Shown here: piece after piece, positions 1 through 64,000 of the stretch
Numbering within the stretch: the stretch's first letter is position 1
Layout of the letters: the number at the start of each line of letters is the position of its first letter
Origin: Candidatus Omnitrophota bacterium
GTDB taxonomy: Bacteria > Omnitrophota > Gorgyraeia > B26-G9
Length of the DNA stretch: 64,000 nt
NCBI GenBank assembly: GCA_018817585.1
Contig: JAHITE010000125.1
Coordinates: 12,580 to 76,579 of the forward strand
Reading direction: 5' to 3'
The notes under the pieces: model-generated
Databases searched by the model: none
Seen by the model: only the letters and a program-made list of their open reading frames with translations
Told to the model about the DNA's origin: nothing
Program-made: the position numbers and the translations under genes

Positions 1-220
1 GGGTGAGGATTTTGAGCTATTATTTACTTTAAGTGAAAAAGAGGCAAAGAAATTAAGCTTAAATTGGCCGTTTAAAAAAACTAAATTATCCTATATCGGC
101 AGAATAACCGCGCAAGGACACGGCCTGCAATTGATCAATAAACAAAGAAAATTAACTAAAATAAAACCCGGTGGATATTGCCATTTTTAATTAAACCAAC
201 AGATATTTAAATTTAATTAT

Positions 221-691
221 ATGCTGAATTTAACCACTAATACCCCTGAACAAACAATTGTTTGGGGAAAGCAGCTTGCCAGGTTTTTGAAACCAGGGGA
301 TGTTATTGCTTTATCCGGTAATCTTGGAGCTGGGAAAACAACCTTTGTTAAAGGGATTGCGCAGGGGCTGGGGATTAATAAAAAACAAGTCAATAGCCCC
401 AGCTATGTTTTGATCCGGGAGTATAAAGGGAAAAACATAGAATTGTTTCATTGTGATTTGTATCGGCTGGATAATGTTGAACAAATATCTTTTTTGGGTA
501 TTGAAGATTATTTTGATCGAGAGGGTGTGCTGGTTATTGAATGGGCCAAAAGGGCAGGAGATTTACTGCCGGATCAATATTTGGATATTAGTATTGCCTT
601 GCTTGGAGAAAAAAAACGGGGTTTTAAAGTAAAGGCCTGTGGAGCTAAATATCAGGCTTTGATCAATACTCTTAAAATAGTAATTAAATAG
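221..691 (+). CDS. tsaE: tRNA threonylcarbamoyladenosine biosynthesis ATPase TsaE (YjeE)
   Basis: 156 aa, P-loop GNLGAGKTTFVKG typical of TsaE; followed by tsaB. Confidence 0.8.
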   Translation: MLNLTTNTPEQTIVWGKQLARFLKPGDVIALSGNLGAGKTTFVKGIAQGLGINKKQVNSPSYVLIREYKGKNIELFHCDLYRLDNVEQISFLGIEDYFDREGVLVIEWAKRAGDLLPDQYLDISIALLGEKKRGFKVKACGAKYQALINTLKIVIK

Positions 692-716
692 CTGTTAAAT
701 CATTAATGAGGCGATT

Positions 717-1418
717 ATGATTTGTTTAGCTGTGGATACGTCAAGTAAGTTTTTGTGCATTGTGCTTATGGAAAATGAGCGTATTTTGCGAAAATTTAAT
801 CAGGATAAAGCCAGGGCGCATGGACAGCTTTTGATTCCGGAAATTCAAAAAATATTAAAAACCCAAAAAATCCGGCTTCAAGATCTGGATTGTTTGGCGG
901 TTAATATCGGTCCAGGATCATTTACTGGTTTGCGCATAGGGATCGCGGCTGTAAAAGGCTTGAGTCTTGCTTTAAAAATTCCGATTATAAGTCTGAGCAG
1001 TTTGGATCTTATTGCTTATAATTGTCTTAAGCTTGAAAAAACTATATGTTCAATTATTGACGCGAAACGTAAACAGGTATATGCCGCGATTTTTAAAAAT
1101 TCCGGGACTAGCTTAAAAAAGCAGAAAAAGTATTTTTTAGGGCCAATTGATGATTTGCTTGTGAATTTAAAAGCAGCGATTGTGTTCAGCGGCGACGGAG
1201 TTGGTTTATACAAAGAGCAAATAATGGCGCATAAGAATATAAATCCTGTTTTTGCTCAGGAAAAATCATGGTATACCGATCCAGCTGTTTTTGCCAAGTT
1301 ATGTTATCGTGAATATCAAAATAAAAAATTTAAACAAGCCAAAGACATTGTGCCAATGTATTTATATCCAAATACCTGTACAGTAAGAAAAAAACAAAAG
1401 AAGAGTAATGCTAAATAA
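717..1418 (+). CDS. tsaB: tRNA t6A biosynthesis protein TsaB (YeaZ, inactive Kae1 paralog)
   Basis: 233 aa; N-terminal LAVDTSS and GPGSFTGLRIG motifs of the YeaZ/Kae1 fold; RBS GAGG 5 nt upstream. Confidence 0.75.
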   Translation: MICLAVDTSSKFLCIVLMENERILRKFNQDKARAHGQLLIPEIQKILKTQKIRLQDLDCLAVNIGPGSFTGLRIGIAAVKGLSLALKIPIISLSSLDLIAYNCLKLEKTICSIIDAKRKQVYAAIFKNSGTSLKKQKKYFLGPIDDLLVNLKAAIVFSGDGVGLYKEQIMAHKNINPVFAQEKSWYTDPAVFAKLCYREYQNKKFKQAKDIVPMYLYPNTCTVRKKQKKSNAK

Positions 1419-2553
1419 AAAGACACTTCAATATCCGGCTTGGGCTGAAATTAATTTGTCAAACATTAAGTCAAATTTCCTGCGGTTAAAGCGGAAAGCT
1501 GGTAAAGGGCTTAAAGTGCTGGCAGCGGTAAAAGCGCATGCTTATGGCCATGGCATGCTGGAAGTGTCCCGGCAGTTGGAAAAATGCAAAGTTGGCTATT
1601 TAGGAGTTGCTAGTGTGAGTGAGGCATTAGCCTTGCGCCAGGGGAAAATTAAAACCCCGATTCTGGTTATGGGTAATGTTTATGATCAAAATCAAATCAA
1701 ACAAGCAATTAACGCGCGAATAAGCCTAACTGTTGCTGATCTGTCCGGAGCTTTGAATTTAAGCCGGATTGCTGCTGAAAAAAAAGTAAAAGTACATATC
1801 AAAGTGGACACAGGTATGGGCCGGATCGGAATCTGGCATCAGGAAGCTTATGCTCATATAATTAAAATTTTTAAAATGAAAAATCTCCTGATTGAAGGAA
1901 TTTTTACCCATTTTCCCAGCGCGGATACGGATATTGATTTTACTAAACAGCAAGTAATTATTTTTAAAAAATTAATTGAGAGATTAAACCAAAACAATAT
2001 TTATATTCCGCTGATTCATGGCGCTAATAGCAGCGCGATTTTTCAATTAAAAAATTACAATCCAGAATTATTTAACATGGTTCGTCCGGGTTTAATGCTT
2101 TATGGAATGTATCCATCGCCGGCTATAAAAACAAAGTCACGGCTTAATCTAAAGCCGGTATTGCAGTTAAAAAGCAGAGTTGTTTTTTTAAAAACAGTGG
2201 ATAAGGGCCGATCAATCAGCTATGGCCGGACTTATCGCGCTAAAACAAAAACTAAAATTGCTACTGTATCCATAGGCTATGCCGATGGATATTCAAGAGC
2301 TTTGTCTAATAAAGCGCAGGTTTTAATCAAAGGTAAATTATTGCCGGTTGTCGGCCGGATCTGCATGGATCAGCTTATGGTGGATATTGGTTTATCTTCC
2401 AAAGTAAAGGTCGGAGATATTGTGACTTTGATTGGCAGTCAGCAGAAAAAAACAATATTTAGCGAAACATTGGCAAGTTTATGCAATACTATACCTTATG
2501 AGATTACTTGCGGTATCTCTGCCAGGGTAAAGCGCGTATTCAAAAAACATTGA
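1408..2553 (+). CDS. alr: alanine racemase
   Basis: 381 aa; PLP-lysine motif AVKAHAYGHG near N-terminus, typical length. Confidence 0.9.
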   Translation: MLNKKTLQYPAWAEINLSNIKSNFLRLKRKAGKGLKVLAAVKAHAYGHGMLEVSRQLEKCKVGYLGVASVSEALALRQGKIKTPILVMGNVYDQNQIKQAINARISLTVADLSGALNLSRIAAEKKVKVHIKVDTGMGRIGIWHQEAYAHIIKIFKMKNLLIEGIFTHFPSADTDIDFTKQQVIIFKKLIERLNQNNIYIPLIHGANSSAIFQLKNYNPELFNMVRPGLMLYGMYPSPAIKTKSRLNLKPVLQLKSRVVFLKTVDKGRSISYGRTYRAKTKTKIATVSIGYADGYSRALSNKAQVLIKGKLLPVVGRICMDQLMVDIGLSSKVKVGDIVTLIGSQQKKTIFSETLASLCNTIPYEITCGISARVKRVFKKH

Positions 2554-2594
2554 CTTTAAAACCCAGAATGTTATAATTAAAATTCAGGATTATT

Positions 2595-2933
2595 ATGGAT
2601 AAAAAATACTTAAATAATAAAGGTTTATCATTGGTGGAAGTTGTGATGTCAGCGCTATTGCTTACAGTAGTGCTGGCGGCGCTGTTTGCCTCCTATCGAA
2701 ATGCCAATAACTTAATCAATCTTGCGCATAACAAGCTAATTGCTCTGAACTGGGCTGAATCTGTGCTTGAACATGAAAGAGCTAATTTTGGAGGCGCTTA
2801 TACGGACCCGGCTTCGCCTAACTGGCTGACTGTGGAAAAGAGCGCTCCGGCTCCTACTATTGCAAGAATAAATTACGGTGCACCGCAAGCGCATTTGCAG
2901 GAAATTAAAGTTACAATAACCTGGACTGAATAA
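2595..2933 (+). CDS. type IV pilin / pseudopilin with prepilin-type N-terminal cleavage-methylation motif
   Basis: 112 aa; class III signal: basic N-term, G|LSLVEV with Glu+5, hydrophobic helix. Confidence 0.7.
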   Translation: MDKKYLNNKGLSLVEVVMSALLLTVVLAALFASYRNANNLINLAHNKLIALNWAESVLEHERANFGGAYTDPASPNWLTVEKSAPAPTIARINYGAPQAHLQEIKVTITWTE

Positions 2934-2934
2934 T

Positions 2935-3690
2935 ATGAAAAGAAATCAAGGTTTTACCTTACTGGAAGTGCAGATTTCGGCAATGCTGATGATTGTTGTG
3001 CTGATTGCTACCGGAGTTATTTTTTATTTTTCGTTGGCCTCCATAAGGTATATGCAGGATGCTTTTGATGTTTACACAAATGCTACAACCGCGATGAATC
3101 TGATTACCAATGAGGTAATACGGTCTAATTGTTATGGCTCAGCGCAAGGCCCTGGATATGTTGCTGTTCCAGGTAGCTTTTATGGTGCTAATGGGTATCA
3201 GCATGTGCTTGCCGGAGGAGCCTTGGGTGCTTCCGCGGATAGTGTGTATGTTGATATGCCGACATTGAATGATTCCAATGCTATGGTTGTCAGCGGTTTT
3301 GGTTCGGGAAATGGTCTTTATTTACGCCAGGCAACGCAAGCTTCAAGTTCCAGCGGTGTGGCAGCAGATGTTGCTGGAGATTTTCCTTCGCATGAAATAG
3401 TGGAAATATATCGTCAATGGTTTTTTGGTCCGCCGAATAAAATACAATTGATTGTGGATAGAACTGACCCAGTTCTAGGCAGCAGTATTCAAGCTATAGC
3501 GGATAATGTAATTCAGTTTGATTTTAAGCCGATTGCGTATAATTGTGTGCATGTTATTTTGACACTAGAGGGTAAGGTGGATGATCCGATGGCTGCTGGA
3601 GTGAAAAGGCATAGAATTACGCTGAGTAAGCTGATTACTTTGCGCTGCGCGCCTTCTGTTGCGCCAATACCTGGGGTAAATACATGGTGA
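2935..3690 (+). CDS. pseudopilin (minor pilin, PilW/GspJ-like) with prepilin-type N-terminus
   Basis: 251 aa; QG|FTLLEV motif with Glu+5 followed by hydrophobic helix. Confidence 0.65.
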   Translation: MKRNQGFTLLEVQISAMLMIVVLIATGVIFYFSLASIRYMQDAFDVYTNATTAMNLITNEVIRSNCYGSAQGPGYVAVPGSFYGANGYQHVLAGGALGASADSVYVDMPTLNDSNAMVVSGFGSGNGLYLRQATQASSSSGVAADVAGDFPSHEIVEIYRQWFFGPPNKIQLIVDRTDPVLGSSIQAIADNVIQFDFKPIAYNCVHVILTLEGKVDDPMAAGVKRHRITLSKLITLRCAPSVAPIPGVNTW

Positions 3691-3695
3691 TCTGG

Positions 3696-4034
3696 ATGAG
3701 AAAAATGAAATTTTTATCAGCTAAAAATATCCCCAAAAAAACTGACAGAGAAAAAGCCCAGGCAATGGTTGTGTCATTTATTTATGTGAGTATTGTTTCG
3801 CTGATCGCGATTTATATGATGTCTTATGCCCATAATCTGAATAAAGTTGTAAGTCGAGACATAAAACATAGTATGTCTTTTTACGCCGCGGAAGGCGCTT
3901 TAATCAGGGTGATGTCATTACGTGAGTTGGGCCGGCCAACTCCTGTAAACATGGATACAGCGCCGATGACTATTGGCATTCAAACAGCTGTTGATGGAAC
4001 AACCCGAAGGATTACGGCAACTGTTAATTGGTAA
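3696..4034 (+). CDS. small membrane-anchored protein, possible PilX-like pilus-associated protein
   Basis: ORF-track start 3684 overlaps the previous gene; ATG 3696 has a GGTGA RBS 5 nt upstream; single N-terminal TM helix; no recognised catalytic motif. Confidence 0.4.
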   Translation: MRKMKFLSAKNIPKKTDREKAQAMVVSFIYVSIVSLIAIYMMSYAHNLNKVVSRDIKHSMSFYAAEGALIRVMSLRELGRPTPVNMDTAPMTIGIQTAVDGTTRRITATVNW

Positions 4035-4085
4035 TAAAACTTAATTGATGTTTATTTTCTATAAATAATATGGTGGAGGCAAATA

Positions 4086-4904
4086 ATGGCGCCAAAAATA
4101 AAACAGTTTTTACAAAAAATAAAACAGGTAAATAAAGAGTATTTACTGCTTTTTGCAATAGTTACTTTAATTGGATTATTGATCTATTCTTCTACCGCGA
4201 CATCGCAACAATCTCCGGAAGAAATAACCTTAACTACTTTTTATCCTTGTCCTTTTGGAGAGTATGACCGGATTACTGCTTCGAGATTTATTGATTTTGA
4301 TAATGTTAATCGCTGGTTTGATCCTAGCGGAGATACTCAGCTGGAATCTTTGCGGGTTTTTAATGGGATTCTTGCAAATGTAGTTGTTGGTCCAGCCGGG
4401 ACATATTCGGTTAATTTTGTGACTGGCGAGGCGTTTCTTAATGTTGTTACGGCAGATAAACTGGTAATGACTGGGCCAGCGCCTTCGCCAACATATGAAG
4501 TAAATGGTGGAAATTATGTGTGGGATATTGCTGAAGGTATGCTAATTACAGAATGTACCGCGGGTGATGTTGTGATCATCGGCGATGATCCGGGAAAGGG
4601 TTTGGTTAAATCAACTGAAAAATTCGATTCCCGGGTTGCGGGGATTGTTTCCACTGATCCTAAGATTTATATGGGAGCGGCTGAAGATAAAATGCCTTTA
4701 GCTTTGGCCGGGATTGTAAAATGTAACGCGACTGTGGAAAACGGAGCAATTAAACGCGGTGATTTGCTGGTAAGTTCTTCTTTGCCGGGTTATGCTATGC
4801 GGGCTTCGGCAAAAGAAGTAAAGCCCGGGATGCTGGTGGGCAAAGCATTGCAGGAATTAACTTCAGGCCAGGATAAAATTTTTGTTTTAGTTAATAAACA
4901 GTAA
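4086..4904 (+). CDS. hypothetical signal-anchored protein, paralog A of a tandem pair, conserved C-terminal domain
   Basis: 272 aa; strong RBS GGTGGAGG; N-terminal TM/signal anchor; shares VWDIAEG and a 110-aa C-terminal block (FDSRVAGIVS..PKIYMG..PLALAGIVKCN..GAIKRGDLLVSS.PGYAM.A..PGML.GKAL) with the next gene. Confidence 0.6.
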   Translation: MAPKIKQFLQKIKQVNKEYLLLFAIVTLIGLLIYSSTATSQQSPEEITLTTFYPCPFGEYDRITASRFIDFDNVNRWFDPSGDTQLESLRVFNGILANVVVGPAGTYSVNFVTGEAFLNVVTADKLVMTGPAPSPTYEVNGGNYVWDIAEGMLITECTAGDVVIIGDDPGKGLVKSTEKFDSRVAGIVSTDPKIYMGAAEDKMPLALAGIVKCNATVENGAIKRGDLLVSSSLPGYAMRASAKEVKPGMLVGKALQELTSGQDKIFVLVNKQ

Positions 4905-4923
4905 AATATAGAGACTTTTGATT

Positions 4924-5769
4924 ATGAAAAAAATAAAATATTTTAAAATATTAAGTCTTGAGATAATCGGTGTATTATTATTTGCCGCGGGTTTAGGTTT
5001 CGCGCAGCAAGGAGCTGTGAAAACCCTAAGTATTAATACGCATCGATTTCTTTATAACGCGGCAGCGAATTATGTTGCAGCGGCTTATGATGTTTTAGTT
5101 GCTAAACAGTTTATTGATCGAGATCCAGAGGCACTGGCCGGGGGCCATAGTTGTTTTGGGGACCCTAGCGAACAGAGCGATTTGCATCATCTGACAGTTA
5201 ATGATGGACTGGAGTTTGACTATACGGATTCTGGAACCATGACTATAAGTGCTGTGCCTTTAGGGGCATTCTCAATTAATTTCGAAGATGGTTGGGCCGG
5301 TGGAGAAGCATATTTTTCAACTTGTACTGCAGTTAAATTTGTAATGATAACCCCATTTCCTGATTCTAGAAATGATGAGGGCAAAAAAGTATGGGATATT
5401 GCTGAAGGTATTAATGTTGAATTTGGTGATGCTTGTGATGTTGTGGTTATTAGTAAAAATAAAGATTTGACGGTTACGCGTTCAACTGTTAAGTTTGATT
5501 CTAAAGTGGCCGGAGTTATATCGGAGTCACCAAAAATATATATGGGAGATATGGCAGGTAATAAGCCTTTGGCTTTGTCCGGGATTGTTAAGTGCAATGT
5601 GAATACGCAAAACGGGCCGATTAAAAAAGGTGATATTCTGGTAACATCATCAGAGCCTGGATACGCGATGAAAGCTAATGAAAGTCAAGTATTGCCGGGA
5701 ATGATTATTGGCAAAGCTTTGGACGCGCTTGATCAGGGTAAAGGAAAAATTTATATTCTAATCAATTAG
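4924..5769 (+). CDS. hypothetical secreted protein, paralog B of the tandem pair
   Basis: ORF-track start 4918 is TTG; the ATG at 4924 gives MKKIKYF...; signal peptide ending AAGLGFAQQ; C-terminal domain about 55-60% identical to paralog A. Confidence 0.6.
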   Translation: MKKIKYFKILSLEIIGVLLFAAGLGFAQQGAVKTLSINTHRFLYNAAANYVAAAYDVLVAKQFIDRDPEALAGGHSCFGDPSEQSDLHHLTVNDGLEFDYTDSGTMTISAVPLGAFSINFEDGWAGGEAYFSTCTAVKFVMITPFPDSRNDEGKKVWDIAEGINVEFGDACDVVVISKNKDLTVTRSTVKFDSKVAGVISESPKIYMGDMAGNKPLALSGIVKCNVNTQNGPIKKGDILVTSSEPGYAMKANESQVLPGMIIGKALDALDQGKGKIYILIN

Positions 5770-5799
5770 CAATATAGTTCAAATTTCAGGTTTAAAAAG

Positions 5800-5832
5800 C
5801 AGAAGACAGAATAATCTGTCTTCTTTGTTCTC
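5800..5832 (+). terminator. intrinsic terminator after the paralog pair
   Basis: AGAAGACAG-ataat-CTGTCTTCT 9-bp stem followed by TTGTTCT. Confidence 0.55.
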
Positions 5833-5881
5833 ATTACAGGGTTTGCTTGGTTTAAATTTTAAATAAAATCGAGGAGAAATA

Positions 5882-7543
5882 ATGTTACGCAGTGATAAAA
5901 TTAAAAAAGGGTTAGAGCGTGCTCCGCACAGAGCTTTGCTGTTTTCTACAGGTATTTCCAGAAAAGATTTGAGTAAACCGTTTATTGCCGTAGCAAGTTC
6001 GGTTAATGATTTTATTCCTGGTCATGTTGGTATGCGTGATCTGGAAAGATTTGTCGAGCGCGGTATTGTTAGTCAGGGCGCGGTGCCGTTTTTCTTTGGA
6101 CTGCCTGGGATATGCGACGGAATTGCCATGGGGCATGAAGGCATGCATTATCCGCTTGCTTCCCGGGAATTGATTGCTGATTCCGTGGAATCAGTGGTTA
6201 AAGCGCATTGTGCTGACGGATTGGTTTGTATTACAAATTGTGATAAGATTACTCCCGGCATGTTGATGGCTGTAGCTCGGTTAAATATTCCGGCAATTGT
6301 CCTGACCGCGGGGCCAATGCTTTCCGGCAGACAGGGAATGAAACGGTTGTCTTTTGTCCGTGATACTTTTGAAGCATTGTCTTTAACTAAAAGAGGCGAG
6401 ATGAGTAAAGAAGAGCTTTCATGTTTGGAGATGGAAGCTTGTCCTGGGCAGGGATCCTGTCAGGGTTTATATACAGCGAATACAATGGCCTGTTTGACAG
6501 AAGCCATGGGCATGTCTTTGCCCGGCTGTGGTACTGGTTTAGCTGGTATGGCTAAAAAGAAAAGATTAGCTCAGGCAAGCGGAGAACGGATTGTGGAATT
6601 AGTTAAAGCAAATATTACGCCAAGTATGATTATGAATGAGAAATCATTGGAAAACGCGATTATGGTGGATATGGCTTTGGGCGGATCAAGTAATACTGTT
6701 TTGCATCTTTTGGCGATTGCTCATGAATGCGGGATAGAAATTCCTTTGGAGAAATTCGATAAAATAAGCAAGAAAACTCCGCATATAACTGATTTGCGTC
6801 CTGGCGGAGAATATTTTATGGAAGACCTTGAATATTCCGGAGGGATTCCAGCTGTAATGCATAGGCTTAAAGATAAATTAAATGACAACCCGACTGTTTG
6901 CGGGACTAGTGTAAAAAAGCTGGCAGAGTATTCTCAAGTGCTTAATGAAGAAATTGTCCGGCCGCTTAATAAAGCGCATCATAAAGAAGGAGGGATAGCA
7001 GTACTGTTTGGCAACTTAGCCCCAGAGGGCGCGGTTGTAAAGCAGTCCGCTGTCAGTGAGAAAATGATGTACTTTAAAGGCAAGGCGCGTGTTTATAATA
7101 GTGAAGAAGCGGTGATGAAAGATATTCTTTCCGCTAAAGTGAAAAAAGGCACGGTTTTAGTTGTGCGCTATGAAGGCCCGCGCGGCGGACCTGGTATGCG
7201 GGAAATGCTCGCGCCGACAGCGGCAATTGTTGGAATGGGCATGTCTGATGATGTTGCTTTAATCACTGACGGAAGATTTTCCGGCGGAACCAGAGGGCCT
7301 TGTTTAGGACATATTTCTCCAGAAGCAGCAGCCGGCGGTCCGATCGCGGCTGTAAAAAACAATGATGAAATAATCATTGATATAAAAAACAGAAAATTAC
7401 ATTTAAACTTAACTGATCAGGAAATAGCGGAAAGACTGCGCCATGTAAAACATCCGCCGCCAAAGATAAATACCGGATGGCTTAAGCGTTATGCTAAAAT
7501 GGTAAGCTCAGCGAGCAAAGGCGCGGTTTTAGATATTGAATGA
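5882..7543 (+). CDS. ilvD: dihydroxy-acid dehydratase
   Basis: 553 aa; [21 protein letters not shown] and C-terminal [14 protein letters not shown] motifs characteristic of IlvD/EDD. Confidence 0.95.
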
Positions 7544-9236
7544 TAAAAATAAAAAAGGAAATATTATGAAAAAAACAGGCGCGGAGATTATTGTTGAGTC
7601 ACTGTTGAAAGAAGGAGTACGGGTTTTGTTTGGTTATCCCGGCGGTTCAGTTTTACCGCTTACTGATGCCCTCTACGATGCGCCAATTGATTTTATTCTG
7701 GTTCGTCATGAACAGGCAGCGGCGCATGCTGCTGACGGCTATGCCCGGGCAACCGGCAAGGTCGGGGTTTGCATGGCTACATCTGGTCCCGGAGCAACTA
7801 ATTTGGTAACTGGTTTGGCAACAGCGCATATGGATTCTATTCCCATGGTTGCGATTACCGGACAGGTAAACAGTACTTTGATTGGTAATGATGCTTTTCA
7901 AGAAGCGGATATTACCGGAATAACAAGATCCATTACAAAACACAATTATCTGGTTAAAGATATCGCTGAACTGGCCAGTACAATAAAAGAGGCTTTTTAT
8001 ATTGCTTCAACCGGCAGGCCGGGGCCAGTAGTTATTGATGTTCCGGTTGATATCCAAAAACAGAGCATGGAATTTAATTACCCGGAAACAATTAAAATGC
8101 GTTCTTATAATCCGGAAATCGCATTGCCAATGGATCAGATTAAAAAAGCAGCTAAGCTGATTGAAAAAAGCAAAAGACCAGTTGTTTATGCCGGCGGGGG
8201 AATTATAATTTCCCAAGCGCATGATGAACTGCTGGAATTCGCGGTAAAAATCAATGCTCCGGTAACTACGACTTTAATGGGCCTGGGCGGTTTTCCGGAA
8301 ACCAATGAACTGGCCTTGGGAATGCTCGGGATGCATGGTACTGTATACGCGAATCATTCAATAATGGAAAGTGATTTGATTATCGCGGTGGGCGCTCGTT
8401 TTGATGACCGGGTAACCGGCCGGATTGATAAATTCGCGCCAGATGCCAAAGTAATTCATATTGATATTGATCCAACCGCGATCAGCAAGAACATCCGTGT
8501 AGATATCCCGGTTATTTGCGATGCCAAGCAAGGGCTGCGGGCTTTGAATAAAATTGTAAAAAGATTAGAAACAGATGCCTGGCTGAAAAAGATTCATGGC
8601 TGGAAAACAAAAGCGCCTTTGCAGTATCAAACATCAGGTCAAAAAATCAGACCGCAGTATGTTGTAGAGCAGATTTACAAAATAACCAAAGGTGACGCGA
8701 TTATTTGTACTGAAGTCGGACAGAATCAGATGTGGGCAGCGCAGTATTATAATTATACTAAACCGCGCACATGGATTTCATCCGGCGGCTTGGGAACAAT
8801 GGGCTATGGTTTTCCCGCGGCGATTGGCGCTAAACTGGGCAGACCAGATAAAATAGTTTTTGATATAGCGGGTGATGGTTCAATTCAAATGAATATTCAA
8901 GAGCTGGCTACTGCTGTAGCGAATAAGGTTAATGTTAAAATCGCGATATTGAATAATGGATATCTGGGCATGGTTAGACAATGGCAAGAGCTGTTCTATA
9001 ATCGGAGATACGCGAATACGCCAATAACTGGTCCGGATTTTGTGAAATTAGCGGAAAGTTATGGTGCTGCAGGGATAAGAGTTAAGAAAAAAGCCGATGT
9101 TGCCGCGGCAATTAAGCAGGCAATTGCTATTCCCAATGTAGTTTTTCTTGATTTTGTAGTTGAACCAGAAGAAAATGTTTTTCCCATGGTTCCTGCTGGT
9201 GAGGCCATAGATCGGATGATCGGCGGAATGGCGTAA
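7536..9236 (+). CDS. ilvB: acetolactate synthase large subunit (ThDP-dependent)
   Basis: 566 aa; [15 protein letters not shown]-terminus, ThDP motif [14 protein letters not shown]. Confidence 0.95.
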
Positions 9237-9445
9237 AATGCAGCGCATAGCGGTTAGAAAAAGCAGAAAAATAGAAAACAGAAAAAGCGGTAAAAGGTTT
9301 GACGGTGACGAAGCCCGTATCGGTAACGTTAACGGTCACGGTTTAAAATAATAAATTTTAAGCCGATAGACTTTGCCCTAAAACGAAACGGGCACCGTAA
9401 CCTTAAACGTAACCTTTGTATTTTAAATAATAGGGAGTTAAAAAC

Positions 9446-9919
9446 ATGAAACATATAATTTATGCTTTAGTAGAAAATAAGCCGGGTGTTTTGGCTCGGA
9501 TTTCTAGTTTGTTTAGTGCCCGGGGTTTTAATATTGATTCATTGGCTGTGGGAGAAACGCATGATCCGACGATGTCGAGAGTTAGTTTGGTTGTTGATGC
9601 TAAAGAAGAAAAAATCCTGGATCAGATTAAAAAACAATTGGAGAAATTGGTTGATGTTATATCCGTAACAGATCTGACAAAAAAGAAATTTTTTGAAAGA
9701 GAGCTTATTTTAGTAAAAGTTAAGACAAATAAAATGACAAAGCAGAAGCTGGAAACTTTAGTTAAGAAATTTTCCGCGACAATTTTGTCCTATAATGAAA
9801 AAGCAGCTGTGATTGAAGCTATTGGCGAAAAAAAACTGTTGATGGAGCTGCTGGATTGCTTGCAGCCCATCGGGATTGAAGAACTGGTGAGAACCGGTAG
9901 AATTGCCATAGCACAGTAA
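9446..9919 (+). CDS. ilvN: acetolactate synthase small (regulatory, ACT domain) subunit
   Basis: 157 aa; ALVENKPGVLARISSLFSARGFNIDSL typical ACT N-terminus of IlvN/IlvH. Confidence 0.9.
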   Translation: MKHIIYALVENKPGVLARISSLFSARGFNIDSLAVGETHDPTMSRVSLVVDAKEEKILDQIKKQLEKLVDVISVTDLTKKKFFERELILVKVKTNKMTKQKLETLVKKFSATILSYNEKAAVIEAIGEKKLLMELLDCLQPIGIEELVRTGRIAIAQ

Positions 9920-9959
9920 CATTTTTTAAATAATTGGCTTATTAAAAAGGGATTAAATT

Positions 9960-11036
9960 ATGTTGACCATGGAGTACTTGCTTAAGCTGATTGTGGATAA
10001 AGGCGCGTCAGATCTGCATCTTACAGTAGGGATTCCGCCGCAGCTGCGTATCGGAGGGCAATTAACTTATACAACCAGCGAGCTTATAGATCCGGAAACA
10101 TTGAGAAAGCTGGCATATAGCCTTTTGACCAGTGATCAGATCGCATGGTTTGAGCAGAAAAAAGAGCTTGATTTTTCCTGCGGTTTAGAAGGAGTCAGCC
10201 GGTTTAGGATAAACTTATATTATCAGCGGGGATCGATTGCCATGGCCGCGAGGGTTATTCCGTTTATTATTCCGACAATTGAACAGCTGGGATTGCCGGA
10301 AATAGTTAAAGAATACGCGGATAAACCAAATGGATTAGTTCTGCTTACCGGAGCAACCGGCAGTGGTAAATCAACTACTCAGGCCGCGATCATTGATTAT
10401 ATTAATAAGCGGAGAAGAGCGCATATAATTTCAGTTGAAGACCCGATTGAGTATTTGCACAAGCACCAGCTTTGTACAATTAATCAGCGTCAGCTGGGCA
10501 CAGATACGCTTTCTTTTGCCGAGGCTTTAAAGCATGTATTGCGCCAGGATCCGGATATAGTGGTTATTGGTGAAATGCGGGATCTTGAGACAATTCAGGC
10601 AGCTTTGACTTTAGCGGAAACAGGGCATTTGGTTTTTGCCACACTGCATACCAGCAGCGCGGTTAATTCAATTACCCGAATAGTTGATGTGTTTCCGGCG
10701 CATCAGCAGCAGCAAATCCGCGTGCAGCTTTCATTGGTATTAGTCGGAGTTTTGGTTCAGCGATTGATCCCCAATGCTGTGGGCGAAGGCAGGTCCTTAG
10801 CAATGGAGATTATGACCATGATCTCGGGGATACAGAATCTGATCCGAGAAAATCAAGTGCATCAGATATATTCGCTGATTCAAACCGGCAGACGTTTTGG
10901 GATGAGAACAATGAATCAGGCATTGTGTGATTTAGTGACAAGCAATAAGATAACTTTTGGCGAGGCTTTAAAACAAACTGCGGACGAGCAGGAATTAAAT
11001 TCATTAGTTCAAAAACAAAATAATAAAAACATGTAA
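9960..11036 (+). CDS. pilT: type IV pilus retraction ATPase PilT/PilU family
   Basis: 358 aa; Walker A LLTGATGSGKSTT, AIRNLIRE-like GIQNLIRENQ motif, PilT length; embedded between ilvN and ilvC. Confidence 0.88.
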   Translation: MLTMEYLLKLIVDKGASDLHLTVGIPPQLRIGGQLTYTTSELIDPETLRKLAYSLLTSDQIAWFEQKKELDFSCGLEGVSRFRINLYYQRGSIAMAARVIPFIIPTIEQLGLPEIVKEYADKPNGLVLLTGATGSGKSTTQAAIIDYINKRRRAHIISVEDPIEYLHKHQLCTINQRQLGTDTLSFAEALKHVLRQDPDIVVIGEMRDLETIQAALTLAETGHLVFATLHTSSAVNSITRIVDVFPAHQQQQIRVQLSLVLVGVLVQRLIPNAVGEGRSLAMEIMTMISGIQNLIRENQVHQIYSLIQTGRRFGMRTMNQALCDLVTSNKITFGEALKQTADEQELNSLVQKQNNKNM

Positions 11037-11051
11037 GAAAGGAAGATTATT

Positions 11052-12053
11052 ATGGCAAAGATGTATTATGATGATGACGCGGATTTAAAATTACTTAAAG
11101 GAAAAACTATTGGAATTATTGGTTATGGCAGCCAGGGGCATGCTCAGGCGCAGAATTTAAGAGATTCGGGATTAACAGTTATTGTTTCGGAAATGCCGGG
11201 GACGAAAAACTATGAATTAGCAAAATCACATGGTTTCAAACCAATGACCGCTGCTGAGCTTACTAAAAAAGCTGATATTATTCAGATTTTAGTGCCTGAT
11301 GAATATCAGGGAGAGCTTTATGAAAAAGAGATAAAACCCAATTTAACAGCAGGTAAAGCAATTATGTTTTCGCATGGGTTTAATATTCATTTTAAACATA
11401 TCATTCCGAATAAAGATATTGATGTATTTATGATCGCGCCAAAAGGCCCAGGCCATTTAGTGCGCAGTGAATATGAAAAAGGCGGCGGAGTTCCTTGCTT
11501 AATCGCTGTGTTTCAGGATGCAAGCGGAAAAACAAAAGAAATTGCTTTAGCTTATGGTAAAGGTGTTGGCGGAACCCGCGGCGGGATTATTGAAACAACT
11601 TTTGAAGAAGAAACCGAGACAGATCTTTTTGGTGAGCAGGTTGTTTTATGCGGCGGAGCATCAGAGCTGGTGAAAAAAGGTTTTGAAACTTTAATTGAAG
11701 CTGGTTATCAGCCGGAGATTGCTTATTTCGAATGTTTACATGAGCTTAAATTAATTGTTGATCTTTTTTATCAGGGCGGAATTGATTATATGCGCTATTC
11801 TGTTTCCAATACCGCGGAGTATGGGGATTTGACTCGCGGTAAGAGAATCGTTAATGATAAGACAAAAGAAGAGATGAAAAAGATCCTGACTGAGATCCAG
11901 GATGGTACTTTTGCTAAAGAATGGATCAATGAATGTAAAACAGGCAAAAAGAATTTTAAGCGGATGGAAGAAGAAGAAAAAAATCATCCAATTGAAGTTG
12001 TGGGACGTAAACTAAGAAAAATGATGAAATGGATAGATGCTAAAGAAGTCTAA
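11052..12053 (+). CDS. ilvC: ketol-acid reductoisomerase
   Basis: 333 aa; [17 protein letters not shown] Rossmann motif of IlvC. Confidence 0.95.
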
Positions 12054-12098
12054 GCTGACTTTTAGATAATCGGGAAGGATACAGTTTAGAACATATAG

Positions 12099-13649
12099 AT
12101 GCGGAGAAAGAAAATGGAAAAGAAAATAAAGATATTTGATACAACGCTAAGAGATGGCGAACAAGCTCCGGGTGCTAGTTTGAGTGATCAGGAAAAACTG
12201 GAAGTCGCGCAGCAGCTTGTCCGTTTAGGTGTTGATATTATTGAAGCAGGTTTTCCGATTTCCTCTCCGGGTGATTTTGATAGTGTGCGGCAGATTGCCC
12301 GGCAGGTAAAAGGAGCAACTATTTGCGGCTTAGCAAGATCATTAAACAAAGATATTGAAGCCGCGGCAATGGCGCTTAAACCGGCAAAAAGAAAACGGAT
12401 TCATGTTTTTCTGGCTACTTCCAAAATTCATATGAAGTACAAATTGAAAAAAGCAGAAAGTGAAATTCTGAAGATAGCAGAAGCAGCGGTTAAATACGCT
12501 GGCAAATTTACTGATGATATTCAGTTTTCACCGGAAGACGCGTCGCGCACTGAAAAAGATTTTCTTTTTCGGGTTATTGAAAAAGTAATCAAAGCAGGGG
12601 CAACCACAGTGAATATTCCGGATACCGTTGGCTTTGCCCAGCCGGATGAATTTGGACGGCTGATCCATGATATTTGCAATAAAGTTTCAAATATAAACAA
12701 GGCAATTATTGCGGTGCATTGTCATAATGATCTTGGCTTGGCTGTGGCTAATTCTCTGGCAGCAATTAAAAATGGTGCTGGACAGATTGAATGTACGATT
12801 AATGGCATAGGCGAGCGCGCTGGTAATGCTGCCTTGGAAGAAATTGTTCTGAGCCTGATTACCCGGAAAGATCATTTTAAAAATATGCATTGCGGAATTA
12901 AAACCAAGGAGATTTATAAAACCAGCAGATTGGTCAGCAAGCTGACTGGTTTTGTCGTAGCGCCTAATAAGGCGATTGTTGGCGGTAATGCTTTTCGCCA
13001 TGAATCCGGTATTCATCAAGACGGTGTACTGAAAAAACGTCAGACTTATGAAATTATCAGCCCTGAGACTGTAGGATTTTACGGGGAAGGTCTGGTCATG
13101 GGTAAACATTCCGGACGACATGCTTTGTCTAATCGGCTGGAGCGGCTTGGGTTTAAACTGAATAAAAAACAGCTGGATATCGCGTTTAGCCGGTTTAAAG
13201 ATCTTGCGGATAAGAAAAAAGAAGTATTTGAAGAAGATCTTATCGCGATTGTTGAAGAACAGTCAAAAGAATTTGAGCAGGTCTGGAGTTTAGAGGCGCT
13301 TGAGTTTTTTGGCGGTATAAATGTTCAGCCAAAAGCAACAGTTAAATTGAAAAACAAGAAAGCTGTTTTTAGCGCGACCTCTGAAGGGGATGGTCCGGTT
13401 GATGCTTGCTATAAAGCAATTGAAAAAATAATCAAGCTTAAAGCCGGATTACTTGATTATTCAATCCAGGCTGTTACGCGGGGAAAAGATGCTTTAGGTG
13501 AGGTTAATGTAAAACTTCTGATAAATAAGGAAGAAATTTCCGGCAGAGGCGCAAGTACTGATATTATCGAAGCATCAGCCAAAGCATATCTCAATGCTGT
13601 AAACAGAGTTTTATTTAAAAAAGAAAAGTCTAAAAAAGTACGTTTGTAA
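12099..13649 (+). CDS. leuA: 2-isopropylmalate synthase
   Basis: 516 aa; [14 protein letters not shown] and [16 protein letters not shown] motifs, C-terminal LeuA regulatory domain. Confidence 0.95.
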
Positions 13650-14010
13650 TTTGTAAATAATAAGGATTCCGAAAATATCTGCTAGGCCGCAGCTATTTCG
13701 GACTAAATTCGAGCAGGCTGACTTGACGTCGTGAAAAACACTCCGTAAGTCAGGCTCTCATTTAAAGCGCCGTTCAAAGATAAATTTTACCTTAAAGTTT
13801 GTTAAAGTCAGGATGCAAAGTTAAGAGGGCTAGAATAATCATTTTAGCGGGTTTGAAGCCTGATTTTGATAGGACTGGCAAAATCAGAGATTTATCCTCG
13901 GAGTCCCGCAGGATGCGGGACGAGAATGAGCAGAAATGATTGATTCTAGACCGTCGTTGACTAGCTGGGTACAAGATGACAGTGTGAATAATTTTAAAAG
14001 AGAGTAGCGC

Positions 14011-14904
14011 ATGATAAGTAAACAGAAAATTTATGGTCTTATCGGTTATCCGGTAAAACACAGTTTTTCAGCGGCAATGCATAATGCCGCTTTTTCTCAT
14101 TTAGGCATGGATAAAGAATGTAAATATACATTGTTTGAAATAAAACCTGATGATTTAGAGTCGTTTTTACTTGAGAGAACAGATCTTGCTGGTTTTAATA
14201 TTACTATTCCCCATAAAGTAAAAGCCAAAGAAATTTTAGAAGATAACTTTGAAAATGCATCTGCGACTCCGGATTTTGCTACACTAGTTGGGGCAGTTAA
14301 TACTGTTGGCAGAAATGATGATGGAAGTATCTGGTGGTCTAATACAGACGCCCCTGGTTTTTTAAAGGCATTAGATTGTGATTTAGGATTTAAAAAAGCT
14401 GAACAGCGCGATGCTTTAGTTTTTGGCTGCGGAGGTGCTGGTAGAGCAGTATTATCAGGCTTAAGCTGGAAAGGTTTGGTTAGAAATATATTTATTTATG
14501 AGCTAAGCTCTGAAAATCAGCAAGCAGTTAAAGATTACTATTCTAATATTCCTAAAGTTTGGGATAAACTAAGATTTATAACCAAAGAAGAAATAGCTGA
14601 AAAAATAAAAACATGTTCATTACTTGTTAATACCACTCCGGTGGGGATGAAGGATGATAATGTTAGGCTAATTGATAAAAAACTTTTACACGCGGATTTA
14701 TCAGTTTATGATGTCGTGTATAATCGAGAAACTCAGTTGATAAAAGATGCAAAAGCAAAAGGATTGAAAGCGGTTGGCGGTTTAGGGATGCTTTTATATC
14801 AGGGTGCTTTGGCTTTTCAACGTTGGACTGGAGTGAATGGAGATCAGGTTGTTGATATCATGCGACAGGCTTTAGAAGGAGAACTGGAAAAATGCCGGAT
14901 TTGA
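14011..14904 (+). CDS. aroE: shikimate dehydrogenase
   Basis: 297 aa; YGLIGYPVKHSFS N-terminus and GAGGAGRAV NADP-binding motif. Confidence 0.88.
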   Translation: MISKQKIYGLIGYPVKHSFSAAMHNAAFSHLGMDKECKYTLFEIKPDDLESFLLERTDLAGFNITIPHKVKAKEILEDNFENASATPDFATLVGAVNTVGRNDDGSIWWSNTDAPGFLKALDCDLGFKKAEQRDALVFGCGGAGRAVLSGLSWKGLVRNIFIYELSSENQQAVKDYYSNIPKVWDKLRFITKEEIAEKIKTCSLLVNTTPVGMKDDNVRLIDKKLLHADLSVYDVVYNRETQLIKDAKAKGLKAVGGLGMLLYQGALAFQRWTGVNGDQVVDIMRQALEGELEKCRI

Positions 14905-15902
14905 TTATAAAAAGTATGATTGTTCTTTTTGGTTGTTTGATTGGCAGTTTTCTTAATGTCTGTATCTACCGGATGCCGCGTTCCGGGAAAGTTACATTGG
15001 ATGAATTTCTGAAAATATCCGGCAGTAAGGAACATGCAGATAAGCTGTGGGAAGATTTGATAAACAGCGGATATATTGATGAAGATGGCTATGTGGAGAA
15101 AAAGTTTAAAAAGCTGCGAAAAAAGGCGGAAGTGGCAAAGTTTGAATTAACCGGGTCATATGAAAAAAGTAAAAAACAGGTTTTTAAGATTTTAGATGAG
15201 TCTTGTGAATTATCGATTGATAAGCCCCGCCGTTCTTTTTGTCCTAATTGTCATAAACAGGTGCTTTGGTATGATAATGTTCCGCTTTTAAGTTATTTAT
15301 CCTTAGGAGGTAAATGCCGTTTTTGCAAAAAACCGATTCCTTTTCGTTATTTTTTTGTGGAGTTTATTACTGCCAGCCTTTTATTGGTATTATATAGTTT
15401 TTTTGGATTATCAGTTCAATTTTTTACTTATGGAGTTTTAACTTGCGCTTTGATTGTCTCGACATTTGTTGATTTTGATTTTTACATTATTCCTGATGAA
15501 ATAACTTTAGGCGGTTTGGTTGTGGGCATAATTTTGTCTTTAATTTTTCCGCAGCTGCACAATGTTTCTACTTGGAGTGCTTCACTTGTTCAGTGTTTGC
15601 TCGGCATTTTTGCCGGCGGAGGCAGTATTTATTTGATTGGACGTTTTGGGGAGATTATTTTTAAAAAAGAGAGCATGGGCGGAGGAGATGTGAAATTTCT
15701 GGCCATGATCGGCTCAGTACTGGGTTGGCAAATGGCATTATTAATTTTTTTTCTAGCTCCTTTTTTTGGAGCAGCAGTGGGAATTTTTGCTAAACTTACC
15801 AAGGGCGCGGAAATAATTCCTTATGGTCCATATTTGTCATTAGCGACATTTTTAGTTATTTTATGGGGTCACAATATGCTGAAATTTTTATTCTATTTTT
15901 AA
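14892..15902 (+). CDS. pilD: type IV prepilin peptidase (A24 family) with an enlarged first cytoplasmic loop
   Basis: 336 aa; LIGSFLNVCIYRMP N-domain, CPNC...CRFC zinc tetracysteine, catalytic Asp motifs IIPDEIT and GGGDVKFLAMIG; about 50 extra residues between YRMP and CPNC. Confidence 0.85.
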   Translation: MPDLIIKSMIVLFGCLIGSFLNVCIYRMPRSGKVTLDEFLKISGSKEHADKLWEDLINSGYIDEDGYVEKKFKKLRKKAEVAKFELTGSYEKSKKQVFKILDESCELSIDKPRRSFCPNCHKQVLWYDNVPLLSYLSLGGKCRFCKKPIPFRYFFVEFITASLLLVLYSFFGLSVQFFTYGVLTCALIVSTFVDFDFYIIPDEITLGGLVVGIILSLIFPQLHNVSTWSASLVQCLLGIFAGGGSIYLIGRFGEIIFKKESMGGGDVKFLAMIGSVLGWQMALLIFFLAPFFGAAVGIFAKLTKGAEIIPYGPYLSLATFLVILWGHNMLKFLFYF

Positions 15903-15940
15903 TTTATTTAATGGGTTAAAAATAAAAAGAGGAGCAGGTT

Positions 15941-16966
15941 ATGTTACGTTTTATGAGTGCCGGAGAATCACATGGGGAATGCATGGTCGCGATTATTGAA
16001 GGTCTTCCCGCGGGTTTATATATTGATGAAAATATTATTAATCAGGATTTATTTCGCCGTCAGCAGGGGTATGGGCGCGGCGGGAGAATGCAGATCGAAA
16101 GAGATACGGTTAAAATTCTTACAGGATTAAAAGCAAAAAAAACATTAGGCAGTCCGATTACTTTGATGATAAAGAATAAGGATTTTAAAATCAATGAATT
16201 GCCGGCGATTACTCAACCGCGGCCTGGGCACGCGGATTTAAGCGGAGCGATAAAATACGGTTTTTCGGATATGCGTTGTGTTTTAGAACGCGCTTCAGCA
16301 AGGGAAACAGTTGTTCGGGTCGCGGCCGGAGCAATCGCTAAAATATTTCTCAGTGAATTTGGAATAAAAATTTCCAGTAAAGTAATAAGTGTTGGCGGTC
16401 AGACAAATAGCAAAAAGATAAAAGAAAAAATTGATTTTGCCAGAAATAAAAAAGATACTTTGGGCGGAATTTTTGAAGTCGCGGTAATGAATGTCCCGGC
16501 AGGACTAGGTAGTTATGTGCATTATGATCGAAGGCTTGACGCCCGGCTGGCTTTAGCGCTCATGTCTATTCCAGCGATTAAGGCAGTTGAATTCGGCATG
16601 GGGTTTGAAGCAGCTAATAAATTAGGTTCTCAAGTCCATGATCAGATAAGTTATTCCTTGAAAAAAGGTTTTTTCAGACTGACAAATAATGCCGGCGGGC
16701 TGGAAGGCGGGATGAGCAATGCCCAGACAATAATCGCGCGCTGCGGGATGAAGCCGATCGCGACATTGGGAAATCCTTTAAAAACAATCGATTTTAAAAC
16801 TAAAAAACCGGTTAAAGCTTCTGTACAGCGCTCGGATATCTCCGCGGTTGAGGCCGCGGGAGTTATTGGCGAATCAATGAGCGCTTTGGTTATTGCGGAT
16901 GCGTTTATGGAAAGATTCGGAAGTGATGATCTGCGTAGAATTAAAAAGGCTTTTAAGCTTAAATAA
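15941..16966 (+). CDS. aroC: chorismate synthase
   Basis: 341 aa; MLRFMSAGESHGECMVAIIEGLPAG N-terminus diagnostic of AroC. Confidence 0.95.
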   Translation: MLRFMSAGESHGECMVAIIEGLPAGLYIDENIINQDLFRRQQGYGRGGRMQIERDTVKILTGLKAKKTLGSPITLMIKNKDFKINELPAITQPRPGHADLSGAIKYGFSDMRCVLERASARETVVRVAAGAIAKIFLSEFGIKISSKVISVGGQTNSKKIKEKIDFARNKKDTLGGIFEVAVMNVPAGLGSYVHYDRRLDARLALALMSIPAIKAVEFGMGFEAANKLGSQVHDQISYSLKKGFFRLTNNAGGLEGGMSNAQTIIARCGMKPIATLGNPLKTIDFKTKKPVKASVQRSDISAVEAAGVIGESMSALVIADAFMERFGSDDLRRIKKAFKLK

Positions 16967-16968
16967 AA

Positions 16969-17502
16969 ATGGGACAGATATTTAAGCAGGAAAAAGTAAA
17001 ATTAATTATTGGGCTTATAGCTCGCCAGGAGAATTTAGAGATTACTCAGAAAAGGCTAGTAAAGGTTTTTGGAAAAGTTGATTATGCAAGTGAAGTTTTT
17101 GATTTTGATTCTACCCGATATTACGTAAAGGAAATGGGCTCAGAGCTTAAGCGCCAATTCATTGGTTTTGTTCGCTTGATTCATCCCGAAACGCTTCCAG
17201 CTATAAAATTAACAACCAATAAAATCGAGGATAAATATTTTACCGTTGAGAGTAAAAGGTTGGTAAATATTGATCCAGGATATCTTTCAATTTCAAAATT
17301 GGTATTAGCAACAACAAAGGATCATCAGCATAGAATTTATCTGAATAAAGGAATTTTTGCTGAAGTTACTTTGCGTTATCGGGATAAAACTTTCCGCGCA
17401 TGGCCTTGGACCTACGCGGATTATTGCAAACCAGAATATATTAGTATTTTTAATCTTATGCGCAATCAGCTGCTTAGCCAGAGGAATAAAACTCGTGTTT
17501 GA
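16969..17502 (+). CDS. DUF4416-family protein
   Basis: 177 aa; motifs TRYYVKEMG, NIDPGYL, HRIYL match my recollection of DUF4416; function unknown. Confidence 0.55.
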   Translation: MGQIFKQEKVKLIIGLIARQENLEITQKRLVKVFGKVDYASEVFDFDSTRYYVKEMGSELKRQFIGFVRLIHPETLPAIKLTTNKIEDKYFTVESKRLVNIDPGYLSISKLVLATTKDHQHRIYLNKGIFAEVTLRYRDKTFRAWPWTYADYCKPEYISIFNLMRNQLLSQRNKTRV

Positions 17503-18586
17503 TGTTTTGATTGAAAAGTTTAATGTAAATAAAAAAACAATTTTTATCGCGCTGGATACTGCCAGCGTGTTTATTTATCTTTTTATTATGGCTTATAGTT
17601 TTTCGCGTCCTTTGCGTGTATGGGTTAATCTTCTGACTGGAAACTCGATTATTGTAATAACAATATATTTTTCTTTGTTTTATGCTTTGTATTTTATTTT
17701 TGCTTTGCCTTTGAAATATTATCAGGGATTATCTTATGTTCGAGAACATGGTTTTTATGATTGGCTGCGGACAGTATTTAAAAAAGAAGTTATTGTTTTT
17801 TTTATTATGTTTTTTGTTATCCAGTTTATTTATTTTTTTCTAGAGACTGAGGTGTTGTGGTGGTGGCTGCCAGTGTCTTTTTTGTGTATTGTTTCGCGTT
17901 ATGCTTGGGAGTTTGCCCCAAAGTACTTAGCTTCATTTCTTTTTAGGCTTAAAGCTTTGGCTCCTTCAGAATTTAAGCAGCGGCTTATTGAATTAGCGGT
18001 TAGGGGCAATATAGAAGTTACTGATGTTTTTTCGTTTGCTAATGCTAAATTTGAAGTCGCTTTTCTAGGCCAAGGGCCAGGGCGAAAATTAATTCTTAAT
18101 GAAAAAATTATGGATTACGCGCCTGAAGAAATAGAAATTCTTGTTGCGCGGGAAGCAGCAGAACATTATTATAGGCATATGCGCTATAAATTAATTCTGG
18201 AAGCATTAGTTATTCTGCTTTCTTTTTTTATGGTTAATCTCGCGTTTAAACCCACGGCAGATTATTTTGGATTTGAATTTACATTTAACATTGAAACTTT
18301 ACCTGTTTTGATCGGGCTTTTTTTTATCGCATTTATGCTAATGTCTTTGATTCGAAATCATTATTCGCGTTTTATGGATAAGCAAGTAGATATTTACGCG
18401 CTCAAGGCAACACAGGCTCCGGCTGCTTTTATTTCTTTGCTTTTTCGGCAAAAGGAGGCTGAAAATAAATATGAACAGGATTATTTTTTAAACCAAATTT
18501 TAAATGGCAGGATCTCGGAAACTGAGAGGATTACTTTTGCTCAGGACTATGCGCAGGGAATGCTGTTAAAAGAAAAAGGTAAATAA
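17495..18586 (+). CDS. polytopic membrane protein of unknown function (start uncertain)
   Basis: ORF-track start 17357 lies inside the preceding gene; an in-frame GTG at 17495 follows a GAGGA RBS; multiple hydrophobic helices; no HExxH; AREAAEH segment only vaguely M48-like. Confidence 0.4.
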   Translation: MFDVLIEKFNVNKKTIFIALDTASVFIYLFIMAYSFSRPLRVWVNLLTGNSIIVITIYFSLFYALYFIFALPLKYYQGLSYVREHGFYDWLRTVFKKEVIVFFIMFFVIQFIYFFLETEVLWWWLPVSFLCIVSRYAWEFAPKYLASFLFRLKALAPSEFKQRLIELAVRGNIEVTDVFSFANAKFEVAFLGQGPGRKLILNEKIMDYAPEEIEILVAREAAEHYYRHMRYKLILEALVILLSFFMVNLAFKPTADYFGFEFTFNIETLPVLIGLFFIAFMLMSLIRNHYSRFMDKQVDIYALKATQAPAAFISLLFRQKEAENKYEQDYFLNQILNGRISETERITFAQDYAQGMLLKEKGK

Positions 18587-18589
18587 AAA

Positions 18590-19078
18590 ATGATTATGGT
18601 AAGCGCTTGTTTGGCTGGTACTAAATGCCGATATAATGGGCAGGATCGCGCGAATAATATAATTGTCGAGTTGAAAAGTAAAGACAAGGTAGTTGAGGTT
18701 TGCCCGGAAATAATCGCGGGATTTTCAACTCCCCGACTGCCTTGTGAGATAGTTGGCGGTACTGGTGTCGATGTTATTAACGGTCAGGCAATAGTGGTGA
18801 ATAATTTGGGCGAGGATATTACTCAGTTAATAGTGAAGGGTTGTTATCAGGCTTTAGAATCAGCTAAAAATAATAAGATTAAACTCGCGGTAATGAAATC
18901 AAAAAGCGTTTGCTGCGGAGCCGGACAAATATATGACGGCACTTTTTCCCGGCGGCTGATACCCGGGGACGGAATCCTGACCGTGCTTTTAAAACAACAA
19001 GGGATAAAAGTCTTGAACAGTGAACAGTTTTCTTTTGTGGAACAGCTTAAAAAAAATAAAAATATTTCATTGGGATAA
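18590..19078 (+). CDS. DUF523 / TudS-like (2-thiouracil desulfidase family) protein
   Basis: 162 aa; N-terminal VSACLAGTKCRYNG cysteine motif characteristic of DUF523. Confidence 0.65.
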   Translation: MIMVSACLAGTKCRYNGQDRANNIIVELKSKDKVVEVCPEIIAGFSTPRLPCEIVGGTGVDVINGQAIVVNNLGEDITQLIVKGCYQALESAKNNKIKLAVMKSKSVCCGAGQIYDGTFSRRLIPGDGILTVLLKQQGIKVLNSEQFSFVEQLKKNKNISLG

Positions 19079-19080
19079 AT

Positions 19081-20295
19081 ATGGATTTTAATTTAACAGA
19101 ATTTATTATAAAAAAAGCAAATCTCGCAGGCAAAGACGATAAAGATTTTTCCGTACGCGCGCGTTTCGGTTATTTGGAGGGCTGGATCAGTCTGGTGGTG
19201 AACTTTTTTATTTTTGCGCTTAAGTTTAGCATGGGAATGATCAGCGGCAGTATCAGTATTATTGCTGACGCGGTTCACACGATTTCCGATGTAGCGACTT
19301 CCGCGGTTGTGATCTGGGGATTTAAAATCGCTCAAAAACCAGCGGATAAAGACCATCCTTTTGGCCATGGACGGATGGAGGATATTGCTACTTTGATCAT
19401 TGCCGTTGTCTTGACTTTGGTTGGGCTTGAACTGTTGCATGGCGCGGTTTTAAGAATGTTTAAACCAGTCGCGGTTGCGGCAAATCCGTTATTTATAATT
19501 TTTCTAAGTATTACGGTAGTGATCAAAGAATGGTTAGCTAGATTTTCCTTTTATCTGGGACAAAAAATCAAATCGAAAACTTTAGCTGCTGATGCTTGGC
19601 ATCATCGCAGTGACGCGATTTCAACATTACTGGTAATTGTCGCGGTTTCTGGGGCAATGTTCAGGTTATTTTGGCTTGATGCCTTTTTTGGAGCAATGGT
19701 TGCTTTATATCTTATGTTTATGGGGATTCAGCTTGTCAGGGATTCGACATTTCATCTTTTAGGCAAAGCAGCCGATCAGGAATTAATTGCCGAGATTAAA
19801 AAAATTGCCTTGTCGGTTACCGGGGTAGAAGGCGTGCATGATATTATTGCCCATGATTATGGTCAGTTGAAAGCTATTTCCCTGCATGTGGAAGTAGACA
19901 TTACTCTGGATTCTGTGCGGGCGCACCAGATAGCTACTTCAGTTGAAACTTTGATCGCGAAAAATATTAAATCAAGTCCGATTGCGCATATTGATTTAAA
20001 ACGGATAACTCAGGAAAAAAAATCAGACGCGGCTAAAATGCTGGATCTGATTTTTAAAAAATATCCTGATGTGATAAATTTTCATAGTTTTGAATTGTTA
20101 AGCAATGAGAGCGGCGATTTTATGAACCTGCATGTTGTTATTTCCAAGTCGATGAACGTAGATCAGGCGCATAATTTAGAACACCAATTGCGGGAATCAT
20201 TGAATAGCGGTTTTAAACACAGAATAATTAATATACATATTGAACCTTGTGATTCAAAATGCGCGGTATGCCCATTGACGTGTAAAGATATTTAA
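19081..20295 (+). CDS. cation diffusion facilitator (CDF) metal efflux transporter with Cys-rich C-terminal extension
   Basis: 404 aa; TM motifs DAVHTISD and DAWHHRSDAIST (HxxxD metal sites), cytoplasmic CTD, extra tail CDSKCAVCPLTCKDI. Confidence 0.8.
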   Translation: MDFNLTEFIIKKANLAGKDDKDFSVRARFGYLEGWISLVVNFFIFALKFSMGMISGSISIIADAVHTISDVATSAVVIWGFKIAQKPADKDHPFGHGRMEDIATLIIAVVLTLVGLELLHGAVLRMFKPVAVAANPLFIIFLSITVVIKEWLARFSFYLGQKIKSKTLAADAWHHRSDAISTLLVIVAVSGAMFRLFWLDAFFGAMVALYLMFMGIQLVRDSTFHLLGKAADQELIAEIKKIALSVTGVEGVHDIIAHDYGQLKAISLHVEVDITLDSVRAHQIATSVETLIAKNIKSSPIAHIDLKRITQEKKSDAAKMLDLIFKKYPDVINFHSFELLSNESGDFMNLHVVISKSMNVDQAHNLEHQLRESLNSGFKHRIINIHIEPCDSKCAVCPLTCKDI

Positions 20296-20296
20296 A

Positions 20297-20360
20297 ACAG
20301 AAGACAGAAAACCGAAGGATGATGGACGATCGCTGCGCTAGGACGAAGGACGAGAAAAGC
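20297..20360 (+). repeat. short GGAYGA direct-repeat element, copy A
   Basis: agaagacagaaaaccga-(GGATGA)(GGACGA)-tcgctgcgcta-(GGACGA)(GGACGA); a near-identical copy lies at 45890-45955. Confidence 0.7.
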
Positions 20361-20475
20361 AGAAGACAGAAGAGGAAGATAAAAAATTTCTAAACTCTAC
20401 ATAAACTTAAATGACTAAATACAAAAAATATAAAAAATCGAGTGGAAAGTTATAAAGAACATTATCCGAATTGCT

Positions 20476-20600
20476 GAGCAAAAATTCTCTTTGAGCGGCG
20501 CTTTTGAACGTAATTTTGACATTGATGTCAAAATAGTGAGAACGCGCGGCTGAGACTGCACGATGCAGGCTCAGGCTTAGCGAAAAGATGTGTTTTTGCG
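20476..20600 (+). repeat. ~125-nt conserved intergenic element (candidate structured RNA), copy 1, upstream of era
   Basis: gcaaaaattctctttgagcggcgcttttgaacgtaattttgacattgatgtcaaaatagtgagaacgcgcggctgagactgcacgatgcaggctcagg...; two hairpins; about 90% identical copies at 55033-55156 and 58279-58403. Confidence 0.75.
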
Positions 20601-20641
20601 TGATATACACGAAGCGATACGGGAAATAGAAAAGAGACCAA

Positions 20642-21556
20642 ATGAAAAAAGATAAAAATTTTAAATCAGGATATGTTGCTTTAATGGGTAAGCCGAATGT
20701 GGGCAAATCAACATTGCTAAATTGTTTTTTAGCGGAAAAATTATCAATTATTTCTGATAAGCCGCAAACAACACGTGACGCGATTTTAGGAATTCTCAGC
20801 GATGATCAAGCCCAGGTAATTTTTGTCGATACTCCGGGAGTTCATAAACCATTAACAGCTCTGGGCCAGCATATGGTCAGAAGTGCCTTGGGCGCGGCTG
20901 ATGACGCGGATATCGTAATTCTGATTATTGACGCGCAAAGCGGCATAACCAAAGCCGATCAGCATATATTTAAAACTCTTAAAGATAAAAAAATATCTGA
21001 GAATTGCCGATGGACAGCGGTATTGATAAATAAAATTGATTTAATTCCCAAAGAAAATATTCTGGCTTTGCTGGATTCCTGCAGCCGTCAAATATCTTTT
21101 GATGCCTATATTCCTGTTTCCGGAAAAACCAAAGAAAATTGCGCGTTAGTTTTAGAAAAAATAAAACAAGCCTTGCCTGAAGGGCCGGAGTATTATCCAA
21201 AGGATCAGTTAACGGATAAGAATGAACGATTTGTGGTGGCTGAACTTATTCGTGAACAGGTTTTACATTTGTGTCGAGAAGAAGTTCCTCATTCTGTGGC
21301 AGTTGAAGTGCATAAATTTGCTGATAATCCAGGTAGAAAAACTCTTATCCAGGCAACTATTTTTCTGGAAAGAGACGCGCAGAAAAAAATTGTGATTGGC
21401 AGTCAGGGGAAAATGCTCAAAGACATTGGTTCCGCGGCTAGAGCAAACATCGAAGAGTTTATTGGCAGAAAAGTTTTTTTGGAATTATGGATAAAAGTGC
21501 AGGACAACTGGCGAAAAGATGAAAGTTTTTTGCGGCGTTTAGGTTATGAAAAATAA
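20642..21556 (+). CDS. era: GTPase Era
   Basis: 304 aa; G1 GKPNVGKSTLLN, G3 DTPG, NKID, C-terminal KH domain. Confidence 0.95.
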   Translation: MKKDKNFKSGYVALMGKPNVGKSTLLNCFLAEKLSIISDKPQTTRDAILGILSDDQAQVIFVDTPGVHKPLTALGQHMVRSALGAADDADIVILIIDAQSGITKADQHIFKTLKDKKISENCRWTAVLINKIDLIPKENILALLDSCSRQISFDAYIPVSGKTKENCALVLEKIKQALPEGPEYYPKDQLTDKNERFVVAELIREQVLHLCREEVPHSVAVEVHKFADNPGRKTLIQATIFLERDAQKKIVIGSQGKMLKDIGSAARANIEEFIGRKVFLELWIKVQDNWRKDESFLRRLGYEK

Positions 21557-21576
21557 TCAACGCGTGATGATTTGTG

Positions 21577-21604
21577 TTGACATAGGGAAAACGCATTGTA
21601 AAAT
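21577..21604 (+). promoter_or_regulatory. sigma70-type promoter for the hydrogenase operon
   Basis: TTGACA - 16 nt - TAAAAT about 50 nt upstream of the small-subunit start. Confidence 0.5.
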
Positions 21605-21651
21605 AAAAATAAGGATTTCATATCTAATAGGGGATTGATAAGGAGGGGATC

Positions 21652-22572
21652 ATGAAACTTACCCGCAGACAATTCCTCAAGATCTTTGGGGCTTCAGCTG
21701 TTGGCGCGGGGATTACTAGTTTGTATAATCCGGCATTGGTTGAGGCTTTAGCGGCAGACGATGGCAAGCCTCCGGTTATTTGGATTCAAGGAGCCGGATG
21801 TAATGGCTGTTCAGTTTCACTTTTAAATACTGTTCATCCGAAAATTGCTGAAGTTTTATTACATATTATAAGTTTAAGGTATCATCCTGCGTTAATGGCT
21901 GGGACAGGGAAAACTGCTTTTGATGTTATTTATGAAGTAGCCGAAGAGTTTAAGGGCAAATATATCGTTGTTCTTGAAGGCGGCATCCCGACAGCGGAAG
22001 ACGGGGCTTATTGCACTGTCGGTGAATATAATGGCCGTCATGTTAAATTAACTGATCTGATTGATTTTCTTGTACCTAATGCTGCTGCTTTGGTTGCCGT
22101 AGGCGCTTGTGCTGCTTTTGGCGGAATTCCTAAAGGCAAACCTAATCCTACTGGAGTTAAAGGTTTTGCTGAATACACTGGGAAAACTGTAGTTAATGTT
22201 TCCGGGTGTCCAGTACATCCTGATTGGATTGTCGGAACTCTAGTTCATGTGCTGCATTATGGGATGCCTGAATTGGATAAGCATAATAGACCAAAATTGT
22301 TTTATGGTAAAAATCTCCACGATAATTGTCCTAACTATTCCTATTTTGCTAAAGGTAAATTCGCGGAAAAATTAAGTGATGATGGATGTTTGGTGAATAT
22401 TGGCTGTAAAGGGCCAATGACTTATGCTGATTGTCCTCTCCGGCATTGGAATAGCGGAGTAAACTGGTGTATCGGATCAGGAACAGGATGTATTGCTTGT
22501 ACTGAGCCGAATTTTCCAGATGCTGCTTCGCAGATGTACGCTAAGTTACCTGATGACATGATTCCTAGCTGA
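21652..22572 (+). CDS. [NiFe] hydrogenase small subunit, Tat-exported
   Basis: 306 aa; twin-arginine signal TRRQFLK; proximal cluster motif GAGCNGCSVSLL; further Cys ligands GCPVHP, CKGPMTYADCP, CIGSGTGCIAC. Confidence 0.9.
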   Translation: MKLTRRQFLKIFGASAVGAGITSLYNPALVEALAADDGKPPVIWIQGAGCNGCSVSLLNTVHPKIAEVLLHIISLRYHPALMAGTGKTAFDVIYEVAEEFKGKYIVVLEGGIPTAEDGAYCTVGEYNGRHVKLTDLIDFLVPNAAALVAVGACAAFGGIPKGKPNPTGVKGFAEYTGKTVVNVSGCPVHPDWIVGTLVHVLHYGMPELDKHNRPKLFYGKNLHDNCPNYSYFAKGKFAEKLSDDGCLVNIGCKGPMTYADCPLRHWNSGVNWCIGSGTGCIACTEPNFPDAASQMYAKLPDDMIPS

Positions 22573-22601
22573 ATAGTTTGACAAGATAAAAGGATGCGGC
22601 C

Positions 22602-24014
22602 ATGGCTAAACAAACCATAAGTATTGATCCAGTTACCCGAATTGAAGGGCATCTTAAAATAGAAGTTGATGTTGATAATGGAAAAGTTATTGATGCTCGT
22701 TCTATTGGAACGTTGTTCAGAGGTTTTGAAACTATATTAAATGGTAGAGATCCGAGAGATGCCCAGATGATAACTCAACGTATTTGCGGAGTTTGCTCGA
22801 TCAGTCATGGGATTGCGGCTACGCTGAATCTTGATTCAGCGTTTAATGTAAGTCCGCCATCAAATGGGCGGATTGTTCGAAATTTAATTCTGAGTGGTAA
22901 TTATATTCAATCGCACATATTGCATTTTTACCATTTGGCTGCGCTTGATTTTGTTACCGGCCCGGATGTCGCTCCGTTTATTCCCAGATATAAAGGGGAT
23001 TACTTATTGCCTAAAAAGGTTAATGACGCGGCAGTTGAGCATTATATGCAGGCTTTGGATATGCGAATGAAAGCGCATGAATTAACCGCTTTGTGGTCAG
23101 GGAAAGTTCCCATGGCGCAGTCGATAACTCCCGGCGGAGTTTCGCAAAAAGTATCGGTTGATAGAATTGCCTCAGCTTTATGGAGAATTCGTGAGCTTAA
23201 AGATTTTGTGAAAAATGTTTATATTTCCGATGTTTTAGCGGTTGCTGATGTATATAAGGATTACGGGACTGTGGGTGTTGGTTATAAAAACTTTCTTTCT
23301 TATGGAGTTTTTGCCGAGAACAATGAAAAAACAGAGTTTTTATTTAAATCAGGAATCTATACTGCGGATATTGATTTGGAAATGAACGCGCAAAAGATTA
23401 CTGAAGATGTTGAATTTTCCTGGTATAAAAAAGAAATTGGCAGAAAACATCCTGCTGAAGGGCAGACTGACCCTGATCTGCACAAAGAAAATGCTTATTC
23501 ATGGGTAAAAGCGCCTCGTTACGATGGTATCCCTCACGAAGTCGGCCCATTAGCTAGAATGTGGATCAATGGAGATTATCGAAAAGGCGCTTCGCTTTTA
23601 GATCGTCATGCGGCGCGTGCTTTGGAAACTCTCAAAGTTGCTGAGGCTATGGAAAAGTGGGTATTGCAGTTAAAGCCCGGTGAGCCGGTTTTTACTGCTT
23701 TTGAAATACCGGTTAATGCGGAAGGAATGGGTTTGACTGAAGCCCCGCGGGGTGCCCTTGGCCATTGGATAAAAATCGAGAATAAAAAAATAGCTAATTA
23801 TCAGGCGGTAGTGCCTTCCACCTGGAATTTAAGTCCAAAAGATGAGGATTTTCAGCGTGGTCCGGTTGAGGAAGCATTGATTGGCTGCCCTGTGCCGGAT
23901 GCGGATAATCCAATAAACGTAGCAAGAATTGTTCGTTCATTTGATCCTTGCCTTGCTTGCGCAGTTCATTTGACAAAACCAAATGGGGAAATGAAGAAAT
24001 TTAGAGTTTGTTAG
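22602..24014 (+). CDS. [NiFe] hydrogenase large subunit
   Basis: 470 aa; N-terminal RICGVCSISHG and C-terminal DPCLACAVH Ni-Fe ligands with a short tail after His, the substrate for the maturation protease. Confidence 0.92.
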   Translation: MAKQTISIDPVTRIEGHLKIEVDVDNGKVIDARSIGTLFRGFETILNGRDPRDAQMITQRICGVCSISHGIAATLNLDSAFNVSPPSNGRIVRNLILSGNYIQSHILHFYHLAALDFVTGPDVAPFIPRYKGDYLLPKKVNDAAVEHYMQALDMRMKAHELTALWSGKVPMAQSITPGGVSQKVSVDRIASALWRIRELKDFVKNVYISDVLAVADVYKDYGTVGVGYKNFLSYGVFAENNEKTEFLFKSGIYTADIDLEMNAQKITEDVEFSWYKKEIGRKHPAEGQTDPDLHKENAYSWVKAPRYDGIPHEVGPLARMWINGDYRKGASLLDRHAARALETLKVAEAMEKWVLQLKPGEPVFTAFEIPVNAEGMGLTEAPRGALGHWIKIENKKIANYQAVVPSTWNLSPKDEDFQRGPVEEALIGCPVPDADNPINVARIVRSFDPCLACAVHLTKPNGEMKKFRVC

Positions 24015-24050
24015 AACTAGATAGTTTAATCTTAATAATTTGGGTGTTTT

Positions 24051-24503
24051 TTGTTTAAAAAAATAACAATATTGGGAATCGGTAATTTATTACTCAAAGA
24101 TGAGGGTGTGGGGATTCACGCTATTGAGGCATTAAGAAAAGAATCGCTGCCTGATAATGTTGAGCTTGTGGATGGAGCGGCGTCAGGATTTGATTTATTG
24201 CCAATAATCGAGCAATGTGATAAGTTGATTGTAATTGACGCGATTAAGATTGCTGAACAGCCGGGAACAATATATCAATTCGACCCCAAGCAGATTGATG
24301 TTAAGCGAGATTTAAATATGTCTCTGCATGATGTTGACTTTTTTCAAGTGCTTGAATTTGCCAATAAACATCGGTGGTTGCCAGAGATATTGATGATCGG
24401 GATTGTTCCTAATGAGATTTGTTTAAGTATGGATTTATCTGATATTATTAAAGGGAAAATACCGAGGATTGTGTATTTAGTTAAGCAAGCAATAGAGAAT
24501 TAA
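24051..24503 (+). CDS. hydrogenase maturation endopeptidase (HyaD/HybD family)
   Basis: 150 aa; ILGIGNLLLKDEGVGIHAIE N-terminus typical of the family. Confidence 0.85.
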   Translation: MFKKITILGIGNLLLKDEGVGIHAIEALRKESLPDNVELVDGAASGFDLLPIIEQCDKLIVIDAIKIAEQPGTIYQFDPKQIDVKRDLNMSLHDVDFFQVLEFANKHRWLPEILMIGIVPNEICLSMDLSDIIKGKIPRIVYLVKQAIEN

Positions 24504-24540
24504 ACTTATATAACTATTATCTTAACAGTTTGAGAAGGGA

Positions 24541-25005
24541 GTGTTTTTTTTGAAAAAAATAATTATTTCAGGATTCATTTTGGGGGTTTTATTGATGTTT
24601 GATTATAATTATGCTTTGGCTCAACAAGATTCTCCAGCTAAAGATATTGCTTCTGAATATGTCGGGGTAGCGCAATGCGCTGTCTGTCACCCCGCGGAAT
24701 ATCAGGAGTATAACAAGCGTAAATTTAAGAAGGCCTGGCGGGTGTTAAAAATGCGTGGGGCGGAAAAAAATGAAATATGCTTAAAATGTCATGTGACTGG
24801 TTTTGGAAAAGGCGGATTTATTAGTGAAGAGCAAACCCCGCATTTAGTTGGTAAACAATGCGAAGCATGCCATGGTCCTGGTGGTAAGCATATAAGTAAT
24901 CCCTCTGACCAGAATTTTAGAAAACAGTTAAAAGTGGTTAATAAGCAAAACATATGTATAGAATGTCATACTTGTATGACAACTCATAAAACAAATGATT
25001 TTTAA
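24541..25005 (+). CDS. periplasmic tetraheme c-type cytochrome (cytochrome c3-like)
   Basis: 154 aa; signal peptide; four CxxCH motifs (CAVCH, CLKCH, CEACH, CIECH). Confidence 0.8.
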   Translation: MFFLKKIIISGFILGVLLMFDYNYALAQQDSPAKDIASEYVGVAQCAVCHPAEYQEYNKRKFKKAWRVLKMRGAEKNEICLKCHVTGFGKGGFISEEQTPHLVGKQCEACHGPGGKHISNPSDQNFRKQLKVVNKQNICIECHTCMTTHKTNDF

Positions 25006-25039
25006 TGAATTTTTAGTAATGAAAATATATGAAAATATA

Positions 25040-25068
25040 TTGACAGGAGTATTGATTTATGTTAAATT
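25040..25068 (+). promoter_or_regulatory. strong sigma70-type promoter of the OMP gene
   Basis: TTGACA - 17 nt - TAAATT; about 230-nt 5' UTR; RBS AAGGAGG before ATG 25302. Confidence 0.5.
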
Positions 25069-25301
25069 AGCACTATATGGAAAAATGCCGAGATTGAATA
25101 TTTTTTATAAGTAGCGGCTGAATTCATCATATATAACTTTAATCTGGCGACAAGGAGGTGGGGGAAAATAGAGCCTGAAGTTATAAGCATATGGTGATAA
25201 TGGAATAAGATAGAAATAACCTGGGCAACTATAGACAAACCTATAACTATAGACCTAGTTGGCCAAATAAATTTAAATTATTTTCTAAGGAGGAAAATAT
25301 A

Positions 25302-26621
25302 ATGAAGAGAATGCTAACAATTCTTTTAGCAGTAAGCATGATTGCGCTTGTGGCAATGCCTGCTTTTGCTGAAGTACAGAATATTAAAGTAAATGGCGGA
25401 GTTAAAATCACTGGTATTACTAGAGAAGGCTTTATTAATAGAGGACCAGCAGGATCTACTACCGGATACCCGGAAGCAGACTCGAGAGATTGGTACAACA
25501 CTGTTACTACTCTTGGTGTCGCGGCAGATCTTACTGACAATGTTTCAGCCACAATGGTATTAGGCAATGAAAGAGATTGGGGACTAGCTACTGCAACTAC
25601 TACTACTACTGGTGATGCTACTGCTGTTACTGTTTTTTCTTCTTACATTACTATGGAAGAAATGCTTTATTCAGCTTTAACAGTTAAAGCTGGTAGAATG
25701 CCGCTTGCTATTGCTGATAAATTAATTGTGGGTGATGGAACTGGTAATATTAATAGTCTTAATAGCGGTAACTTATCAGCCCAGACTGAATTTGATGCGA
25801 TCGTTGGTATTTTAGATTATGATCCATTAACAGTTATTTTGGGTACTGTAAAAGTATCAGATGAAGCACAGTCTGCTTCTGATGACGTGGATCTATATTT
25901 GGTTGATGGTATCTACAAGTTTGAAGATGACATGAACACAGTATTAGATGCTTATTTTGGAACAGCTCATTACAGTAGTCCTGGTGCTGCAACATTAACT
26001 GGTCCTGGTGCAAACAGCACAAGAACAGCTGATGTTAATGTTTTAGCAGCTGTATTGACCATGGAGCCAGCAGAACGCGTAACAGCTAAATTCGGTATTG
26101 GATATCAGTTTGGTGATTACCAGAAGACTGCAACAGCTAGCCGCGGTCTTGACGCAATGGCATTAGATCTTGGTGTAAATTACGCGATTGATAATGAATA
26201 TGCGCCTGTTGTTGGATTAAAATATGTATACCGTTCAGGTGATGACCAGGCAACTGGAGCTAATGCTGACTATACTGGATGGTTAGGTCTTTATGAACAA
26301 CAAATAAATGGTGCGATTTTTGATCCAAATACAAACATCAGCGCTTTTGCTTTAACAGCAACTGCAGTACCTGCTGATAGACTTACTATTGGTTTAGAGT
26401 ATTGGATGTTTACATTAGACGAATCATTGAAAACTGCTACTACACAATGCAGTACAAGTGATGAAGCTGGATCAGAGATTGATCTTACAGCATCTTATGC
26501 TTATACAGAAGATGTTAAGATTGGGCTTGGTCTTGGTTGGTTCTTCCCTGGGGATTATTATAAATCAGGGTTTGATGAAACAGCTATGCAGGCTTTAGTT
26601 CAAGTTGCTGTAAAGTTCTAA
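25302..26621 (+). CDS. outer-membrane beta-barrel protein (putative porin), highly expressed
   Basis: 439 aa; signal peptide MKRMLTILLAVSMIALVAMPAFA; alternating beta-strand pattern; Thr-rich loop; C-terminal VAVKF aromatic terminus; biased codon use. Confidence 0.55.
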   Translation: MKRMLTILLAVSMIALVAMPAFAEVQNIKVNGGVKITGITREGFINRGPAGSTTGYPEADSRDWYNTVTTLGVAADLTDNVSATMVLGNERDWGLATATTTTTGDATAVTVFSSYITMEEMLYSALTVKAGRMPLAIADKLIVGDGTGNINSLNSGNLSAQTEFDAIVGILDYDPLTVILGTVKVSDEAQSASDDVDLYLVDGIYKFEDDMNTVLDAYFGTAHYSSPGAATLTGPGANSTRTADVNVLAAVLTMEPAERVTAKFGIGYQFGDYQKTATASRGLDAMALDLGVNYAIDNEYAPVVGLKYVYRSGDDQATGANADYTGWLGLYEQQINGAIFDPNTNISAFALTATAVPADRLTIGLEYWMFTLDESLKTATTQCSTSDEAGSEIDLTASYAYTEDVKIGLGLGWFFPGDYYKSGFDETAMQALVQVAVKF

Positions 26622-26635
26622 GTTAATTAAATAAA

Positions 26636-26672
26636 AAGCCCTCGCTTCTTTTGGAAGCGGGGGCTTTTTTTG
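26636..26672 (+). terminator. rho-independent terminator
   Basis: AGCCCTCGCTTC-tttt-GGAAGCGGGGGCT followed by TTTTTTT. Confidence 0.85.
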
Positions 26673-26722
26673 CTAAAATATTTTCATTTTATTGAACTAT
26701 CGCGATATTAGGAATTTTATGC

Positions 26723-26751
26723 TTGACACTATCGACGTTTTTGAGTAATAT
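26723..26751 (+). promoter_or_regulatory. sigma70-type promoter of the chemotaxis operon
   Basis: TTGACA - 17 nt - TAATAT about 60 nt upstream of the mcp start. Confidence 0.5.
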
Positions 26752-26810
26752 GAACAATATCGCAACTTATGATTTCGCAGTTTGTTCAGTAAAAATATTA
26801 GGGGGGAGAA

Positions 26811-28520
26811 ATGTTGAAATTTTTGCCAAAAAATCTAGAGTTTAAGATTATTTTTTCTGTGGGCATAGCGTTATTTGTTGTATTAGGCATAAGTGCGGTA
26901 ATAAATATTTCAACCCAGTCTCGGATTCTGATTGAACAAGAAAAGTCGCTTGCTTCTATTTTAAGTGATAGTATTCTTAATGGTATTTTCTATCCCATGC
27001 TTGGTGGAGATCAGGCACTTGTCCAGACGGTCTTTAATTATTTTGCTTCACAAAAGCAAATAGATATGCTTTTTTTAGCGAATAATGAAGGAGAAATCAA
27101 GCGGTGCACATCTAATGAGTATTTTGGGAAAAAGATTGATTTTAGGGGTATTATTAGTGAAATTGAGTCTAAGGATAAAAGCACTAAGTTGCAAAAATTT
27201 AAAACAAGTAGCAGAAATCCAAATAAGAAAGTTTTTGCGACATATATCCCTGTTTATAATAATCCAGAGTGTAATTCTTGCCATGGTAAAAACACAAAAA
27301 TTTTAGGCCTTCTGGGGGTTGAACTGGAGTGGGATAATGTAAAAAAAGCAACTGCTGATACCTTAAACAGGGTATTGTTGATTGCATTGATTAGTATTTT
27401 TTTAATCAGTATTTTAGTTATTATTTTGCTTAGAAAACTAGTTATTAAACCAATTAATATTTTAGTAAAAGCGAGTGAGCCGGCAGTAAGAGGTGATTTA
27501 ACCATAACAGTAGATAATAATTCTGAGGATGAAATAGGTAAGCTCACAGTAGCTTATAACGCGATTATTAAAAATCTTCATAATATGGTAAGCCGGATTA
27601 AAGAATTAGCGGGAAAAGTTTCTAGTTTTGCCCAAGAGATTTCTACTTCTTCTAAAGAGATGAATGCTTCAACTCAGGAAATTTCTTCAACAATTCAGAA
27701 AATTGCTAAGGGGGTTACCACTCAGGCAAAACGAGTTGAAGATACCTCTCAGCTAATGGAAGGTTTGTCTGATTCAGTTCGTCGGGTTGCTGATAACGCG
27801 ACTTCCGCGACAAAGTCTTCAGAGAAGTCGCTTGAACAGGCGCAAAGCGGTGGATACGCTACTGCTGAAGCTGTAGAAAAAATGAATAAAATAACAACAA
27901 CAGTTTCCAATGCCGCGGCAGTAATCTCCTCATTAGGTGAAAAGTCTCAGCAAATCGGTCAGATTACTGAAACAATTACAAATATTGCTGATCAGACAAA
28001 TCTGCTTGCTTTAAATGCCGCTATTGAAGCAGCTAGAGCTGGAGATGCGGGTAGAGGGTTTGCCGTAGTTGCTGAGGAAGTTAGAAAGCTAGCTGAAGGA
28101 TCTGCTGAGGCAGCACGCCGAATTGGAAGTCTTATAAAGGGAATTCAGGTTGAAACTCCTAAAGCCGTAAGCTCGATAGAAGCTGGAACAAAAGAAGTTG
28201 CTGAGGGCGCTTTGATTGTTTCCCGGGTTTCAGATGCTCTTGCGGAAATTATTAACGCGGTCAGGACATCAGCGACTATGGTAGATGAAATTACTGAAGC
28301 TACTCAACATCAATTGGCTGCTTCAGAAAAAATAGTTAAAGCTGTTGATGAAGTAGCAGTTGTCGCAGAGGAATCAGCTTCCGCGACTGAAGAAGCTTCA
28401 AGTTCTGCCGAAGAACAAACTGCTTCAATGGAAGAGTTGACTGCTTCTGCTGAAGAATTAGCTCGTCTAGCTTTGGATCTCCAAGAACTTGTTGATAAAT
28501 TTCAACTAAATAAGAAATAA
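26811..28520 (+). CDS. methyl-accepting chemotaxis protein with a c-type heme-binding periplasmic sensor domain
   Basis: 569 aa; TM1, periplasmic domain of about 150 aa containing CNSCH (CxxCH), TM2, HAMP; signalling domain [34 protein letters not shown]. Confidence 0.92.
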
Positions 28521-28563
28521 AAATTGACTATTAATTTGTGTATTCAGTCAGGAGGCATAAAAA

Positions 28564-29067
28564 ATGTCTGAAACAAAAAAGGGCAGTGGGGAAATTCAGC
28601 TTGTTGTTTTTAAAATCGGAGAAGAAGAATTTGGAGTGGAAATTAACCAGGTCCGGGAAATTGTTAAGCTGGTTTCAATTACTCGCATGCCAAAGTCCCC
28701 TGCATTTATTGAAGGTGTTGTCAATTTAAGAGGTCAAATTATTACGGTTATTGACTTATCAAAAAGATTGGATTTGCCTTCCGCGGGGCGCAGTGAATCC
28801 ACAAGGATTATGGTTGTAGAAATCGGGGAAAGCATAGTGGGAATGATCGTTGATTCTGTTTCAGAAGTTTTAAGATTATCAGAAAGTAATATAGAAGACA
28901 CTCCTTCGCTTATAGAAACTGAGGTACATGAAAGATATTTGCGCGGTGTAGGTAAAAGCGAAGACAGATTGCTGATATTGTTGGATTTAAACGAGGTGTT
29001 AAGTATTGACGAAGTAAAACATGTAGCTAAACAGGATATTTTAAAAGATGCTATAGAAAAAAAATAG
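28564..29067 (+). CDS. cheW: chemotaxis coupling protein CheW
   Basis: 167 aa; LVVFKIGEEEFGVEINQVREIV CheW fold. Confidence 0.9.
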   Translation: MSETKKGSGEIQLVVFKIGEEEFGVEINQVREIVKLVSITRMPKSPAFIEGVVNLRGQIITVIDLSKRLDLPSAGRSESTRIMVVEIGESIVGMIVDSVSEVLRLSESNIEDTPSLIETEVHERYLRGVGKSEDRLLILLDLNEVLSIDEVKHVAKQDILKDAIEKK

Positions 29068-29096
29068 AGTAACTGAAAAGGAAGGAGCGTTTTAAG

Positions 29097-29471
29097 ATGG
29101 GAGTTAAAGTTTTGGTTGTTGATGATGCTGTTTTCATGCGTAAGATGATTGGAGATATTCTTAAGAAAGAAGGATATGAGGTTGTGGGCGAAGCAGAAAA
29201 CGGGAAAGAGGCAGTTGCTAAATATTTAGAGCTTAAGCCTGATCTGGTTACCATGGATATTGTTATGCCGAAGGTTGGAGATATCGATGGAATCGGAGCT
29301 GTTAAAGAAATAATGGAAAAAGATGAAAAGGCAAAGATTCTGATGGTAAGTGCTATGGGGCAGCATGCTTTAGTGGTAGAGGCTATTCAGTCAGGAGCTA
29401 AAGATTTTGTTACTAAACCTTTTCAGCCTTCGCGAGTACTTGAAGCGGCAAAACGTGTGCTTGAAAGTTAA
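29097..29471 (+). CDS. cheY: chemotaxis response regulator CheY
   Basis: 124 aa; VLVVDDAVFMRKMI, phospho-Asp in DIVMP, Lys in VTKP. Confidence 0.9.
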   Translation: MGVKVLVVDDAVFMRKMIGDILKKEGYEVVGEAENGKEAVAKYLELKPDLVTMDIVMPKVGDIDGIGAVKEIMEKDEKAKILMVSAMGQHALVVEAIQSGAKDFVTKPFQPSRVLEAAKRVLES

Positions 29472-29529
29472 GTACTTAAAACACCACTAATTTTTCTTAA
29501 ATAATTAAATTAAGTAAGGTGTTTATAAT

Positions 29530-30156
29530 TTGTTAAATAAAAAAATTACTTTAAATGCCCAGGAGAAAGATCTTCTCAAGGAAATAGCTAATATCTGCGC
29601 GGGAAATGCAGCGACTTCTCTTTCTCAGTTATTGAGCAAAAAAATAGAAATGAATGTGCCGAATGTTCATTTTATTCCGATAGCTGAAGTGCCAAAAGCT
29701 GTGGGCGGCGCTGATACATTGGTGGTAAGTGTTGTGTTTCAGGTCTTTGGAGCTGCTCCGGGAATTGTTTTATTATTGTTTTCGCAGTCTGATGCCAAAA
29801 CCTTAGCAGGAATTCTTAATGGGGAAACAGCTAGAAATGGACTTTTAACTGAGATGGATCAGTCTGCCATAAAGGAGGCTGGAAGTATTCTGGCTGCTGC
29901 TTATCTAAATACTCTTTCCGCGGTGACTAAAATAGGGCTTATCCCATCTACCCCCGGCATTTTTATTGATATGGCTGGGGCGCTGGTTGATTACATATTA
30001 ATAGAACTCAGTGCTGTTACAGAATACGCATTATTGCTTGATTCAGTATTTGTTGATGCTGAAAAAAGTGTCCAAGGTCATTTCTTTTTATTGCCAAATT
30101 CAGGAAGTTTTGAATTAATTTTAAAAGCGATTGGAGAATCAGTTAATGGATCTTAA
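29530..30156 (+). CDS. cheC: CheY-P phosphatase CheC
   Basis: 208 aa; two E-x2-N motifs (LKEIANICAGNAATSL; IKEAGSILAAAYLNTL). Confidence 0.8.
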   Translation: MLNKKITLNAQEKDLLKEIANICAGNAATSLSQLLSKKIEMNVPNVHFIPIAEVPKAVGGADTLVVSVVFQVFGAAPGIVLLLFSQSDAKTLAGILNGETARNGLLTEMDQSAIKEAGSILAAAYLNTLSAVTKIGLIPSTPGIFIDMAGALVDYILIELSAVTEYALLLDSVFVDAEKSVQGHFFLLPNSGSFELILKAIGESVNGS

Positions 30157-30652
30157 TGAATATAACCCACCTAAAGAAATCCATGTTGGTATGGCAGATA
30201 TGAAAGTTGCCCAAGCTCCGATTGTGCTTACTTCTCTGGGTTTAGGTTCTTGTGTTGGAATAGTTTTATATTACGCGAAAACCCAAATTGGCGGACTTGC
30301 TCATATCATGCTTCCAGATGTTGATTTAGTTAAGAATAGAACTAATCGCGCGAAATTCGCGAATACAGCGATTCCTGATTTGCTGGAGAAATTAGAGAAA
30401 ATGGGAGCGGAAAGAAGGTTTATAAAAGCAAAAATTATGGGTGGAGCCCATATGTTTGGTTTTGCTAAAACTAATAAAGTTTTTAATGTGGGCATCCGAA
30501 ATATTGAAAAAGTGAAAGATATTCTTAAAGATTTGCGAATTAGATTGGTTGCTGAAGATGTGGGCGGTTCCTACGGACGGTCTTTATATTTTTATCTTTC
30601 TACTGGTGAAGTTCGTGTTAGAACTATAAATCATGGAGAAAGAATAATATGA
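30146..30652 (+). CDS. cheD: chemoreceptor glutamine deamidase CheD
   Basis: ORF-track start 30131 is TTG; the ATG at 30146 has a GGAGAA RBS; GLGSCVGIVL with catalytic Cys and MLPD motif. Confidence 0.85.
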   Translation: MDLNEYNPPKEIHVGMADMKVAQAPIVLTSLGLGSCVGIVLYYAKTQIGGLAHIMLPDVDLVKNRTNRAKFANTAIPDLLEKLEKMGAERRFIKAKIMGGAHMFGFAKTNKVFNVGIRNIEKVKDILKDLRIRLVAEDVGGSYGRSLYFYLSTGEVRVRTINHGERII

Positions 30653-31689
30653 TTAGGGTTCTAGTTGTTGATGATTCAGCCTTGATGCGCAGGAAGATAA
30701 CAGAGATATTAGCATCAGATAAGGAAATTGATGTTATTGATTTTGCCAAAACAGGTGCTGACGCGATTAAAAAAGTAGTTCAATTAAAACCGGATGTTAT
30801 TACCATGGATATTGCCATGCCTGATATTGATGGATTAACCGCGCTTACATATATAATGAACGAAGTTCCCACGCCAGTTGTAATTATTAGCGCGAATGTC
30901 GCGCCAGGAAGCGCTAACGCGTTAAGAGCCGCTGAATTGGGAGCCGTGGATACTATTCTTAAACCTAGTGGTGAGATTTCAGTAGATATTGATATTCTTA
31001 GTAAAGAAATTATTAGTAAAGTTAAAACAGCAAGCCGGGTAGATGTAAATAGAGTGCAAGCTTTTTTAAATAGAATAATACAGCCTTCGGGAGTCTCGGG
31101 GGGGGGAAGTTCAAATTTAAAGCATATTGTTGCTATTGGCGCTTCAACCGGAGGGCCGAAAGCGATAAAAGAAATACTTCCTTACTTATCCCCTGATTCA
31201 GAGGCGGCCTTTTTAATTGTTCAGCATATGCCAGCGGCTTTTATTAAGTCAATGGCTCAACGAATGGATTGGATTTCCAAAATTAAAGTAAAGGAAGCTC
31301 ATCATGGAGATATTATAAAGCAGGGAGTGGCTTATCTTGCTCCCGGAGATTTCCATATGATTGTTTCGATGGATAACAATATTCCTACTATTAGACTTAA
31401 TACTGATCCTAAGGTGCATAGTGTTAGACCATCAGTAAGTGTTATGATGAACTCTGCAGCTGAGTGCTTTGGCAATAAAACGATTGGAGTTTTACTTACG
31501 GGAATGGGGCAAGATGGGGTGGAAGGAATGAGAAATATTAAAAGAGTTGGCGGAATCACTTTAGCTGAAGATGAGTCTACTTGTGTTGTTTTTGGAATGC
31601 CGCGCGTTGCTATACAAGAAGGTGTTGTAGATAAAGTTATTCCTCTTGGATATATGGGTATTGAAATAATGAAGCAGATTAGCATATAA
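30649..31689 (+). CDS. cheB: chemotaxis methylesterase/response regulator CheB
   Basis: 346 aa; receiver VLVVDDSALMRR...DIAMP plus methylesterase GASTGGPKAI and GMGQDG motifs. Confidence 0.92.
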   Translation: MIRVLVVDDSALMRRKITEILASDKEIDVIDFAKTGADAIKKVVQLKPDVITMDIAMPDIDGLTALTYIMNEVPTPVVIISANVAPGSANALRAAELGAVDTILKPSGEISVDIDILSKEIISKVKTASRVDVNRVQAFLNRIIQPSGVSGGGSSNLKHIVAIGASTGGPKAIKEILPYLSPDSEAAFLIVQHMPAAFIKSMAQRMDWISKIKVKEAHHGDIIKQGVAYLAPGDFHMIVSMDNNIPTIRLNTDPKVHSVRPSVSVMMNSAAECFGNKTIGVLLTGMGQDGVEGMRNIKRVGGITLAEDESTCVVFGMPRVAIQEGVVDKVIPLGYMGIEIMKQISI

Positions 31690-31704
31690 GAAGGATTTTA
31701 CTTT

Positions 31705-33717
31705 ATGGGAGTAGAGCAATATAAGGATTTATTTGTCGCTGAATCTGAAGAACATCTGCAGATTATTAATAATTCTGTGCTTAGCCTTGAAAAAGACCCG
31801 GCAAATATAACTATTTTAAATGAAATTTTCCGCAGCGCGCATACCTTAAAAGGTATGTCCGCGACAATGGGATTTGAATCGTTAACTCGGCTTACCCATA
31901 AAATGGAAGATGTTCTTGATATATTCCGTAGTCAAAAAATTCCAGTTACAACAGAAATAGTAGATAAGCTTTTTAGTTGTCTGGATATTCTTCAAATGCT
32001 GCTTGAGGAAATTAAAACAGGAGAAGATCTTAATTTAGATATAGAGTCTATTATTCTGCAGCTTCAAAGTGTCACGCCTAATATTTCGGCAGCTGGTTTA
32101 GATAGAGCAGCAGCTGAAAAAAAAGAGCTGTTGATAACAGCTCTGGAAAAAGAGCACCTTCTTAATGCTCTTAAAAATAAAGATATTAGGATTTATAAAA
32201 TTAATATTTTTCTTAGTCAAGATTGTCAATTAAAATCTGTTCGTGCTTTTATGGTTTTTAATAAATTGAATTCAATCGGAGAAATAATCAAAGCAGTACC
32301 TTCAATAGAAGATTTAGAGTCAAATCATTTTGGCTTATCTTTCTGTTTGTTGCTTATGACAAATAGCCTGGCTAAAAAGTTAGAACAAATATTATATAAT
32401 GTTATGGAAGTTGAAAAGGTGTCGCTGACTCAAATAAAAGATATTAACGATTTACCGCTGGAAAAAACAGAAGAACTGAAAGTTAAAGATAATGCTCAGA
32501 AAGTTCCTTCTGATGTTGACTTATCTCAGCAAAAAGATTTAGCTAAGCAATTTGGTTTTAAAAAAATTCAAAGCATTAGAGTTAGTACTCAACGTTTGGA
32601 TAAAATGATGAATTTTGTGGGGGAATTAGTAATTTCTAAAATTCGTTTAATGCAGATAGCCAAGACTCATCAATTAAAGCCTTTAAGTGAAATATTAACC
32701 AATATTGATCGTTTGACCAGTGACTTGCAGGATGAAGTTATGCAGGCTAGACTTATTCCCATGGCTCAGGTCTTTGACCGTTTTCCGCGAATGGTGAGGG
32801 ATTTAGCCCGAAGTGAAAAAAAACAAATAAATTTTGATGTTTCGGGAGGAGAAATAGAACTCGATAGAACAGTGCTTGATGAGATAGCAGATCCCTTGGT
32901 TCATCTTCTGCGCAATAGCGTTGATCATGGGATAGAATTGCCTAATGTTCGTAAGGAAAATAATAAAAACCCGGTTGGGACTATAAAGTTGAGCGCGTAT
33001 AGAGAAAGAACCTTTGTTTTAATTGAAGTATCTGATGATGGAAAAGGCATCGATCCTGAAACTATTCGTGTAGTTGCTTTAAATAAAGGATTTATGACTG
33101 ACGATGAACTCGCGAAACTTAATGATAGAGATATTCTTAACCTTATAACAATGCCTGGTTTTAGTTCAACTTCAGAAATAACTGATACTTCTGGTCGGGG
33201 TGTGGGCATGGATGTTGTAAAGATGAAGATTGAGGCTCTTGGCGGAAGCTTAGTGTTTGACTCTGAATTGGGAAAAGGAAGTAATTTTAAACTAAAGCTG
33301 CCGCTTACAGTAGCGATAATTCGGGCAATGTTGGTGGAAATAAACAAGGAAATATACGCGACTCCAATTGGCAGTATTGTAGAAGCAGTAAAGGTTTCTA
33401 AAAAAAGAATCAAGCATATAGAAAAATTCGAAGTAATTAATTTGCGGGATGAAGTACTTCCGCTTGTAAGATTGGAAAAGATTTTAGGTGTGCCTGCTCG
33501 AGCGGAAGAAATCCCTAGGGAAGAGATTTCTATAGTAGTTGTTGATAATGCCGGGAAAAAGGCAGGATTAGTTGTTGATCGGGTGGTGGGGCAGCAAGAA
33601 GTTGTAATCAAGACGGTGGGTTCTTTATTAAAAGGAATAAAAGGATTCTCTGGGGCAACAATTTTAGGTGATGGAAGCGTGGCTTTGATTCTGGATGTTG
33701 CTTCATTAGTTGGCTAG
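31705..33717 (+). CDS. cheA: chemotaxis histidine kinase CheA
   Basis: 670 aa; HPt HTLKGMSATMGF, dimerisation domain, HATPase GRGVGMDVVK, C-terminal CheW-like domain. Confidence 0.95.
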   Translation: MGVEQYKDLFVAESEEHLQIINNSVLSLEKDPANITILNEIFRSAHTLKGMSATMGFESLTRLTHKMEDVLDIFRSQKIPVTTEIVDKLFSCLDILQMLLEEIKTGEDLNLDIESIILQLQSVTPNISAAGLDRAAAEKKELLITALEKEHLLNALKNKDIRIYKINIFLSQDCQLKSVRAFMVFNKLNSIGEIIKAVPSIEDLESNHFGLSFCLLLMTNSLAKKLEQILYNVMEVEKVSLTQIKDINDLPLEKTEELKVKDNAQKVPSDVDLSQQKDLAKQFGFKKIQSIRVSTQRLDKMMNFVGELVISKIRLMQIAKTHQLKPLSEILTNIDRLTSDLQDEVMQARLIPMAQVFDRFPRMVRDLARSEKKQINFDVSGGEIELDRTVLDEIADPLVHLLRNSVDHGIELPNVRKENNKNPVGTIKLSAYRERTFVLIEVSDDGKGIDPETIRVVALNKGFMTDDELAKLNDRDILNLITMPGFSSTSEITDTSGRGVGMDVVKMKIEALGGSLVFDSELGKGSNFKLKLPLTVAIIRAMLVEINKEIYATPIGSIVEAVKVSKKRIKHIEKFEVINLRDEVLPLVRLEKILGVPARAEEIPREEISIVVVDNAGKKAGLVVDRVVGQQEVVIKTVGSLLKGIKGFSGATILGDGSVALILDVASLVG

Positions 33718-34354
33718 ATTAAATGGGGTTTATGTTTTATTAGGAGGATTAAAAATGGCTGAGTTAACAAGTGTTCAACTCGATGCTTTAAAAGAGATGG
33801 GTAACATTGGGGCGGGGAACGCGGCAACTTCGCTTGCTCAGTTAATTGGGGAAATGGTTAGTAGTAGCGTTCCTGAAGTAAATGTAATGCCTATTGCATC
33901 TGTTGCTCAAGCTCTGGGGGGAGAGGAAAAACAGGTTTATATTATTTATTTGGAAGTTGAAAAAGATATGCAAGGAACAATGCTGACTATTTTCTCAGAG
34001 GAGACAGCCATCTTCTTTGTTAAAAAACTATTAGGTTCGATTGAAATCGATATGACATCAGATATTGCTCAATCAGCATTAAAGGAAGCAGGATCTATTC
34101 TTTGCGGATCTTATTTAAGCGCGCTTAGTCAGCTTGTTAACATGAGTTCTGTGGCTACGGTTCCAGCGATGGCTTTTGACATGCTGGGGGCTATGCTTGA
34201 TTTTGTTTTAGTGGAGATTGGACAAATAGCGGATGAAGTTTTTTTAGTGAATACAGAGCTGTATGTATCTCAAAAAAAACTGGAATGTTCTCAACTTTTT
34301 TTACCAAAACCAGATACTTTAGAAAAAATACTTACTTCACTCGGAATGATGTGA
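33710..34354 (+). CDS. second CheC/CheX-family phosphatase
   Basis: 214 aa; first motif LKEMGNIGAGNAATSL intact; second site (KEAGSILCGSYLSAL) lacks the Asn. Confidence 0.7.
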   Translation: MARLNGVYVLLGGLKMAELTSVQLDALKEMGNIGAGNAATSLAQLIGEMVSSSVPEVNVMPIASVAQALGGEEKQVYIIYLEVEKDMQGTMLTIFSEETAIFFVKKLLGSIEIDMTSDIAQSALKEAGSILCGSYLSALSQLVNMSSVATVPAMAFDMLGAMLDFVLVEIGQIADEVFLVNTELYVSQKKLECSQLFLPKPDTLEKILTSLGMM

Positions 34355-34362
34355 GAGAAAAT

Positions 34363-36513
34363 ATGGATAATGTCGGAGATGATTTAATTTTCGCGCTGGA
34401 TATCGGAACGCGCAAGGTAGTGGGTATTATTGCCAAGAAACGAGATGATGTGATCCATATTTTAGATGTGGAAAAAGTCGAACATCAAACTAGAAATATG
34501 CTTGATGGGCAGATTCATAATATTAATGAAGTGGCAAAAATAGTAAAAAATATAAAAGAGACATTGGAAAAAAGAGCGGGACAGTCTTTATCTAAGGTAG
34601 GAGTTGCTGTAGCCGGGAGAGCGCTTAAGACCGTAAAGGCAAAAGTTTCAAAAGAGCTTTCTTTGAATAATGAAATTACTGAAGGTGATGTGCTAAATTT
34701 AGACTTAGAAGCGGTTAGCAGTATTTTAAAGAACGCGGATAGTGATGGTCATGAGGATTTTTATTGTGTAGGTTACAGCGTTGTTTGTTATCAGCTTGAT
34801 TCTGAGGTAATCGGCGACTTAGTAGGGCATTTTGGTAAGAGTATGGGCGTTGAGGTTATAGCTACATTCTTACCGCGAGTAGTTTTGGATAGTATGTTAA
34901 GTGTGTTGCGCAGGGCAGGCCTTGAAGTAAGTAATCTTACTCTTGAGCCGATCGCGGCTTTAAACGCGATTATTCCTAAAGATATAAGACGCTTAAATTT
35001 AGTCCTTTTAGATATAGGGGCAGGGACTTCTGATGTAGCTCTTACTAAAGACGGTAGTGTGTTTGCCTATGGCATGGTTCCTGAAGCGGGTGATGAAATC
35101 ACGGAGTTAATCTGCGAGAAATTCATTCTTGATTTTAATACTGCTGAAAATGTGAAAAGACAGATATCTATAAAAGAAAAAGTTTCATTTAAAGATATAT
35201 TAGGCAAAGAACATAATCTAGCATCAGTAGATATTATTAATATGATTAAGCCTAGAGTCGCAAAGCTGGCTGAGTCCATAGCCAATCGAGTGCTTGAGCT
35301 TAATAAAAAAGTTCCGAATGCTGCTATTTTAGTTGGAGGGGGAAGCTTGACTCCTCTTTTTGATCAACAACTTTCTCTTGCTTTTCCTCTTGATTTATCA
35401 AATATAGGTGTACGTTTGCCGGAAATGGTTTCAAATATTATAGATAAATCGGGTAAACTAAATAGTCCGGAAATGGTTACTCCCCTAGGGATTTGTATAA
35501 TGACGGCTAATTCTACGGGTTTGAAATTTCTGGAAATATATGTTAATGAAAAAAGAGTTAATGTATTAGATATGCAGCAAAGTCTGGATGTTTTGAGCGC
35601 GCTTGTGGTTGCCGGTGTTAATAAAATGAAGTTATATGGCAGAATAGGAAGGGCTATTTGTGTTGAAGTTAATGGTAAATTAACAGTAATAAAAGGTGAA
35701 ATGGGCAAGCCTGCTGAAATAAAGCTGAACGACCAATATGCTGACCTTACAACAAAAATAAAAAGTGGAGATAAAATATCTTTTAAAGACGCGGTTGACG
35801 GTTTAGACGCGCAGGCAATTATCGGCGATATTGTTGGGATTAAGCCTTTAAATATTAAGTTGAATGATCAATCTATTAAAATTATGCCCAAGGTTACGAT
35901 TAATGGAGATCCGGCGGATCTTTCTGCTAATTTACCGGATAGAGCAGTTATTCAGATTATGCCGACAGTTACAGCCAGGGATGTTTTAGAGTTAATGAAT
36001 CTTAATCTCGAAGAATTGCAGGTAAGAGAGATAGTGGTTAGAGTCAATAAAGAACCTAAGGTTATATCGCAAAGTAGTTTTTCGCTGCTTATTAATGGAC
36101 TGAAAGCGGGATTATCTTCTAATTTATCAGAAGGCAGTGTTATTGAATTTGAGAAAGATAAACATATATTTTATAAGATTAAGGATATTGTTGAAATGCC
36201 TGCTAGCGCAGAAGATGTAGAGATTATTTTGAATGGACAGAAGCATGTTTTAAAAGGAGCTCCAGGCAAAATTTATATGAACGGTCAGCTTGTAGGCCCA
36301 GAGGAGTTTATTATTGATCGAGCAGAGATTATTACAAGCGCAGGAGGAACTTTGCCGCCAACAGTTGTGCAGATCTTAGAGTGCCTGCCTATAAGTATTG
36401 AAGATCAAAGAGGTAAACAATTGAAAATTATGGTTAACGGCAATCCTGGAGGATTTACAACCCCACTTTATAATGGTGCGAATATTAGCATAGATTTTTT
36501 AGACAGGTATTAA
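34363..36513 (+). CDS. actin-like (FtsA/PilM/MreB-fold) ATPase fused to about five tandem beta-grasp-like repeats
   Basis: ORF-track start 34285 overlaps cheC2; the ATG at 34363 gives MDNVGDDLIFALDIGTRKVVGII (actin-fold phosphate-1), later LLDIGAGTSDVALT (phosphate-2) and VGGGSLTPL (adenosine motif); C-terminal ~390 aa made of ~75-aa repeats with an I-x-V-NG-x core. Confidence 0.5.
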   Translation: MDNVGDDLIFALDIGTRKVVGIIAKKRDDVIHILDVEKVEHQTRNMLDGQIHNINEVAKIVKNIKETLEKRAGQSLSKVGVAVAGRALKTVKAKVSKELSLNNEITEGDVLNLDLEAVSSILKNADSDGHEDFYCVGYSVVCYQLDSEVIGDLVGHFGKSMGVEVIATFLPRVVLDSMLSVLRRAGLEVSNLTLEPIAALNAIIPKDIRRLNLVLLDIGAGTSDVALTKDGSVFAYGMVPEAGDEITELICEKFILDFNTAENVKRQISIKEKVSFKDILGKEHNLASVDIINMIKPRVAKLAESIANRVLELNKKVPNAAILVGGGSLTPLFDQQLSLAFPLDLSNIGVRLPEMVSNIIDKSGKLNSPEMVTPLGICIMTANSTGLKFLEIYVNEKRVNVLDMQQSLDVLSALVVAGVNKMKLYGRIGRAICVEVNGKLTVIKGEMGKPAEIKLNDQYADLTTKIKSGDKISFKDAVDGLDAQAIIGDIVGIKPLNIKLNDQSIKIMPKVTINGDPADLSANLPDRAVIQIMPTVTARDVLELMNLNLEELQVREIVVRVNKEPKVISQSSFSLLINGLKAGLSSNLSEGSVIEFEKDKHIFYKIKDIVEMPASAEDVEIILNGQKHVLKGAPGKIYMNGQLVGPEEFIIDRAEIITSAGGTLPPTVVQILECLPISIEDQRGKQLKIMVNGNPGGFTTPLYNGANISIDFLDRY

Positions 36514-36649
36514 TGTTTTTAATTTCTGCAGTTGATTCCTTCTGATCAGAGCTTTTAAGTAGATCGATATATTTTTATAAGTACTTATTTCGCAACGTAT
36601 TAAATAAAAAAAAGCATATTCTTAGAGTAATATTTATTAAGCTTAGCTA

Positions 36650-36678
36650 TTGACGCGGCTTTTTAAATGCGTTATTAT
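36650..36678 (+). promoter_or_regulatory. sigma70-type promoter of topA
   Basis: TTGACG - 17 nt - TATTAT, 25 nt upstream of ATG 36703. Confidence 0.5.
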
Positions 36679-36702
36679 AGCTAAAAATAAAAAAGGGTAA
36701 AA

Positions 36703-38700
36703 TTGATGAAAAATTTAGTTATAGTCGAATCTCCGACCAAAGCAAGGACAATCGGCAAAATTCTGGGAAAGAATTACGCGGTTTATTCTTCTATGGGGCA
36801 TATTATTGATTTACCGCGCCGTAAAATAGGTGTTGATGTTGAGCAAGATTTTGCTCCGACTTATGTTGTTATTCCTGGCAAGAAAAAGACTTTGGCTCAA
36901 TTAAAAAAAGAGGTAAAAACCTCTGAAGTTATTTATTTGGCTACTGATCAAGACCGTGAAGGCGAAGCAATCAGCTGGCATTTACAGGAACGTTTACAGG
37001 ATAAGAAAAAAACCCGTAAGTTTCTTCGGGTGGTGTTTCATGAAATAACTCCGGACGCGATTAAGCAGGCATTTAAAAATCCCAGCCAGTTAGATCTGAA
37101 CATGGTTAACGCGCAGCAGGCAAGACGCGTTTTAGACAGGGTTGTTGGTTATTTTTTAAGTCCATTATTATGGAAAAAAGTAGCTAAAGGATTAAGTGCC
37201 GGCAGGGTGCAATCAGTATCTTTAAAGCTTATCGTTATCAGAGAGCGTCAAATTCAGGACTTTGTTCCCGAGGAATATTGGAAGGTAGAAGCAAATTTAA
37301 AGCGCCAGAAAGATGGTTTTGAAGAGTTTACAGCAGAACTGGTTAAATGCGATGGCCAGAAGATTGAACTGGCAAAGCAGGAGCAGGTATCGGGGATTGT
37401 GCAGGATTTAGAAAAAGCGGAATATACTGTTTCTTCAGTTAAAAATAAAGAAAAGAAACGTAATCCTTATCCCCCGTTTATAACCAGTACGTTACAGCAG
37501 GATGCTTTTAATAAACTTAAGTATACCGCGCGTAAGACAATGCTCATTGCCCAGCAGCTGTATGAAGGCATTGACCTTGGGCAGCAGGATCCGATCGGGC
37601 TTATTAGTTATATGCGTACTGATTCTGTGAAAATTGCTGATGTGGCTTTAGTCCAGATCAGACAATATATCAAGGATAACTTTGGCCAGGCCTATTTACC
37701 AGCAAAGCCTAATGTTTATAAATCAAAAAAATCCGCGCAGGAAGCGCATGAAGCAATAAGACCGACATCTATTGAGCGGACTCCTTCCCAGATGCAGTCT
37801 TTTTTAAGTCAGGAACAATATAAGCTTTATGAACTTATCTGGAAAAGGACGGTTGCTTCTCAAATGCAATCAGCTGTTTATATGGTTAATACAATCGAAA
37901 TCGCGGCCGGAAAGTATTTGTTTAGTGCCAGCGGATCAGTGATTACCTTCGAAGGTTTTTTAAAGGCTTATCAGGAAGACTTAAAAGAAAAAGAGAATTT
38001 AATCCCGGAAATATTCAAGGGCGAAATTTTAACATTACTTAAATTAATGCCCAGTCAGCATTTTACCAGACCTCCGGCTAGATATTCCGAATCATCTCTG
38101 GTTAAGGCTTTGGAAGAAGAAGGTATTGGCCGTCCAAGTACATATGCTCCGATTGTTCATACCTTAATTTTTCGTAATTATATCCGCAGGGAAAAAGGTT
38201 ATCTTACTTGTACGGAATTGGGGATGAAGGTAACTGATATCTTAGTCGAATATTTCCCGAATATTATTGATGTAGCTTTTACCGCGGCAATGGAGGAAGA
38301 GCTGGATAAAGTAGAGGAAGGAAAACTTGATTGGGTAAAAGCGTTGAAAGATTTTTACACTCCGTTTAAGGAAAAACTTACCTTTGCTCAGACAAATTTA
38401 AAAAAAGAAGTTGTGGAAACTGATGAAAATTGCGAAAAGTGCGGTAAGCCGATGGTTATCAAATGGTCACGTTCTGGAAAATTTTTAAGCTGTTCGGGTT
38501 TTCCGGATTGTCGTAACGCGAAATCAATATCTTTAGGCGTGAAATGTCCTCAGCCAGAATGTAATGGAGATCTTATTCTGCGCAGATCAAAAAGAGGCAT
38601 GCAATTTTATGGCTGCAGTAATTATCCTAAATGCACATATATTGCGAAAACATTGCCGACAACAGACCGTCAAGTAACGGATGATTTGCAGGATGGATAA
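36703..38700 (+). CDS. topA: DNA topoisomerase I
   Basis: 665 aa; Toprim LVIVESPTKARTI, active-site region, C-terminal zinc ribbons (CEKCGKPM..C..C). Confidence 0.92.
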   Translation: MMKNLVIVESPTKARTIGKILGKNYAVYSSMGHIIDLPRRKIGVDVEQDFAPTYVVIPGKKKTLAQLKKEVKTSEVIYLATDQDREGEAISWHLQERLQDKKKTRKFLRVVFHEITPDAIKQAFKNPSQLDLNMVNAQQARRVLDRVVGYFLSPLLWKKVAKGLSAGRVQSVSLKLIVIRERQIQDFVPEEYWKVEANLKRQKDGFEEFTAELVKCDGQKIELAKQEQVSGIVQDLEKAEYTVSSVKNKEKKRNPYPPFITSTLQQDAFNKLKYTARKTMLIAQQLYEGIDLGQQDPIGLISYMRTDSVKIADVALVQIRQYIKDNFGQAYLPAKPNVYKSKKSAQEAHEAIRPTSIERTPSQMQSFLSQEQYKLYELIWKRTVASQMQSAVYMVNTIEIAAGKYLFSASGSVITFEGFLKAYQEDLKEKENLIPEIFKGEILTLLKLMPSQHFTRPPARYSESSLVKALEEEGIGRPSTYAPIVHTLIFRNYIRREKGYLTCTELGMKVTDILVEYFPNIIDVAFTAAMEEELDKVEEGKLDWVKALKDFYTPFKEKLTFAQTNLKKEVVETDENCEKCGKPMVIKWSRSGKFLSCSGFPDCRNAKSISLGVKCPQPECNGDLILRRSKRGMQFYGCSNYPKCTYIAKTLPTTDRQVTDDLQDG

Positions 38701-39567
38701 ATGGAACGTTATATTGATAAATTTCTTAATTATCTTAAGGTAGAAAAAGATTCCTCGGTACATACTCTGATTAATTACAGTGTTGATCTAAAAGAGCTTT
38801 CCTTGTTTATCGATTCTAAAGAATTAAAAGATATTGATGTTTTGGATGTGCGTAAATTTCTTGTAAGTTTGCGCCAAAAAGGATTTAAAAAAGTAACTAT
38901 TGCCAGAAAAATGGCCTGCCTCAGATCTTTTTTTAAATTTTTGTGCCGGGAAGGCCATCTAAAACTCAATCCGATGGTTGGATTAGTTGGTCCCAAACTG
39001 GATAAAAAACTACCGATTTTCTTAAGTGAAGAAGATATGTCTAAGCTGCTGGATAGTCCTGACATTAAAGATATTTTCGGATTGCGCGATAAGGCGATTT
39101 TGGAAACATTATATAGTACGGGAGTGCGGGTCAGCGAATTAGTCGGCTTAAATATAGAGCATATTGATTTTATATCAGGGGTGATTCGGGTATATGGCAA
39201 GGGAAAAAAAGAAAGATTAGCGCCGATCGGAGACGGAGCGTTAAGAGTTATTAAAAGCTATTTGCAGAAAAGAGGAAAAGATTCATCGGATAGAATTTTG
39301 TTTTTAAATAAAGACGGCCGGCGTTTAACTGACCGCAGTGTGCGTAATATTATTGATAAATACATTAAAGTCGCCAGTGTGCGCAGTGATATCTCTCCCC
39401 ATAGCTTGCGGCATTCTTTCGCGACACATCTCTTGAATAGAGGCGCTGATTTGCGATCAGTTCAGGAACTTTTAGGCCACGCGAATTTGTCGACAACTAC
39501 GATTTACACTCATCTTTCTACGGAAAAGCTTAAGAGCGTTTATGATCAGACCCATCCGCGGGCCTGA
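38701..39567 (+). CDS. tyrosine site-specific recombinase XerC/XerD family
   Basis: 288 aa; R..HxxR..Y catalytic box HSLRHSFATHLL...LLGH...IYTHL; sits immediately after topA. Confidence 0.85.
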   Translation: MERYIDKFLNYLKVEKDSSVHTLINYSVDLKELSLFIDSKELKDIDVLDVRKFLVSLRQKGFKKVTIARKMACLRSFFKFLCREGHLKLNPMVGLVGPKLDKKLPIFLSEEDMSKLLDSPDIKDIFGLRDKAILETLYSTGVRVSELVGLNIEHIDFISGVIRVYGKGKKERLAPIGDGALRVIKSYLQKRGKDSSDRILFLNKDGRRLTDRSVRNIIDKYIKVASVRSDISPHSLRHSFATHLLNRGADLRSVQELLGHANLSTTTIYTHLSTEKLKSVYDQTHPRA

Positions 39568-39587
39568 TAAAGGGTTTAGAGGATTAT

Positions 39588-40850
39588 ATGTCACTAGTAT
39601 TTAACTGTATTTATTTAATATTAGCTGTTTTTTATTTACCGGCGCTTATTTTAAAAGGCAAACATCGTTCGGGGTTTTTGCAAAGATTCGGAATCTATTC
39701 TTCTGATCTAAAACAAAGAATGGCAAAAGAAAAATTTTCGATTTGGCTGCATGCGGTTAGTGTGGGAGAAATAAAAGCCGCTGTTCCGTTAATCAAGCAA
39801 TTGCGCGAAAAAAATCCTGGTTTAAAATTAATAATTTCGACAATAACTCCGACGGGTAATAAAATTGCTCAGGATACCGCGGCTAAAGAAGATCTGGTGA
39901 TATATTTCCCTTTTGATTTAAGTTGGATTGTTAATCAGGTATTTTCTTTATTGGCTCCCCAGCTTTTACTTATTATGGAAACCGAGCTTTGGCCAAACGC
40001 GATAAATCTAGCAATAAGAAAGAATATAAAAACCGTAATCATAAACGGAAGAATTTCCGATAAAGCTTTTCCGCGCTATAAAATCGCGGCTTTTATATTT
40101 CAACCAATAATTAAAAAAATTAATTTACTCTGTATGCAGACAGAGCTTGACGCGCAAAGAATTATTGAGCTTGGGGCTGATAAACAACGCGTGCATGTAG
40201 TTGGGAATATTAAATTTGATCAGACCGCTAAAATTGATAAGCATGCTTTGTCTGATATTGGTTTAAATAAATCAGGGCGGCTTATTTTAGCTGGGAGTAC
40301 TCATGATAATGAAGAATATCAGATAGCGAAAGTTTTTAAAAAGTTAAAACAACAATTTCCGGATATTCAACTTATGTTTGCTCCACGACATCTCCAGCGG
40401 GTTAATCATGTCCGGGAAATGCTGGAAGCGGAGGGGCTGTCAGCAGTGCTAATCAGTCAGCTGAAAAATAAAGATCAGACCGCAATAAAAGATCAGGTTT
40501 TCATTTTGGATATTATGGGTGTATTAACTGATTATTATCAATTGGCAGATATTGTTTTTATCGGGGGAAGCTTGATTAAGCATGGGGGCCAAAATCCGAT
40601 TGAACCTGCCCTGCTTGGCAAACCAATTGTTTTTGGTCAATATATGTTTAATTTTAGTGAAGTGGTAAAGTTGTTTTTGGATAATCATGCCGCATTGCTT
40701 GTCAATGATTCAGAGGAGCTATTTACTTGCCTGAGAGATTTGTTGTCAAATAAAGCGAAAAGTGACAGCTTGGCTAAAAATGCGAACGAAGTGATTTCAC
40801 GAAATAAAGGCAGTGTGGGCAGGATAGTTTCTCTGCTGAGTAATATTTAA
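39588..40850 (+). CDS. waaA: 3-deoxy-D-manno-octulosonic acid (Kdo) transferase
   Basis: 420 aa; IWLHAVSVGEIKAAVPLIKQL N-domain typical of KdtA/WaaA. Confidence 0.85.
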   Translation: MSLVFNCIYLILAVFYLPALILKGKHRSGFLQRFGIYSSDLKQRMAKEKFSIWLHAVSVGEIKAAVPLIKQLREKNPGLKLIISTITPTGNKIAQDTAAKEDLVIYFPFDLSWIVNQVFSLLAPQLLLIMETELWPNAINLAIRKNIKTVIINGRISDKAFPRYKIAAFIFQPIIKKINLLCMQTELDAQRIIELGADKQRVHVVGNIKFDQTAKIDKHALSDIGLNKSGRLILAGSTHDNEEYQIAKVFKKLKQQFPDIQLMFAPRHLQRVNHVREMLEAEGLSAVLISQLKNKDQTAIKDQVFILDIMGVLTDYYQLADIVFIGGSLIKHGGQNPIEPALLGKPIVFGQYMFNFSEVVKLFLDNHAALLVNDSEELFTCLRDLLSNKAKSDSLAKNANEVISRNKGSVGRIVSLLSNI

Positions 40851-40936
40851 GGCATTAAGCTGTTTATTTTTTTTGTAACTATTGTCAACCAAATAATTTT
40901 TATTAGTTGACGTAAAATGAAAGAGGTAATTATTCT

Positions 40937-42754
40937 ATGTGTTCTAGTTGGAGGACGAGTTTTTTTGTAGTTGGTGTTATTTTTTTGATTAAGATTAATC
41001 TTTGTTTTGGAGAAAATAAGCAAAATCAGGATTATTATCTTGAGCCGGTAGTGGTCTATCCGTCCATACTTAATGAATATTACTCAAATTCATTGCGCCA
41101 TATGGAATATCGGGAAGAGATTGATCTTCTTGTTGACCAAGATTTGAAAAAAGTTCCCTTTGCTGATATTCAGACCCGAGGCCCTTTTTCTGTTCAGGCG
41201 GACTTGCAGATGCGCGGAGCAAGTTTTGAACAAACCGATGTTTTAATTGACGGAATTAAAGTTAATGATCCTCAGACTGGCCACTTTAATCTGGATATTC
41301 CTTTTTCCAGTGAAGATATTGATAAAATAATTCTAATCCCCGGGCCTGCGGCAGTAATCAATGGCGCTGGCCGTCCTGGCGGTTCAGTGCATATTATCAC
41401 TAAACAGCCGCAAGGGGAGTTGATTAAGGCAAAAGCGGTTTTTGGCGAAAATAGTTTTTTATCGCGGCAGCTTTCGGTTGAGCAGCCATTTGCTAATGTT
41501 AATACGCGCACCACTATTAGCCAAAGTTCCTCATCTGGGTATAGAGAAAATACTGATTTTGATATTATGAATTTTTCGCATATTAGTTGTTTGGAAAGCG
41601 GATATGGTGATGTGCAATTTAATTTTGGTATTTTGGATAAGGAATTCGGGGCTAATGGTTTTTATTCAGAGTTTTACCCCAATCAGCGGGAACATACAAA
41701 AACGGCTTTTGGCAGTATCGGGATTAAATCAGAGTATGCTGATTTTTATATTAATCCGCAGATTTATATCCGCAGACAAAGAGATCGGTTTTTATTGGAT
41801 AAGACTAATCCCGCGTTTTATGAAAATATTCATTTGAATTATGTCAAAGGAGTAAAAGTCGATACTGTGGGAGTCTGGGCCCAAGGCAAAGTCTTTGCCG
41901 GGGTTGATACAGCGTTAGAAAGCATTGATAGCAGTAATTTAAAGCAGCATGATCGTCAGCGAAACATGGTTTATACTGCTTACAGCGCGAGACTTGATCA
42001 ATGGCTTTTTTCTTTGGGGCTTAACGGTTATTTTTATCAGGGGTTTGAAAATCAGGTAAATCCAGACGTTAGTATTGGTTATTATCTTAATGATTTTATG
42101 AAATTAAGGTCAGCTTTCAGCCAATCATTTAGAGTTCCGACTTTTACCGAACTTTATTATCAGAGCCCGTCAAATATTGGTAATGAGCATTTAGCAGCAG
42201 AGCGTTTCAATAATTATGAAATTGGCATGGATTATACACAGCCTAATTATTTAGTTTCTTTAACTTATTTTAAACAGGAAGGTAAAGATCTTATTGATTG
42301 GGTGCGTACTCCCGCGGCAACAGTGTATAATATTATGAATATAAACAGAGTGGACACAAATGGATTCCAAGCGGATTTAAGGATTTATCCCAAAGACATG
42401 CAGATGAGTTTAAAACGCTGGCAGGAAATATATTTGGGGTACGCGTTTGTCGGTCGAGAGCAAAAAGAAAATGGATTGATTTCCAAATATATTTTTGATT
42501 ATTTAGAACATAAATTTGTCGGAGGAGTGATTAATTCGCTTCCTTATGGAATCAGCGCGGATAGTAGTATTCTTTATCTGCAGCGTTCAGATAAAGGCGG
42601 AGATTTTATTGTTAACAGTAAATTTGATAAAATAATAAGTAATTATAAGGTTTTTGTCAAAGTCGACAATGTTTTCAATCATGCTTACGCGGAAAAAGGC
42701 AATATTCCGATGCCTGGGCGCTGGTTTTTTGCCGGAGTAGAAGCCCAATGGTAA
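40937..42754 (+). CDS. TonB-dependent receptor-like outer membrane protein (short)
   Basis: 605 aa; signal sequence; plug-domain-like DVLIDGIKVNDPQTGHFNLDIP; beta-barrel; C-terminal AGVEAQW aromatic terminus. Confidence 0.55.
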   Translation: MCSSWRTSFFVVGVIFLIKINLCFGENKQNQDYYLEPVVVYPSILNEYYSNSLRHMEYREEIDLLVDQDLKKVPFADIQTRGPFSVQADLQMRGASFEQTDVLIDGIKVNDPQTGHFNLDIPFSSEDIDKIILIPGPAAVINGAGRPGGSVHIITKQPQGELIKAKAVFGENSFLSRQLSVEQPFANVNTRTTISQSSSSGYRENTDFDIMNFSHISCLESGYGDVQFNFGILDKEFGANGFYSEFYPNQREHTKTAFGSIGIKSEYADFYINPQIYIRRQRDRFLLDKTNPAFYENIHLNYVKGVKVDTVGVWAQGKVFAGVDTALESIDSSNLKQHDRQRNMVYTAYSARLDQWLFSLGLNGYFYQGFENQVNPDVSIGYYLNDFMKLRSAFSQSFRVPTFTELYYQSPSNIGNEHLAAERFNNYEIGMDYTQPNYLVSLTYFKQEGKDLIDWVRTPAATVYNIMNINRVDTNGFQADLRIYPKDMQMSLKRWQEIYLGYAFVGREQKENGLISKYIFDYLEHKFVGGVINSLPYGISADSSILYLQRSDKGGDFIVNSKFDKIISNYKVFVKVDNVFNHAYAEKGNIPMPGRWFFAGVEAQW

Positions 42755-42909
42755 TTTCTTCGGAAATAATTATAAAAAGAGATAGCTTTATCCGAGTAGT
42801 GTTTTATTATATAATTTTAATAAGCGGCTTGAAATACTTAGTAAGTATTTATAATGCCAGCTAAAATAGGGCAGGATTTAAAATTATTGATAATAGAAAG
42901 TGAGCAATT

Positions 42910-43944
42910 ATGAAAAACATAATAACCGGGTTTTTGCCGGATGAATTTAAGGGATTACTTGTAAAATTTAAGCAGCCGTTATATCGGGCTACTCAGATAT
43001 TAGAATGGATTTATAAAAAAAAGGTAATTTCATTTAGCGAAATGACTAATCTCTCCAAAGATTTAAAACAGATTTTAGACGATAAGCTGGAAATTCTGGC
43101 TTTAAAACAGCTGCTTAAACTTAAATCCAAGAAGGATAATACTGTAAAATATGCTTTTAATACCAATGATCGGCAAATAATCGAAAGCGTCTTTATTCCC
43201 ACTCAAAAAAGAGCAACGATTTGCATTTCGACTCAGGCAGGGTGTGCTTATGGCTGTATTTTTTGCGCCAGCGGTAAAAAGGGATTTAAACGGAATTTAA
43301 CTGTTGCGGAAATAGTCGGGCAAGTTCTCTTGGTAAAAAACGATAATCCGGAAAGGCAAATAACCAATATTGTTATTATGGGTATGGGCGAGCCATTGGC
43401 TAATTACGCGAATACAATAAAATCCTTAAAAATATTTAATAGCCCGGATTGTTTTGGTATTGGCGCAAGAAAGATTACGCTTTCAACTTGCGGGCTGTGT
43501 CCGCAAATTATCGATCTGGCTAAAGAGGGAATACAAATTGAACGTTCAATTTCTTTACATGCCGCGGAAGATAAATTGCGCAGTAAACTCATGCCGATTA
43601 ATCGGAAATATCCGCTTAATGAGCTGATTAAAACCGTAAAAAAATATACGCAGGAAGCGAATCGGATTGTTACCTTTGAATATATTATTATTAACGCGAT
43701 TAATGATTCCAAGGAAGACGCGCTAAAATTAAGCAAATTGCTTAAAGGTTTTCAAGCTAAAGTTAATATAATTCCCTTTAATCCGGTTCAGGCTGTGGAT
43801 TATCTGCCGGTTACAAAAGAAGCTTTGGAAGCTTTTTGTGAGGTGCTGGAAAAAAACAAAACAAATTATACGATTCGCCGTTCAAGAGGCAGTGATATTC
43901 AAGGCGCCTGCGGACAGCTTAGAGCCAGCTTAGAAAAGAACTAA
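42910..43944 (+). CDS. rlmN: 23S rRNA/tRNA adenine-C2 methyltransferase RlmN (radical SAM)
   Basis: 344 aa; CISTQAGCAYGCIFCASG radical-SAM cluster motif, GMGEPLAN, C-terminal GACGQL. Confidence 0.92.
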   Translation: MKNIITGFLPDEFKGLLVKFKQPLYRATQILEWIYKKKVISFSEMTNLSKDLKQILDDKLEILALKQLLKLKSKKDNTVKYAFNTNDRQIIESVFIPTQKRATICISTQAGCAYGCIFCASGKKGFKRNLTVAEIVGQVLLVKNDNPERQITNIVIMGMGEPLANYANTIKSLKIFNSPDCFGIGARKITLSTCGLCPQIIDLAKEGIQIERSISLHAAEDKLRSKLMPINRKYPLNELIKTVKKYTQEANRIVTFEYIIINAINDSKEDALKLSKLLKGFQAKVNIIPFNPVQAVDYLPVTKEALEAFCEVLEKNKTNYTIRRSRGSDIQGACGQLRASLEKN

Positions 43945-43948
43945 TACT

Positions 43949-44455
43949 ATGTCAATTCACTATATAATCGATGGTTATAATGTTATAAAACAAGTTTCTT
44001 TTTTAACCGGGAAAAAACTGCGTTCCGGCAGAGAAGGATTGGTTAAATTTATTGAACGTTATCGGCCGCAGGGCAGCAGTCGTAATGCAGTTACTCTTGT
44101 GTTTGATGGTCAGGCTGATGTTTCTAGTCCGCAGCTTATTTCATTGATTAAGGTGATTTTCAGTAAAGGGGAATCTGCGGATGCGAAGATTAAAAGAATG
44201 GTTGAGCGGTCAAAAAATCCGAAGCAGATAGTTGTCGTTACGGACGATAAGGAAATAATGTTTTATTGCCGGTCAATTGGGGCAACTGTTAGTTCGGTAA
44301 GAGCTTTTATAAATAATTCATATAGGGCGAAGAAATCGGAATGTGTAGAGGAGCAAGAGGATAAGCCGGAATTAGACAGCGCTATTGCTATGCGGATCAC
44401 GGAAGATTTGAAAAAGCTTTGGGTAAAAGACGTCGAAAAGGAAAGTTTGTACTGA
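43949..44455 (+). CDS. NYN-domain (YacP/Rae1-like) predicted RNase
   Basis: 168 aa; IIDGYNVIK N-terminus and acidic residues typical of YacP-like NYN proteins. Confidence 0.65.
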   Translation: MSIHYIIDGYNVIKQVSFLTGKKLRSGREGLVKFIERYRPQGSSRNAVTLVFDGQADVSSPQLISLIKVIFSKGESADAKIKRMVERSKNPKQIVVVTDDKEIMFYCRSIGATVSSVRAFINNSYRAKKSECVEEQEDKPELDSAIAMRITEDLKKLWVKDVEKESLY

Positions 44456-44646
44456 AAAACAGTCACAAAGACACAGGACACAAAGTAACAAGCATATTGC
44501 GTGAGAGATCGTAGGGGGGCTTGCCTCCTCCCGTAATTTGTCAATAATCAATATCCCATTTTTAATAAATTTATATTATCACGGGCCGACGCAAGGCCGG
44601 CCCCTACGTCAATGATATTTTTGGATTAACGCGATACGGAAATAAT

Positions 44647-45936
44647 ATGAATAAGTATGATGTTATTGTTATTGGCGGAGGCCCGGCAGGAATGATTGCC
44701 GCCGGAACCGCTGGTAAATTTAAAAAGTCAGTTATCCTTTTAGAACGGAATAATGTTTTGGGAGTAAAATTGCGGATTACCGGCAATGGCCGCTGCAATT
44801 TTACAAATAAAATGCCTTTGAATAGATTTCAAGATTATTATGTGGATAATCCGAAATTTTTGCATAATGCGTTTAATAAATTTTTTAATCATGATTTGAT
44901 TAAATTTTTTGAACTATTGGGAGTTAGAACCAAAGTTGAAAATAATGGCAGAGTATTTCCGCTAAGTGATCAGTCTGCTGATATTATTCAAGCTTTGGAG
45001 CTATATTTGCAAAATAATAAAGTTCAGGTCGCCTGTCGAAGTTTAGTAACTGATATTATTGTGGAAAATAATCAGGTTGCTGGGGTTAAACTATCCGGAG
45101 AGGAAACGGTTAAAGCCGGAAAAGTTATTATTGCTACTGGCGGTAAAAGCTATCCTAATTTGGGTTCTAATGGTTCAGCGTATTCATGGGCTTTGAAAAC
45201 AGGGCATAATATTATTCTACCCCGGCCCGGTCTTTCCGGCATTCAAATTAAAGAATTATGGGTGAAAGGACTTCAGGGGATTAGTCTGAATCAAATCGGC
45301 ATCAGCCTGTATGTGAACGCAAAGAAAAAAAAACAGATAAGCGCGGATTTGGTATTTGCCCATTATGGGATTTCCGGCCCAGGCGCGTTTGATTTAAGCG
45401 CTGATGTGGGAGATTGCTTGGTAAAGGGAAGCGTGGTTTTATGTTTGGACCTGTTTCCGGAAATTAATGAATCGCAGGTTATGGAAAAATTGGATGATAT
45501 AATTGCTAAAAGCCCGGGATGTATGTGCAAAAATCTGGCATTTAATGAAGTTCCGAAGAAGCTAATTGCTGTATGTCATGATTTAGCAGGTATTAACGCG
45601 AGTAAACCTCTAAGTCAGTTGAGTAAAAAGGAAAAAAGAAGCTTGATAAATATCTTTAAACAGGTACAATTAACAGTACAAAGCCTAAGGCCATTAAAAG
45701 AAGCCATGGTTACCAGAGGCGGAATCTCGGTTAAGCAGATAAACCCGGCAACCATGGAATCAAGAATTGTAAGCGGTCTGTATTTTTGTGGTGAGTTAAT
45801 TGATATTAGTGGACTAAGCGGAGGGTTTAATCTGCAAGCAGCGTTTTCTACTGGTTATTTGGCTGGGCTGGGAGCCGCGGTTGAGCCGAAAATAGAAGAT
45901 AGAAAACCGATGGATGAGGGACGATCGCTGCGCTAG
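44647..45936 (+). CDS. HI0933/BaiN-family FAD-dependent flavoprotein
   Basis: 429 aa; YDVIVIGGGPAGMIAA dinucleotide motif and GNGRCNFTN signature; last ~18 codons are encoded by the short repeat element. Confidence 0.8.
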   Translation: MNKYDVIVIGGGPAGMIAAGTAGKFKKSVILLERNNVLGVKLRITGNGRCNFTNKMPLNRFQDYYVDNPKFLHNAFNKFFNHDLIKFFELLGVRTKVENNGRVFPLSDQSADIIQALELYLQNNKVQVACRSLVTDIIVENNQVAGVKLSGEETVKAGKVIIATGGKSYPNLGSNGSAYSWALKTGHNIILPRPGLSGIQIKELWVKGLQGISLNQIGISLYVNAKKKKQISADLVFAHYGISGPGAFDLSADVGDCLVKGSVVLCLDLFPEINESQVMEKLDDIIAKSPGCMCKNLAFNEVPKKLIAVCHDLAGINASKPLSQLSKKEKRSLINIFKQVQLTVQSLRPLKEAMVTRGGISVKQINPATMESRIVSGLYFCGELIDISGLSGGFNLQAAFSTGYLAGLGAAVEPKIEDRKPMDEGRSLR

Positions 45937-45955
45937 GACGATGGATGAGAAAGCA
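45890..45955 (+). repeat. short GGAYGA direct-repeat element, copy B
   Basis: agaagatagaaaaccga-(GGATGA)(GGACGA)-tcgctgcgcta-(GGACGA)(GGATGA); overlaps the stop codon of the flavoprotein gene. Confidence 0.7.
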
Positions 45956-46051
45956 AAAAAAGAGGGTTTAGCGATTAGAGATTATGCAAAGCAGAACTCG
46001 TAAACGCGTTAACACGCAAACGCGAAATAATATGGAGAATAATTTTTAGCA

Positions 46052-46360
46052 ATGAGCAGAACCGGTCATCCTTTATTTCTTTTAGGTAAAGTTGCCTATT
46101 ATATCGGCATTCTTTTGCTGTTTAATTTCTTTTTTGGTCTTATTTTTTTAAGATTTTTTGTCTGGCTGATTGCCGGCGGCATTCTTATTTTTTTATTGTT
46201 GGGAGCAATGATGCTGGGAAAAAATATGTTATTTGGCACAAAAGTTAACGCAGCCAGCAATCAGGAAAATACATATAAACCTGATCAGCAATCAAGCAAA
46301 GCGAATAATGATGTGATCGATGTCGAAGCCGAGATATTTGACGATAATAAGCAAAATTAA
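46052..46360 (+). CDS. small hypothetical membrane protein
   Basis: 102 aa; two hydrophobic helices; no recognisable motif. Confidence 0.35.
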   Translation: MSRTGHPLFLLGKVAYYIGILLLFNFFFGLIFLRFFVWLIAGGILIFLLLGAMMLGKNMLFGTKVNAASNQENTYKPDQQSSKANNDVIDVEAEIFDDNKQN

Positions 46361-46466
46361 ATCAGTGCTTTTTACTAAATTGACAAATAGGATGATTAAA
46401 GATAATATAATTACAAGAATTTATATCAGATAAGATTTATTTTAGTAAAGGATAGGGGATTTTTCC

Positions 46467-47150
46467 ATGGAAAGGATAGGGGTTTTATTTCTAGCGATTT
46501 TGCTTTTGTTTGCTCCGAATTCCAGCGCGATCCCATCAGAAGGTAATTTCTTTCCGGAATTAAATGAAACGCTTTGGGCAATTCAGTCGAATAATATCTT
46601 TTTGCGCGATTTTAATAAGGTAGAAGGTAAAGCCAGTACTGCGCAGTGTTTTGTTCAGGCAAGCTACGGGATAAGTGAACGATTTTTTTTAGACGGTAAG
46701 GTTGGTATCGGGAATGTATCCTTTAATGTTCAGGATGGGGTTAATCTGGATTTTCACAATGGTTTTGCCGGTGGATACGGGGTTCGTTATATTGCGCATG
46801 AAAACAAAAAGAAAAATATTAAATCGATTTTTGGGTTTCAACACATAAGTTGTCATCCGTTTAAAGATAAGGTTAATGATGTTCAGTATCGAGTGATCTG
46901 GGATGAATGGCAGGGAACATGGCTGTTTATAAAGGAATATGAAAAAGCGTCGGTATATATCGGACCGCAATACAGTGCCGCGCAGCTTAAATATAAAGTT
47001 GATTCTTTCCGCAGACGTTTGAAATCTGAAGATAATTGGGGTATGTTGGTTGGCGGTAATTACAATGTTAATAAAAATCTGATGATTCAGGCTGAAGTTA
47101 GATTATTTGATGAATGGGCTTTGAATTTTGGAATAAGCCATAAATTTTAG
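46467..47150 (+). CDS. small outer-membrane beta-barrel protein (OmpW/OmpA-barrel-like)
   Basis: 227 aa; signal peptide; amphipathic beta pattern; C-terminal ...GISHKF. Confidence 0.45.
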   Translation: MERIGVLFLAILLLFAPNSSAIPSEGNFFPELNETLWAIQSNNIFLRDFNKVEGKASTAQCFVQASYGISERFFLDGKVGIGNVSFNVQDGVNLDFHNGFAGGYGVRYIAHENKKKNIKSIFGFQHISCHPFKDKVNDVQYRVIWDEWQGTWLFIKEYEKASVYIGPQYSAAQLKYKVDSFRRRLKSEDNWGMLVGGNYNVNKNLMIQAEVRLFDEWALNFGISHKF

Positions 47151-47161
47151 AAGGGTTTGGT

Positions 47162-47833
47162 ATGATTAAAAATTTGCGATTCAAAAAAATGCGTTTATGG
47201 GCGAGTTATCCTTTTGCCGCGGTATATCTGATATTTGTCTATAAATACGGTATTGTGGTTAATCCCGGACTGGGAGTTATTATCGCGGGTCTTTTAATTC
47301 GGTTTTGGGCTGCCGGCTATATTAAAAAAATCCGAAAATTAACCACTTCCGGGCCTTATGCTTTTGTGCGTAATCCTTTGTATGTGGGAAATTTTTTAAT
47401 GGGATTAGGGTTTTGTCTGTTTGTGAATAATATTTATTTATCAATAATTTATACGCTTTTATTTACCTTCTTTTATTTAGGAACAATGAAAAAAGAGGAG
47501 ATACTGCTTACGCAATTATTTGGAAATGATTATATCGAGTATAAACAGGCGGTTCCGGCTTTTTTTCCCAGACTTAAACCCTATAAATCCAAAGATCCAA
47601 TCAGATTTAGTTTAGCGCAAGCTCATTTTAACGGAGAGCTGATTCGGGTGCTGGTAACCGGAGCTTTACTATGCCTGCTGTACTTTTTTTATTATTTTTT
47701 CAAAGAAAATAGTTTGGATTCAAAAGATATGAAGTATGTTGGTTCGCTTTTAATTGTCCAGGTTTTATTGCTCCTGTTCACAATCGCGCACAGAAGAAAA
47801 TTTGTGAAGCAGGAATCAGAAAAATTAGCATAA
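47162..47833 (+). CDS. isoprenylcysteine carboxyl methyltransferase (ICMT/PEMT) family membrane methyltransferase
   Basis: 223 aa; GPYAFVRNPLYVGNFL signature of the ICMT family; multiple TM helices. Confidence 0.65.
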   Translation: MIKNLRFKKMRLWASYPFAAVYLIFVYKYGIVVNPGLGVIIAGLLIRFWAAGYIKKIRKLTTSGPYAFVRNPLYVGNFLMGLGFCLFVNNIYLSIIYTLLFTFFYLGTMKKEEILLTQLFGNDYIEYKQAVPAFFPRLKPYKSKDPIRFSLAQAHFNGELIRVLVTGALLCLLYFFYYFFKENSLDSKDMKYVGSLLIVQVLLLLFTIAHRRKFVKQESEKLA

Positions 47834-47861
47834 TTTACTTGAATAAAAAAACAACGAAACT

Positions 47862-49556
47862 GTGACAATTATGCGAAAAATCTGGAAAACCAAACCCAAA
47901 ATTAATGAAGAATGTAAATTGCTTGCCGAGAAATCAGGTATTTCGCTGATCCTTGCCCAGATTTTAATCAATCGCGGTATTCATAGTCCGGCTGATGCTA
48001 AAAAATATTTAAATTGTGATTTAAATGATACGCATGATCCTTTTTTATTAAAAGATATGCCTCTGGCAGTAAAACATATTAAGAACGCGATTAAGCTTAA
48101 AAAAAACATTTTTGTTTATGGTGACTATGATGTCGATGGTTTAACCAGCTGCGCGGTTTTGTCTAATGTTCTTAAGCAGTTAGGCGCTAATGTATCATGT
48201 TATATTCCGCACAGAGTTGATGAGGGTTATGGTTTAAATAAACAGGCTTGCGCGCGAATAAAACAGCAGGGAGCTGATCTGCTGATTACAGTTGATTGCG
48301 GTATCAGTGCTTTTGAACAAGTTGCTTATTCGCATTCTATAGATTTAGAAGTGATCATTACCGACCATCATCAGCCGGTGGGTAAAAAAGTGCCGCGGGC
48401 ATTGGCAGTGATTAATCCTTTTCAGGCTGGCTGTGATTATCCGTATAAGCATTTGGCTGGAGTGGGAATTGCCTATAAGCTGGCTTGTGCCTTGGTTGGC
48501 CCAGAACAGGATATATCAGAAAATTTAGACTTAGTGGCTTTGGGTACAATTTGTGATGTTGCTTTGCTTACTGGAGAAAATAGGATTCTGGTTAAACATG
48601 GGCTGGAAAAGCTTTCCCAAACAAAGCGGATTGGCCTGCAGGCGCTGAAAGATGTAGCCGGGATTAATAATAAAAAAGTAGAAGCGTATCATGTTGGTTT
48701 TATCCTCGGACCAAGAATAAACGCGACTGGCCGGATGGGCTCAGCGGAAAAAGCCTTGGAGCTGTTATTATCCGCTGATTATAGCCAGGCGATTGTTTTA
48801 GCTCAGGGGCTGGATAATGAGAATAAACAAAGGCAGAAAGAAGAAGCCAAAACTTTACGTCAAGCTTTGGCAATGATCGATAAAGAAATAAATTTTAAAA
48901 CTGATAAGGCTGTTGTTTTGCACAATGATGCCTGGCATCCGGGAGTGATCGGGATTGTCGCTTCCCGGATTACGGAACGCTTTTATCGGCCGACAATATT
49001 AATTTCCACAAAAGATGAAATCGCTAAAGGGTCAGGACGTTCCATCCGCAATTTTCATCTTTTTGAAACAATCGCTCAATGTGATCATTTGCTGGAAGGC
49101 TTTGGCGGTCATGAAAAAGCCGCTGGGCTGAGTATTCTAAAACATAATATTGAAAGCTTTAAACAGTCTTTTAATCAGATGGCCAGTTCGAGTTTATTGC
49201 CTGAAGATATGATGCCGATGATTGCTATTGATATGCAAATACCATTAAGCGCTTTAACTGAAACCTTGATCAATGAAATAGAAAAATGCGCGCCTTTTGG
49301 TATGGGTAATACCCGGCCTTTGTTTTCTTCAGTTGATCTGAAATTAAAGGGCAGTCCCAAAGTCCTCCGAGCCAATGGATTTAAAATGTGGATAACTGAT
49401 GGCCAGGTTACCTGCGAAGCCTTGGCTAGTAATTTCATGGATATTGATATTAACCATATTCAGGATGGTTTTTCGATTGTTTACTCTCCTTCAATAAATG
49501 ATTGGCAAGGAATTCATACTATTCAATTAAAGCTTAAAGATATGCAGTTTTCTTAA
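47862..49556 (+). CDS. recJ: single-stranded-DNA-specific exonuclease RecJ
   Basis: 564 aa; DHH motifs DYDVDGLTS, ITDHHQP, DHHA1 domain GGHEKAAG. Confidence 0.92.
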   Translation: MTIMRKIWKTKPKINEECKLLAEKSGISLILAQILINRGIHSPADAKKYLNCDLNDTHDPFLLKDMPLAVKHIKNAIKLKKNIFVYGDYDVDGLTSCAVLSNVLKQLGANVSCYIPHRVDEGYGLNKQACARIKQQGADLLITVDCGISAFEQVAYSHSIDLEVIITDHHQPVGKKVPRALAVINPFQAGCDYPYKHLAGVGIAYKLACALVGPEQDISENLDLVALGTICDVALLTGENRILVKHGLEKLSQTKRIGLQALKDVAGINNKKVEAYHVGFILGPRINATGRMGSAEKALELLLSADYSQAIVLAQGLDNENKQRQKEEAKTLRQALAMIDKEINFKTDKAVVLHNDAWHPGVIGIVASRITERFYRPTILISTKDEIAKGSGRSIRNFHLFETIAQCDHLLEGFGGHEKAAGLSILKHNIESFKQSFNQMASSSLLPEDMMPMIAIDMQIPLSALTETLINEIEKCAPFGMGNTRPLFSSVDLKLKGSPKVLRANGFKMWITDGQVTCEALASNFMDIDINHIQDGFSIVYSPSINDWQGIHTIQLKLKDMQFS

Positions 49557-49793
49557 AGCAGTTAATAACCGCGCTGTCTTTGTTTTAAAAAGTATCTTAT
49601 TTTTAACTAAATTATTTATCCGCGTTTTTCGCTTAAAAAGTCCGCGCTAATCCTCTGGCAGTAAAAACAATAATTTGTTTAAATGAATAATATGTTGAAA
49701 TTAAAAGCATTATGATCGAAAAAATCTAAGTGTATATAGCAAAAATAGATATTTTATGGTATACTTTAGAATCTTTTTTAAAGACCTTTTTAA

Positions 49794-50060
49794 TGGTCTG
49801 AAAAAGATTTTGGCTTAAACACAAATCCTGCGCAAGTATATCCGGGACTTTGGGTTGGAAGCACTAAAGACGCTCTTTACGCGCAAAGATATGTCTTTGA
49901 TAGTATTCTCAATGTTGCTCAGGAGTTTGATCTTAAAATTTCTGAAGAGGACATTCTTGAAAGCGTGAAGTGGATTAAAAAACAACTTAATTTGGATAAA
50001 AAATTGCTTGTTCATTGCTGTGTAGGTATTGCCAGAGTAGTTTCAATTGTAATCGCGTAA
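49794..50060 (+). pseudogene. degraded dual-specificity (Cys-based) protein phosphatase gene
   Basis: Open frame with no start codon: SEKDFGLNTNPAQVYPGLWVGS...LLVHCCVGIARVVSIVIA*, with the HCxxGxxR (CX5R) P-loop. An ATG at 49793 is one base out of frame. A TAA cuts the expected A-Y-L/M-R-K continuation (A*YMRKIFRQV*) with further stops. A TGgTATACT extended -10 lies about 30 nt upstream. Confidence 0.5.
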
Positions 50061-50310
50061 TATATGCGCAAAATTTTTAGGCAAGTGTAGCTCAAATAAA
50101 AAGTGAAATAGTTCGAAATCTTAAGAAATATACTATTATACCGCAGAGAGCTCTGGAGCAAAGTCTTTTGAATTTGTTTCATGTTCCGGAGTTTATACAT
50201 GATACAGGAGCTCATATAGAGATGAAAACTAATAGGCTAATAAATCGAATGAGAAATAGTGTTGTTAGCGGGTATTTAGTATAAAAAACGGATAGGGTAT
50301 CAAAAATCTA

Positions 50311-52167
50311 ATGAATTATCAAAAATCAAAATTCAGTTTAATATTCAAAATAATCTCTTTAGTGCTTATGCAGGCTTTTTTTATGATCGATATTGCTTGG
50401 GCAGGAGGAGAATTTATTATTACTAATACCCTCTCTAAAGCTTCTACTCTTGCGCCAAAAGTCACGTTAAACAGTATTGAAGTTTTTAATACTTATCTTT
50501 ATTTTCTTAAGGATTCAGGGACGGGTAGTGAAACCGAATTTCAGGAAACGGATTTAATAGAACCAGAAAAATATACTCCTCAAGGAGGCATATTAGGGCC
50601 TGAATTTATAGCGGATCAGCTGATTAGAGCCGTTAATTTAAAATATTCTATAAATGATGATATTGCTACTGCTGTAAATTTTGTCAGAAGGGATATCCTT
50701 GCAGGAGCCAATTACACAATAGAGGATTTTATTCAGGTTTTAAGAAAACAGACAGAATTAAAGGCTGCAGCGGATAGCCGGCTCAGCTATATGATTGAGG
50801 TGATCAATAAATATTTTATTTTTGATGAGATATTTGAGCCTAAAAATGATTTTGAAAAAAGGATAGCTGGTTATATAAATACAATTATTAGTGAACATAA
50901 TTCAACTCTGGGGAGTGAAGAAAAAAGTGATCGGATGCTTAGATTGCTTGATATTGTTGAAGCAAGAGATAAATTTCCAGGGGATTCTTTTAATAGGCCT
51001 TGGGCTTTGTTGACTATAGAATTTGAAGACGGTACGATAAGAACATATATTTTTAAAAAAGAAGTGTTGGGAGCGATGGAAAACTGGGGCTATTATATGC
51101 TCAAAACTCTTGGCATAGATGCTTCTAAAACAAGGAAATATGGAGAGAACTTATATTTGATTGTTCCTATAGGTAAGTTCAATCTGGGCAGAGTTAATGC
51201 GGAACAGTATTTAAATCATGAATTTGCCGAACGTTTAAGCTATTTGACAGGCAGAGCCGCGGTAAGAGCATTTATTTTGGGGTTGGCTGATAGAAAAACG
51301 AGTAATATGAGGGTTATCCTCGATGACTCAGGCCTGCCGCAGCAAATTATAAACGCTGATTTAGCTTCTTCTTTTACTTTCAGTAAAAAGGGCATGGAAC
51401 GCGTTGCAGTTAGTGAAGGTGTATGGTTACTAGGTGATATTTTAGCAGAGGCAAGAAAAGCTGGAGTGAGTAACAGAGGTTTAATTGAAATGATAGAAAA
51501 GTTTATGAACGGATTCAGATTGCAGCTAAGTGAGTTTCAGGATGGCTATTTATTTTTTAAGAATAGATTTGATAAATATGACCCCACGAACCAAGAGAAG
51601 CTTAGTTGGCAATGGGAACTTGCTTATCAGATGCAATCAAGGAAGTCGGTTGTGTTAGATAGAATAAATCCTTTAAATATTAATAATTATGAGATCAATA
51701 TATTCCTGTTAATGGAAATACTTTTAAGCCTCAAAAGCAGAAAATTCTTTAATGACGATGATTTCTTGAATATCGTTTTTAAAAAGAATGAGTTTGTTTT
51801 TGAAAAAACAGAGGATCTATTTAAAATGTTTAGACGTCAGGGAGTAGAGTTTTATAAAGACAATATTAAATTAATAGCAGATCTTTTGGAAGTGTTTAGT
51901 GATTTAGCGCATGAATTGGAAAAAAAAGAAAAGTATAATTCTGCGGTTATTTGCTATAGTTACGCGGTATATATAAGTAGTTTATTAGTTGAAAATGTGG
52001 AAGAAGATGCGCGTGATGGTTGGAGGCAACAAGAACAACTATTAAAGCAAGAGCTGAAAAAAATACGCGCGATTATAGCAGTTTCTGAAATAAAAGATGT
52101 TATGAGCAGAAATCCTTATTCAGGAGATATTGACTTTCAAGTTGAAACTATTAAACAGTCAATATGA
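50311..52167 (+). CDS. large secreted/anchored hypothetical protein with a protein-kinase-like catalytic-loop motif
   Basis: 618 aa; N-terminal signal (…MIDIAWA|GGEF); the kinase-like order is TIRTYIFKKE (beta3 Lys?), AMENWGYYML (alphaC Glu?), LYLIVPIG (hinge?), GLADRKTSNMRVILDDSG (D-x-K-x-x-N like HRDLKPEN) and NADLA (DFG-like?); this is inference only. Confidence 0.45.
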   Translation: MNYQKSKFSLIFKIISLVLMQAFFMIDIAWAGGEFIITNTLSKASTLAPKVTLNSIEVFNTYLYFLKDSGTGSETEFQETDLIEPEKYTPQGGILGPEFIADQLIRAVNLKYSINDDIATAVNFVRRDILAGANYTIEDFIQVLRKQTELKAAADSRLSYMIEVINKYFIFDEIFEPKNDFEKRIAGYINTIISEHNSTLGSEEKSDRMLRLLDIVEARDKFPGDSFNRPWALLTIEFEDGTIRTYIFKKEVLGAMENWGYYMLKTLGIDASKTRKYGENLYLIVPIGKFNLGRVNAEQYLNHEFAERLSYLTGRAAVRAFILGLADRKTSNMRVILDDSGLPQQIINADLASSFTFSKKGMERVAVSEGVWLLGDILAEARKAGVSNRGLIEMIEKFMNGFRLQLSEFQDGYLFFKNRFDKYDPTNQEKLSWQWELAYQMQSRKSVVLDRINPLNINNYEINIFLLMEILLSLKSRKFFNDDDFLNIVFKKNEFVFEKTEDLFKMFRRQGVEFYKDNIKLIADLLEVFSDLAHELEKKEKYNSAVICYSYAVYISSLLVENVEEDARDGWRQQEQLLKQELKKIRAIIAVSEIKDVMSRNPYSGDIDFQVETIKQSI

Positions 52168-52938
52168 AAACAGTGTGTAGCGTGTATTGTGGTAAATATG
52201 AATAAATCCTTTGAGATTGATAAGCGCAAGTCTTTTGAATTAAATAAGTTCTAACTTATCCTTCTGTTTTCAAAAAAATCTCCCGTTGATTTATCTGAGT
52301 TTTTGCCAAGCAAAGTAATTGTGACCTCTTGCTAAAATTATTACTTATGATGAGTTTTTGGCTAAAAACGGATCTTTAAAACCTTGGAGTATCTCTGCTA
52401 TAAAAAAAGAATAACATTACTTCTTTTGCGGTAGCTTTTATGGCTCATTCTTGAATAATGAGCCATAAATTACATAACTCAAGCAAAAAAAGATGATAGA
52501 TAAATTTTACGCTCAGTTATAAATTTTCTTGCGGTAAACCAGCAAGACCGGCAAACATAAACTGTGTTTTTGGCGCTGTGGAACTCACCCAGCTATGGCT
52601 GGGTTCAGACAGTCCTCGCGCCCAAAAGGGTTTCCAAAAACCCAATTTATATTTGCCTAAATTTATAAACGAGCTTAAAAATTCAATCATCATCTTTAGA
52701 AAAAGTCCACTTTATTTACGAAAGAACCGCTTTTATTAATAGTTCTATTTAATCTAGAGTGTTATTTCTCTTTGTTGTAACTGATTCCAATAAAAAAGTT
52801 TATAAAAATTAAACGCTTTACTCTAAGTATAAAATCATTGATTTTTACTCTAATTATAGTTATACTGAAAATAATATTTTATTCTTTTTTCAGAGTATAG
52901 AGCAGATATTAATTATTTAAAACACAAAGAGGATAACT

Positions 52939-53244
52939 ATGTTTATTATTGCGTACATTCTTGAAGGCATAGCCACGGTTTTAGGTCTGGCTTTGAGCAT
53001 ATACTATTATTTGCTTTTAGCCAGAGTATTGATCAGCTGGGTTAATCCTGATCCATACAATCAAATTGTGGTTTTTTTGCGTCAGATGACTGATCCGATT
53101 CTGGAGCCTTTACGCCGTGTGTTTTTGCCTTTAACAATGCAGATCAGAGTTGATTTGTCACCGATTCTTGCTTTTTTTATCATTGTTTTTCTGCAGAAAT
53201 CTTTGGTGGGAATGCTATTTCATATTGCCTATATGCTTAAATAA
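52939..53244 (+). CDS. yggT: YggT-family membrane protein
   Basis: 101 aa; ARVLISWVNPDP...TDPILEPLRRVF signature of YggT/Ycf19. Confidence 0.75.
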   Translation: MFIIAYILEGIATVLGLALSIYYYLLLARVLISWVNPDPYNQIVVFLRQMTDPILEPLRRVFLPLTMQIRVDLSPILAFFIIVFLQKSLVGMLFHIAYMLK

Positions 53245-53252
53245 GGGGAAAA

Positions 53253-54959
53253 ATGAAGAGCCCGAATAATATAATCAATAGACTGCTGGATTCAGTTATC
53301 GGAGTTGTCGGAGCCGCTTCTTTAGTTCTTTTGCTTATTGAGTGGGGAATGATGCCGATTATCAAAGGTATGGGGATTACCATGCTGGATAGAATTGATA
53401 ATATTGTTCTAGTAATATTTCTGCTCTCAGTTATCAGCCGTTTTATCAAATCTGAGTCAAAAAAAGAATATTTTAAGAATTACTGGATCGATCTTTTAGT
53501 ATTTGTTCCTTGTTTTTGTTTTTTTAAAGGAATTCATAACGCGAAGTTATTTCTTGTGATAAGAGAAGCGATTGTATTGTTTGGGTTTTGGCATAAGAAC
53601 AAGTTTTCCCAAAAGTTAATTAGTTTATTAGGCTTAAAACCAGCACATTTGCTGATAGCTAGTTTTATGATGACGATTCTGATCGGAACCTTTCTCCTTA
53701 CTTTGCCGATATCGACTCAGACCGGACAGGGTTTGAATTTTGTTGATGCTTTGTTTACTGCCACCTCCGCGACTTGTGTTACCGGGCTTATTGTGCGCGA
53801 TACAGGAACGTTTTTTTCTGGTTTTGGCCAGTTTGTGATTTTGGCTTTGATTCAGATTGGAGCTTTAGGAATAATGACATTTTCCGTAACTTTATTTTTG
53901 TTCGCGGGCAAACAAATGTCGAATAAGGAAGCAATGACTATGCAGGATGTTCTCGATCAGGACAGCCTTTCGGGAATAAGGGAACTGATTCATTTTATTG
54001 CTAAGATGACAATATTTGTCGAGTTGCTGGGAGCAATATTTTTGTATGTGGGATTTGAGCCTTATATCGCGGATCCCTGGCAAAGATTATACACCTCATT
54101 ATTTCACTCTGTTTCCGCTTTTTGTAATGCCGGATTTTCTTTGTTTAGCGATAATTTAATGCAGTATGTTAAGGATGATATTATTAATCTTACGATTGCT
54201 TTTTTAATTATTTTCGGCGGATTAGGGTTTATCGTAGTCAAGGATGTCTGGGGAAAATTTGTTAAAAAGGACCGGCCAAAAAGTTTAGGGCTTAAAGTCC
54301 ATACGAAAATTGTTCTTTCAATCACATTTTTTTTAATTCTCGCGGGAACAATCTGTATATTCTTCGCGGAAAATAACAGCGCTATTTTAAGCGGCATGAC
54401 TTTGAAGGATAAGATCTTAATTAGTTTTTTTCAGTCTGTTTCTACTCGAACTGCTGGTTTTAATACCATTGACATTGGGAAAATGGCCAATGCGAGTATT
54501 TTTAGTATGATTATTCTGATGTTTATCGGAGCCTCAGCTGGTTCAACCGGAGGGGGGATTAAGACAACCACATTTTGGATGCTGCTTAAATCATTTACCA
54601 GCAGCATGCACAGCAAAGATGATATTGATTCATTTAAACGCGAGATACCAAGAAGTATTGTGCAAAAATCCATGGCTATTTTCGTGTTGGCCTTGAGCTT
54701 TGTGATTATATTTATGTATTTAGTTTCTTTGTTTGAAAATTTAGCTTTTCGGGATCTGATATTTGAAGTGGTTTCTGCTTTTGGCACAGTTGGTTTATCT
54801 ACTGGAATTACGGCATCACTGCATTTGCCGGGTAAAATTCTAATAACCCTGCTTATGTTCTTAGGCCGGCTTGGCCCTTTGACAGTTGTTTTGGCTTTTT
54901 CCGGATATAAACAAAAAATAAATTACACCTTTGCCCAAGAAAAAATCATGGTAGGGTAA
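53253..54959 (+). CDS. Trk/Ktr-family K+ transporter membrane subunit (TrkH/KtrB) with N-terminal extension
   Basis: 568 aa; selectivity-filter-like TATSATCVTGL, SVSTRTAGFNT, GASAGSTGGGIKTTT, SAFGTVGLSTG; about 100 extra N-terminal residues with two TM helices. Confidence 0.85.
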   Translation: MKSPNNIINRLLDSVIGVVGAASLVLLLIEWGMMPIIKGMGITMLDRIDNIVLVIFLLSVISRFIKSESKKEYFKNYWIDLLVFVPCFCFFKGIHNAKLFLVIREAIVLFGFWHKNKFSQKLISLLGLKPAHLLIASFMMTILIGTFLLTLPISTQTGQGLNFVDALFTATSATCVTGLIVRDTGTFFSGFGQFVILALIQIGALGIMTFSVTLFLFAGKQMSNKEAMTMQDVLDQDSLSGIRELIHFIAKMTIFVELLGAIFLYVGFEPYIADPWQRLYTSLFHSVSAFCNAGFSLFSDNLMQYVKDDIINLTIAFLIIFGGLGFIVVKDVWGKFVKKDRPKSLGLKVHTKIVLSITFFLILAGTICIFFAENNSAILSGMTLKDKILISFFQSVSTRTAGFNTIDIGKMANASIFSMIILMFIGASAGSTGGGIKTTTFWMLLKSFTSSMHSKDDIDSFKREIPRSIVQKSMAIFVLALSFVIIFMYLVSLFENLAFRDLIFEVVSAFGTVGLSTGITASLHLPGKILITLLMFLGRLGPLTVVLAFSGYKQKINYTFAQEKIMVG

Positions 54960-55032
54960 AATAGCGTATAGCGATTAGCATTTAGGAAAAACATAAAGAG
55001 CTTAGCGGCTAATAGGTGATAGTCAATAGTTT

Positions 55033-55156
55033 GGCAAAAATTCTCTTTGAGCGGCGCTTTCGAACGTAATTTTGACAGGGATGTCAAAATAGTGAGAACG
55101 CGCGGCTGAGACTGCACGATGCAGACTCAGGCTTAGCGAAAAGATGTGTTTTTGCC
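55033..55156 (+). repeat. ~125-nt conserved intergenic element, copy 2, upstream of hemB
   Basis: About 92% identical to copy 1; hairpins TTTTGACA-ggga-TGTCAAAA and GAGACTGCA-cga-TGCAGACTC. Confidence 0.75.
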
Positions 55157-55277
55157 TGTAAAACAACTCTTTTTTTATCTTTGCTCGATATATCAGAGTT
55201 TAGCGGTTAGGAAAAGCGAATATAAAATGTCATAAGGATATAATTTATAATTGATGAGAATCTGAGGAGGAATAATA

Positions 55278-56333
55278 ATGTATTATCCGATTAAAAGATT
55301 AAGAAGATTGCGGAAAAATCATTTTTTGCGCGAGATGTTTAAGGAAACTGAGTTAAATGCGCGTTCTTTTGTTTATCCGGTTTTTGTGGTGGAAGGCCAG
55401 TCGATTAAGGATCCGATAGAATCCATGCCGGGCATGTTTAGAATGTCAGTGGATAATCTGCTTAAGGAAGTAAAAGAAGTAGAAGGACTGCATATTCCGG
55501 CAATAATGCTTTTTGGAATTCCGGAAAAGAAAGATGAAAGAGCAACCAGCGCTTATGCTAAAAACAGTATAGTTCAGGCCGCGATTAAAGCAATAAAGGA
55601 AAAATTCCCTAATCTTTTAATTATTACTGATGTTTGTTTATGCGCTTATACAACTTCCGGGCATTGTGGGATTGTGAAGAATATTATGGCCTCAACAAAT
55701 AATGAAACAGAAAAGGAAGAAGCTAATCCGGAAACAGGTAAGTCTAAGGAAATTGTTGTGTATAATGACGCGACATGTGAGCTTCTTGCTAAAATGGCGC
55801 TTTCCCACGCGGAAGCCGGCGTAGATATGGTTGCTCCCAGCAGTATGATGGATGGCCAGGTTTTGGCAATTAGAAAAGCTCTAGACGCGAATAATTTTAA
55901 ACATCTGCCGATTATGTCATATAGCGCTAAATTTGATTCCAGTTTTTATGGTCCATTTCGCGACGCGGCTAAATCATCGCCGGAATTCGGAGATAGAAAA
56001 ACCTATCAATTAAATCCGGCAAACGCGAATGAAGCAATGAAAGAAATTGAGCTGGATATTCAAGAAGGCGCTGATATTGTTATGGTTAAACCAGCCTTGG
56101 CTTATTTGGATATTGTAAGCAAAGCAAAACAGAATTTTGACTTACCCATAGCGGTGTATAATGTAAGTGGTGAATATTCCATGGTAAAAGCAGCGGCAGC
56201 TGCTGGACTGGTTGATGAAAAAGCAATTATCATGGAAATGCTGGTTTGCATGAAAAGAGCCGGAGCTGATTTGATTGTTACTTATCATGCTAAAGACGCG
56301 GCCAGATGGTTGAGTGGGAAATTTTTACTATAA
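55278..56333 (+). CDS. hemB: porphobilinogen synthase (ALA dehydratase), zinc type
   Basis: 351 aa; RLRRLRKN N-terminus, zinc site DVCLCAYTTSGHCG, Schiff-base lysine region; about 25-aa insertion KNIMASTNNETEKEEANPETGKSKEI. Confidence 0.93.
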   Translation: MYYPIKRLRRLRKNHFLREMFKETELNARSFVYPVFVVEGQSIKDPIESMPGMFRMSVDNLLKEVKEVEGLHIPAIMLFGIPEKKDERATSAYAKNSIVQAAIKAIKEKFPNLLIITDVCLCAYTTSGHCGIVKNIMASTNNETEKEEANPETGKSKEIVVYNDATCELLAKMALSHAEAGVDMVAPSSMMDGQVLAIRKALDANNFKHLPIMSYSAKFDSSFYGPFRDAAKSSPEFGDRKTYQLNPANANEAMKEIELDIQEGADIVMVKPALAYLDIVSKAKQNFDLPIAVYNVSGEYSMVKAAAAAGLVDEKAIIMEMLVCMKRAGADLIVTYHAKDAARWLSGKFLL

Positions 56334-56354
56334 ATATAGATCAAAAAGAAAGAT

Positions 56355-57377
56355 TTGATAATGTTGATTTCATGGAATATAACCAAAGCTTGTAATTTAG
56401 TGTGTGAACACTGCTATCGTGATGCTGGCGCTGCCCAAAAAGATGAGCTTACGTTAGAAGAAGGCAAAAAATTGCTTTTTGATCTAAAAGAACTTGGGTT
56501 TAAAATTGTTATTTTTTCCGGAGGCGAGCCGCTTTTAAGATCGGAATTATTTGATTGGATTAAGTACGCAAAGAGTTTAGGCTTGATCAGTGTTTTAGGC
56601 ACAAATGGAACATTACTTGATCTTGCTTGCGCCCAAAAACTAAAACAGGCTGGTCTTAAACGCGCGGGGATAAGTCTTGATTCTGTGGATCCGACCAGGC
56701 ATGATGCCTTTCGCTGTGTGCAAGGCTGCTGGCAAAAATCGATTGAAGGCATGAAACACTGCAAAGACGCGGGGCTGGAGTTTCAGGTGCATACTACAGT
56801 CACAACGAAAAATATAAATGAAGTTTTGGCAATAACTGACTTAGCCCAGGAGCTGGGGGCTGAAGCGCATCACATTTTTTTTCTAGTGCCTACCGGGCGA
56901 GGCAAAGATATTGATAATGTTATTCCTTCAGCCGCGGAATACGAACGTTTGCTCGGTGAGATTTTAGAAAAACAAAAATCAGTAAAACTGGAATTAAAGC
57001 CGGTTTGCGCGCCGCAGTTTATGCGGATTGCCGCGGAGAAAAAAATAAAAACTCGGTTTAATAAAGGCTGTTTATCCGGAGTGAGCTATGCTTGTGTCCT
57101 GCCCAATGGGGATGTTCATCCCTGTCCTTATATGCCGATTCATTTAGGTAATGTTCGGGAGCTGGGATTTAAGAAAATATGGCAAGAAAATAAAGTGCTT
57201 AATGATTTAAGAAAAATGGCGTGGCAGGGTAAATGCGGTATCTGCGAGTATAAAAAAATGTGTTCTGGCTGCCGGGCCACAGCTTATTTTCAAACAGGGG
57301 GCAATTATTTAGGGGAAGATACTAATTGTAATTATGAGCCAAAAAGAAAAAGAGATTCTCAAAGTATTGCAATCTGA
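56355..57377 (+). CDS. radical SAM/SPASM enzyme, probable heme synthase AhbD of the alternative heme pathway
   Basis: 340 aa; CNLVCEHCY CxxxCxxC cluster motif; C-terminal SPASM cysteines CGICEYKKMCSGC; context hemB - radical SAM - two NirDL-like genes. Confidence 0.65.
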   Translation: MIMLISWNITKACNLVCEHCYRDAGAAQKDELTLEEGKKLLFDLKELGFKIVIFSGGEPLLRSELFDWIKYAKSLGLISVLGTNGTLLDLACAQKLKQAGLKRAGISLDSVDPTRHDAFRCVQGCWQKSIEGMKHCKDAGLEFQVHTTVTTKNINEVLAITDLAQELGAEAHHIFFLVPTGRGKDIDNVIPSAAEYERLLGEILEKQKSVKLELKPVCAPQFMRIAAEKKIKTRFNKGCLSGVSYACVLPNGDVHPCPYMPIHLGNVRELGFKKIWQENKVLNDLRKMAWQGKCGICEYKKMCSGCRATAYFQTGGNYLGEDTNCNYEPKRKRDSQSIAI

Positions 57378-57780
57378 TTTTCCAATCATTGAAAATCCCT
57401 ATCAAGTGTTGGCCAAGCGTTTGGGGATTAGTCCTAAACAATTATTATTAAAAATAGAAAAATTTAAACAAAATAAAACTATCCGGAGAATCGGGGCGGT
57501 TGCCTCCGCCGCGCATTTGGGTTACAAAAGCATGCTGATCGCCGCGCGGGTTAAGCCTGAATCAGTGGAAAAAACCGCGGCTTTTATTAATTCCTTTGAA
57601 AATGTTACGCATAATTATCTGCGCAAAGCAGAATATAATTTATGGTTTACTTATAGCGCTAAGACAAGCAAGCAGATAAACAGTTTTATTGCTAAGATAA
57701 AAAAACTAAAGGGAGTAGAAGAAGTGCTGGTTTTACCAGCTACCCAGACTTTTAAAATAAAAGCGGAGTTTAAGTTTTGA
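57334..57780 (+). CDS. siroheme decarboxylase subunit (AhbA/AhbB, NirD/L/G/H family)
   Basis: 148 aa; Lrp/AsnC-like N-terminus EILKVLQSDFPIIENPY...IRRIGAV typical of NirDLGH/AhbAB. Confidence 0.6.
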   Translation: MSQKEKEILKVLQSDFPIIENPYQVLAKRLGISPKQLLLKIEKFKQNKTIRRIGAVASAAHLGYKSMLIAARVKPESVEKTAAFINSFENVTHNYLRKAEYNLWFTYSAKTSKQINSFIAKIKKLKGVEEVLVLPATQTFKIKAEFKF

Positions 57781-58250
57781 ATAAACTTACTGAATTGCAA
57801 AAGAATATATTAAACTTCTTACAGCAGGATATACCCGCTAAAGAACATCCTTATTCGGAAATAGCATTAGAGAATAATGTCGATGAAAAAACAATAGTCA
57901 GCCAGATTAAGCTACTAAAAAATATAGGATATATCCGAAGATTCGGCGCGATATTAGCGCATCATAAAGTGGGCTTAAAAGCCAATTGCATGTGTGTTTG
58001 GATTGTTCCTGAAAATAAAGTAAAAAAAATAGCTGATCGCGTGAAAAAAATAGCACAGATAAGTCATTGTTATTCGCGGAAAACCACAAAAAAATGGCCT
58101 TATAACTTTTATACAATGATTCATGGTCAGACAAAAAAACAATGCTTTGAAGTAATTGAATTTTTAGCTAAAACAGCTAAACTTAATGATTATCGCGTGC
58201 TTTTTACGGAAAAACAGTTTAAAAAAACCAGTCCGAAATACAGGGTTTAG
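57777..58250 (+). CDS. siroheme decarboxylase subunit (AhbB/AhbA, NirD/L/G/H family)
   Basis: 157 aa; paralogous architecture ILNFLQQDIPAKEHPY...IRRFGAI. Confidence 0.6.
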   Translation: MNKLTELQKNILNFLQQDIPAKEHPYSEIALENNVDEKTIVSQIKLLKNIGYIRRFGAILAHHKVGLKANCMCVWIVPENKVKKIADRVKKIAQISHCYSRKTTKKWPYNFYTMIHGQTKKQCFEVIEFLAKTAKLNDYRVLFTEKQFKKTSPKYRV

Positions 58251-58278
58251 CATTTAGGGTGTAGGGTTTAGAATTTGG

Positions 58279-58403
58279 GGCAAAAATTCTCTGCGAGCGG
58301 CGCTTTCGAACGTAATTTTGATAAGGATATCAAAATAGTGAGAACGCGCGGCTGAGCCTGCACGATGTAGGTTCAGCCTTAGCGAGAAGACGTGTTTTTA
58401 CCT
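58279..58403 (+). repeat. ~125-nt conserved intergenic element, copy 3, upstream of hemL
   Basis: About 88% identical to copies 1 and 2; both hairpins retained through compensatory changes (TTTTGATA-agga-TATCAAAA; GCTGAGCCTGCA-cga-TGTAGGTTCAGC with G-U pairs). Confidence 0.75.
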
Positions 58404-58448
58404 TTGTAAAACCTTTGACAGGCTTAAGGCGAATAGGAAAAATAAAAA

Positions 58449-59738
58449 ATGGAAAAAAGAGAAAAATCACAACAACTCTATAAGCAAGCGCAGGAAATAA
58501 TGCCGGCAGGGGTTAATTCTCCGGTGCGCGCTTTTGGCGCGGTGGGCGGAGATCCAATTTTTATTAAAAAGGGCAAAGGTTCCAGGATTTACGATGTTGA
58601 TGGTAATTCGTATATTGATTATGTGTTAAGCTGGGGGCCTTTAATTTTAGGCCACGCGGAAAAACAGGTTATTGCCTATATAAAACAGGCTCTGAGCAAG
58701 GGGACAAGTTTTGGCGCGCCTACAGAGGCTGAGACAAACATAGCTCAGATGATTAAGCGGGCTTTTCCTAGTATGGAAAAAATGCGCTTGGTTAATTCCG
58801 GCACTGAAGCAACAATGAGCGCGATTCGTTTAGCGCGCGGATTTACTAAAAAAGATAAAATTATTAAGTTTGAAGGCTGCTATCATGGGCATACAGACAG
58901 TTTGTTGGTAAAAGCCGGCAGTGGAGCTGCTACTTTTGGTATTCCGACCAGCACAGGCATTCCTTATGAATTGACTAAAAATACAATTGTTTTGCCCTAT
59001 AATGATATTGATCAGGTTCGGGCAATTATCCGGTCTAGCCACAAACAGATCGCCGCGGTTATCTTAGAGCCGGTTTGCGGTAATATGGGTGTCGTGGTGC
59101 CCAAAGACAATTTTCTCGCGGATTTAAGGCAACTGACCAGAGAATATGACATACTGCTGATCTTTGATGAGGTTATGACTGGTTTTCGCTTTTGTTTTGG
59201 CGGAGCGCAGACAATATTTAAGATAAATCCCGATATTACTTGTTTGGGTAAGATTATTGGCGGCGGCTTACCGATTGGCGCTTATGGAGCCAGCCAGGAG
59301 ATAATGGATTGTGTTAGTCCTTTGGGTGGTATGTACCAGGCTGGAACATTGTCGGGAAATCCGATCGCTGTTGCTTGCGGATTAAAAACCCTGCAGATTT
59401 TACAAATAGTGGATTATAAAAAAATTATAACAATGACCGAAGCCTTATGTACAGCAATAGAAGCTATCGCGCGGGAAAATAAACTGGATTTAACAGTCAA
59501 TTATCTTGGCTCGATGTTTACTCTGTTTTTTACAAATAAAAAGGTGTTTAATTATCAGGATGCTTGTTCGTGTAATACAAAAAACTACGCGGCTTATTTT
59601 ACTCGTATGCTGGAATCAGGGGTATACTGTGCTCCCTCACAATTTGAGGCAAATTTTTTATCTTTCGCCCATGGTAAAAAGGATATAGAAGATACTATTC
59701 AAGCAGCCAAAAACGCCTTAACTAGTAAAGATGATTGA
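58449..59738 (+). CDS. hemL: glutamate-1-semialdehyde 2,1-aminomutase
   Basis: 429 aa; class-III aminotransferase fold, YDVDGNSYIDYV, PLP-lysine region GKIIGGGLPIGA. Confidence 0.95.
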   Translation: MEKREKSQQLYKQAQEIMPAGVNSPVRAFGAVGGDPIFIKKGKGSRIYDVDGNSYIDYVLSWGPLILGHAEKQVIAYIKQALSKGTSFGAPTEAETNIAQMIKRAFPSMEKMRLVNSGTEATMSAIRLARGFTKKDKIIKFEGCYHGHTDSLLVKAGSGAATFGIPTSTGIPYELTKNTIVLPYNDIDQVRAIIRSSHKQIAAVILEPVCGNMGVVVPKDNFLADLRQLTREYDILLIFDEVMTGFRFCFGGAQTIFKINPDITCLGKIIGGGLPIGAYGASQEIMDCVSPLGGMYQAGTLSGNPIAVACGLKTLQILQIVDYKKIITMTEALCTAIEAIARENKLDLTVNYLGSMFTLFFTNKKVFNYQDACSCNTKNYAAYFTRMLESGVYCAPSQFEANFLSFAHGKKDIEDTIQAAKNALTSKDD

Positions 59739-59766
59739 TTAATAGGTTCACAATGAGGTTTAATTT

Positions 59767-60003
59767 ATGTTTAGCATAGGAATGCCGGAATTAATTTTAG
59801 TTTTTGTGGTTGCCTTGCTGGTATTTGGGCCTAAAAAACTGCCAGAGATTGGTAGAATGTTGGGTAAAGCAATGCGTGAATTTAAAAAAGCCTCAGATGA
59901 TTTTAAAGAAGCTTTAAATCAAGAACCTCCGGAAGAAATAGTTAAAGAAGTGGAAGCTGCGTTAAAAGCGAATAAAGAAAAAGAAGGGGAGATCTATAAG
60001 TGA
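59767..60003 (+). CDS. tatA: twin-arginine translocase subunit TatA/B family
   Basis: 78 aa; [27 protein letters not shown] signature. Confidence 0.85.
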
Positions 60004-60716
60004 AGAAAATTACTGATATGGATACTCCTCTTTCGCTTATGGACCATTTGGAGGAATTGCGCAATCGGATCCTTTTTTCTCTGGTTTTAATAATCAGCTG
60101 CACGGCATTGGTTTATAACTTTACTACAGAGATTATGAATATTTTAGTTCGTTCTGTGGGTAAATTGTATTTTATGGGTCCGGCCGAGGCTTTTTGGGTT
60201 AAAGTAAAATTAGCTTTTTTTATTGGATTATATTGCTCTTTGCCTTTTTTGTTCTATCAAATATGGAAATTCGTTGAGCTTGGCTTAAGGCGGGATGAGA
60301 AGAAACAAGTTTTACCTTTAACAATTTTCAGTTTTTTATTATTTACAATCGGCGCTTGCTTCTGTTATTTTTTCGTTATTCCTGTGGCAATAAAGTTTTT
60401 ACTTTCTTATGGCACAGAGACATTGATTCCCTTGATATCAGTGAGTAAGTATCTTTCATTTATTGGTTGTCTGGTGTTCGCGTTTGGCAGTACTTTTCAA
60501 CTACCTTTGGTTTTAATGTTTATGGCCAGAATCGGGATCGTTAACGCGCGATCATTATGTAAGTTCAGGCGTTTTGCTGTCTTGGGCAGTTTTATTGTCG
60601 GCGCGGCGCTTACACCGACTCCTGATATGGTTAATCAGACATTGCTGGCTTTGCCGATAATTGTGTTATATGAATTGAGTATATTGTTGATCAGAATTTT
60701 TGAAAGGAAGGGATAA
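60000..60716 (+). CDS. tatC: twin-arginine translocase subunit TatC
   Basis: 238 aa; six TM helices; [13 protein letters not shown]-terminus typical of TatC. Confidence 0.9.
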
Positions 60717-60897
60717 AATGGGAAGATTTGGCATGCCGGAATTAGTATTGATATTATTTATTCTATTACTTTTGTTTGGGGCAAGTAAACTGCCGGAAAT
60801 AGCCCGTTCAATGGGGCAGAGCATTAATGAATTTAAGAAAACAATGAATGCTAAGGAAGATAAAGGCAAGGCTGATAAATCAGAAGAACAAAAGTAG
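60700..60897 (+). CDS. second TatA/E-family subunit
   Basis: 65 aa; MGRFGMPELVLILFILLLLFGASKLPE. Confidence 0.85.
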   Translation: MKGRDKMGRFGMPELVLILFILLLLFGASKLPEIARSMGQSINEFKKTMNAKEDKGKADKSEEQK

Positions 60898-61007
60898 TTT
60901 TTACCAAGGTATTGAGTGTGAATAAAGCGTAATTCTTTTTGGCTGGGAAATTAATGAGTCGCGAAGACACTGGCTTTAACTTAAAATAGAGCAGCTATAA
61001 TTAATAA

Positions 61008-61041
61008 AAAAGAGACATTAAATCAATAATGTCTCTTTTTA
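61008..61041. terminator. bidirectional intrinsic terminator between convergent genes
   Basis: AAAAAGAGACATT-aaatcaat-AATGTCTCTTTTT, with A/T runs on both sides. Confidence 0.7.
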
Positions 61042-61060
61042 TATGCTCAAAATGATTAAA

Positions 61061-61579
61061 TTACCAGGCAAAGTTGCTGTTTTTTTCAGTTGCTTGTTTT
61101 TTCTGATCCTTAGAATTTTTCTTTGCTTCTGGTTCTGGTTTCTTTTTTATTGTATTTTGTTTAAGCTGTTCAAGTTCTTGGTTTAAGCTAAGCTCTTTTT
61201 CTTTTAGTCGAACTAACTCTTCACCGAGTATTGTATTAGTATCTTTTAATTCCTCTAATGTTTTACTGCTTTGATTATGGCCTTCTTTGGTGATTTGCAG
61301 CTTAGAGCGTAATTCTTCTTTTGCTTTTTCTTCTTCTTTTAGATTATTTTTTAATTCGTATTCTTTTTGCTGTAAGCTTGCGATTTTATTCTGAATGCTT
61401 TTAAGATTATTAGTGATAACCGTGTTCGCTAAAGTTAGTTTTTCCAGTTTCGCATTAAGCTCTTTACTTTTTTCTAATTCAACTCGTTTTCTGGAATTAG
61501 CTCCTGCTGCCCATAAAACACAGATAATTGTACTTAAAAGAAGCAGAAGAACAAGCTTCCGGAGCATTGATTCTTTCAT
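61061..61579 (-). CDS. secreted coiled-coil protein of unknown function
   Basis: 172 aa; signal peptide then heptad-rich Lys/Glu/Leu sequence. Confidence 0.45.
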   Translation of the reverse strand: MKESMLRKLVLLLLLSTIICVLWAAGANSRKRVELEKSKELNAKLEKLTLANTVITNNLKSIQNKIASLQQKEYELKNNLKEEEKAKEELRSKLQITKEGHNQSSKTLEELKDTNTILGEELVRLKEKELSLNQELEQLKQNTIKKKPEPEAKKNSKDQKKQATEKNSNFAW

Positions 61580-61582
61580 TTT

Positions 61583-62230
61583 TTATTTCATAGCTCCGCT
61601 CTGTTGCCCAGATTTCTTTTTAATGATTTTCTCTGGTAAAATAGTAATTTCTACGCGTCTGTTTTGTTCCCGGTCTACTTTGCTGTCATTGGATGCTACT
61701 GGCCGAAATTCCCCATAGCCAACAGCGGATAAACGTCTGGGATCAATATCTCTATTGTCTACAAGATAGTGCAGTACGCTTGTTGCCCGGGCAGTGGAAA
61801 GTTCCCAGTTTGATTTCCAATTAGATTGTTTGATCGGCTGATTATCAGTGTGTCCTTCAATCGCGATATCCCGATTACTGACTTGATTATTTAATACCGT
61901 GGAAACTCTGTCCAATACAGAATAGGCTGATTTTCTTAATTCAGCTTTACCCGAATCAAATAATACTTCATCAACAAATGTGATTACCAGGCCTTTATTG
62001 AGCATTTCTACCCGGATTTGTTTTTCTTCGATTTCTTTTTTAAGCTGTTCGGCAAGTTCATTTCTGGCACGCTCTAATTGCTCTCGAGCTAATCTTTCCT
62101 GGGAAAGCTCTGAACTTAAATTATCAATTTTATCTAAGTCATTAGGATTTCTTTTTTGCAGAATGATTGAACAGCCGCAGAGACTAATTAATAATGGTAC
62201 TGCAATTAAATATTTCCATTTAGCAAACAT
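61583..62230 (-). CDS. OmpA-family peptidoglycan-associated lipoprotein (Pal/MotB-like C-domain)
   Basis: 215 aa; lipobox LISLCGCS; OmpA C-domain IEGHTDNQP...LSTARATSV...RRVEI. Confidence 0.8.
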   Translation of the reverse strand: MFAKWKYLIAVPLLISLCGCSIILQKRNPNDLDKIDNLSSELSQERLAREQLERARNELAEQLKKEIEEKQIRVEMLNKGLVITFVDEVLFDSGKAELRKSAYSVLDRVSTVLNNQVSNRDIAIEGHTDNQPIKQSNWKSNWELSTARATSVLHYLVDNRDIDPRRLSAVGYGEFRPVASNDSKVDREQNRRVEITILPEKIIKKKSGQQSGAMK

Positions 62231-62253
62231 ATATACCTCCTTAATTTTAATGA

Positions 62254-62742
62254 TTAATTAGAATTATTATTCTTAGTTTGATCAAGATATATTTTTAAAG
62301 CAGCCCAGGTTTTATTACCGACAATCCCATCAACTGTTAAATTATTTTCTTTTTGAAATTCCTGAATTGCTTTTTTTGTTTTTGGTCCGAGTTTCCCGTC
62401 AATATCTCCAATATCAAATCCCGCATTATGCAAGGCGTTTTGGACATCAATAATTCGATATCCTTTGGCCGCGAGATTAGCATCTTTACCTACAGCCGGT
62501 AATACCTCTGTGGGAGATACGCTAACTCTTGCCGCGGGTTCCGATTGATCTCCCATTAGCAGCTGCCTGTTAGCTTCAGGTTGACTTATTATTTCAATTT
62601 CCGGCAGAACATATCTTTCAGATTCTCTTTTTTTCGCGGCTTTTGGGCGTTTACTCATTGCTAGGGAATAAGGCGTAAAGCTGATTAATATAATTACCGC
62701 GAAAAAAAATATTAAAATATTAAAAAATAATTTTTTTTTCAA
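62254..62742 (-). CDS. secreted peptidoglycan-binding-domain (PG_binding_1) protein
   Basis: 162 aa; signal sequence; C-terminal LHNAGFDIGDIDGKLGPKTKKAIQEFQKENNLTVDGIVGNKTWAAL. Confidence 0.7.
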   Translation of the reverse strand: MKKKLFFNILIFFFAVIILISFTPYSLAMSKRPKAAKKRESERYVLPEIEIISQPEANRQLLMGDQSEPAARVSVSPTEVLPAVGKDANLAAKGYRIIDVQNALHNAGFDIGDIDGKLGPKTKKAIQEFQKENNLTVDGIVGNKTWAALKIYLDQTKNNNSN

Positions 62743-62850
62743 TTAAAGTCCCCTAGACTGTATGAATCAGAAAGTAATTAAATTCTATCATTTTTAAAAT
62801 TTAAAGTCAAGCATCGCGCTGTCCTTATTGCTAAGGATAGCGCTGCTTAA

Positions 62851-62934
62851 CTACGCGCCACGAGTAGGCTTACGTCCGTGGTTCGCTTTCTTTGATTTCC
62901 ACTTAAGCTTACCTTTTCTTGTTCTTTTTGCCAT
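62851..62934 (-). CDS. unannotated 27-aa highly basic protein, possibly ribosomal protein bTHX-like
   Basis: MAKRTRKGKLKWKSKKANHGRKPTRGA; RBS AGGTGA 6 nt upstream; hairpin downstream; KRTRKGKLKW resembles Thermus THX RRTRRGKIWRG (from memory). Confidence 0.4.
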   Translation of the reverse strand: MAKRTRKGKLKWKSKKANHGRKPTRGA

Positions 62935-63109
62935 TGCTTTTCACCTGCCTTTAATCTGTCCAAAGAGAGTTCCTTGGAATTTCTATTAACATTTAAACAT
63001 GTTTTGGCTTAAAATTGGCGCTAAACTTTATTTATTTTTACATATTCTTTACTATATTGAGACAAAAAAGCCAATTTGTCAATCTCGATTTTGAAAAACA
63101 TCTAATGTT

Positions 63110-64000
63110 TTATGTCGAAGCAGAAGCACTAAGCGAGTATTTAGAACGTTTGCCTTTTTTAAATAAATGATATCCCAGCACTCCGATCATCGCGGCATTA
63201 TCCAGACAAAGATGAATGTTCGGGAATAATACTTGAATATTTGCTTGTTTTCCTGCCGCTTGAAGCTGTTTTCGGAGAAAACTATTGCAGGCAACTCCGC
63301 CGCCTACTGATAAGCAATTAATATTATGTTTTTTACAGGCAGCGATGCTCTTGGTTACCAATATTTCCACTACTTGTTTTTGGAATGCGTGGGCAATTTG
63401 CGTTTTTGCTTTTTTATTTTTAATCTTTAATTTATTCCAAGTGTACAGAACATCAGTTTTTATGCCGCTAAAACTAAAATCAAAACTATTTTCCAGTTTA
63501 GCGCATTTTAGCTGAAAAGGAGAAAGACTGATGCTTGAGGCAAGTTTATCAATCTGCGGTCCGCCGGGATAAGGTAACTCCAATAATTTCGCGACTTTAT
63601 CATAAGCTTCTCCAGCCGCGTCATCGCGGGTATTTCCAATTATTTTAATATTATCAAAATCTTTTACCAGGGCTAAACTAGTATGTCCGCCGGAAACAGT
63701 TAATCCGATAAACGGAAATTGAAATTTTTTTTCCTGGATAAACGGCGCGAACATATGCGCGTGAATGTGATTGACCCCGAGAAACGGTTTATTGATTGCT
63801 AAGCTAATAGCTTTAGCAAAAGATAGTCCGACTAAAAGCGAACCAACCAGCCCAGGAGCATAAGTCGCGGCAATCAAATCAATATCCGATAGGTTTAGAT
63901 CAGCTTTTTTTAGCGCGTCTTCGACAACCAAAGTTATATATTCTAAATGAAAGCGAGAGGCTATTTCCGGTACAATGCCGCCGAATTTACGATGCATGTG
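63110..64000 (-). CDS. tsaD: tRNA N6-adenosine threonylcarbamoyltransferase TsaD (Kae1/Gcp), 5'-truncated by window edge
   Basis: HRKFGGIVPEIASRFH, GLTVSGGHT and C-terminal GGGVACNSFLR motifs; the N-terminus lies beyond position 64000. Confidence 0.9.
   Translation of the reverse strand, partial: HMHRKFGGIVPEIASRFHLEYITLVVEDALKKADLNLSDIDLIAATYAPGLVGSLLVGLSFAKAISLAINKPFLGVNHIHAHMFAPFIQEKKFQFPFIGLTVSGGHTSLALVKDFDNIKIIGNTRDDAAGEAYDKVAKLLELPYPGGPQIDKLASSISLSPFQLKCAKLENSFDFSFSGIKTDVLYTWNKLKIKNKKAKTQIAHAFQKQVVEILVTKSIAACKKHNINCLSVGGGVACNSFLRKQLQAAGKQANIQVLFPNIHLCLDNAAMIGVLGYHLFKKGKRSKYSLSASAST

Follow-up and report, generated by a model that had tools for sequence, protein, structure and literature searches.

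Organisation of the locus

The locus described here is a compact operon of five open reading frames, all on the + strand and read from the sequence of an uncultured Omnitrophota bacterium. It lies within a stretch of 64,000 nucleotides, referred to below as the window. The features of the operon, and of two pilus-related genes elsewhere in the window, are as follows (arrows within motifs denote cleavage sites).

2550..2577, + strand: sigma-70-like promoter candidate, recognised purely by consensus match (TTGACT, 16 nt, TATAAT, with a TG extension; 11/12 consensus matches)
2595..2933, + strand: gene 1, minor (pseudo)pilin 1, PilV/GspI/ComGE-like, 112 aa, prepilin motif NNKG↓LSLVEV with Glu+5
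2935..3690, + strand: gene 2, minor (pseudo)pilin 2, 251 aa, prepilin motif RNQG↓FTLLEV
3684..4034, + strand: gene 3, PilX-like small membrane protein, 116 aa, one hydrophobic helix
4086..4904, + strand: gene 4, paralog A, 272 aa, with a Sec-type N-region, a variable region and a C-terminal domain
4524..4901, + strand: C-terminal domain of A, residues 147-272, Peptidase_G2-like / beta-tulip
4918..5769, + strand: gene 5, paralog B, 283 aa from a TTG start, or 281 aa if the ATG at 4924 is used, as in the NCBI call (P0001)
5395..5766, + strand: C-terminal domain of B, residues 160-283, Peptidase_G2-like / beta-tulip
5801..5834, + strand: intrinsic-terminator-like hairpin, with a 10-bp stem and an AUAA loop, then UUGUUCUCAUU
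9960..11036, + strand: PilT-like T2SSE ATPase, between ilvN and ilvC (PF00437 on the identical gene in locus L001)
14892..15902, + strand: prepilin peptidase (A24_N_bact, E 2e-28; Peptidase_A24, E 2.5e-19)

The promoter candidate ends 18 nt 5' of the first gene, and the successive genes are separated by a 1-nt gap, a 7-nt overlap, a 51-nt gap and a 13-nt gap, a spacing that fits a single operon. The 51-nt gap, which precedes paralog A, carries a ribosome-binding site, GGTGGAGG. A preliminary description of this DNA had listed two prepilin-type genes (G↓LSLVEV and G↓FTLLEV, each with Glu+5), a small membrane protein, two tandem paralogs of 272 and 281 aa and a terminator, and all of these are borne out. 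Both prepilin motifs are present, the membrane protein has its single helix, the paralogs are readily aligned, and the terminator stem-loop (5801-5824) folds with a minimum free energy of -15.3 kcal/mol and a z-score of -2.6. The pilT-like gene and the prepilin peptidase both lie inside the window; the position of the former is kept in loci L002-L005, and the latter is the enzyme required for processing both prepilins.

The minor pilins

The products of genes 1 and 2 each have a short basic leader ending in Gly, the sequence [FL]-[ST]-L-x-E with Glu at position +5, and a hydrophobic helix, as is expected of pilins. Against the N_methyl profile, gene 1 gives an E-value of 5.6e-4 (19.8 bits, under the gathering score of 21.2), with weak matches to ComGE, PilV, XpsI and GspI, and its orthologs with the same prepilin motif lie 5' of the paralogs in 11 loci. 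Gene 2 also falls under the N_methyl gathering score (E 0.011), has no PDB relative by sequence search, and is PilW/GspJ-like by size and position only. Among 20 pilin-cassette sequences scanned, N_methyl matched nine (best E 2.5e-6) and PilX_N (PF14341) two (best E 1.7e-4).

Gene 3 does not have the Gly↓Phe-x-x-x-Glu cleavage motif. Its product has a KAQAMVV hydrophobic helix followed by the motif FYAAEGAL or FYAAEAAL, both conserved in an alignment of 13 orthologs, and on these sequence features it appears PilX-like; the window copy itself gives no significant Pfam match, PilX_N included. In classical minor-pilin operons, pilY1 comes after pilV-pilW-pilX, and because gene 3 appears PilX-like the paralogs occupy the pilY1 position, as the preliminary description had suggested. 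A GspI/J/K-type tip set is as good a likeness for the three pilins as PilV/W/X.

The paralogs A and B

A and B are true paralogs that share 43% identity over 228 aa (BLASTP, E 3e-55), and since the alignment is of this length their similarity reaches past the block of about 110 aa in which it had originally been noticed. Paralog A begins with a long, basic N-region containing a conserved N-[KR]-E-Y and a hydrophobic helix, followed by a probable signal-peptidase site (...ATS↓QQ), the segment ITLTTFYPCPFGEY, a variable region and the C-terminal domain. Paralog B has a classical Sec signal peptide (...GFA↓QQG), then a variable region of around 130 aa and the C-terminal domain. From these N-termini, neither of which is pilin-like, we infer that both proteins are exported by the Sec route. 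Neither reaches a Pfam, NCBIfam or PHROG threshold. The family to which they belong has 46 close relatives, and its loci carry one or two copies of the A type followed by one of the B type.

The N-terminal part of each paralog, of about 105-130 aa, is fast-evolving, with a mean pairwise identity of 34% as against 62% for the C-terminal domain. The motif TT[FY]YPxP[FY]GxY of paralog A is common to long fibre proteins (P0038, P0041 and the product of L033 4732-6396). An AF2 model of B is confident for helix 2-27 and for residues 158-283 and falls below a pLDDT of 50 at residues 90-157; the N-terminal halves are thus given no confident prediction, and the model lends no structural support to a trimeric fibre. 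It is these variable halves, rather than the conserved block, that would be the functional fibre.

The C-terminal domain

The preliminary description had drawn attention to a shared C-terminal block of about 110 aa that it could not place in any known family. The block is indeed conserved, but the domain begins about 35 residues further upstream, at the sequence V-W-D-I-A-E-G (residue 147 of A and 160 of B), and extends to the C-terminus, giving lengths of 126 and 124 aa. Structure prediction, which had been proposed for this region, yields for the B domain an all-beta AF2 model with a pLDDT of 91.1 and a pTM of 0.85.

When this model is compared with the PDB using Foldseek, the best E-values are those of cement and decoration proteins, which are not known to self-cleave; the matches include 8hdt_G (E 1e-4), the base of phi29 gp8.5 (6qyy) and TW1 (5wk1_K). 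The best query-normalised TM-score, 0.69, belongs to the pre-mature phi29 tail spike gp12 (3suc), and the C-terminal fragment of gp12 (3gqh_A) gives 0.60, at modest E (0.018). A search of BFVD returns 83 viral matches at E<=1e-3, with TM-scores of 0.80-0.86, among them proteins named 'Preneck appendage protein' (TM 0.80-0.81, E 2e-9) and 'Tail fiber protein' as well as an Mtd_N protein.

Sequence profiles lead to the same families. A and B do not match PF11962 (Peptidase_G2; gathering score 25 bits) even at E<=1, and the narrow profile A2 finds nothing in the PDB. The link to Peptidase_G2 is consequently made through intermediate sequences, profile-profile comparison and fold. Two relatives, P0071 (37.1 bits) and P0139, match PF11962 exactly at the domain start, and 40 diverse members compared with Pfam gave Phage_cement_2 in 9, XM1_gp53 in 8 and Peptidase_G2 in 7 (E<=0.1, best 6e-4). 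The broad profile A3 recovers gp12 chains from the PDB (6qz9_A, E 0.0024; 3gqh_A, E 0.004), and hhalign aligns it with gp12 residues 651-854 with a probability of 93.3% (E 2.8e-7), the narrow profile giving 73% against gp12. The alignment to gp12 is confined to about the first 80-100 columns. Among the PDB profile matches, the half of the domain that carries D-x-A-E is matched by Peptidase_G2 only and the second half by cement proteins only (6qyy, E 0.004). In ECOD the G2 domain is classed with the decoration-protein fold of gpD (PMC13397572), which agrees with the cement-protein matches found here. Profile and model comparison, then, place the block beside the Peptidase_G2 / beta-tulip auto-chaperone domain, of which it is a compact relative, closest to that of gp12.

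The preliminary description had also seen, in an S-x-x-x-K spacing, a faint likeness to the Ser-Lys dyad of the Peptidase_S74 chaperones. There is no match to PF13884, and over 306 domain instances the Ser is 89% conserved and the Lys column is unconserved, the Lys being kept only inside the short family to which A and B belong and the broad consensus reading GVVSTxPGxxxG. The idea of an intramolecular chaperone was sound, and only the family was different.

Conservation of a putative cleavage motif

The residues D160 and E163 of B are invariant in 38 family members, and over the 306 domain instances D is kept in 90%, A in 87% and E in 92%. Both HMMER and hhalign align D-I-A-E with D692-F-A-E695 of gp12, and residue 1 of the crystallised C-terminal fragment of gp12 (3gqh_A) is the aligned Asp. 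The Asp and Glu of this D-x-x-E motif, which we take to be the catalytic residues of gp12 (MEROPS G2), were reportedly described as such by Xiang et al. in 2009. By analogy of sequence, autocleavage is predicted at W146↓D147 in A and W159↓D160 in B.

Outside the cytoplasm there is no ATP to draw on, and because A and B are cellular, apparently Sec-exported proteins, any ATP-dependent release would be implausible for them. The D4 domain of gp12 acts as an auto-chaperone in trimeric form and undergoes cleavage once the trimer has formed (PMC13317679; PMC13397572; PMC4690869), and its release is an ATP-dependent step (PMC13397572).

Distribution and synteny

The domain family comprises 28,933 cluster representatives (50% identity clusters) at E<=1e-3 which, with the 46 close relatives, puts the observation far beyond chance. 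The domain closes phage tail fibres, collagen-like proteins, giant Patescibacteria proteins and a fibre of an eCIS. Examples are a jumbo-phage baseplate/tail-pin protein, a collagen-like Chitinophaga protein, long GNVGIGT-repeat fibres and P0044, which occupies the fibre position of the eCIS locus L010 and adjoins a Peptidase_S74 fibre. Of the 306 instances, taken from the best matches, 207 lie inside the protein chain, where each giant protein has 2-6 copies, an arrangement that fits poorly with a simple model in which the domain is C-terminal, cleaved and discarded. One giant member is named 'capsid cement protein' by NCBI.

Whether the gene pair accompanies pilin genes in relatives had been raised as a check, and in the Omnitrophota short-family loci it does. 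The NNKG↓LSLVEV pilin is found 1.4-2 kb 5' of the paralogs in 11/11 Omnitrophota short-family loci with enough upstream DNA, and a second type of locus (L030 and L033) has the order exbD-cutA-pilX-like-3 pilins-fibre(s)-...-pilMN, which differs from that of the short-family loci and again places a G2-domain fibre directly 3' of the last pilin. The block tsaB-alr-...-ilvD-ilvB-pilT is collinear across all short-family loci, and as the whole alr...ilvD neighbourhood is syntenic these 11 loci count as approximately one evolutionary event. Within it, the cassette evolves as a unit and far faster than its flanks, and it keeps the same chromosomal position in Omnitrophota genomes whose ilvD genes are only 75-96% identical. 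No pilin genes are found near the members at L007, L008 and L010 or at the Chitinophaga and Acidobacteriota loci, and all the non-Omnitrophota members examined are without nearby pilins. At L007 related tandem paralogs lie 3' of a V-ATPase operon and at L008 between queF and apbE.

Possible function and alternative explanations

Type IVa pili are near-universal in the Omnitrophota, for which a role in attachment has been proposed (PMC10066038). The reading that we favour, with somewhat better than even confidence, is that of a minor-pilin operon extended by two self-cleaving, fibre-type paralogs that are likely mounted at the tip of a type IV pilus; A and B have the appearance of phage-style fibres recruited to a bacterial pilus. 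The preliminary description had suggested that the block may be a pilus-tip or pilus-associated adhesin module. Since the block is better conserved than the rest of either protein and closes otherwise unrelated fibre proteins, it is better regarded as an assembly and cleavage module, most likely trimerising and probably self-cleaving. After export, three C-terminal domains would associate, as homotrimers or A/B heterotrimers, bringing the N-terminal parts into register and templating their folding, and each chain would then cut itself directly before the invariant Asp of D-I-A-E. It is the matured trimer of N-terminal parts that would then work at the cell surface as a fibre or adhesin. Given that the genes for A and B form part of a minor-pilin operon and occupy the PilY1 position in it, this fibre would most likely be mounted on, or co-assembled with, the PilV/W/X-type complex at the tip of a type IV pilus that serves attachment to cells or a host.

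It is unlikely that the domain is instead a stable, non-cleaving beta-tulip 'knob', or a trimerisation or cement module, that is retained and could act as a distal binding head, with D-x-A-E in a structural role. The best Foldseek E-values, to capsid cement and decoration proteins and the phi29 head-fibre base, point this way, as do Phage_cement_2 being the commonest Pfam match among members (9/40), the NCBI label on one giant member, and the repeated internal copies that suggest a structural building block; in addition, the ATP-dependent release of gp12 cannot work outside the cytoplasm (PMC13397572). The cement matches, however, are limited to the second half of the domain, with the D-x-A-E half matching Peptidase_G2 only, and the D and E, which do not vary in the family and are kept in about 90% of 306 instances, fall in alignment exactly where the cleaved fragment of gp12 begins. 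A binding head would, moreover, be expected to vary more than the rest of the protein, yet no other part is as conserved as this domain.

We also consider it improbable that A and B, as envelope or surface proteins of a phage-fibre-like type, have a role separate from the pilus, or that a T2SS-like pseudopilus carries them as cargo, their adjacency to the pilin genes then reflecting inherited gene order and not a physical complex. The collinearity of the entire tsaB-alr-...-ilvD-ilvB-pilT block is consistent with such inheritance, as are the tandem paralogs without nearby pilins at L007 and L008, the unlinked members outside the Omnitrophota, and the pilins being as much of the GspI/J/K type as of the PilV/W/X type. 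Against this stand the tight packing of the five genes, which share one promoter-like site and one terminator hairpin, the rapid evolution of the cassette as a unit relative to its flanks, and the independent L030/L033 arrangement, with pilMN 3', in which a G2-domain fibre again follows the last pilin. The abundance of the domain in phage tail-fibre-type proteins and its presence in an eCIS locus might suggest remnants of prophage or contractile injection system tail-fibre genes inserted beside the pilins by chance, but this is highly improbable: no other phage or eCIS genes surround the operon in the window, the GC content is unremarkable, the chromosomal position is the same across genomes with ilvD only 75-96% identical, and A and B carry Sec-type signal sequences, unlike virion proteins.

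A more detailed form of the pilus-tip reading can be put forward as a speculation that we hold to be doubtful as a whole. In this the Omnitrophota would have built a pilus-tip adhesin from phage-tail-fibre parts, replacing PilY1 with a short heterotrimeric fibre that is formed in the periplasm by an ATP-independent, self-cleaving mini-G2 domain, and the conserved N-terminal TT[FY]YPxP[FY]GxY segment would dock this fibre on a pseudo-threefold PilV/W/X tip complex. If true, these host-dependent nanobacteria would possess a fast-evolving head for host recognition, and the 2-6 internal copies of the module would process giant surface proteins of Patescibacteria into defined fragments.

Comparison with known systems

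The closest known system is D4 of phi29 gp12 (PF11962 Peptidase_G2, IPR021865, PDB 3SUC and 3GQH). Like the A/B domain, it lies C-terminal to a fibre or spike region, has an all-beta body and starts with D-[FIL]-A-E, the cleaved gp12 fragment beginning at the Asp, and the two have in common the following motifs GD.V...S....GV[VI]SE. The domain of phi29, like that of Dpo31, forms a trimer, helps the upstream part to fold and is then removed (PMC13317679; PMC13397572). The A/B domain is smaller, at about 125 aa against about 163 aa, with gp12's insertion of around 50 residues missing, and the part upstream of it is only about 105-130 aa in place of a beta-helix enzyme of around 600 aa. Unlike gp12, A and B are cellular, seemingly Sec-exported, and below the PF11962 threshold.

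The capsid cement proteins of the beta-tulip, gpD-like type (Phage_cement_2 PF09956/DUF2190, XM1 gp53, the TW1 capsid stabilising protein and the phi29 gp8.5 base) have the same overall fold as the A/B domain (Foldseek E 1e-4 to 1e-2, TM 0.5-0.62) and a similar sequence in its second half (IK.GD.L....G.A......G.A.E), with no match to the D-x-A-E N-terminal half. They form trimers, as the A/B domain is presumed to do. Unlike A and B, they are free-standing virion proteins on the three-fold axes of the capsid, neither attached to fibres nor exported.

Peptidase_S74 (PF13884), as in endosialidase and T5 pb1, is a C-terminal trimeric chaperone that templates its fibre and removes itself (PMC4690869), which is the mode of action proposed for the A/B domain, and the two kinds of domain are found on adjacent fibre genes of one eCIS locus, L010. 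Peptidase_S74 differs from the A/B domain in its helical, tentacle-like fold and Ser-Lys catalytic dyad.

PilY1 of type IVa pili and the A/B pair share a gene position, directly 3' of a PilX-like gene, and adhesion is presumed for both. The likeness is positional only: neither in sequence nor in domain content do A and B resemble PilY1, with no Pfam or NCBIfam match to its C-terminal PilC/PilY1 beta-propeller, and unlike it they are small, paralogous and equipped with a phage-type assembly domain. CofB and TcpB are trimeric tip minor pilins of type IVb pili, and CofB provides a precedent for a trimeric pilus tip.

Organization of the operon

The window, part of a metagenome-assembled genome of Candidatus Omnitrophota (Omnitrophica), encodes a compact set of genes in which two prepilins and a PilX-like small membrane protein are followed by two paralogs, A and B, that harbor a common C-terminal domain. 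The overall reading developed here, towards which we lean modestly, is that a minor-pilin operon also encodes two exported, phage-fiber-like subunits with a C-terminal domain of the Peptidase_G2 type.

Features of the five-gene operon (window coordinates)
2550-2577, upstream of the operon: near-consensus promoter-like site
2595-2933, + strand: gene 1, prepilin, 112 aa, NNKG|LSLVEV
2935-3690, + strand: gene 2, prepilin, 251 aa, RNQG|FTLLEV
3684-4034, + strand: gene 3, PilX-like, 116 aa
4086-4904, + strand: paralog A, 272 aa
4918-5769, + strand: paralog B, 283 aa from TTG, or 281 aa from the ATG at 4924
5801-5824, downstream of the operon: 10-bp hairpin, then a U-rich stretch

The packing is operon-like, with, in gene order, a 1-nt gap, a 7-nt overlap, a 51-nt gap, and a 13-nt gap; the 51-nt gap, between gene 3 and A, carries a GGTGGAGG ribosome-binding site. 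Over 228 aa, A and B share 43% identity (E 3e-55), and B is found in NCBI as KKD05_11820 (100% identity). All five reading frames and the paralog pair of the preliminary description are present on the + strand. The C-terminal block of about 110 aa described there is real and shared by A and B, but the true domain starts some 35 residues further upstream, at V-W-D-I-A-E-G.

Textbook prepilin N-termini are seen in genes 1 and 2, whose scores fall slightly short of the Pfam N_methyl threshold. Among 20 scanned sequences, comprising orthologs of these genes together with gene 3 sequences, N_methyl is matched by 9 (best E 2.5e-6) and PilX_N by 2 (best E 1.7e-4), and weak PilV, GspI, XpsI, and ComGE matches are also present. 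Searching the PDB by sequence with the two pilins brought no useful match. The Gly|Phe-x-x-x-Glu site is absent from gene 3, whose 13 aligned orthologs have in common a KAQAMVV-hydrophobic helix followed by FYAAEAAL. Further pilus genes lie nearby:

9960-11036: PilT-like ATPase, between ilvN and ilvC
14892-15902: prepilin peptidase, directly after aroE

The prepilin motifs, the PilX_N matches, and these nearby pilus genes lead us to read genes 1-3 as a minor-pilin set, in which they look like PilV, a second pilin, and PilX. Neither a major pilin nor PilB or PilC turned up in the window. PilY1 homology of A and B was considered and rejected, there being no match in Pfam or NCBIfam searches.

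The type IV pilus genes of the window are dispersed among amino-acid biosynthesis genes, an arrangement also seen in relatives L002-L005. Elsewhere, positions 21652-24503 hold a cluster encoding the small (Tat signal) and large subunits of a NiFe hydrogenase and a HycI-type maturation protease, just upstream of which lie genes for a DUF4416 protein, an M48 peptidase, a 2-thiouracil desulfurase-like protein, and a cation efflux protein. The window has a positive GC skew that becomes negative past about 61 kb (60000-64000), and there the long ORFs, too, change strand, from + to - (61061-63997), which resembles a switch point of the replication terminus (or origin) type.

The N-terminal parts of A and B

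A-type proteins have a long basic N-terminal region with a conserved N-[KR]-E-Y right before a hydrophobic helix (4086-4260 in A, and orthologs in the family alignment), whereas B-type proteins have an ordinary signal peptide ending in FAQQG. Processing of A like a prepilin at the N-[KR]-E-Y was rejected, since the alignment lacks a Gly conserved at one position. Past the helix, A-type proteins continue with ITLTTFYPxPFGxY, which also opens the long fiber proteins P0038, P0041, and those encoded at 4732-6396 and 6829-8565 of locus L033, from a relative. A search with the mature N-terminal part of A alone gave no scored match, and the N-terminal parts yielded no confident monomer model.

In L033 (4732-8565), the tandem fiber genes, of 554 and 578 aa, start identically at the 5' end (MGGEEAQPFDASSITRGEVMFNTGV...), suggesting that they duplicated recently. 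Between them, at 6455-6874, lies an opposite-strand ORF of 139 aa that appears PIN/VapC-like by eye.

A Peptidase_G2-type C-terminal domain

Searched by sequence, A and B have no match in Pfam, NCBIfam, PHROGs, or the PDB, and both score under every curated threshold; a narrow domain profile also has no match in the PDB. Against 1.84 billion cluster representatives, the narrow profile finds 22,970 proteins at E<=1e-10 and 28,933 at E<=1e-3, and the domain family comprises at least 28,933 clusters at 50% identity. One relative, P0071, matches PF11962 (Peptidase_G2) with 37.1 bits, the gathering score being 25, precisely at the domain start. Among 40 diverse members, Phage_cement_2 is matched by 9, XM1_gp53_minor_capsid by 8, and Peptidase_G2 by 7. 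Within the PDB, gp12, the pre-neck appendage or tail spike of phage phi29, is reached only with a broadened profile (E 0.0024; C-terminal fragment, E 0.004), with which the second half of the domain also matches the phi29 head-fiber base (E 0.004). A match of this profile to an Aureispira grappling-hook protein (E 8.3) was taken as chance. When the broadened profile is aligned by hhalign with gp12 residues 651-854, the probability is 93.3% (E 2.8e-7).

A structure prediction, as proposed in the preliminary description, proves confident for this domain. In full-length B, only the signal helix and residues 158-283 are confidently predicted; modeled alone, the domain is all-beta, with a pLDDT of 91.1 and a pTM of 0.85. 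Foldseek matches in the PDB fall into two groups. One is made up of phage capsid cement and decoration proteins, including Pam3 (8hdt_G, E 1e-4), the base of the phi29 head fiber gp8.5, HFTV1, and TW1 (TM 0.62). The other is gp12, whose pre-mature form (3suc) gives the top query-normalised TM, 0.69, and whose C-terminal fragment (3gqh_A) gives 0.60. Predicted viral structures add 83 matches at E<=1e-3 (TM 0.80-0.86, identity up to 36%), some of which are named pre-neck appendage protein, tail fiber protein, or Mtd_N protein. In ECOD, the G2 domain is grouped with the gpD decoration-protein fold (PMC13397572), which agrees with both the cement and the gp12 matches.

We therefore regard the C-terminal block, with considerable confidence, as a compact Peptidase_G2-type, or beta-tulip, domain. 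The preliminary description could assign it to no known family; P0071, the broadened profile, hhalign, and the fold now supply a placement. The faint resemblance drawn there between an S-x-x-x-K spacing and the Ser-Lys dyad of S74 domains is abandoned: the Ser is conserved, the Lys is replaced across the wider family (consensus GVVSTxPG), and there is no S74 match.

The D-x-A-E motif and predicted cleavage

In 38 family members, D160 and E163 of B (D147 and E150 in A) never vary. A set of 306 domain instances, taken from the best 150 matches and the close family, retains the D in 90%, the A in 87%, and the E in 92%. In every alignment the motif pairs with D692-F-A-E695 of gp12 (numbering derived from the phi29 record), and the crystallised gp12 fragment, 3gqh_A, starts exactly at the D692-equivalent Asp. 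Xiang et al. in 2009, and MEROPS under family G2, are reported to describe gp12 as cutting itself between S691 and D692 by means of this Asp/Glu pair; among the present results, a catalytic part for D692 and E695 is supported only by the start of 3gqh_A. By the motif alignment, A would be cut between W146 and D147, and B between W159 and D160. Putative signal-peptide removal would occur near ...S|QQ in A and ...A|QQ in B, where Q30 is nearly invariant, and both cuts together predict N-terminal products of about 105 (A) and 130 (B) residues. That the domain cleaves itself from A and B is, in our estimate, slightly favored.

Proteins that carry the domain

In Phormidesmis priestleyi, the domain ends the 442-aa protein P0044, which occupies the tail-fiber position of a contractile-injection-system locus (GPD, base_V, PAAR, gp25, Baseplate_J ... 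eCIS_core). Adjacent fiber-position genes of this locus (L010, 8001-10975) end in different C-terminal chaperones, G2-like in P0044 and then Peptidase_S74. The domain also terminates a baseplate/tail-pin virion protein of PA5oct-like jumbo phages, proteins of 480-590 aa with GNVGIGT-type fiber repeats in other Omnitrophota, and a collagen-like protein region in Chitinophaga. The last, in Chitinophaga sp. E66 (CP079103.1, L070 2728-6411), is Gly/Asn-rich with GPAGP repeats and is split over ORFs 2728-4233, 4227-5297, 5294-5677, and 5878-6411, pointing to frameshifts or to separate genes. Collagen-like, tail-fiber, and tail-spike proteins are trimers that need a registration device, and such carriers thus fit an assembly role for the domain. 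Mean pairwise identity within the A/B family is 62% in the domain versus 34% in the rest of the protein, the opposite of what is expected for a receptor-binding head.

Giant proteins of Patescibacteria (Woesebacteria, Uhrbacteria, Saccharimonadales), of 768-5,766 aa and including P0047, P0050, P0065, P0071, and P0092, have 2-6 internal copies in which D-x-A-E is kept; one is named 'capsid cement protein' by NCBI. Internal copies account for 207 of the 306 instances, and would imply either multiple self-cleavage sites or purely structural use.

Linkage to the pilus and alternative explanations

The short, two-domain A/B-type family is found only in Omnitrophota/PVC genomes, with one contig (L019) labeled Patescibacteria. 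Eleven loci extend far enough upstream to show what precedes the paralogs, and each has the NNKG|LSLVEV pilin at a distance of 1.4-2 kb; their genes run pilin 1, pilin 2, PilX-like, followed by one or two A-type copies and finally one B-type copy. With the whole tsaB-alr...ilvD-ilvB-pilT neighborhood in common, these loci represent approximately a single evolutionary event. In comparisons of the same pairs of genomes (L012-L028), the pilin-fiber cassette is 28-84% identical, whereas the flanking ilvD, ilvB, and pilT are 73-97% identical; such faster divergence is typical for surface-exposed or host-interaction genes. Type IVa pili are near-universal in Omnitrophota and have been proposed to mediate host attachment (PMC10066038).

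Under the reading we prefer, the domain would probably trimerize, template the variable N-terminal part, and then remove itself at the D-x-A-E site. One main rival casts it as a structural knob that stays uncleaved, like that of cement proteins; the conserved motif is set against this, but the mostly internal copies in the giant proteins are unexplained by a simple assembly-and-cleavage model. The other main rival, that A and B form a fiber independent of the pilus or are pseudopilus cargo, draws on loci that break the link. In L007 tandem paralogs come after a V-ATPase operon, in L008 a pair is flanked by queF and apbE, and non-Omnitrophota members have no nearby pilin in the loci examined. 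Conserved synteny, the check proposed in the preliminary description, fails in these cases and holds in the 11 short-family loci and in a second locus type (L030 and L033; exbD-cutA-PilX-like-three pilins-long G2-domain fiber(s)-...-pilMN), where the fiber gene again immediately follows the last pilin. Display of A and B at the pilus tip is a plausible but somewhat doubtful suggestion. That the pair is a prophage or eCIS remnant is unlikely, and was rejected on genomic context and conserved chromosomal position. The cluster singled out in the preliminary description is real, then, and its interpretation was right in part.

Significance and comparison with known systems

The domain can now be placed as a compact, exported, new form of a known phage assembly domain. 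The assignment alone is a useful annotation and no surprise, Pfam, NCBIfam, and PHROG models currently missing the domain in A and B; its importance would be greater if cleavage and pilus-tip location were demonstrated. If the reading is true, a very large domain family gains a name and a testable chemistry, a cut before the Asp of D-x-A-E, and a phage fiber-assembly device is reused by cells outside the cytoplasm, within a type IV pilus minor-pilin operon. It would also constitute a pilus-associated adhesin of a new kind, in a phylum whose members are believed to live attached to other cells, and provide a concrete hypothesis for the processing of giant Patescibacteria surface proteins. We found no description in the literature of G2- or tail-fiber-type proteins in minor-pilin operons or in Omnitrophota, and the association appears undescribed.

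In classical minor-pilin operons, pilY1 occupies the slot held here by A and B; the earlier argument that the pair sits where the tip adhesin would be is borne out, as a likeness of position only. In phi29, the D4 domain of gp12 is a trimeric auto-chaperone that is cleaved once trimerised and then undergoes ATP-driven release (PMC13397572; PMC13317679; PMC4690869). The alignment with gp12 spans only the first 80 or so columns, and gp12 has an insertion that is missing from the domain of A and B. Moreover, release in gp12 needs ATP, which is lacking outside the cytoplasm, where A and B are predicted to be exported.

Follow-up and report, generated by a model that had tools for sequence, protein, structure and literature searches.

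Introduction

Several families of short intergenic repeats resemble the element described here. REP units (REP/BIME and REPIN-RAYT systems) are single hairpins of 20-40 nt with a conserved 5' tetranucleotide, present in hundreds of copies. The Correia (NEMIS) elements of Neisseria are flanked by TA duplications, and RNase III cuts the stem formed by their terminal repeat; bcr1, a MITE-like unit of ~155 bp from the Bacillus cereus group, is associated with a TTTAT target duplication. Copies of ERIC (IRU), which measure ~127 bp and belong to the Enterobacteriaceae, occupy intergenic regions that are transcribed, may point in either direction, and differ in their presence at orthologous sites of related species. 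ERIC-type sequences possess terminal inverted repeats (TIRs) and a TA motif at both termini, and their abundance differs among related genera (PMC3184786). Correia elements carry promoters and an IHF site, and insertion differences between close strains have been taken as evidence of their mobility (PMC3184786). RNA folds have been predicted for ERIC, bcr1 and Correia, that of bcr1 being a 'cruciform-like' assembly of a closing stem and two independent stem-loops (PMC3184786).

Essentially no description exists of the non-coding DNA of the Omnitrophota, which are uncultivated; a literature search for Omnitrophota intergenic repeats retrieved no paper. Within a 64,000-nt stretch of an Omnitrophota contig (hereafter, the window), we describe a repeat that is probably a non-autonomous, non-coding structured element of the MITE/ERIC/bcr1 kind, dispersed in intergenic regions of a narrow Omnitrophota clade. 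Like bcr1, it is short, non-coding, multi-copy and intergenic, ends in terminal inverted repeats, lies close to genes and is likely co-transcribed with them, and the topology of the bcr1 fold is that of its own stems P1, P2 and P3; it shows, however, no sequence similarity to bcr1, comes from another phylum and has yielded no sign of a target duplication. ERIC is almost equal in length and also an imperfect palindrome, but it forms one long hairpin rather than a three-way junction, and we found neither a flanking motif nor a sequence relationship that would connect the two. The resemblance to Correia lies in being a dispersed, MITE-like repeat often located 5' of genes, the difference in that neither a promoter-like site nor a target duplication was found. 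With the REP/BIME and REPIN-RAYT systems the element shares an extragenic location, hairpin formation, strand asymmetry, the lack of a target duplication, a tendency to form mosaics with other repeat modules and rarity between divergent genes; in contrast to REP units, it is a 127-nt three-way junction present in roughly 10-30 copies per genome.

Results and Discussion

Members of the Family in the Window

An earlier note on this DNA had pointed to three near-identical intergenic sequences, and repeat detection, nhmmer and a covariance model (R1) all recovered them on the + strand, at 20475-20603 (copy 1), 55031-55159 (copy 2) and 58277-58405 (copy 3). These canonical (A-type) copies are 127-129 nt long and 81-91% identical. 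Repeat detection returned one 141-nt family in the window, with copies 91% and 81% identical to the reference; nhmmer gave E-values of 1e-45 to 1e-46 for each of the three copies and nothing comparable in the rest of the window, and the R1 scores were in the range 139-150 bits (142.9, 149.9 and 139 bits for copies 1, 2 and 3, respectively). Copy 1 lies 38 nt upstream of era, copy 2 lies 118 nt upstream of hemB and copy 3 lies 43 nt upstream of hemL. The identity of the downstream genes, as previously proposed, was corroborated by the Pfam tables of syntenic loci: KH_2/MMR_HSR1 for Era, ALAD for hemB, Aminotran_3 for hemL and, in the hemB-ahbD-ahbAB operon, radical SAM/SPASM for ahbD and two NirdL-like/AsnC genes for ahbA/B. 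The location of all three copies upstream of + strand genes is little informative, because nearly every gene of the window is on that strand.

The count of three holds for the canonical copies, but two further members of the family had been missed. The first, a divergent (D-type) member at 13826-13954 (+), 56 nt upstream of aroE, scores 35 bits with R1 (E 2e-6 over the full model) and preserves the same three-way junction with only about half of the canonical bases. The other, at 13662-13792 (-), is a truncated composite, recognized by its blastn and nhmmer matches (85-89% identity) to composites in loci L002, L006 and L008; it consists of a diverged 5' arm (GGTAAAATTTATCTTTGAACGGCGCTTT) followed by a ~100-nt insert module, without the 3' half.

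When the whole window was searched against Rfam 15 at gathering thresholds, 0 matches were obtained, consistent with the earlier note, which had not recognized the sequence as any described riboswitch or sRNA family; even at E<=10, no match overlapped copy 2. The D-type member and the truncated composite gave only chance matches far below threshold (11-20 bits, against gathering scores of 35-75), namely to mir-7386, snoRNA models, Bacillaceae-1 and DUF805b.

Secondary Structure and Covariation

The copies fold into a three-way junction, made up of a closing stem (P1), an arm (P2) with a UUUUGACA tip hairpin and a GC-rich hairpin (P3). Each copy folds 4-5.5 sd better than its own shuffles; the RNA fold energies were -47.4 kcal/mol for copy 1 (z -4.1), -52.8 kcal/mol for copy 2 (z -5.5) and -46.5 kcal/mol for the D-type member (z -4.7). 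Based on the consensus fold and pair counts, the 5' strand of P1 in copy 2 (GGCAAAAAUUCUCUUUGAGC, 55033-55052, +) pairs with the 3' strand (GCGAAAAGAUGUGUUUUUGCC, 55136-55156, +), while P3 (GGCUGAGnCUGCA-CGA-UGCAGnCUCAGsC) spans 55104-55132 (+). The P2 arm covers 55054-55103 (+), its tip hairpin at 55069-55090 being AUUUUGACA-NGGA-UGUCAAAAU. The P1 stem, GGCAAAAAUUCUCUUU.. / ..AAAGAyGUGUUUUUGCC, comprises 19 pairs and one bulge, and at the DNA level it represents the terminal inverted repeat (imperfect, 19 bp) that is classically associated with MITEs. The ends of the unit are sharp: conservation falls steeply beyond P1, and the information content of the flanks is mostly <0.5 bit and never >1.0.

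The two inverted repeats, with compensated changes in copy 3, had also been described before and were found as reported. Copy 3 represents a subfamily in which P1 and the P2 tip bear such changes; TTTTGACA/TGTCAAAA is altered on both arms to TTTTGATA/TATCAAAA, and three new pairs, two G-U and one G-C, appear in the GCTGAG-CTGCA stem. In the expanded alignment (see below), where covariation had been proposed as a check, 91.5% of the cells are paired, compared to 34-47% when the partners are slid, and double changes occur at 21 pairs; 0/500 shuffles reach the observed values. Deviations within the stems, read on the + strand of the element, are G-U in 49 cells and A-C in only 9, a bias present in both orientation classes of copies. 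This strand-specific excess supports the idea of a structured single-stranded nucleic acid, with the + strand fold apparently under selection and its pairing maintained, although RNA and single-stranded DNA cannot be told apart from sequence. The earlier note had further held that covariation is not to be expected of a mobile element, an opinion at odds with the predicted folds of ERIC, bcr1 and Correia repeats (PMC3184786).

In the D-type subfamily, the sequence of the P3 stem is replaced while its pairing is retained. The differences between D-type orthologues consist almost solely of four compensated P3 pairs, 98% of the remainder being unchanged.

Size and Genomic Context of the Family

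The proposed search for further copies was productive, yielding a family set of 40 distinct copies, with differing flanking sequences, that come from MAGs of related Omnitrophota and from metagenomes. An exact 19-mer search retrieved 9 copies in MAG JAHITY01, 3 in JAZDHZ01 and 32 metagenome loci. Six matches (at 5 loci) end at a contig edge inside the element, as expected of a repeat. The family includes at least two sequence subfamilies (canonical and D-type) plus a composite form, found at six distinct loci, in which a second repeat module of ~100 nt is nested in the P2 tip. This insert module also occurs alone, and other repeat modules of the same intergenic regions are found clustered with the element, which also nests into them.

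The genes adjoining the copies are unrelated: era, hemB, hemL, argH, larC, a PIG-L-type gene, tgt, aroE, rpoD and a glycosyltransferase gene. Co-directional genes flank 24 copies, 19 of them sense and 5 antisense; three further copies lie between convergent genes and none between divergent ones, and altogether about a fifth to a third of the copies are antisense to their neighbors. The G-rich (coding) strand carries 28/41 copies, corresponding to an orientation bias of only ~2:1. Many sense copies end just 11-55 nt before a start codon, which leaves no space for a promoter of their own, suggesting that they are transcribed within the neighboring mRNA. Scans with sigma-70 promoter and terminator consensus models, which may not suit Omnitrophota, gave nothing above shuffled expectation. 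No terminator-like site was detected in or after any of the three window copies, nor did we find an expression platform sequestering the Shine-Dalgarno sequence; the 3' flanks are unconserved.

Occupancy of Orthologous Sites and Tests for Mobility

Among the genomes compared, whose genes are 75-90% identical, copies have been gained, lost and inverted at orthologous intergenic sites, with filled, empty or inverted states recorded for the sites at hemL, hemB, era, aroE and the gene at 44647. The intergenic site that holds the hemL copy is empty in L026, L048 and L050 and carries the element in inverted orientation in L052 (6081-6209, -). The hemB site is filled in JAHITY (L009/L026) and empty in L048, L050 and L052. 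An orthologue of the era copy exists in JBPKSV (L054, 9791-9919), and the copy is absent in JAHITY (L053), L055 and L056. Orthologues of the D-type copy upstream of aroE are present in L053 and L056; in L036, a paralogue precedes tgt. Moreover, L005 carries a copy where the window has none, and the site at argH is occupied in both L001 and L006, by a canonical copy in the former and by a composite in the latter. The many dispersed copies and the insertion polymorphism between related genomes are features by which MITEs are recognized. On the other hand, the suggested connection with era and heme genes had to be abandoned, given the unrelated genes that copies precede or follow and the empty or inverted orthologous sites: the element is no dedicated regulator of era or of tetrapyrrole synthesis.

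Target-site duplications of 2-8 nt were sought in 35 copies, at offsets of -3 to +5 on the 5' side and -6 to +15 on the 3' side, and nothing emerged beyond trivial internal matches, meaning that the element is not a classical DDE-type MITE. In ~550 kb of locus sequence, we observed neither a partner transposase or other recurring gene near the copies nor a Y1/RAYT gene near any of them; plasmid, phage and viral collections contained no matches to the element. Since no longer element with the same ends was seen, mobility is inferred from the distribution of the copies rather than demonstrated.

The family constitutes a clean, well-bounded structured repeat with real covariation, and comparison of orthologous sites allows its gains, losses and inversions to be followed. 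It could be used as a marker of strain-level genome dynamics and be taken into account as a known source of contig breaks when MAGs are assembled. It also calls for caution in pipelines for riboswitch and sRNA discovery, in which it would be scored as a covarying 'leader'.

Possible Origin and Function of the Element

Dispersal, antisense copies, empty and inverted sites, near-identical paralogues and a composite that was itself copied jointly point to a dispersed, mobile or recombining repeat. Transposition in trans may spread its units, as may recombination or gene conversion among the copies, with selection presumably acting on the folded + strand, either as single-stranded DNA during mobilization or as RNA after co-transcription. 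Sense copies would be co-transcribed with their neighbors, in a 5' UTR or an intercistronic spacer, and a stable three-way junction in mRNA would most plausibly determine how the message is processed or how stable it is, a role that has been described for ERIC, Correia and bcr1.

A more specific mechanistic version of this explanation, which we regard as unlikely, is that the element is what remains of an HUH (Y1) transposase system, or a satellite of one, of the REPIN/RAYT or IS200/IS605 PATE type, and is mobilized as single-stranded DNA through hairpins recognized on one strand during replication. The combination typical of such systems is indeed observed, namely no target duplication together with strand-specific, imperfect hairpins that tolerate G-T and not A-C; the nesting with other repeat modules and the biased orientation are also in its favor. 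However, the bias is weak, no Y1/RAYT gene was seen near the copies in ~550 kb, no conserved tetranucleotide was found at the 5' flank, and a closed three-way junction with terminal inverted repeats resembles neither the subterminal hairpins of IS200/IS605 nor the simple REP hairpin. We consider it very improbable that the copies are cis-regulatory leaders (riboswitch- or attenuator-like) controlling era, hemB-ahbD-ahbAB and hemL through a common signal. Such a role could account for a stable, conserved sense-strand fold 38-118 nt upstream of all three genes, for the prevalence elsewhere of sense copies near start codons, and for the sharing of the hemB copy with JAHITY and of the era copy with JBPKSV, but the inverted and absent copies largely refute it: the hemL site is inverted in one relative and empty in three, and close relatives lack the hemB and era copies. 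Furthermore, the downstream genes across the family have no pathway in common, 5/24 copies between co-directional genes are antisense and three more sit between convergent genes, paralogues are near-identical over their full length, unlike those of riboswitches, and neither terminator nor expression platform was found.

Least probable of all appears a double-stranded DNA site for a dimeric DNA-binding protein, with the TTTTGACA-N4-TGTCAAAA palindrome as an operator or nucleoid-protein site. The canonical and D-type subfamilies share the sequence of this inverted repeat, which is perfect over 9 bp and has a 4-bp spacer, and yet it forms just one arm of a larger structure in which the remaining stems covary and their sequences are not conserved; P3 is replaced outright in the D-type, the palindrome is disrupted in the composite variant, and duplex DNA would not show a strand-specific G-U versus A-C asymmetry. 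There is, finally, a rather small chance that the copies are genes for small RNAs, or RNA modules, by which an RNA-binding protein is recruited or titrated, a CsrA/Rsm-type protein being the candidate; dispersal would then place neighboring mRNAs under the control of the protein, or the copies would jointly act as a sponge. The SELEX consensus for CsrA is RUACARGGAUGU (PMC7652899), and the P2 tip, (G)ACA-NGGA-UGU(C), fits its invariant ACA, GGA and GU, with the GGA in a hairpin loop. This arrangement (GACA-NGGA-UGUC) occurs in 30/31 canonical copies, the GGA being kept while the preceding loop base varies (U, G, A or absent). The primary sequence, moreover, is conserved across genomes well beyond the needs of pairing, and independent transcription would accord with the existence of copies that are antisense or at convergent sites. 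Against a CsrA-type site, window copy 1 has UUGA in place of NGGA, and the 9-bp P2 stem is longer than typical: most SELEX hairpins have <=4 contiguous pairs, and very stable structure is perhaps disadvantageous (PMC7652899). GGA loops number one in canonical copies and two, ~45 nt apart, in the D-type, while the composite, in which the P2 tip is replaced and no predicted loop contains GGA, has nevertheless been copied to six loci. At least 100 nt also separate the loop from the Shine-Dalgarno sequence downstream, the element has no associated consensus promoter or terminator, and tblastn with approximate E. coli and B. subtilis CsrA queries detected no csrA in 553 kb, a small part of the genomes.

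Conservation of the Copies

Paralogous copies are 90-97% identical along their whole length, and the same holds for their identity to the family consensus across genomes. Between genomes whose coding DNA is only ~77% identical, copies remain 92-96% identical, more than the neutral decay of a dead transposon would leave, so that either a host-level function or a very recent spread is needed. The strong conservation across genomes and the P3 replacement in D-type orthologues would fit a constrained function. A rather doubtful but more far-reaching reading is that of a mobile protein-recruiting RNA module, with a CsrA-type hairpin and an always-paired, hypervariable P3, or of a new class of structured RNA or single-stranded DNA that catalyzes or guides its own propagation. 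If the fold affects mRNA stability or recruits an RNA-binding protein, the family would provide a case of a repeat spreading a post-transcriptional signal; were the protein-recruiting module real, insertion beside genes would rewire post-transcriptional control genome-wide.

Intergenic repeats in these regions are mostly conserved at least as well as the flanking coding DNA. The D-type blocks are 53/60 identical, a value lowered by the P3 swap, and the truncated composite, in one 60-nt alignment block (window 13680-13739), is identical at 60/60 positions to the orthologous site in L053.

Structure of the Three Window Copies

As the earlier note had located them, three copies of an intergenic element lie on the + strand of the window, upstream of era (copy 1, 20475–20603), hemB (copy 2, 55031–55159) and hemL (copy 3, 58277–58405). 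They align across ~127 nt with sharp ends (GGCAAAAATTCTC...GTGTTTTTGCC) and constitute the sole long repeat family of the window, with 91% and 81% identity to the reference copy and nhmmer E values of 1e-45 to 1e-46. All three do precede + strand genes, but this shared orientation means little by itself, because the window's genes are almost all encoded on that strand.

RNA folding predicted an identical closed structure in each copy, at −47 to −53 kcal/mol (4–5.5 sd below shuffles), while the fold of the reverse complement was weaker by 9–10 kcal/mol. In the model the element is a three-way junction. Its closing stem P1, GGCAAAAAUUCUCUUU(GA)GC / GC(GA)AAAGAyGUGUUUUUGCC, is an imperfect 19-bp helix that at the DNA level represents a terminal inverted repeat, and whose tandem G-A/A-G is swapped for U-A/A-U in some copies. 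The P2 arm (GCGC-UUUC..GAGAA-GCGC) carries the tip hairpin AUUUUGACA-NGGA-UGUCAAAAU, and P3 is a GC-rich hairpin, GGCUGAGnCUGCA-CGA-UGCAGnCUCAGsC. We could confirm the compensated change from GACA/TGTC to GATA/TATC that had been described from the sequence, together with the gain of G-U and G-C pairs in the second hairpin.

The sequence had not been recognized as any described riboswitch or sRNA family, and Rfam likewise returned none, either at gathering thresholds over the whole window or at E ≤ 10 on copy 2 and the 13.6–14.0 kb region. Hammerhead, twister and 5S-like three-way junctions were weighed; the junction strands (1/0/3 nt) do not match a hammerhead core. Protein coding was rejected as well, given that the substitutions are pair-compensating rather than synonymous and that chance alone would leave ~42 codons open in one of the six frames. 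Mechanically called ORFs do run along its minus strand (20407–20706 (−) of the window and, in comparison loci from related genomes and metagenomes, L011 628–873 (+) and L015 6143–6304 (−)); their peptides are alike (..WQKHxFSLxLSLHRAxSAARSHYFD..VKITFESAAQREFLP) and are a likely origin of spurious "hypothetical protein" annotations.

Distribution and Forms of the Family

A scan of the collections with a single exact 19-mer, taken at the P2/P3 junction, yielded nine sites in the Omnitrophota MAG JAHITY01 (GCA_018817165.1), three in JAZDHZ01 and 32 metagenome loci, nearly all out of two samples, besides three chance matches in high-GC taxa. Once duplicate contigs were dropped, 40 distinct copies with differing flanks were left. 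The window represents a third genome, with DNA identity in syntenic genes of ~87% to JAHITY and ~77% to JAZDHZ. No copy was detected in viral contigs (two patterns) or in plasmid and phage collections, nor at two more distant Omnitrophota loci, L050 and L055. Because six matches, at five loci, among the metagenome contigs L016–L047 (e.g., L020, L022, L031, L036, L038 and L041) end at a contig end within the element, it breaks the assemblies of these MAGs, and the copy number is probably underestimated.

A covariance model built on 13 copies recovered all the canonical copies (116–153 bits) and also a full-length divergent member, termed D-type, at 13826–13954 of the window (35 bits, E 2e-6). 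The D-type has the same P1–P2–P3 design with most stem positions altered on both sides; AGCGG is retained at the 5′ junction, as are the AUUUUGAyA...CAAAAU hairpin and a GA in the P3 loop. It was also found in L036 upstream of tgt, adjoining a canonical copy, and L053 and L056 likewise carry it at the orthologous site by aroE. When D-type copies were included in a second model, 444 kb yielded no additional divergent member. A composite form, present at six distinct loci and, truncated, at 13662–13792 (−) of the window, carries a ~100-nt module of two hairpins in place of the P2 tip; this module also occurs alone. Copying of the whole composite as one unit is far more likely than six occurrences of the same nested insertion.

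Selection on the Fold

Across 33 aligned members, 91.5% of the cells held standard pairs, versus 34–47% with partners slid by 1–3 columns, and 21 pairs were altered on both sides, values that no shuffle attained, on an alignment fitted to the model and with much of the signal contributed by two D-type rows. In a MAFFT alignment of 13 copies, doubly changed cells numbered seven, the expectation being 2.0 ± 1.2. The clearest case of structure under selection comes from the D-type copies at aroE: the orthologues in the window and in L053 are near-identical, with four P3 pairs swapped and pairing retained (UCCCGCA/UGCGGGA versus CCUUACA/AGUAAGG). One further compensated pair distinguishes the L036 copy from that in L053.

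Departures from the majority pair in 31 canonical copies were mostly G-U (49 cells at 17 pairs) rather than A-C (nine cells at eight pairs), a comparison limited, as a test of mutation bias, by the shared ancestry of the variants. Because this excess is present in copies on either coding strand, the folded strand is the element's own + strand; strand-specific mutation is rejected as the cause on the same grounds, the bias being the element's own. The claim that the element is structured was borne out, with a fold selected on one strand.

Gene Neighborhoods and Orthologous Sites

The 40 copies adjoin unrelated genes. Of those flanked by co-directional genes, 19 run sense and five antisense; convergent gene pairs flank three more, divergent pairs none, and the G-rich coding strand carries 28 of 41 copies. 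Orthologous sites are variably occupied. Upstream of hemL, where the window has a sense copy, L052 has a full-scoring but inverted one, 30 nt from the start codon; L048, L050 and the JAHITY hem locus (L026) have none, the last with a 75-nt spacer versus 198 nt in the window. The hemB site is occupied in the window and JAHITY and empty in L048 (whose HemB is 91% identical), L050 and L052, while the era site is occupied in the window and JBPKSV01 (GCA_054043625.1, locus L054) and empty in JAHITY (L053), L055 and L056. The D-type copy upstream of aroE, shared by the window, L053 and L056, is missing from L054, in which leuA and aroE abut. At argH, one MAG has a canonical copy and another a composite.

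Such neighborhoods, along with the empty or inverted orthologous sites, rule out a link to heme or era, and the gene-specific leader for these genes that the earlier note had envisaged has to be abandoned.

The site upstream of the D-type copy at aroE holds three different family members in three genomes, all in minus orientation: the truncated composite of the window, an orthologous full but diverged composite in L053 (~3590–3800), and in L056 (124–253 (−)) a near-canonical copy with a different P3 stem, GACCGC/GCGGUC. This suggests replacement through recombination between family members.

L005 bears a copy where the orthologous window site (44456–44646) has a different sequence. There, an AT-rich segment lies between the arms of a long inverted repeat, CGTAGGGG(GGCTTGCC)...(GGCCGGC)CCCCTACG, for which −33.5 kcal/mol was predicted; the DNA examined contains no second copy.

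Nature of the Repeat

Directly outside P1, conservation is mostly below 0.5 bit and never above 1.0, with a weak, subfamily-specific extension of ~10 nt left on each side. No target-site duplication was seen at any boundary offset examined, and an all-against-all ORF comparison of the loci revealed no recurring gene family beside the copies, only housekeeping paralogues. Promoter or terminator consensus sequences in or beside the element did not exceed shuffled expectation. Repeats at orthologous sites are mostly conserved at least as well as neighboring coding DNA, and copies are 92–96% identical between genomes whose genes are ~77% identical. The element thus has the distribution of a non-autonomous mobile or recombining repeat; it lacks a DDE transposon footprint, and its sequence is held by selection, acting either on its propagation or on some role at the host level. 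The covariation, which had been taken to speak against mobility, is not incompatible with it.

Many sense copies end 11–55 nt before the next start codon, which leaves no space for a separate promoter, so that these copies are presumably part of the mRNA, in its 5′ UTR or between cistrons. For ERIC, Correia and bcr1 repeats, transcription, predicted RNA folding and effects on the expression of neighbors have been described, and bcr1 has been drawn as a closing stem bearing two independent stem-loops (PMC3184786). The present element, a stable junction closed by a ~19-bp helix and placed in the 5′ UTR or between cistrons, resembles them, and because this folded position within mRNA matches their description, we favor a MITE/ERIC/bcr1-like structured repeat. 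The RNA may serve as a processing or stability element.

A role for the P2 tip as a candidate CsrA-binding hairpin is a lead of a different sort. The consensus from CsrA SELEX, RUACARGGAUGU, presents GGA in a hairpin loop (PMC7652899); the tip, (G)ACA-NGGA-UGU(C), holds its invariant ACA, GGA and GU with GGA in the loop. The GGA is retained in 30 of 31 canonical copies, the base before it being variable, and in the D-type two loops contain GGA. However, the composite has no GGA in a loop, copy 1 of the window has UUGA at the tip, and the P2 stem is long for a CsrA site. No csrA was found in 553 kb of these genomes, a search that is uninformative for whole genomes.

Returning to the MITE/ERIC/bcr1-like repeat, its spread could occur by trans-mobilization or by gene conversion; the former might proceed through ssDNA, given that no duplication was found and that the strands are asymmetric. 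The element is a further member of the structured bacterial intergenic repeats, hence of an already-known kind, in a phylum, Omnitrophota, without previously described ones.

Other Intergenic Features

A second repeat, of 64 nt (AAAACAGAAGACAGAAAACCGAAGGATGATGGACGATCGCTGCGCTAGGACGA...), occurs at 20294–20357 and 45889–45952 of the window (91% identical), straddling the 3′ ends of genes 19081–20295 and 44647–45936. In L008, L010 and L011, parts of it recur ~100–170 nt away from the three-way junction, and as a module it may often accompany the element. Quasi-periodic runs of 6–8 nt "words" (tagcgattagcgaatagcg, ttatgaattactaattatgagttacgagt, ataaagtttataaagttcataaagt, cataattcataattcataatt, gctaatagtcgatagtcaatgg) fill intergenic DNA at 54960–55030 and 58251–58278 of the window and in the flanks of L001, L005, L011, L012, L014 and L036; of 35 element copies, 13 have the gctaatagtcgatagtcaatgg type no more than 40 nt upstream. 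Two unusually long stretches of the window (~750–770 nt), 49557–50310 and 52168–52938, contain no ORF of at least 80 aa, with L009/L026, L048 and L052 sharing the latter in part.

Follow-up and report, generated by a model that had tools for sequence, protein, structure and literature searches.

A hydrogenase-(cytochrome)-heme chemoreceptor gene neighbourhood conserved among distantly related Omnitrophota

Introduction

The closest described relatives of the chemoreceptor considered here are GSU0582 and GSU0935 of Geobacter sulfurreducens (PDB 3B47 and 3B42; Pfam PF21563), which have been described as redox-linked spin-state sensors (PMC8396549); sensors of the PF21563 type carry the name sCache_heme (PMC12889525). 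The methyl-accepting chemotaxis protein (MCP) encoded in the window (the whole 64-kb stretch of DNA analysed, from a Candidatus Omnitrophota bacterium) resembles them in having two TM segments that flank a periplasmic domain of ~150 aa, near whose C-terminal end lies a single CxxCH; fold, HAMP and MCP signalling output are the same, and the thioether cysteines, proximal His and distal Met are aligned. The two sides differ in that identity is only about 20%, and the signalling class is 44H in the window MCP and 40H in the Geobacter receptors. The Omnitrophota clade, known from sequence, always lies beside a hydrogenase; to our knowledge this has not been reported for GSU0582 or GSU0935.

Two further receptors carry bound cofactors, a c-heme in DcrA of D. 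vulgaris and FAD in Aer; we know of neither within a conserved hydrogenase gene cluster, and Aer differs from the window MCP in being cytoplasmic and FAD-based. Both are comparable in reporting redox or oxygen status through the cofactor rather than through nutrient binding (general knowledge; PMC2886117). The H2-sensing HoxBC/HupUV proteins with the kinase HoxJ are alike in concept, in that they detect H2 indirectly, a hydrogenase relaying redox information to a partner in signal transduction. In the present case the hydrogenase would be a catalytic group 1 enzyme of the periplasm, with a cytochrome as its connection to a chemotaxis receptor. HoxBC/HupUV are cytoplasmic group 2b enzymes controlling transcription, and the likeness is one of analogy only, the sensor not being homologous.

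The hydrogenase unit

Three adjacent transcription units are predicted in the window: hydrogenase-protease-cytochrome, an outer-membrane barrel, and MCP-che. The first comprises the following features.

21577..21604, + strand: promoter-like site upstream of the hydrogenase, TTGACA-16-TAAAAT, 11/12 (consensus match only)
21652..22572, + strand: [NiFe] hydrogenase small subunit (SSU), 306 aa; Pfam Oxidored_q6 and NiFe_hyd_SSU_C
22602..24014, + strand: [NiFe] hydrogenase large subunit (LSU), 470 aa; NF033181, 686 bits (cut-off 600)
24051..24503, + strand: hydrogenase maturation endopeptidase, HyaD/HybD/HycI family; PF01750, E=1e-23; TIGR00072 (HycI), 131 bits (cut-off 47)
24541..25005, + strand: periplasmic tetraheme cytochrome c, 154 aa, signal peptide, c554/c7-like; four CxxCH motifs

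The promoter-like site lies in the gap between era and the SSU gene and is the top + strand match of the region in a promoter-consensus scan. The SSU displays the Tat motif TRRQFLK and no C-terminal membrane anchor; its best PDB matches are the [NiFeSe] small subunits of D. vulgaris and Dm. baculatum (E=9e-90), and it contains 12 Cys plus the HxxC His, with the Cys of VNWC aligned to the fourth medial-cluster ligand of the [NiFeSe] type. The LSU matches PDB 5jsu (E=4e-147) and has intact Ni-Fe ligand motifs (RICGVC, residues 60-65; DPCLACAVH, residues 448-456), followed by a 14-aa tail beyond His456 (LTKPNGEMKKFRV) that is kept in all relatives.

HysAB of D. vulgaris Hildenborough (DvH) and Desulfomicrobium baculatum (HydDB group 1a) scores best for both subunits in the PDB and NCBIfam comparisons, and shares with the window enzyme the Tat signal, the lack of a cytochrome b anchor, C-terminal processing and, at the medial cluster, an additional cysteine (VNWC). 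In contrast to HysAB, the window enzyme has Cys in place of Sec in DPCxxC, and its large subunit lacks the N-terminal lipobox extension and one loop of ~28 aa (absent at residues 325-329 relative to DvH HysA), leaving 470 aa against about 500-510. By these comparisons the hydrogenase is classed as a Tat-exported, group-1 periplasmic type nearest to the [NiFeSe] enzymes; it belongs to the [NiFeSe]-like clade as a Cys-type enzyme and probably falls in HydDB group 1a. The first-pass annotation had listed a Tat-exported SSU, a LSU with intact ligands and a cleavable tail, and the protease, all of which are present on the + strand; it had named assignment to a non-periplasmic group as contrary evidence, and the Tat signal and [NiFeSe]-type matches point instead to periplasmic group 1. 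Its view of the short subunits as a compact subgroup stands as to their lengths (306 and 470 aa), but these largely reflect a known short [NiFeSe]-type clade minus the one loop.

The cytochrome, with CxxCH motifs at residues 46, 80, 107 and 139, matches Pfam Cytochrome_C554 (E=2e-14) and PDB 1bvb (cytochrome c554; E=5e-8), while a search with the class III c3 family PF02085 gave no match to it. The earlier identification as a 4-heme c3 is thus right about the four motifs and rejected as to family; HysAB, by comparison, is paired with a type I c3.

The heme chemoreceptor and the che genes

A barrel gene and its terminator separate the hydrogenase unit from the promoter-like site of the MCP.

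25302..26621, + strand: outer-membrane β-barrel, Alginate_exp family; PF13372, E=4e-11
26633..26672, + strand: intrinsic terminator 3' of the barrel gene, 17-bp stem followed by a U-run
26723..26751, + strand: promoter-like site upstream of the MCP, TTGACA-17-TAATAT (consensus match only)

The porin-like barrel gene follows the cytochrome, as in the first-pass annotation, whose label 'abundant' goes beyond what sequence can show; it has a promoter-like site of its own (25040-25068) and a strong ribosome-binding site, AAGGAGG, and its position is kept in type A relatives (see below). Because this independently transcribed gene and a strong terminator (26633-26672; dG -26.7 kcal/mol, z -5.4) intervene, the hydrogenase and the MCP are predicted not to be co-transcribed in the window. 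The third unit contains the MCP and the che genes.

26811..28520, + strand: MCP, 569 aa; HAMP and MCPsignal
26910..27368, + strand: predicted periplasmic heme-c sensor domain of the MCP; profile A1 against PDB 3B42/3B47
26997-26999, + strand: codon of sensor Met63, candidate distal ligand
27270-27284, + strand: sensor CNSCH (C154, C157, H158), candidate heme-attachment motif
28564..29067, + strand: cheW; PF01584, E=6e-39
29097..29471, + strand: cheY; PF00072, E=2e-29
29530..30156, + strand: cheC (CheY-P phosphatase); PF04509; NF041093, E=6e-42
30131..30652, + strand: cheD (receptor deamidase); PF03975, E=9e-35
30649..31689, + strand: cheB (receiver and methylesterase); PF01339, E=3e-63
31705..33717, + strand: cheA, by domain composition (Hpt-P2-dimerisation-HATPase-CheW domains)
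33710..34354, + strand: second cheC; PF04509; NF041093, E=5e-43
34363..36513, + strand: FtsA/PilM-like actin-fold protein, 716 aa, final gene of the che unit

The MCP is laid out as TM1, a periplasmic sCache_heme sensor (residues 34-186), TM2, HAMP and a 44H-type signalling domain with four methylation-consensus sites; hydrophobic segments occur at about 13-33 and 187-209, and the K-rich N-terminus is predicted to be cytoplasmic. Its sole CxxCH (CNSCH, 154-158) lies 29 residues ahead of TM2, between the two TM segments and upstream of HAMP, which agrees with the periplasmic placement first proposed. The family profile A1 matches PDB 3B42 (E=2.5e-13) and 3B47 (E=1.6e-11) over nearly the full domain, with Met63, Cys154, Cys157 and His158 of the window protein aligned to Met60, Cys140, Cys143 and His144 of GSU0935 (heme ligand identities from PMC8396549); the proposed GSU0582/GSU0935-type receptor is borne out by this alignment of both Cys, the proximal His and the distal Met. 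The motif is not a product of chance: an aligned CxxCH is present in 97 of 100 sensor-domain homologues, and alignments A1 and A3 show it without variation. The distal Met is kept in 72/76 orthologues, with Leu at this position in L043 and a few others. PF21563 matches all family members (35/35); the window MCP itself scores 20 bits, under the 27-bit cut-off, and its orthologues pass. In an AF2 model (pLDDT 89) the sensor adopts the sCache fold, and the short helix between β3 and β4 carries the CxxCH. Profile and alignment evidence together assign the sensor to the GSU0582/GSU0935 heme-c family (PF21563, sCache_heme).

The gene order mcp-cheW-cheY-cheC-cheD-cheB-cheA-cheC2 is as first annotated, as is the lack of cheR in the operon: domain searches of all ORFs of 100 aa or more in the 64-kb window gave no CheR, and neither did the 10 kb upstream of it. 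The FtsA-like gene (34363-36513) lies inside the interval and was not in the first-pass annotation; its 716-aa start is confirmed by a 100% identical database protein (P0101), and the gene follows cheA-cheC in every Omnitrophota che cluster examined.

Conservation of the neighbourhood

The adjacency of hydrogenase, (cytochrome) and heme-MCP is conserved in distantly related Omnitrophota, and this is the new result; no published description of such a module was found in the literature. A sensor-based metagenome scan returned 29 loci, and in 23 of these the tetraheme cytochrome is directly upstream of the sensor gene; in all 14 cytochrome-sensor loci whose upstream sequence extends to 3.1 kb or more, the LSU lies 1.6-3.1 kb upstream. 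The hydrogenase is also upstream in genome loci L001, L002 and L004 and in the intermediate relatives L041-L043; in all, it precedes the MCP at each orthologous locus (about 20) that has sufficient upstream sequence. The MCP loci form 10 lineages at 80% identity in two deep clades, with a minimum MCP identity of 43%.

Type A loci are ordered SSU-LSU-protease-cyt-OMP-MCP-che, and type B loci SSU-LSU-protease-hypA-tatA-tatC-cyt-MCP with the che cluster ~30 kb off; co-transcription of cytochrome and MCP in type B is compatible with the sequence, because the gaps between them are as short as 14-75 nt. At some loci the cytochrome is duplicated upstream of the MCP, and L042 keeps hydrogenase-OMP-MCP with the cytochrome absent. 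The hydrogenase locus L006 (67% LSU identity) has neither cytochrome nor MCP downstream, and L007 has no MCP; HK-type members of the sensor family (L016, L020, L026, L033, L036) have no hydrogenase nearby. As synteny within one phylum, the pattern could partly be due to shared descent.

Proposed redox reading and its alternatives

The best explanation, held with about even confidence, is energy or H2 taxis in which the MCP responds to the redox poise that H2 oxidation establishes. The soluble periplasmic hydrogenase would oxidise H2 and reduce the tetraheme cytochrome, whose redox poise would reach the MCP heme through equilibration or direct electron transfer. One c-heme would be covalently bound in the sensor, His158 serving as its proximal and Met63 as its distal ligand; heme reduction would alter spin state and Met ligation and move the sensor, as in GSU0935, and the signal would travel by way of TM2 and HAMP to CheA, CheY and the CheC phosphatases, biasing motility, with adaptation by CheB and CheD and with CheR encoded elsewhere. 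Given this chain from hydrogenase through cytochrome and MCP heme to the Che proteins, the energy taxis of the cell would therefore report H2 availability. Within this scheme we infer the electron flow from cytochrome to MCP, the heme attachment, the direction of the response and the organelle behind motility, be it flagella or type IV pili. Counted against the redox reading are the separate barrel unit with its terminator, L042 without a cytochrome, Leu in place of Met, L006, possible shared descent and the NO-sensor proposal of PMC12889525.

The main rival, possible although doubtful, is that the MCP heme directly senses NO, CO or O2, all classical [NiFe] hydrogenase inhibitors, and lets cells avoid conditions in which the enzyme would be poisoned; adjacency would then reflect a shared anoxic, H2-using lifestyle with no electron flow between hydrogenase and MCP. 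In GSU0582 and GSU0935, binding of CO and NO displaces the distal Met (PMC8396549), and a 2026 preprint reports that a TM-HAMP-linked sCache_heme protein binds NO with high affinity and argues for NO/gas sensing by those sCache_heme domains that are fused to signalling modules (PMC12889525). The distal Met is absent in some orthologues, which would leave an open coordination site, and the MCP forms a separate transcription unit in the window; however, direct gas sensing leaves unexplained why the tetraheme cytochrome is immediately upstream of the MCP in 23/29 loci, in some of them duplicated and in some just 14-75 nt from it, and the Met ligand is retained in nearly all orthologues, as in the redox-switching GSU0935.

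A second alternative, likewise tentative, concerns output rather than input and is compatible with redox reading by the MCP: the Che pathway, redox-gated by the heme-MCP, may control type IV pili or another envelope process instead of swimming, an example being adhesion to host or partner cells. The 64-kb window has no flagellar gene but does have prepilin-like genes and genes for a prepilin peptidase and a PilT-type ATPase; the che cluster always includes the FtsA/PilM-like protein, L037 has a pilin gene ahead of cheY, and T4aP and Tad pili, but neither flagella nor chemotaxis, are treated in the main Omnitrophota survey (PMC10066038). Against this, the adaptation set (CheB, CheD, two CheC and a 44H MCP with methylation sites) is the full swimming type, and the gene survey covers only a small part of the genome.

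That the genes are merely neighbours by descent in one phylum, the MCP sensing something unrelated to hydrogen metabolism, is improbable: the separate promoter-like sites and terminator between the window units, the MCP-less hydrogenase loci L006 and L007 and the HK-type sensors without a nearby hydrogenase would fit it, but adjacency holds in every MCP orthologue with enough flank at 43-100% identity and outlasts gain or loss of tat/hypA, barrel and cheW insertion, cytochrome duplication or loss and che operon fusion, divergence and reshuffling that neutral synteny rarely outlives.

Conclusions

A link between taxis and periplasmic H2 oxidation, at first guessed from a single locus, is now backed by synteny across distant Omnitrophota. 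Because the neighbourhood is kept in distant members of the phylum, the MCP is a candidate sensor that may steer cells by their hydrogen-derived redox state.

Gene content and transcription units

Between 19 kb and 39 kb of the window all genes lie on the + strand, and searches of Pfam, NCBIfam and the PDB, from which the gene identities were taken, confirm the gene set that the first-pass annotation had placed at 21.6-36.5 kb. The FtsA/PilM-like gene that precedes topA was absent from that annotation; its start is backed by P0101, a database protein 100% identical to its product.

Features of the hydrogenase-chemotaxis region, in window coordinates
21577-21604, +, promoter-like site (consensus match) in the gap before the small subunit gene
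21652-22572, +, [NiFe] hydrogenase small subunit (SSU), 306 aa, Tat motif TRRQFLK, no C-terminal anchor
22602-24014, +, [NiFe] hydrogenase large subunit (LSU), 470 aa, RICGVC at 60-65, DPCLACAVH at 448-456, then a 14-residue tail
24051-24503, +, maturation protease, HyaD/HycI-type
24541-25005, +, tetraheme cytochrome, 154 aa, signal peptide, four CxxCH motifs
25040-25068, +, promoter-like site (consensus match) in the gap before the barrel gene
25302-26621, +, outer-membrane barrel, Alginate_exp family
26633-26672, +, strong intrinsic terminator 3' of the barrel gene, dG -26.7 kcal/mol, z -5.4
26723-26751, +, promoter-like site (consensus match) in the gap before the chemoreceptor gene
26811-28520, +, chemoreceptor (MCP), 569 aa
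3' of the MCP gene, +, cheW, cheY, cheC, cheD, cheB, cheA and a second cheC, in that order
34363-36513, +, FtsA/PilM-like protein, 716 aa
Next after the FtsA/PilM-like gene, +, topA

The best + strand promoter-like matches sit in the gaps before the SSU, barrel and MCP genes; such matches are not above chance overall (38 found, 49.6 expected), so that only their intergenic placement is suggestive. The terminator at 26633-26672 rules out a single transcript for hydrogenase and MCP in the window. Placement of the promoter-like sites and the terminator therefore divide the region into three units, namely hydrogenase-cytochrome, the barrel gene, and MCP-che to the FtsA-like gene, rather than one operon. 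An Rfam search of the window returned no RNA family.

Elsewhere in the window, a 618-aa ORF at 50311-52167 has no significant Pfam match, and 55278-60716 encodes a siroheme-dependent (alternative) heme pathway (HemB, a radical-SAM/SPASM protein, two NirD/L-like AhbA/B-type proteins and HemL) followed by TatC; these genes could supply heme c and Tat export to the hydrogenase, cytochrome and MCP. In L037, a distantly related locus, genes of heme synthesis and one for cytochrome c assembly lie directly 3' of the che cluster. On the same contig as the window, ~10 kb before it begins (L039, 1-212), is encoded a protein with the C-terminal domain of NikR, a nickel-responsive regulator, which may be relevant to the nickel supply of the hydrogenase.

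The hydrogenase and the tetraheme cytochrome

The LSU most resembles the periplasmic [NiFeSe] hydrogenases of D. vulgaris Hildenborough (DvH) and Dm. baculatum (PDB 5jsu, E=4e-147) and scores 686 bits against NF033181 (cut-off 600); its bit scores against PDB references fall from the DvH [NiFeSe] enzyme (494) through D. fructosovorans (391) and Hyd-2 (308) to Hyd-1 (261). The best PDB match of the SSU, 2wpn (E=9e-90), is also of the [NiFeSe] type, and the SSU N-terminus (MKLTRRQFLK) gives weak PF10518 and TIGR01409 matches and aligns with the signal peptide of DvH HysB. The L1 and L2 motifs of the LSU are intact, and mature PDB chains stop at the histidine aligned with that of DPCLACAVH, beyond which the window LSU has its 14-aa tail. 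The periplasmic hydrogenase proposed at first pass thus stands as a group 1 [NiFeSe]-like enzyme, with a Tat signal on the SSU, both motifs and a cleavable tail.

The Ni-ligand residue is Cys450 (DPCLAC) rather than Sec, and it is likewise Cys in all 21 relatives, so that a true [NiFeSe] enzyme is rejected; the window enzyme is a Cys homologue. The SSU retains the extra Cys of a VNWC motif, aligned with the [NiFeSe]-type residue; we take this Cys, from the D. gigas and Dm. baculatum structures, to make the medial cluster a [4Fe-4S] cluster. The subunits had been described as unusually short, and the lengths themselves hold; shortness is, however, partly general to the [NiFeSe]-like clade, already the shortest of group 1, to which the LSU adds a deletion of ~28 residues at positions 325-329 and the absence of the N-terminal lipobox extension. 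Because the 470-aa length and the tail L(T/I)KPNGEMKKFRV are kept across the clade, the enzymes form a coherent Cys-type sub-clade, which from its sequence relationships most probably belongs to HydDB group 1a.

The cytochrome, previously called a 4-heme c3, does have four CxxCH motifs, but it is of another family. Among Pfam families Cytochrome_C554 matches it best (E=2e-14) and c7 next, and its best PDB match is the Nitrosomonas cytochrome c554 (1bvb, E=5e-8); PF02085, the class III c3 family, gave no match to it, and a class III c3 identity is rejected. Four hemes are what it has in common with class III c3, and by analogy it may fill the role that c3 has for the hydrogenases of Desulfovibrio.

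The heme-c sensor domain of the chemoreceptor

The MCP has TM segments at ~13-33 and ~187-209 (hydropathy peaks 7-37 and 180-221), a K-rich N-terminus and a HAMP domain immediately behind TM2, which together place residues 34-186 in the periplasm. The sole CxxCH of the protein, CNSCH at 154-158 (C154, C157, H158), lies 29 residues before TM2, and hydropathy thereby supports the periplasmic position, between TM1 and TM2 and upstream of HAMP, that had been claimed for it.

Comparison of the single sensor sequence with the PDB by phmmer gave no meaningful match, and a word-indexed homologue search with MCP residues 1-218 gave none; the latter is a false negative, since HMMER found 100 relatives and a full-length search found an identical protein. 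The exhaustive HMMER search, run over 1.84 billion cluster representatives at E<=1e-3, recovered these 100 homologues as N-terminal sensors of MCPs and histidine kinases; the aligned CxxCH is present in 97 and invariant in the alignments A1 and A3, and some homologues carry a second CxxCH ~38 residues upstream. A profile of 35 domains matches Geobacter sulfurreducens GSU0935 (3B42) with E=2.5e-13 over almost the whole length (positions 8-137 against 4-127) and GSU0582 (3B47) with E=1.6e-11, likewise over nearly all of its length. In the profile alignment C154, C157 and H158 fall on Cys140, Cys143 and His144 of GSU0935 (ligand identities from PMC8396549), and Met63, in a YPM motif, falls on Met60, the first Met of GYMMKGD in 3B42; Met60 is the distal heme ligand of GSU0935 and binds on reduction (PMC8396549). 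The Met63 column holds Met in 72 of 76 orthologues. All 35 family members match PF21563 (best E=1.5e-11) and many orthologues pass its threshold; the window MCP alone scores 20 bits, under the 27-bit cut-off.

A single-sequence AF2 model of the sensor reached pLDDT 50, and one built on a 26-sequence alignment reached pLDDT 89 and pTM 0.82. The model has a single-Cache fold with the CxxCH in a short helix (152-158) between beta3 and beta4, and its top Foldseek matches are the WalK Cache, GSU0935, KinD, DctB and CitA; predicted fold and matches agree with the recent reclassification of the GSU0582/GSU0935 family as 'sCache_heme' (PMC12889525). The earlier assignment to this receptor type is thus borne out by the 3B42 and 3B47 profile matches, the aligned heme ligands and the Cache fold, and a covalently bound heme is predicted.

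Conservation of the hydrogenase-cytochrome-MCP neighbourhood

Metagenome contigs were scanned with the sensor-domain alignment, which gave 29 loci. A cytochrome homologue lies directly upstream of the sensor-bearing gene in 23 of them, and the LSU lies 1.6-3.1 kb upstream in all 14 cytochrome-bearing loci whose upstream sequence extends for 3.1 kb or more; one further cytochrome-bearing locus terminates within the protease gene. In the six loci that have no cytochrome the sensor gene is of histidine-kinase type or could not be typed. The linkage also occurs in genome loci L001, L002 and L004 and in L041-L043, intermediate relatives with 57-68% MCP identity; the linked MCPs make up 10 lineages at 80% identity and fall into two deep clades, identity going down to 43%. 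Two Omnitrophota MAG contigs (JAHITY010000101 and JAZDHZ010000037) and one JGI contig are fully syntenic with the window at 85-93% amino-acid identity.

Two gene orders are found. Type A (the window and relatives down to 57%) reads SSU-LSU-protease-cytochrome-Alginate_exp barrel-MCP-cheW-Y-C-D-B-A-C-FtsA-like-topA and has no cheR. Type B (43-48% identity) has hypF on the opposite strand, then SSU-LSU-protease-hypA-tatA-tatC-cytochrome-MCP and then unrelated housekeeping genes, with gaps of 14 to ~390 nt between cytochrome and MCP, several of them below 75 nt; on one type B contig of 1.87 Mb the che genes are found ~30 kb away, in the order pilin-cheY-cheC-cheA-cheC-FtsA-like-ComFB-cheR-cheY-cheD-cheB-cheX-cheW. 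Local changes include a cheW inserted ahead of the cytochrome (L004, L028), tandem duplication of the cytochrome (L004, L010, L022), its loss (L042) and Leu in place of Met63 (L043). The hydrogenase loci L006 (67% LSU identity) and L007 (distant) have neither cytochrome nor MCP downstream, so that the link is confined to the MCP-bearing clade and not universal from the hydrogenase side.

Further observations were made at these loci. L042, the one type A relative that has no tetraheme cytochrome, encodes directly upstream of the SSU (3236-5038) a second MCP of 600 aa with another sensor and no CxxCH. The barrel gene of the window forms a stand-alone unit (25040-26672) that has its promoter-like site, its AAGGAGG ribosome-binding site and the strong terminator, yet everywhere in the type A clade (45-67% identity) its place between hydrogenase and MCP is kept, and a distant homologue sits inside the hydrogenase cluster of L004. 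There (12177-14519 and 18490-20402) the barrel gene stands between two tatA copies with 73 overlapping residues identical, an arrangement that may reflect a recent insertion or duplication, or else an error in the assembly; a stretch of ~1.9 kb behind the MCP gene of L004 contains no ORF of at least 70 aa.

Adaptation and output of the Che system

In the MCP signalling domain the C-terminal arm is ~155 residues long, which we read as 44H class; the domain also has four methylation-consensus sites, which lead one to expect methylation-based adaptation. CheA, CheW, CheY, MCP and CheB of the methylation-dependent set are present in the window and CheR is absent: the CheR domains PF01739 and PF03705 were found neither in ORFs of 100 aa or longer across the 64-kb window nor in the 10 kb upstream, which extends the earlier report that the operon contains no cheR. 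CheR is presumably encoded elsewhere in the genome; in L037 cheR lies within the che cluster.

The FtsA/PilM-like protein has an N-terminal actin fold (PDB 7q6g, E=4e-15), while its C-terminal ~300 aa give only faint ThiS/TGS beta-grasp matches; its more than 7000 homologues are variously annotated as 'rod shape-determining protein' or 'FtsA'. In Omnitrophota che clusters its gene is always next after cheA-cheC, even at 45% identity (window, L008, L037, L038, L041-L043). T4P/T2SS-type genes, among them a PilT/T2SSE-type ATPase and a prepilin peptidase, occupy 2595-5769, 9960-11036 and 14892-15902 of the window; the same stretches contain two ORFs with weak prepilin N-methylation motifs, then three ORFs that match no family. 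No flagellar genes were found in the 64-kb window, and the main survey of Omnitrophota makes no mention of chemotaxis or flagella (PMC10066038). As to the motility organelle, the Che pathway might control pili rather than flagella, as type IV pilus-type genes occur in the window and flagellar ones do not, and as the che cluster has the FtsA/PilM-like protein as a constant component.

A proposed redox relay and its alternatives

Heme cannot bind H2, and any H2 dependence of the MCP must therefore be indirect. The best-supported reading is a redox relay from the hydrogenase through the cytochrome to the MCP heme, which builds on the observed homology, ligand conservation, topology and conserved neighbourhood. 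The periplasmic hydrogenase would oxidise H2 and reduce the tetraheme cytochrome, whose redox poise would determine whether the MCP heme is oxidised or reduced; both the passage of electrons to the MCP and the sign of the response are inferred. In GSU0935 and GSU0582 reduction turns the heme from high-spin to low-spin and Met-ligated, with a change in conformation (PMC8396549); by analogy, heme reduction in the MCP would alter the conformation of the sensor, and the signal would pass via TM2 and HAMP to CheA. It is quite possible, if a little short of probable, that Omnitrophota possess a dedicated three-part H2-sensing relay of hydrogenase, c554-like cytochrome and sCache_heme receptor, which converts H2 concentration into a Che signal.

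The main rival is direct sensing of a gas by the MCP heme: NO, CO and O2 are ligands of such hemes and also inhibitors of [NiFe] hydrogenases, and the case has been made, in a 2026 preprint, for signalling-fused sCache_heme domains as sensors of NO (PMC12889525); gas sensing, however, leaves unexplained why the MCP is so closely and so persistently paired with a small cytochrome. Purely historical linkage of hydrogenase and MCP is the least likely explanation, since an adjacency of hydrogenase and heme MCP that has outlasted many local rearrangements argues for selection rather than inertia.

Significance

The components are all from known families: a group 1 [NiFeSe]-like hydrogenase, a c554-like cytochrome, a GSU0935-type heme MCP and a Che system containing CheC and CheD. 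Full-text literature searches on heme MCPs with hydrogenase, Omnitrophota chemotaxis and hydrogen taxis found no account of a hydrogenase-cytochrome-heme-MCP module. H2 taxis has been demonstrated only in the archaeon Methanococcus maripaludis, with no receptor known (PMC3817446), and whether the heme-c MCP family responds physiologically to redox state or to NO is still disputed (PMC8396549, PMC12889525). The closest relatives of the window genome come from deep groundwater metagenomes (MM_PC naming scheme; deep oligotrophic groundwater study, PMC8275790), and H2 may be a principal energy source in that groundwater.

The genomic tie that links a heme-c receptor with both a small cytochrome and a periplasmic hydrogenase throughout an uncultured phylum provides a concrete hypothesis for bacterial H2-linked taxis, one that is specific and biochemically testable, in vitro, with three soluble periplasmic components. 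If true, this would be the first receptor system identified for bacterial hydrogen taxis and would give the GSU0582/GSU0935 family of receptors a physiological input.
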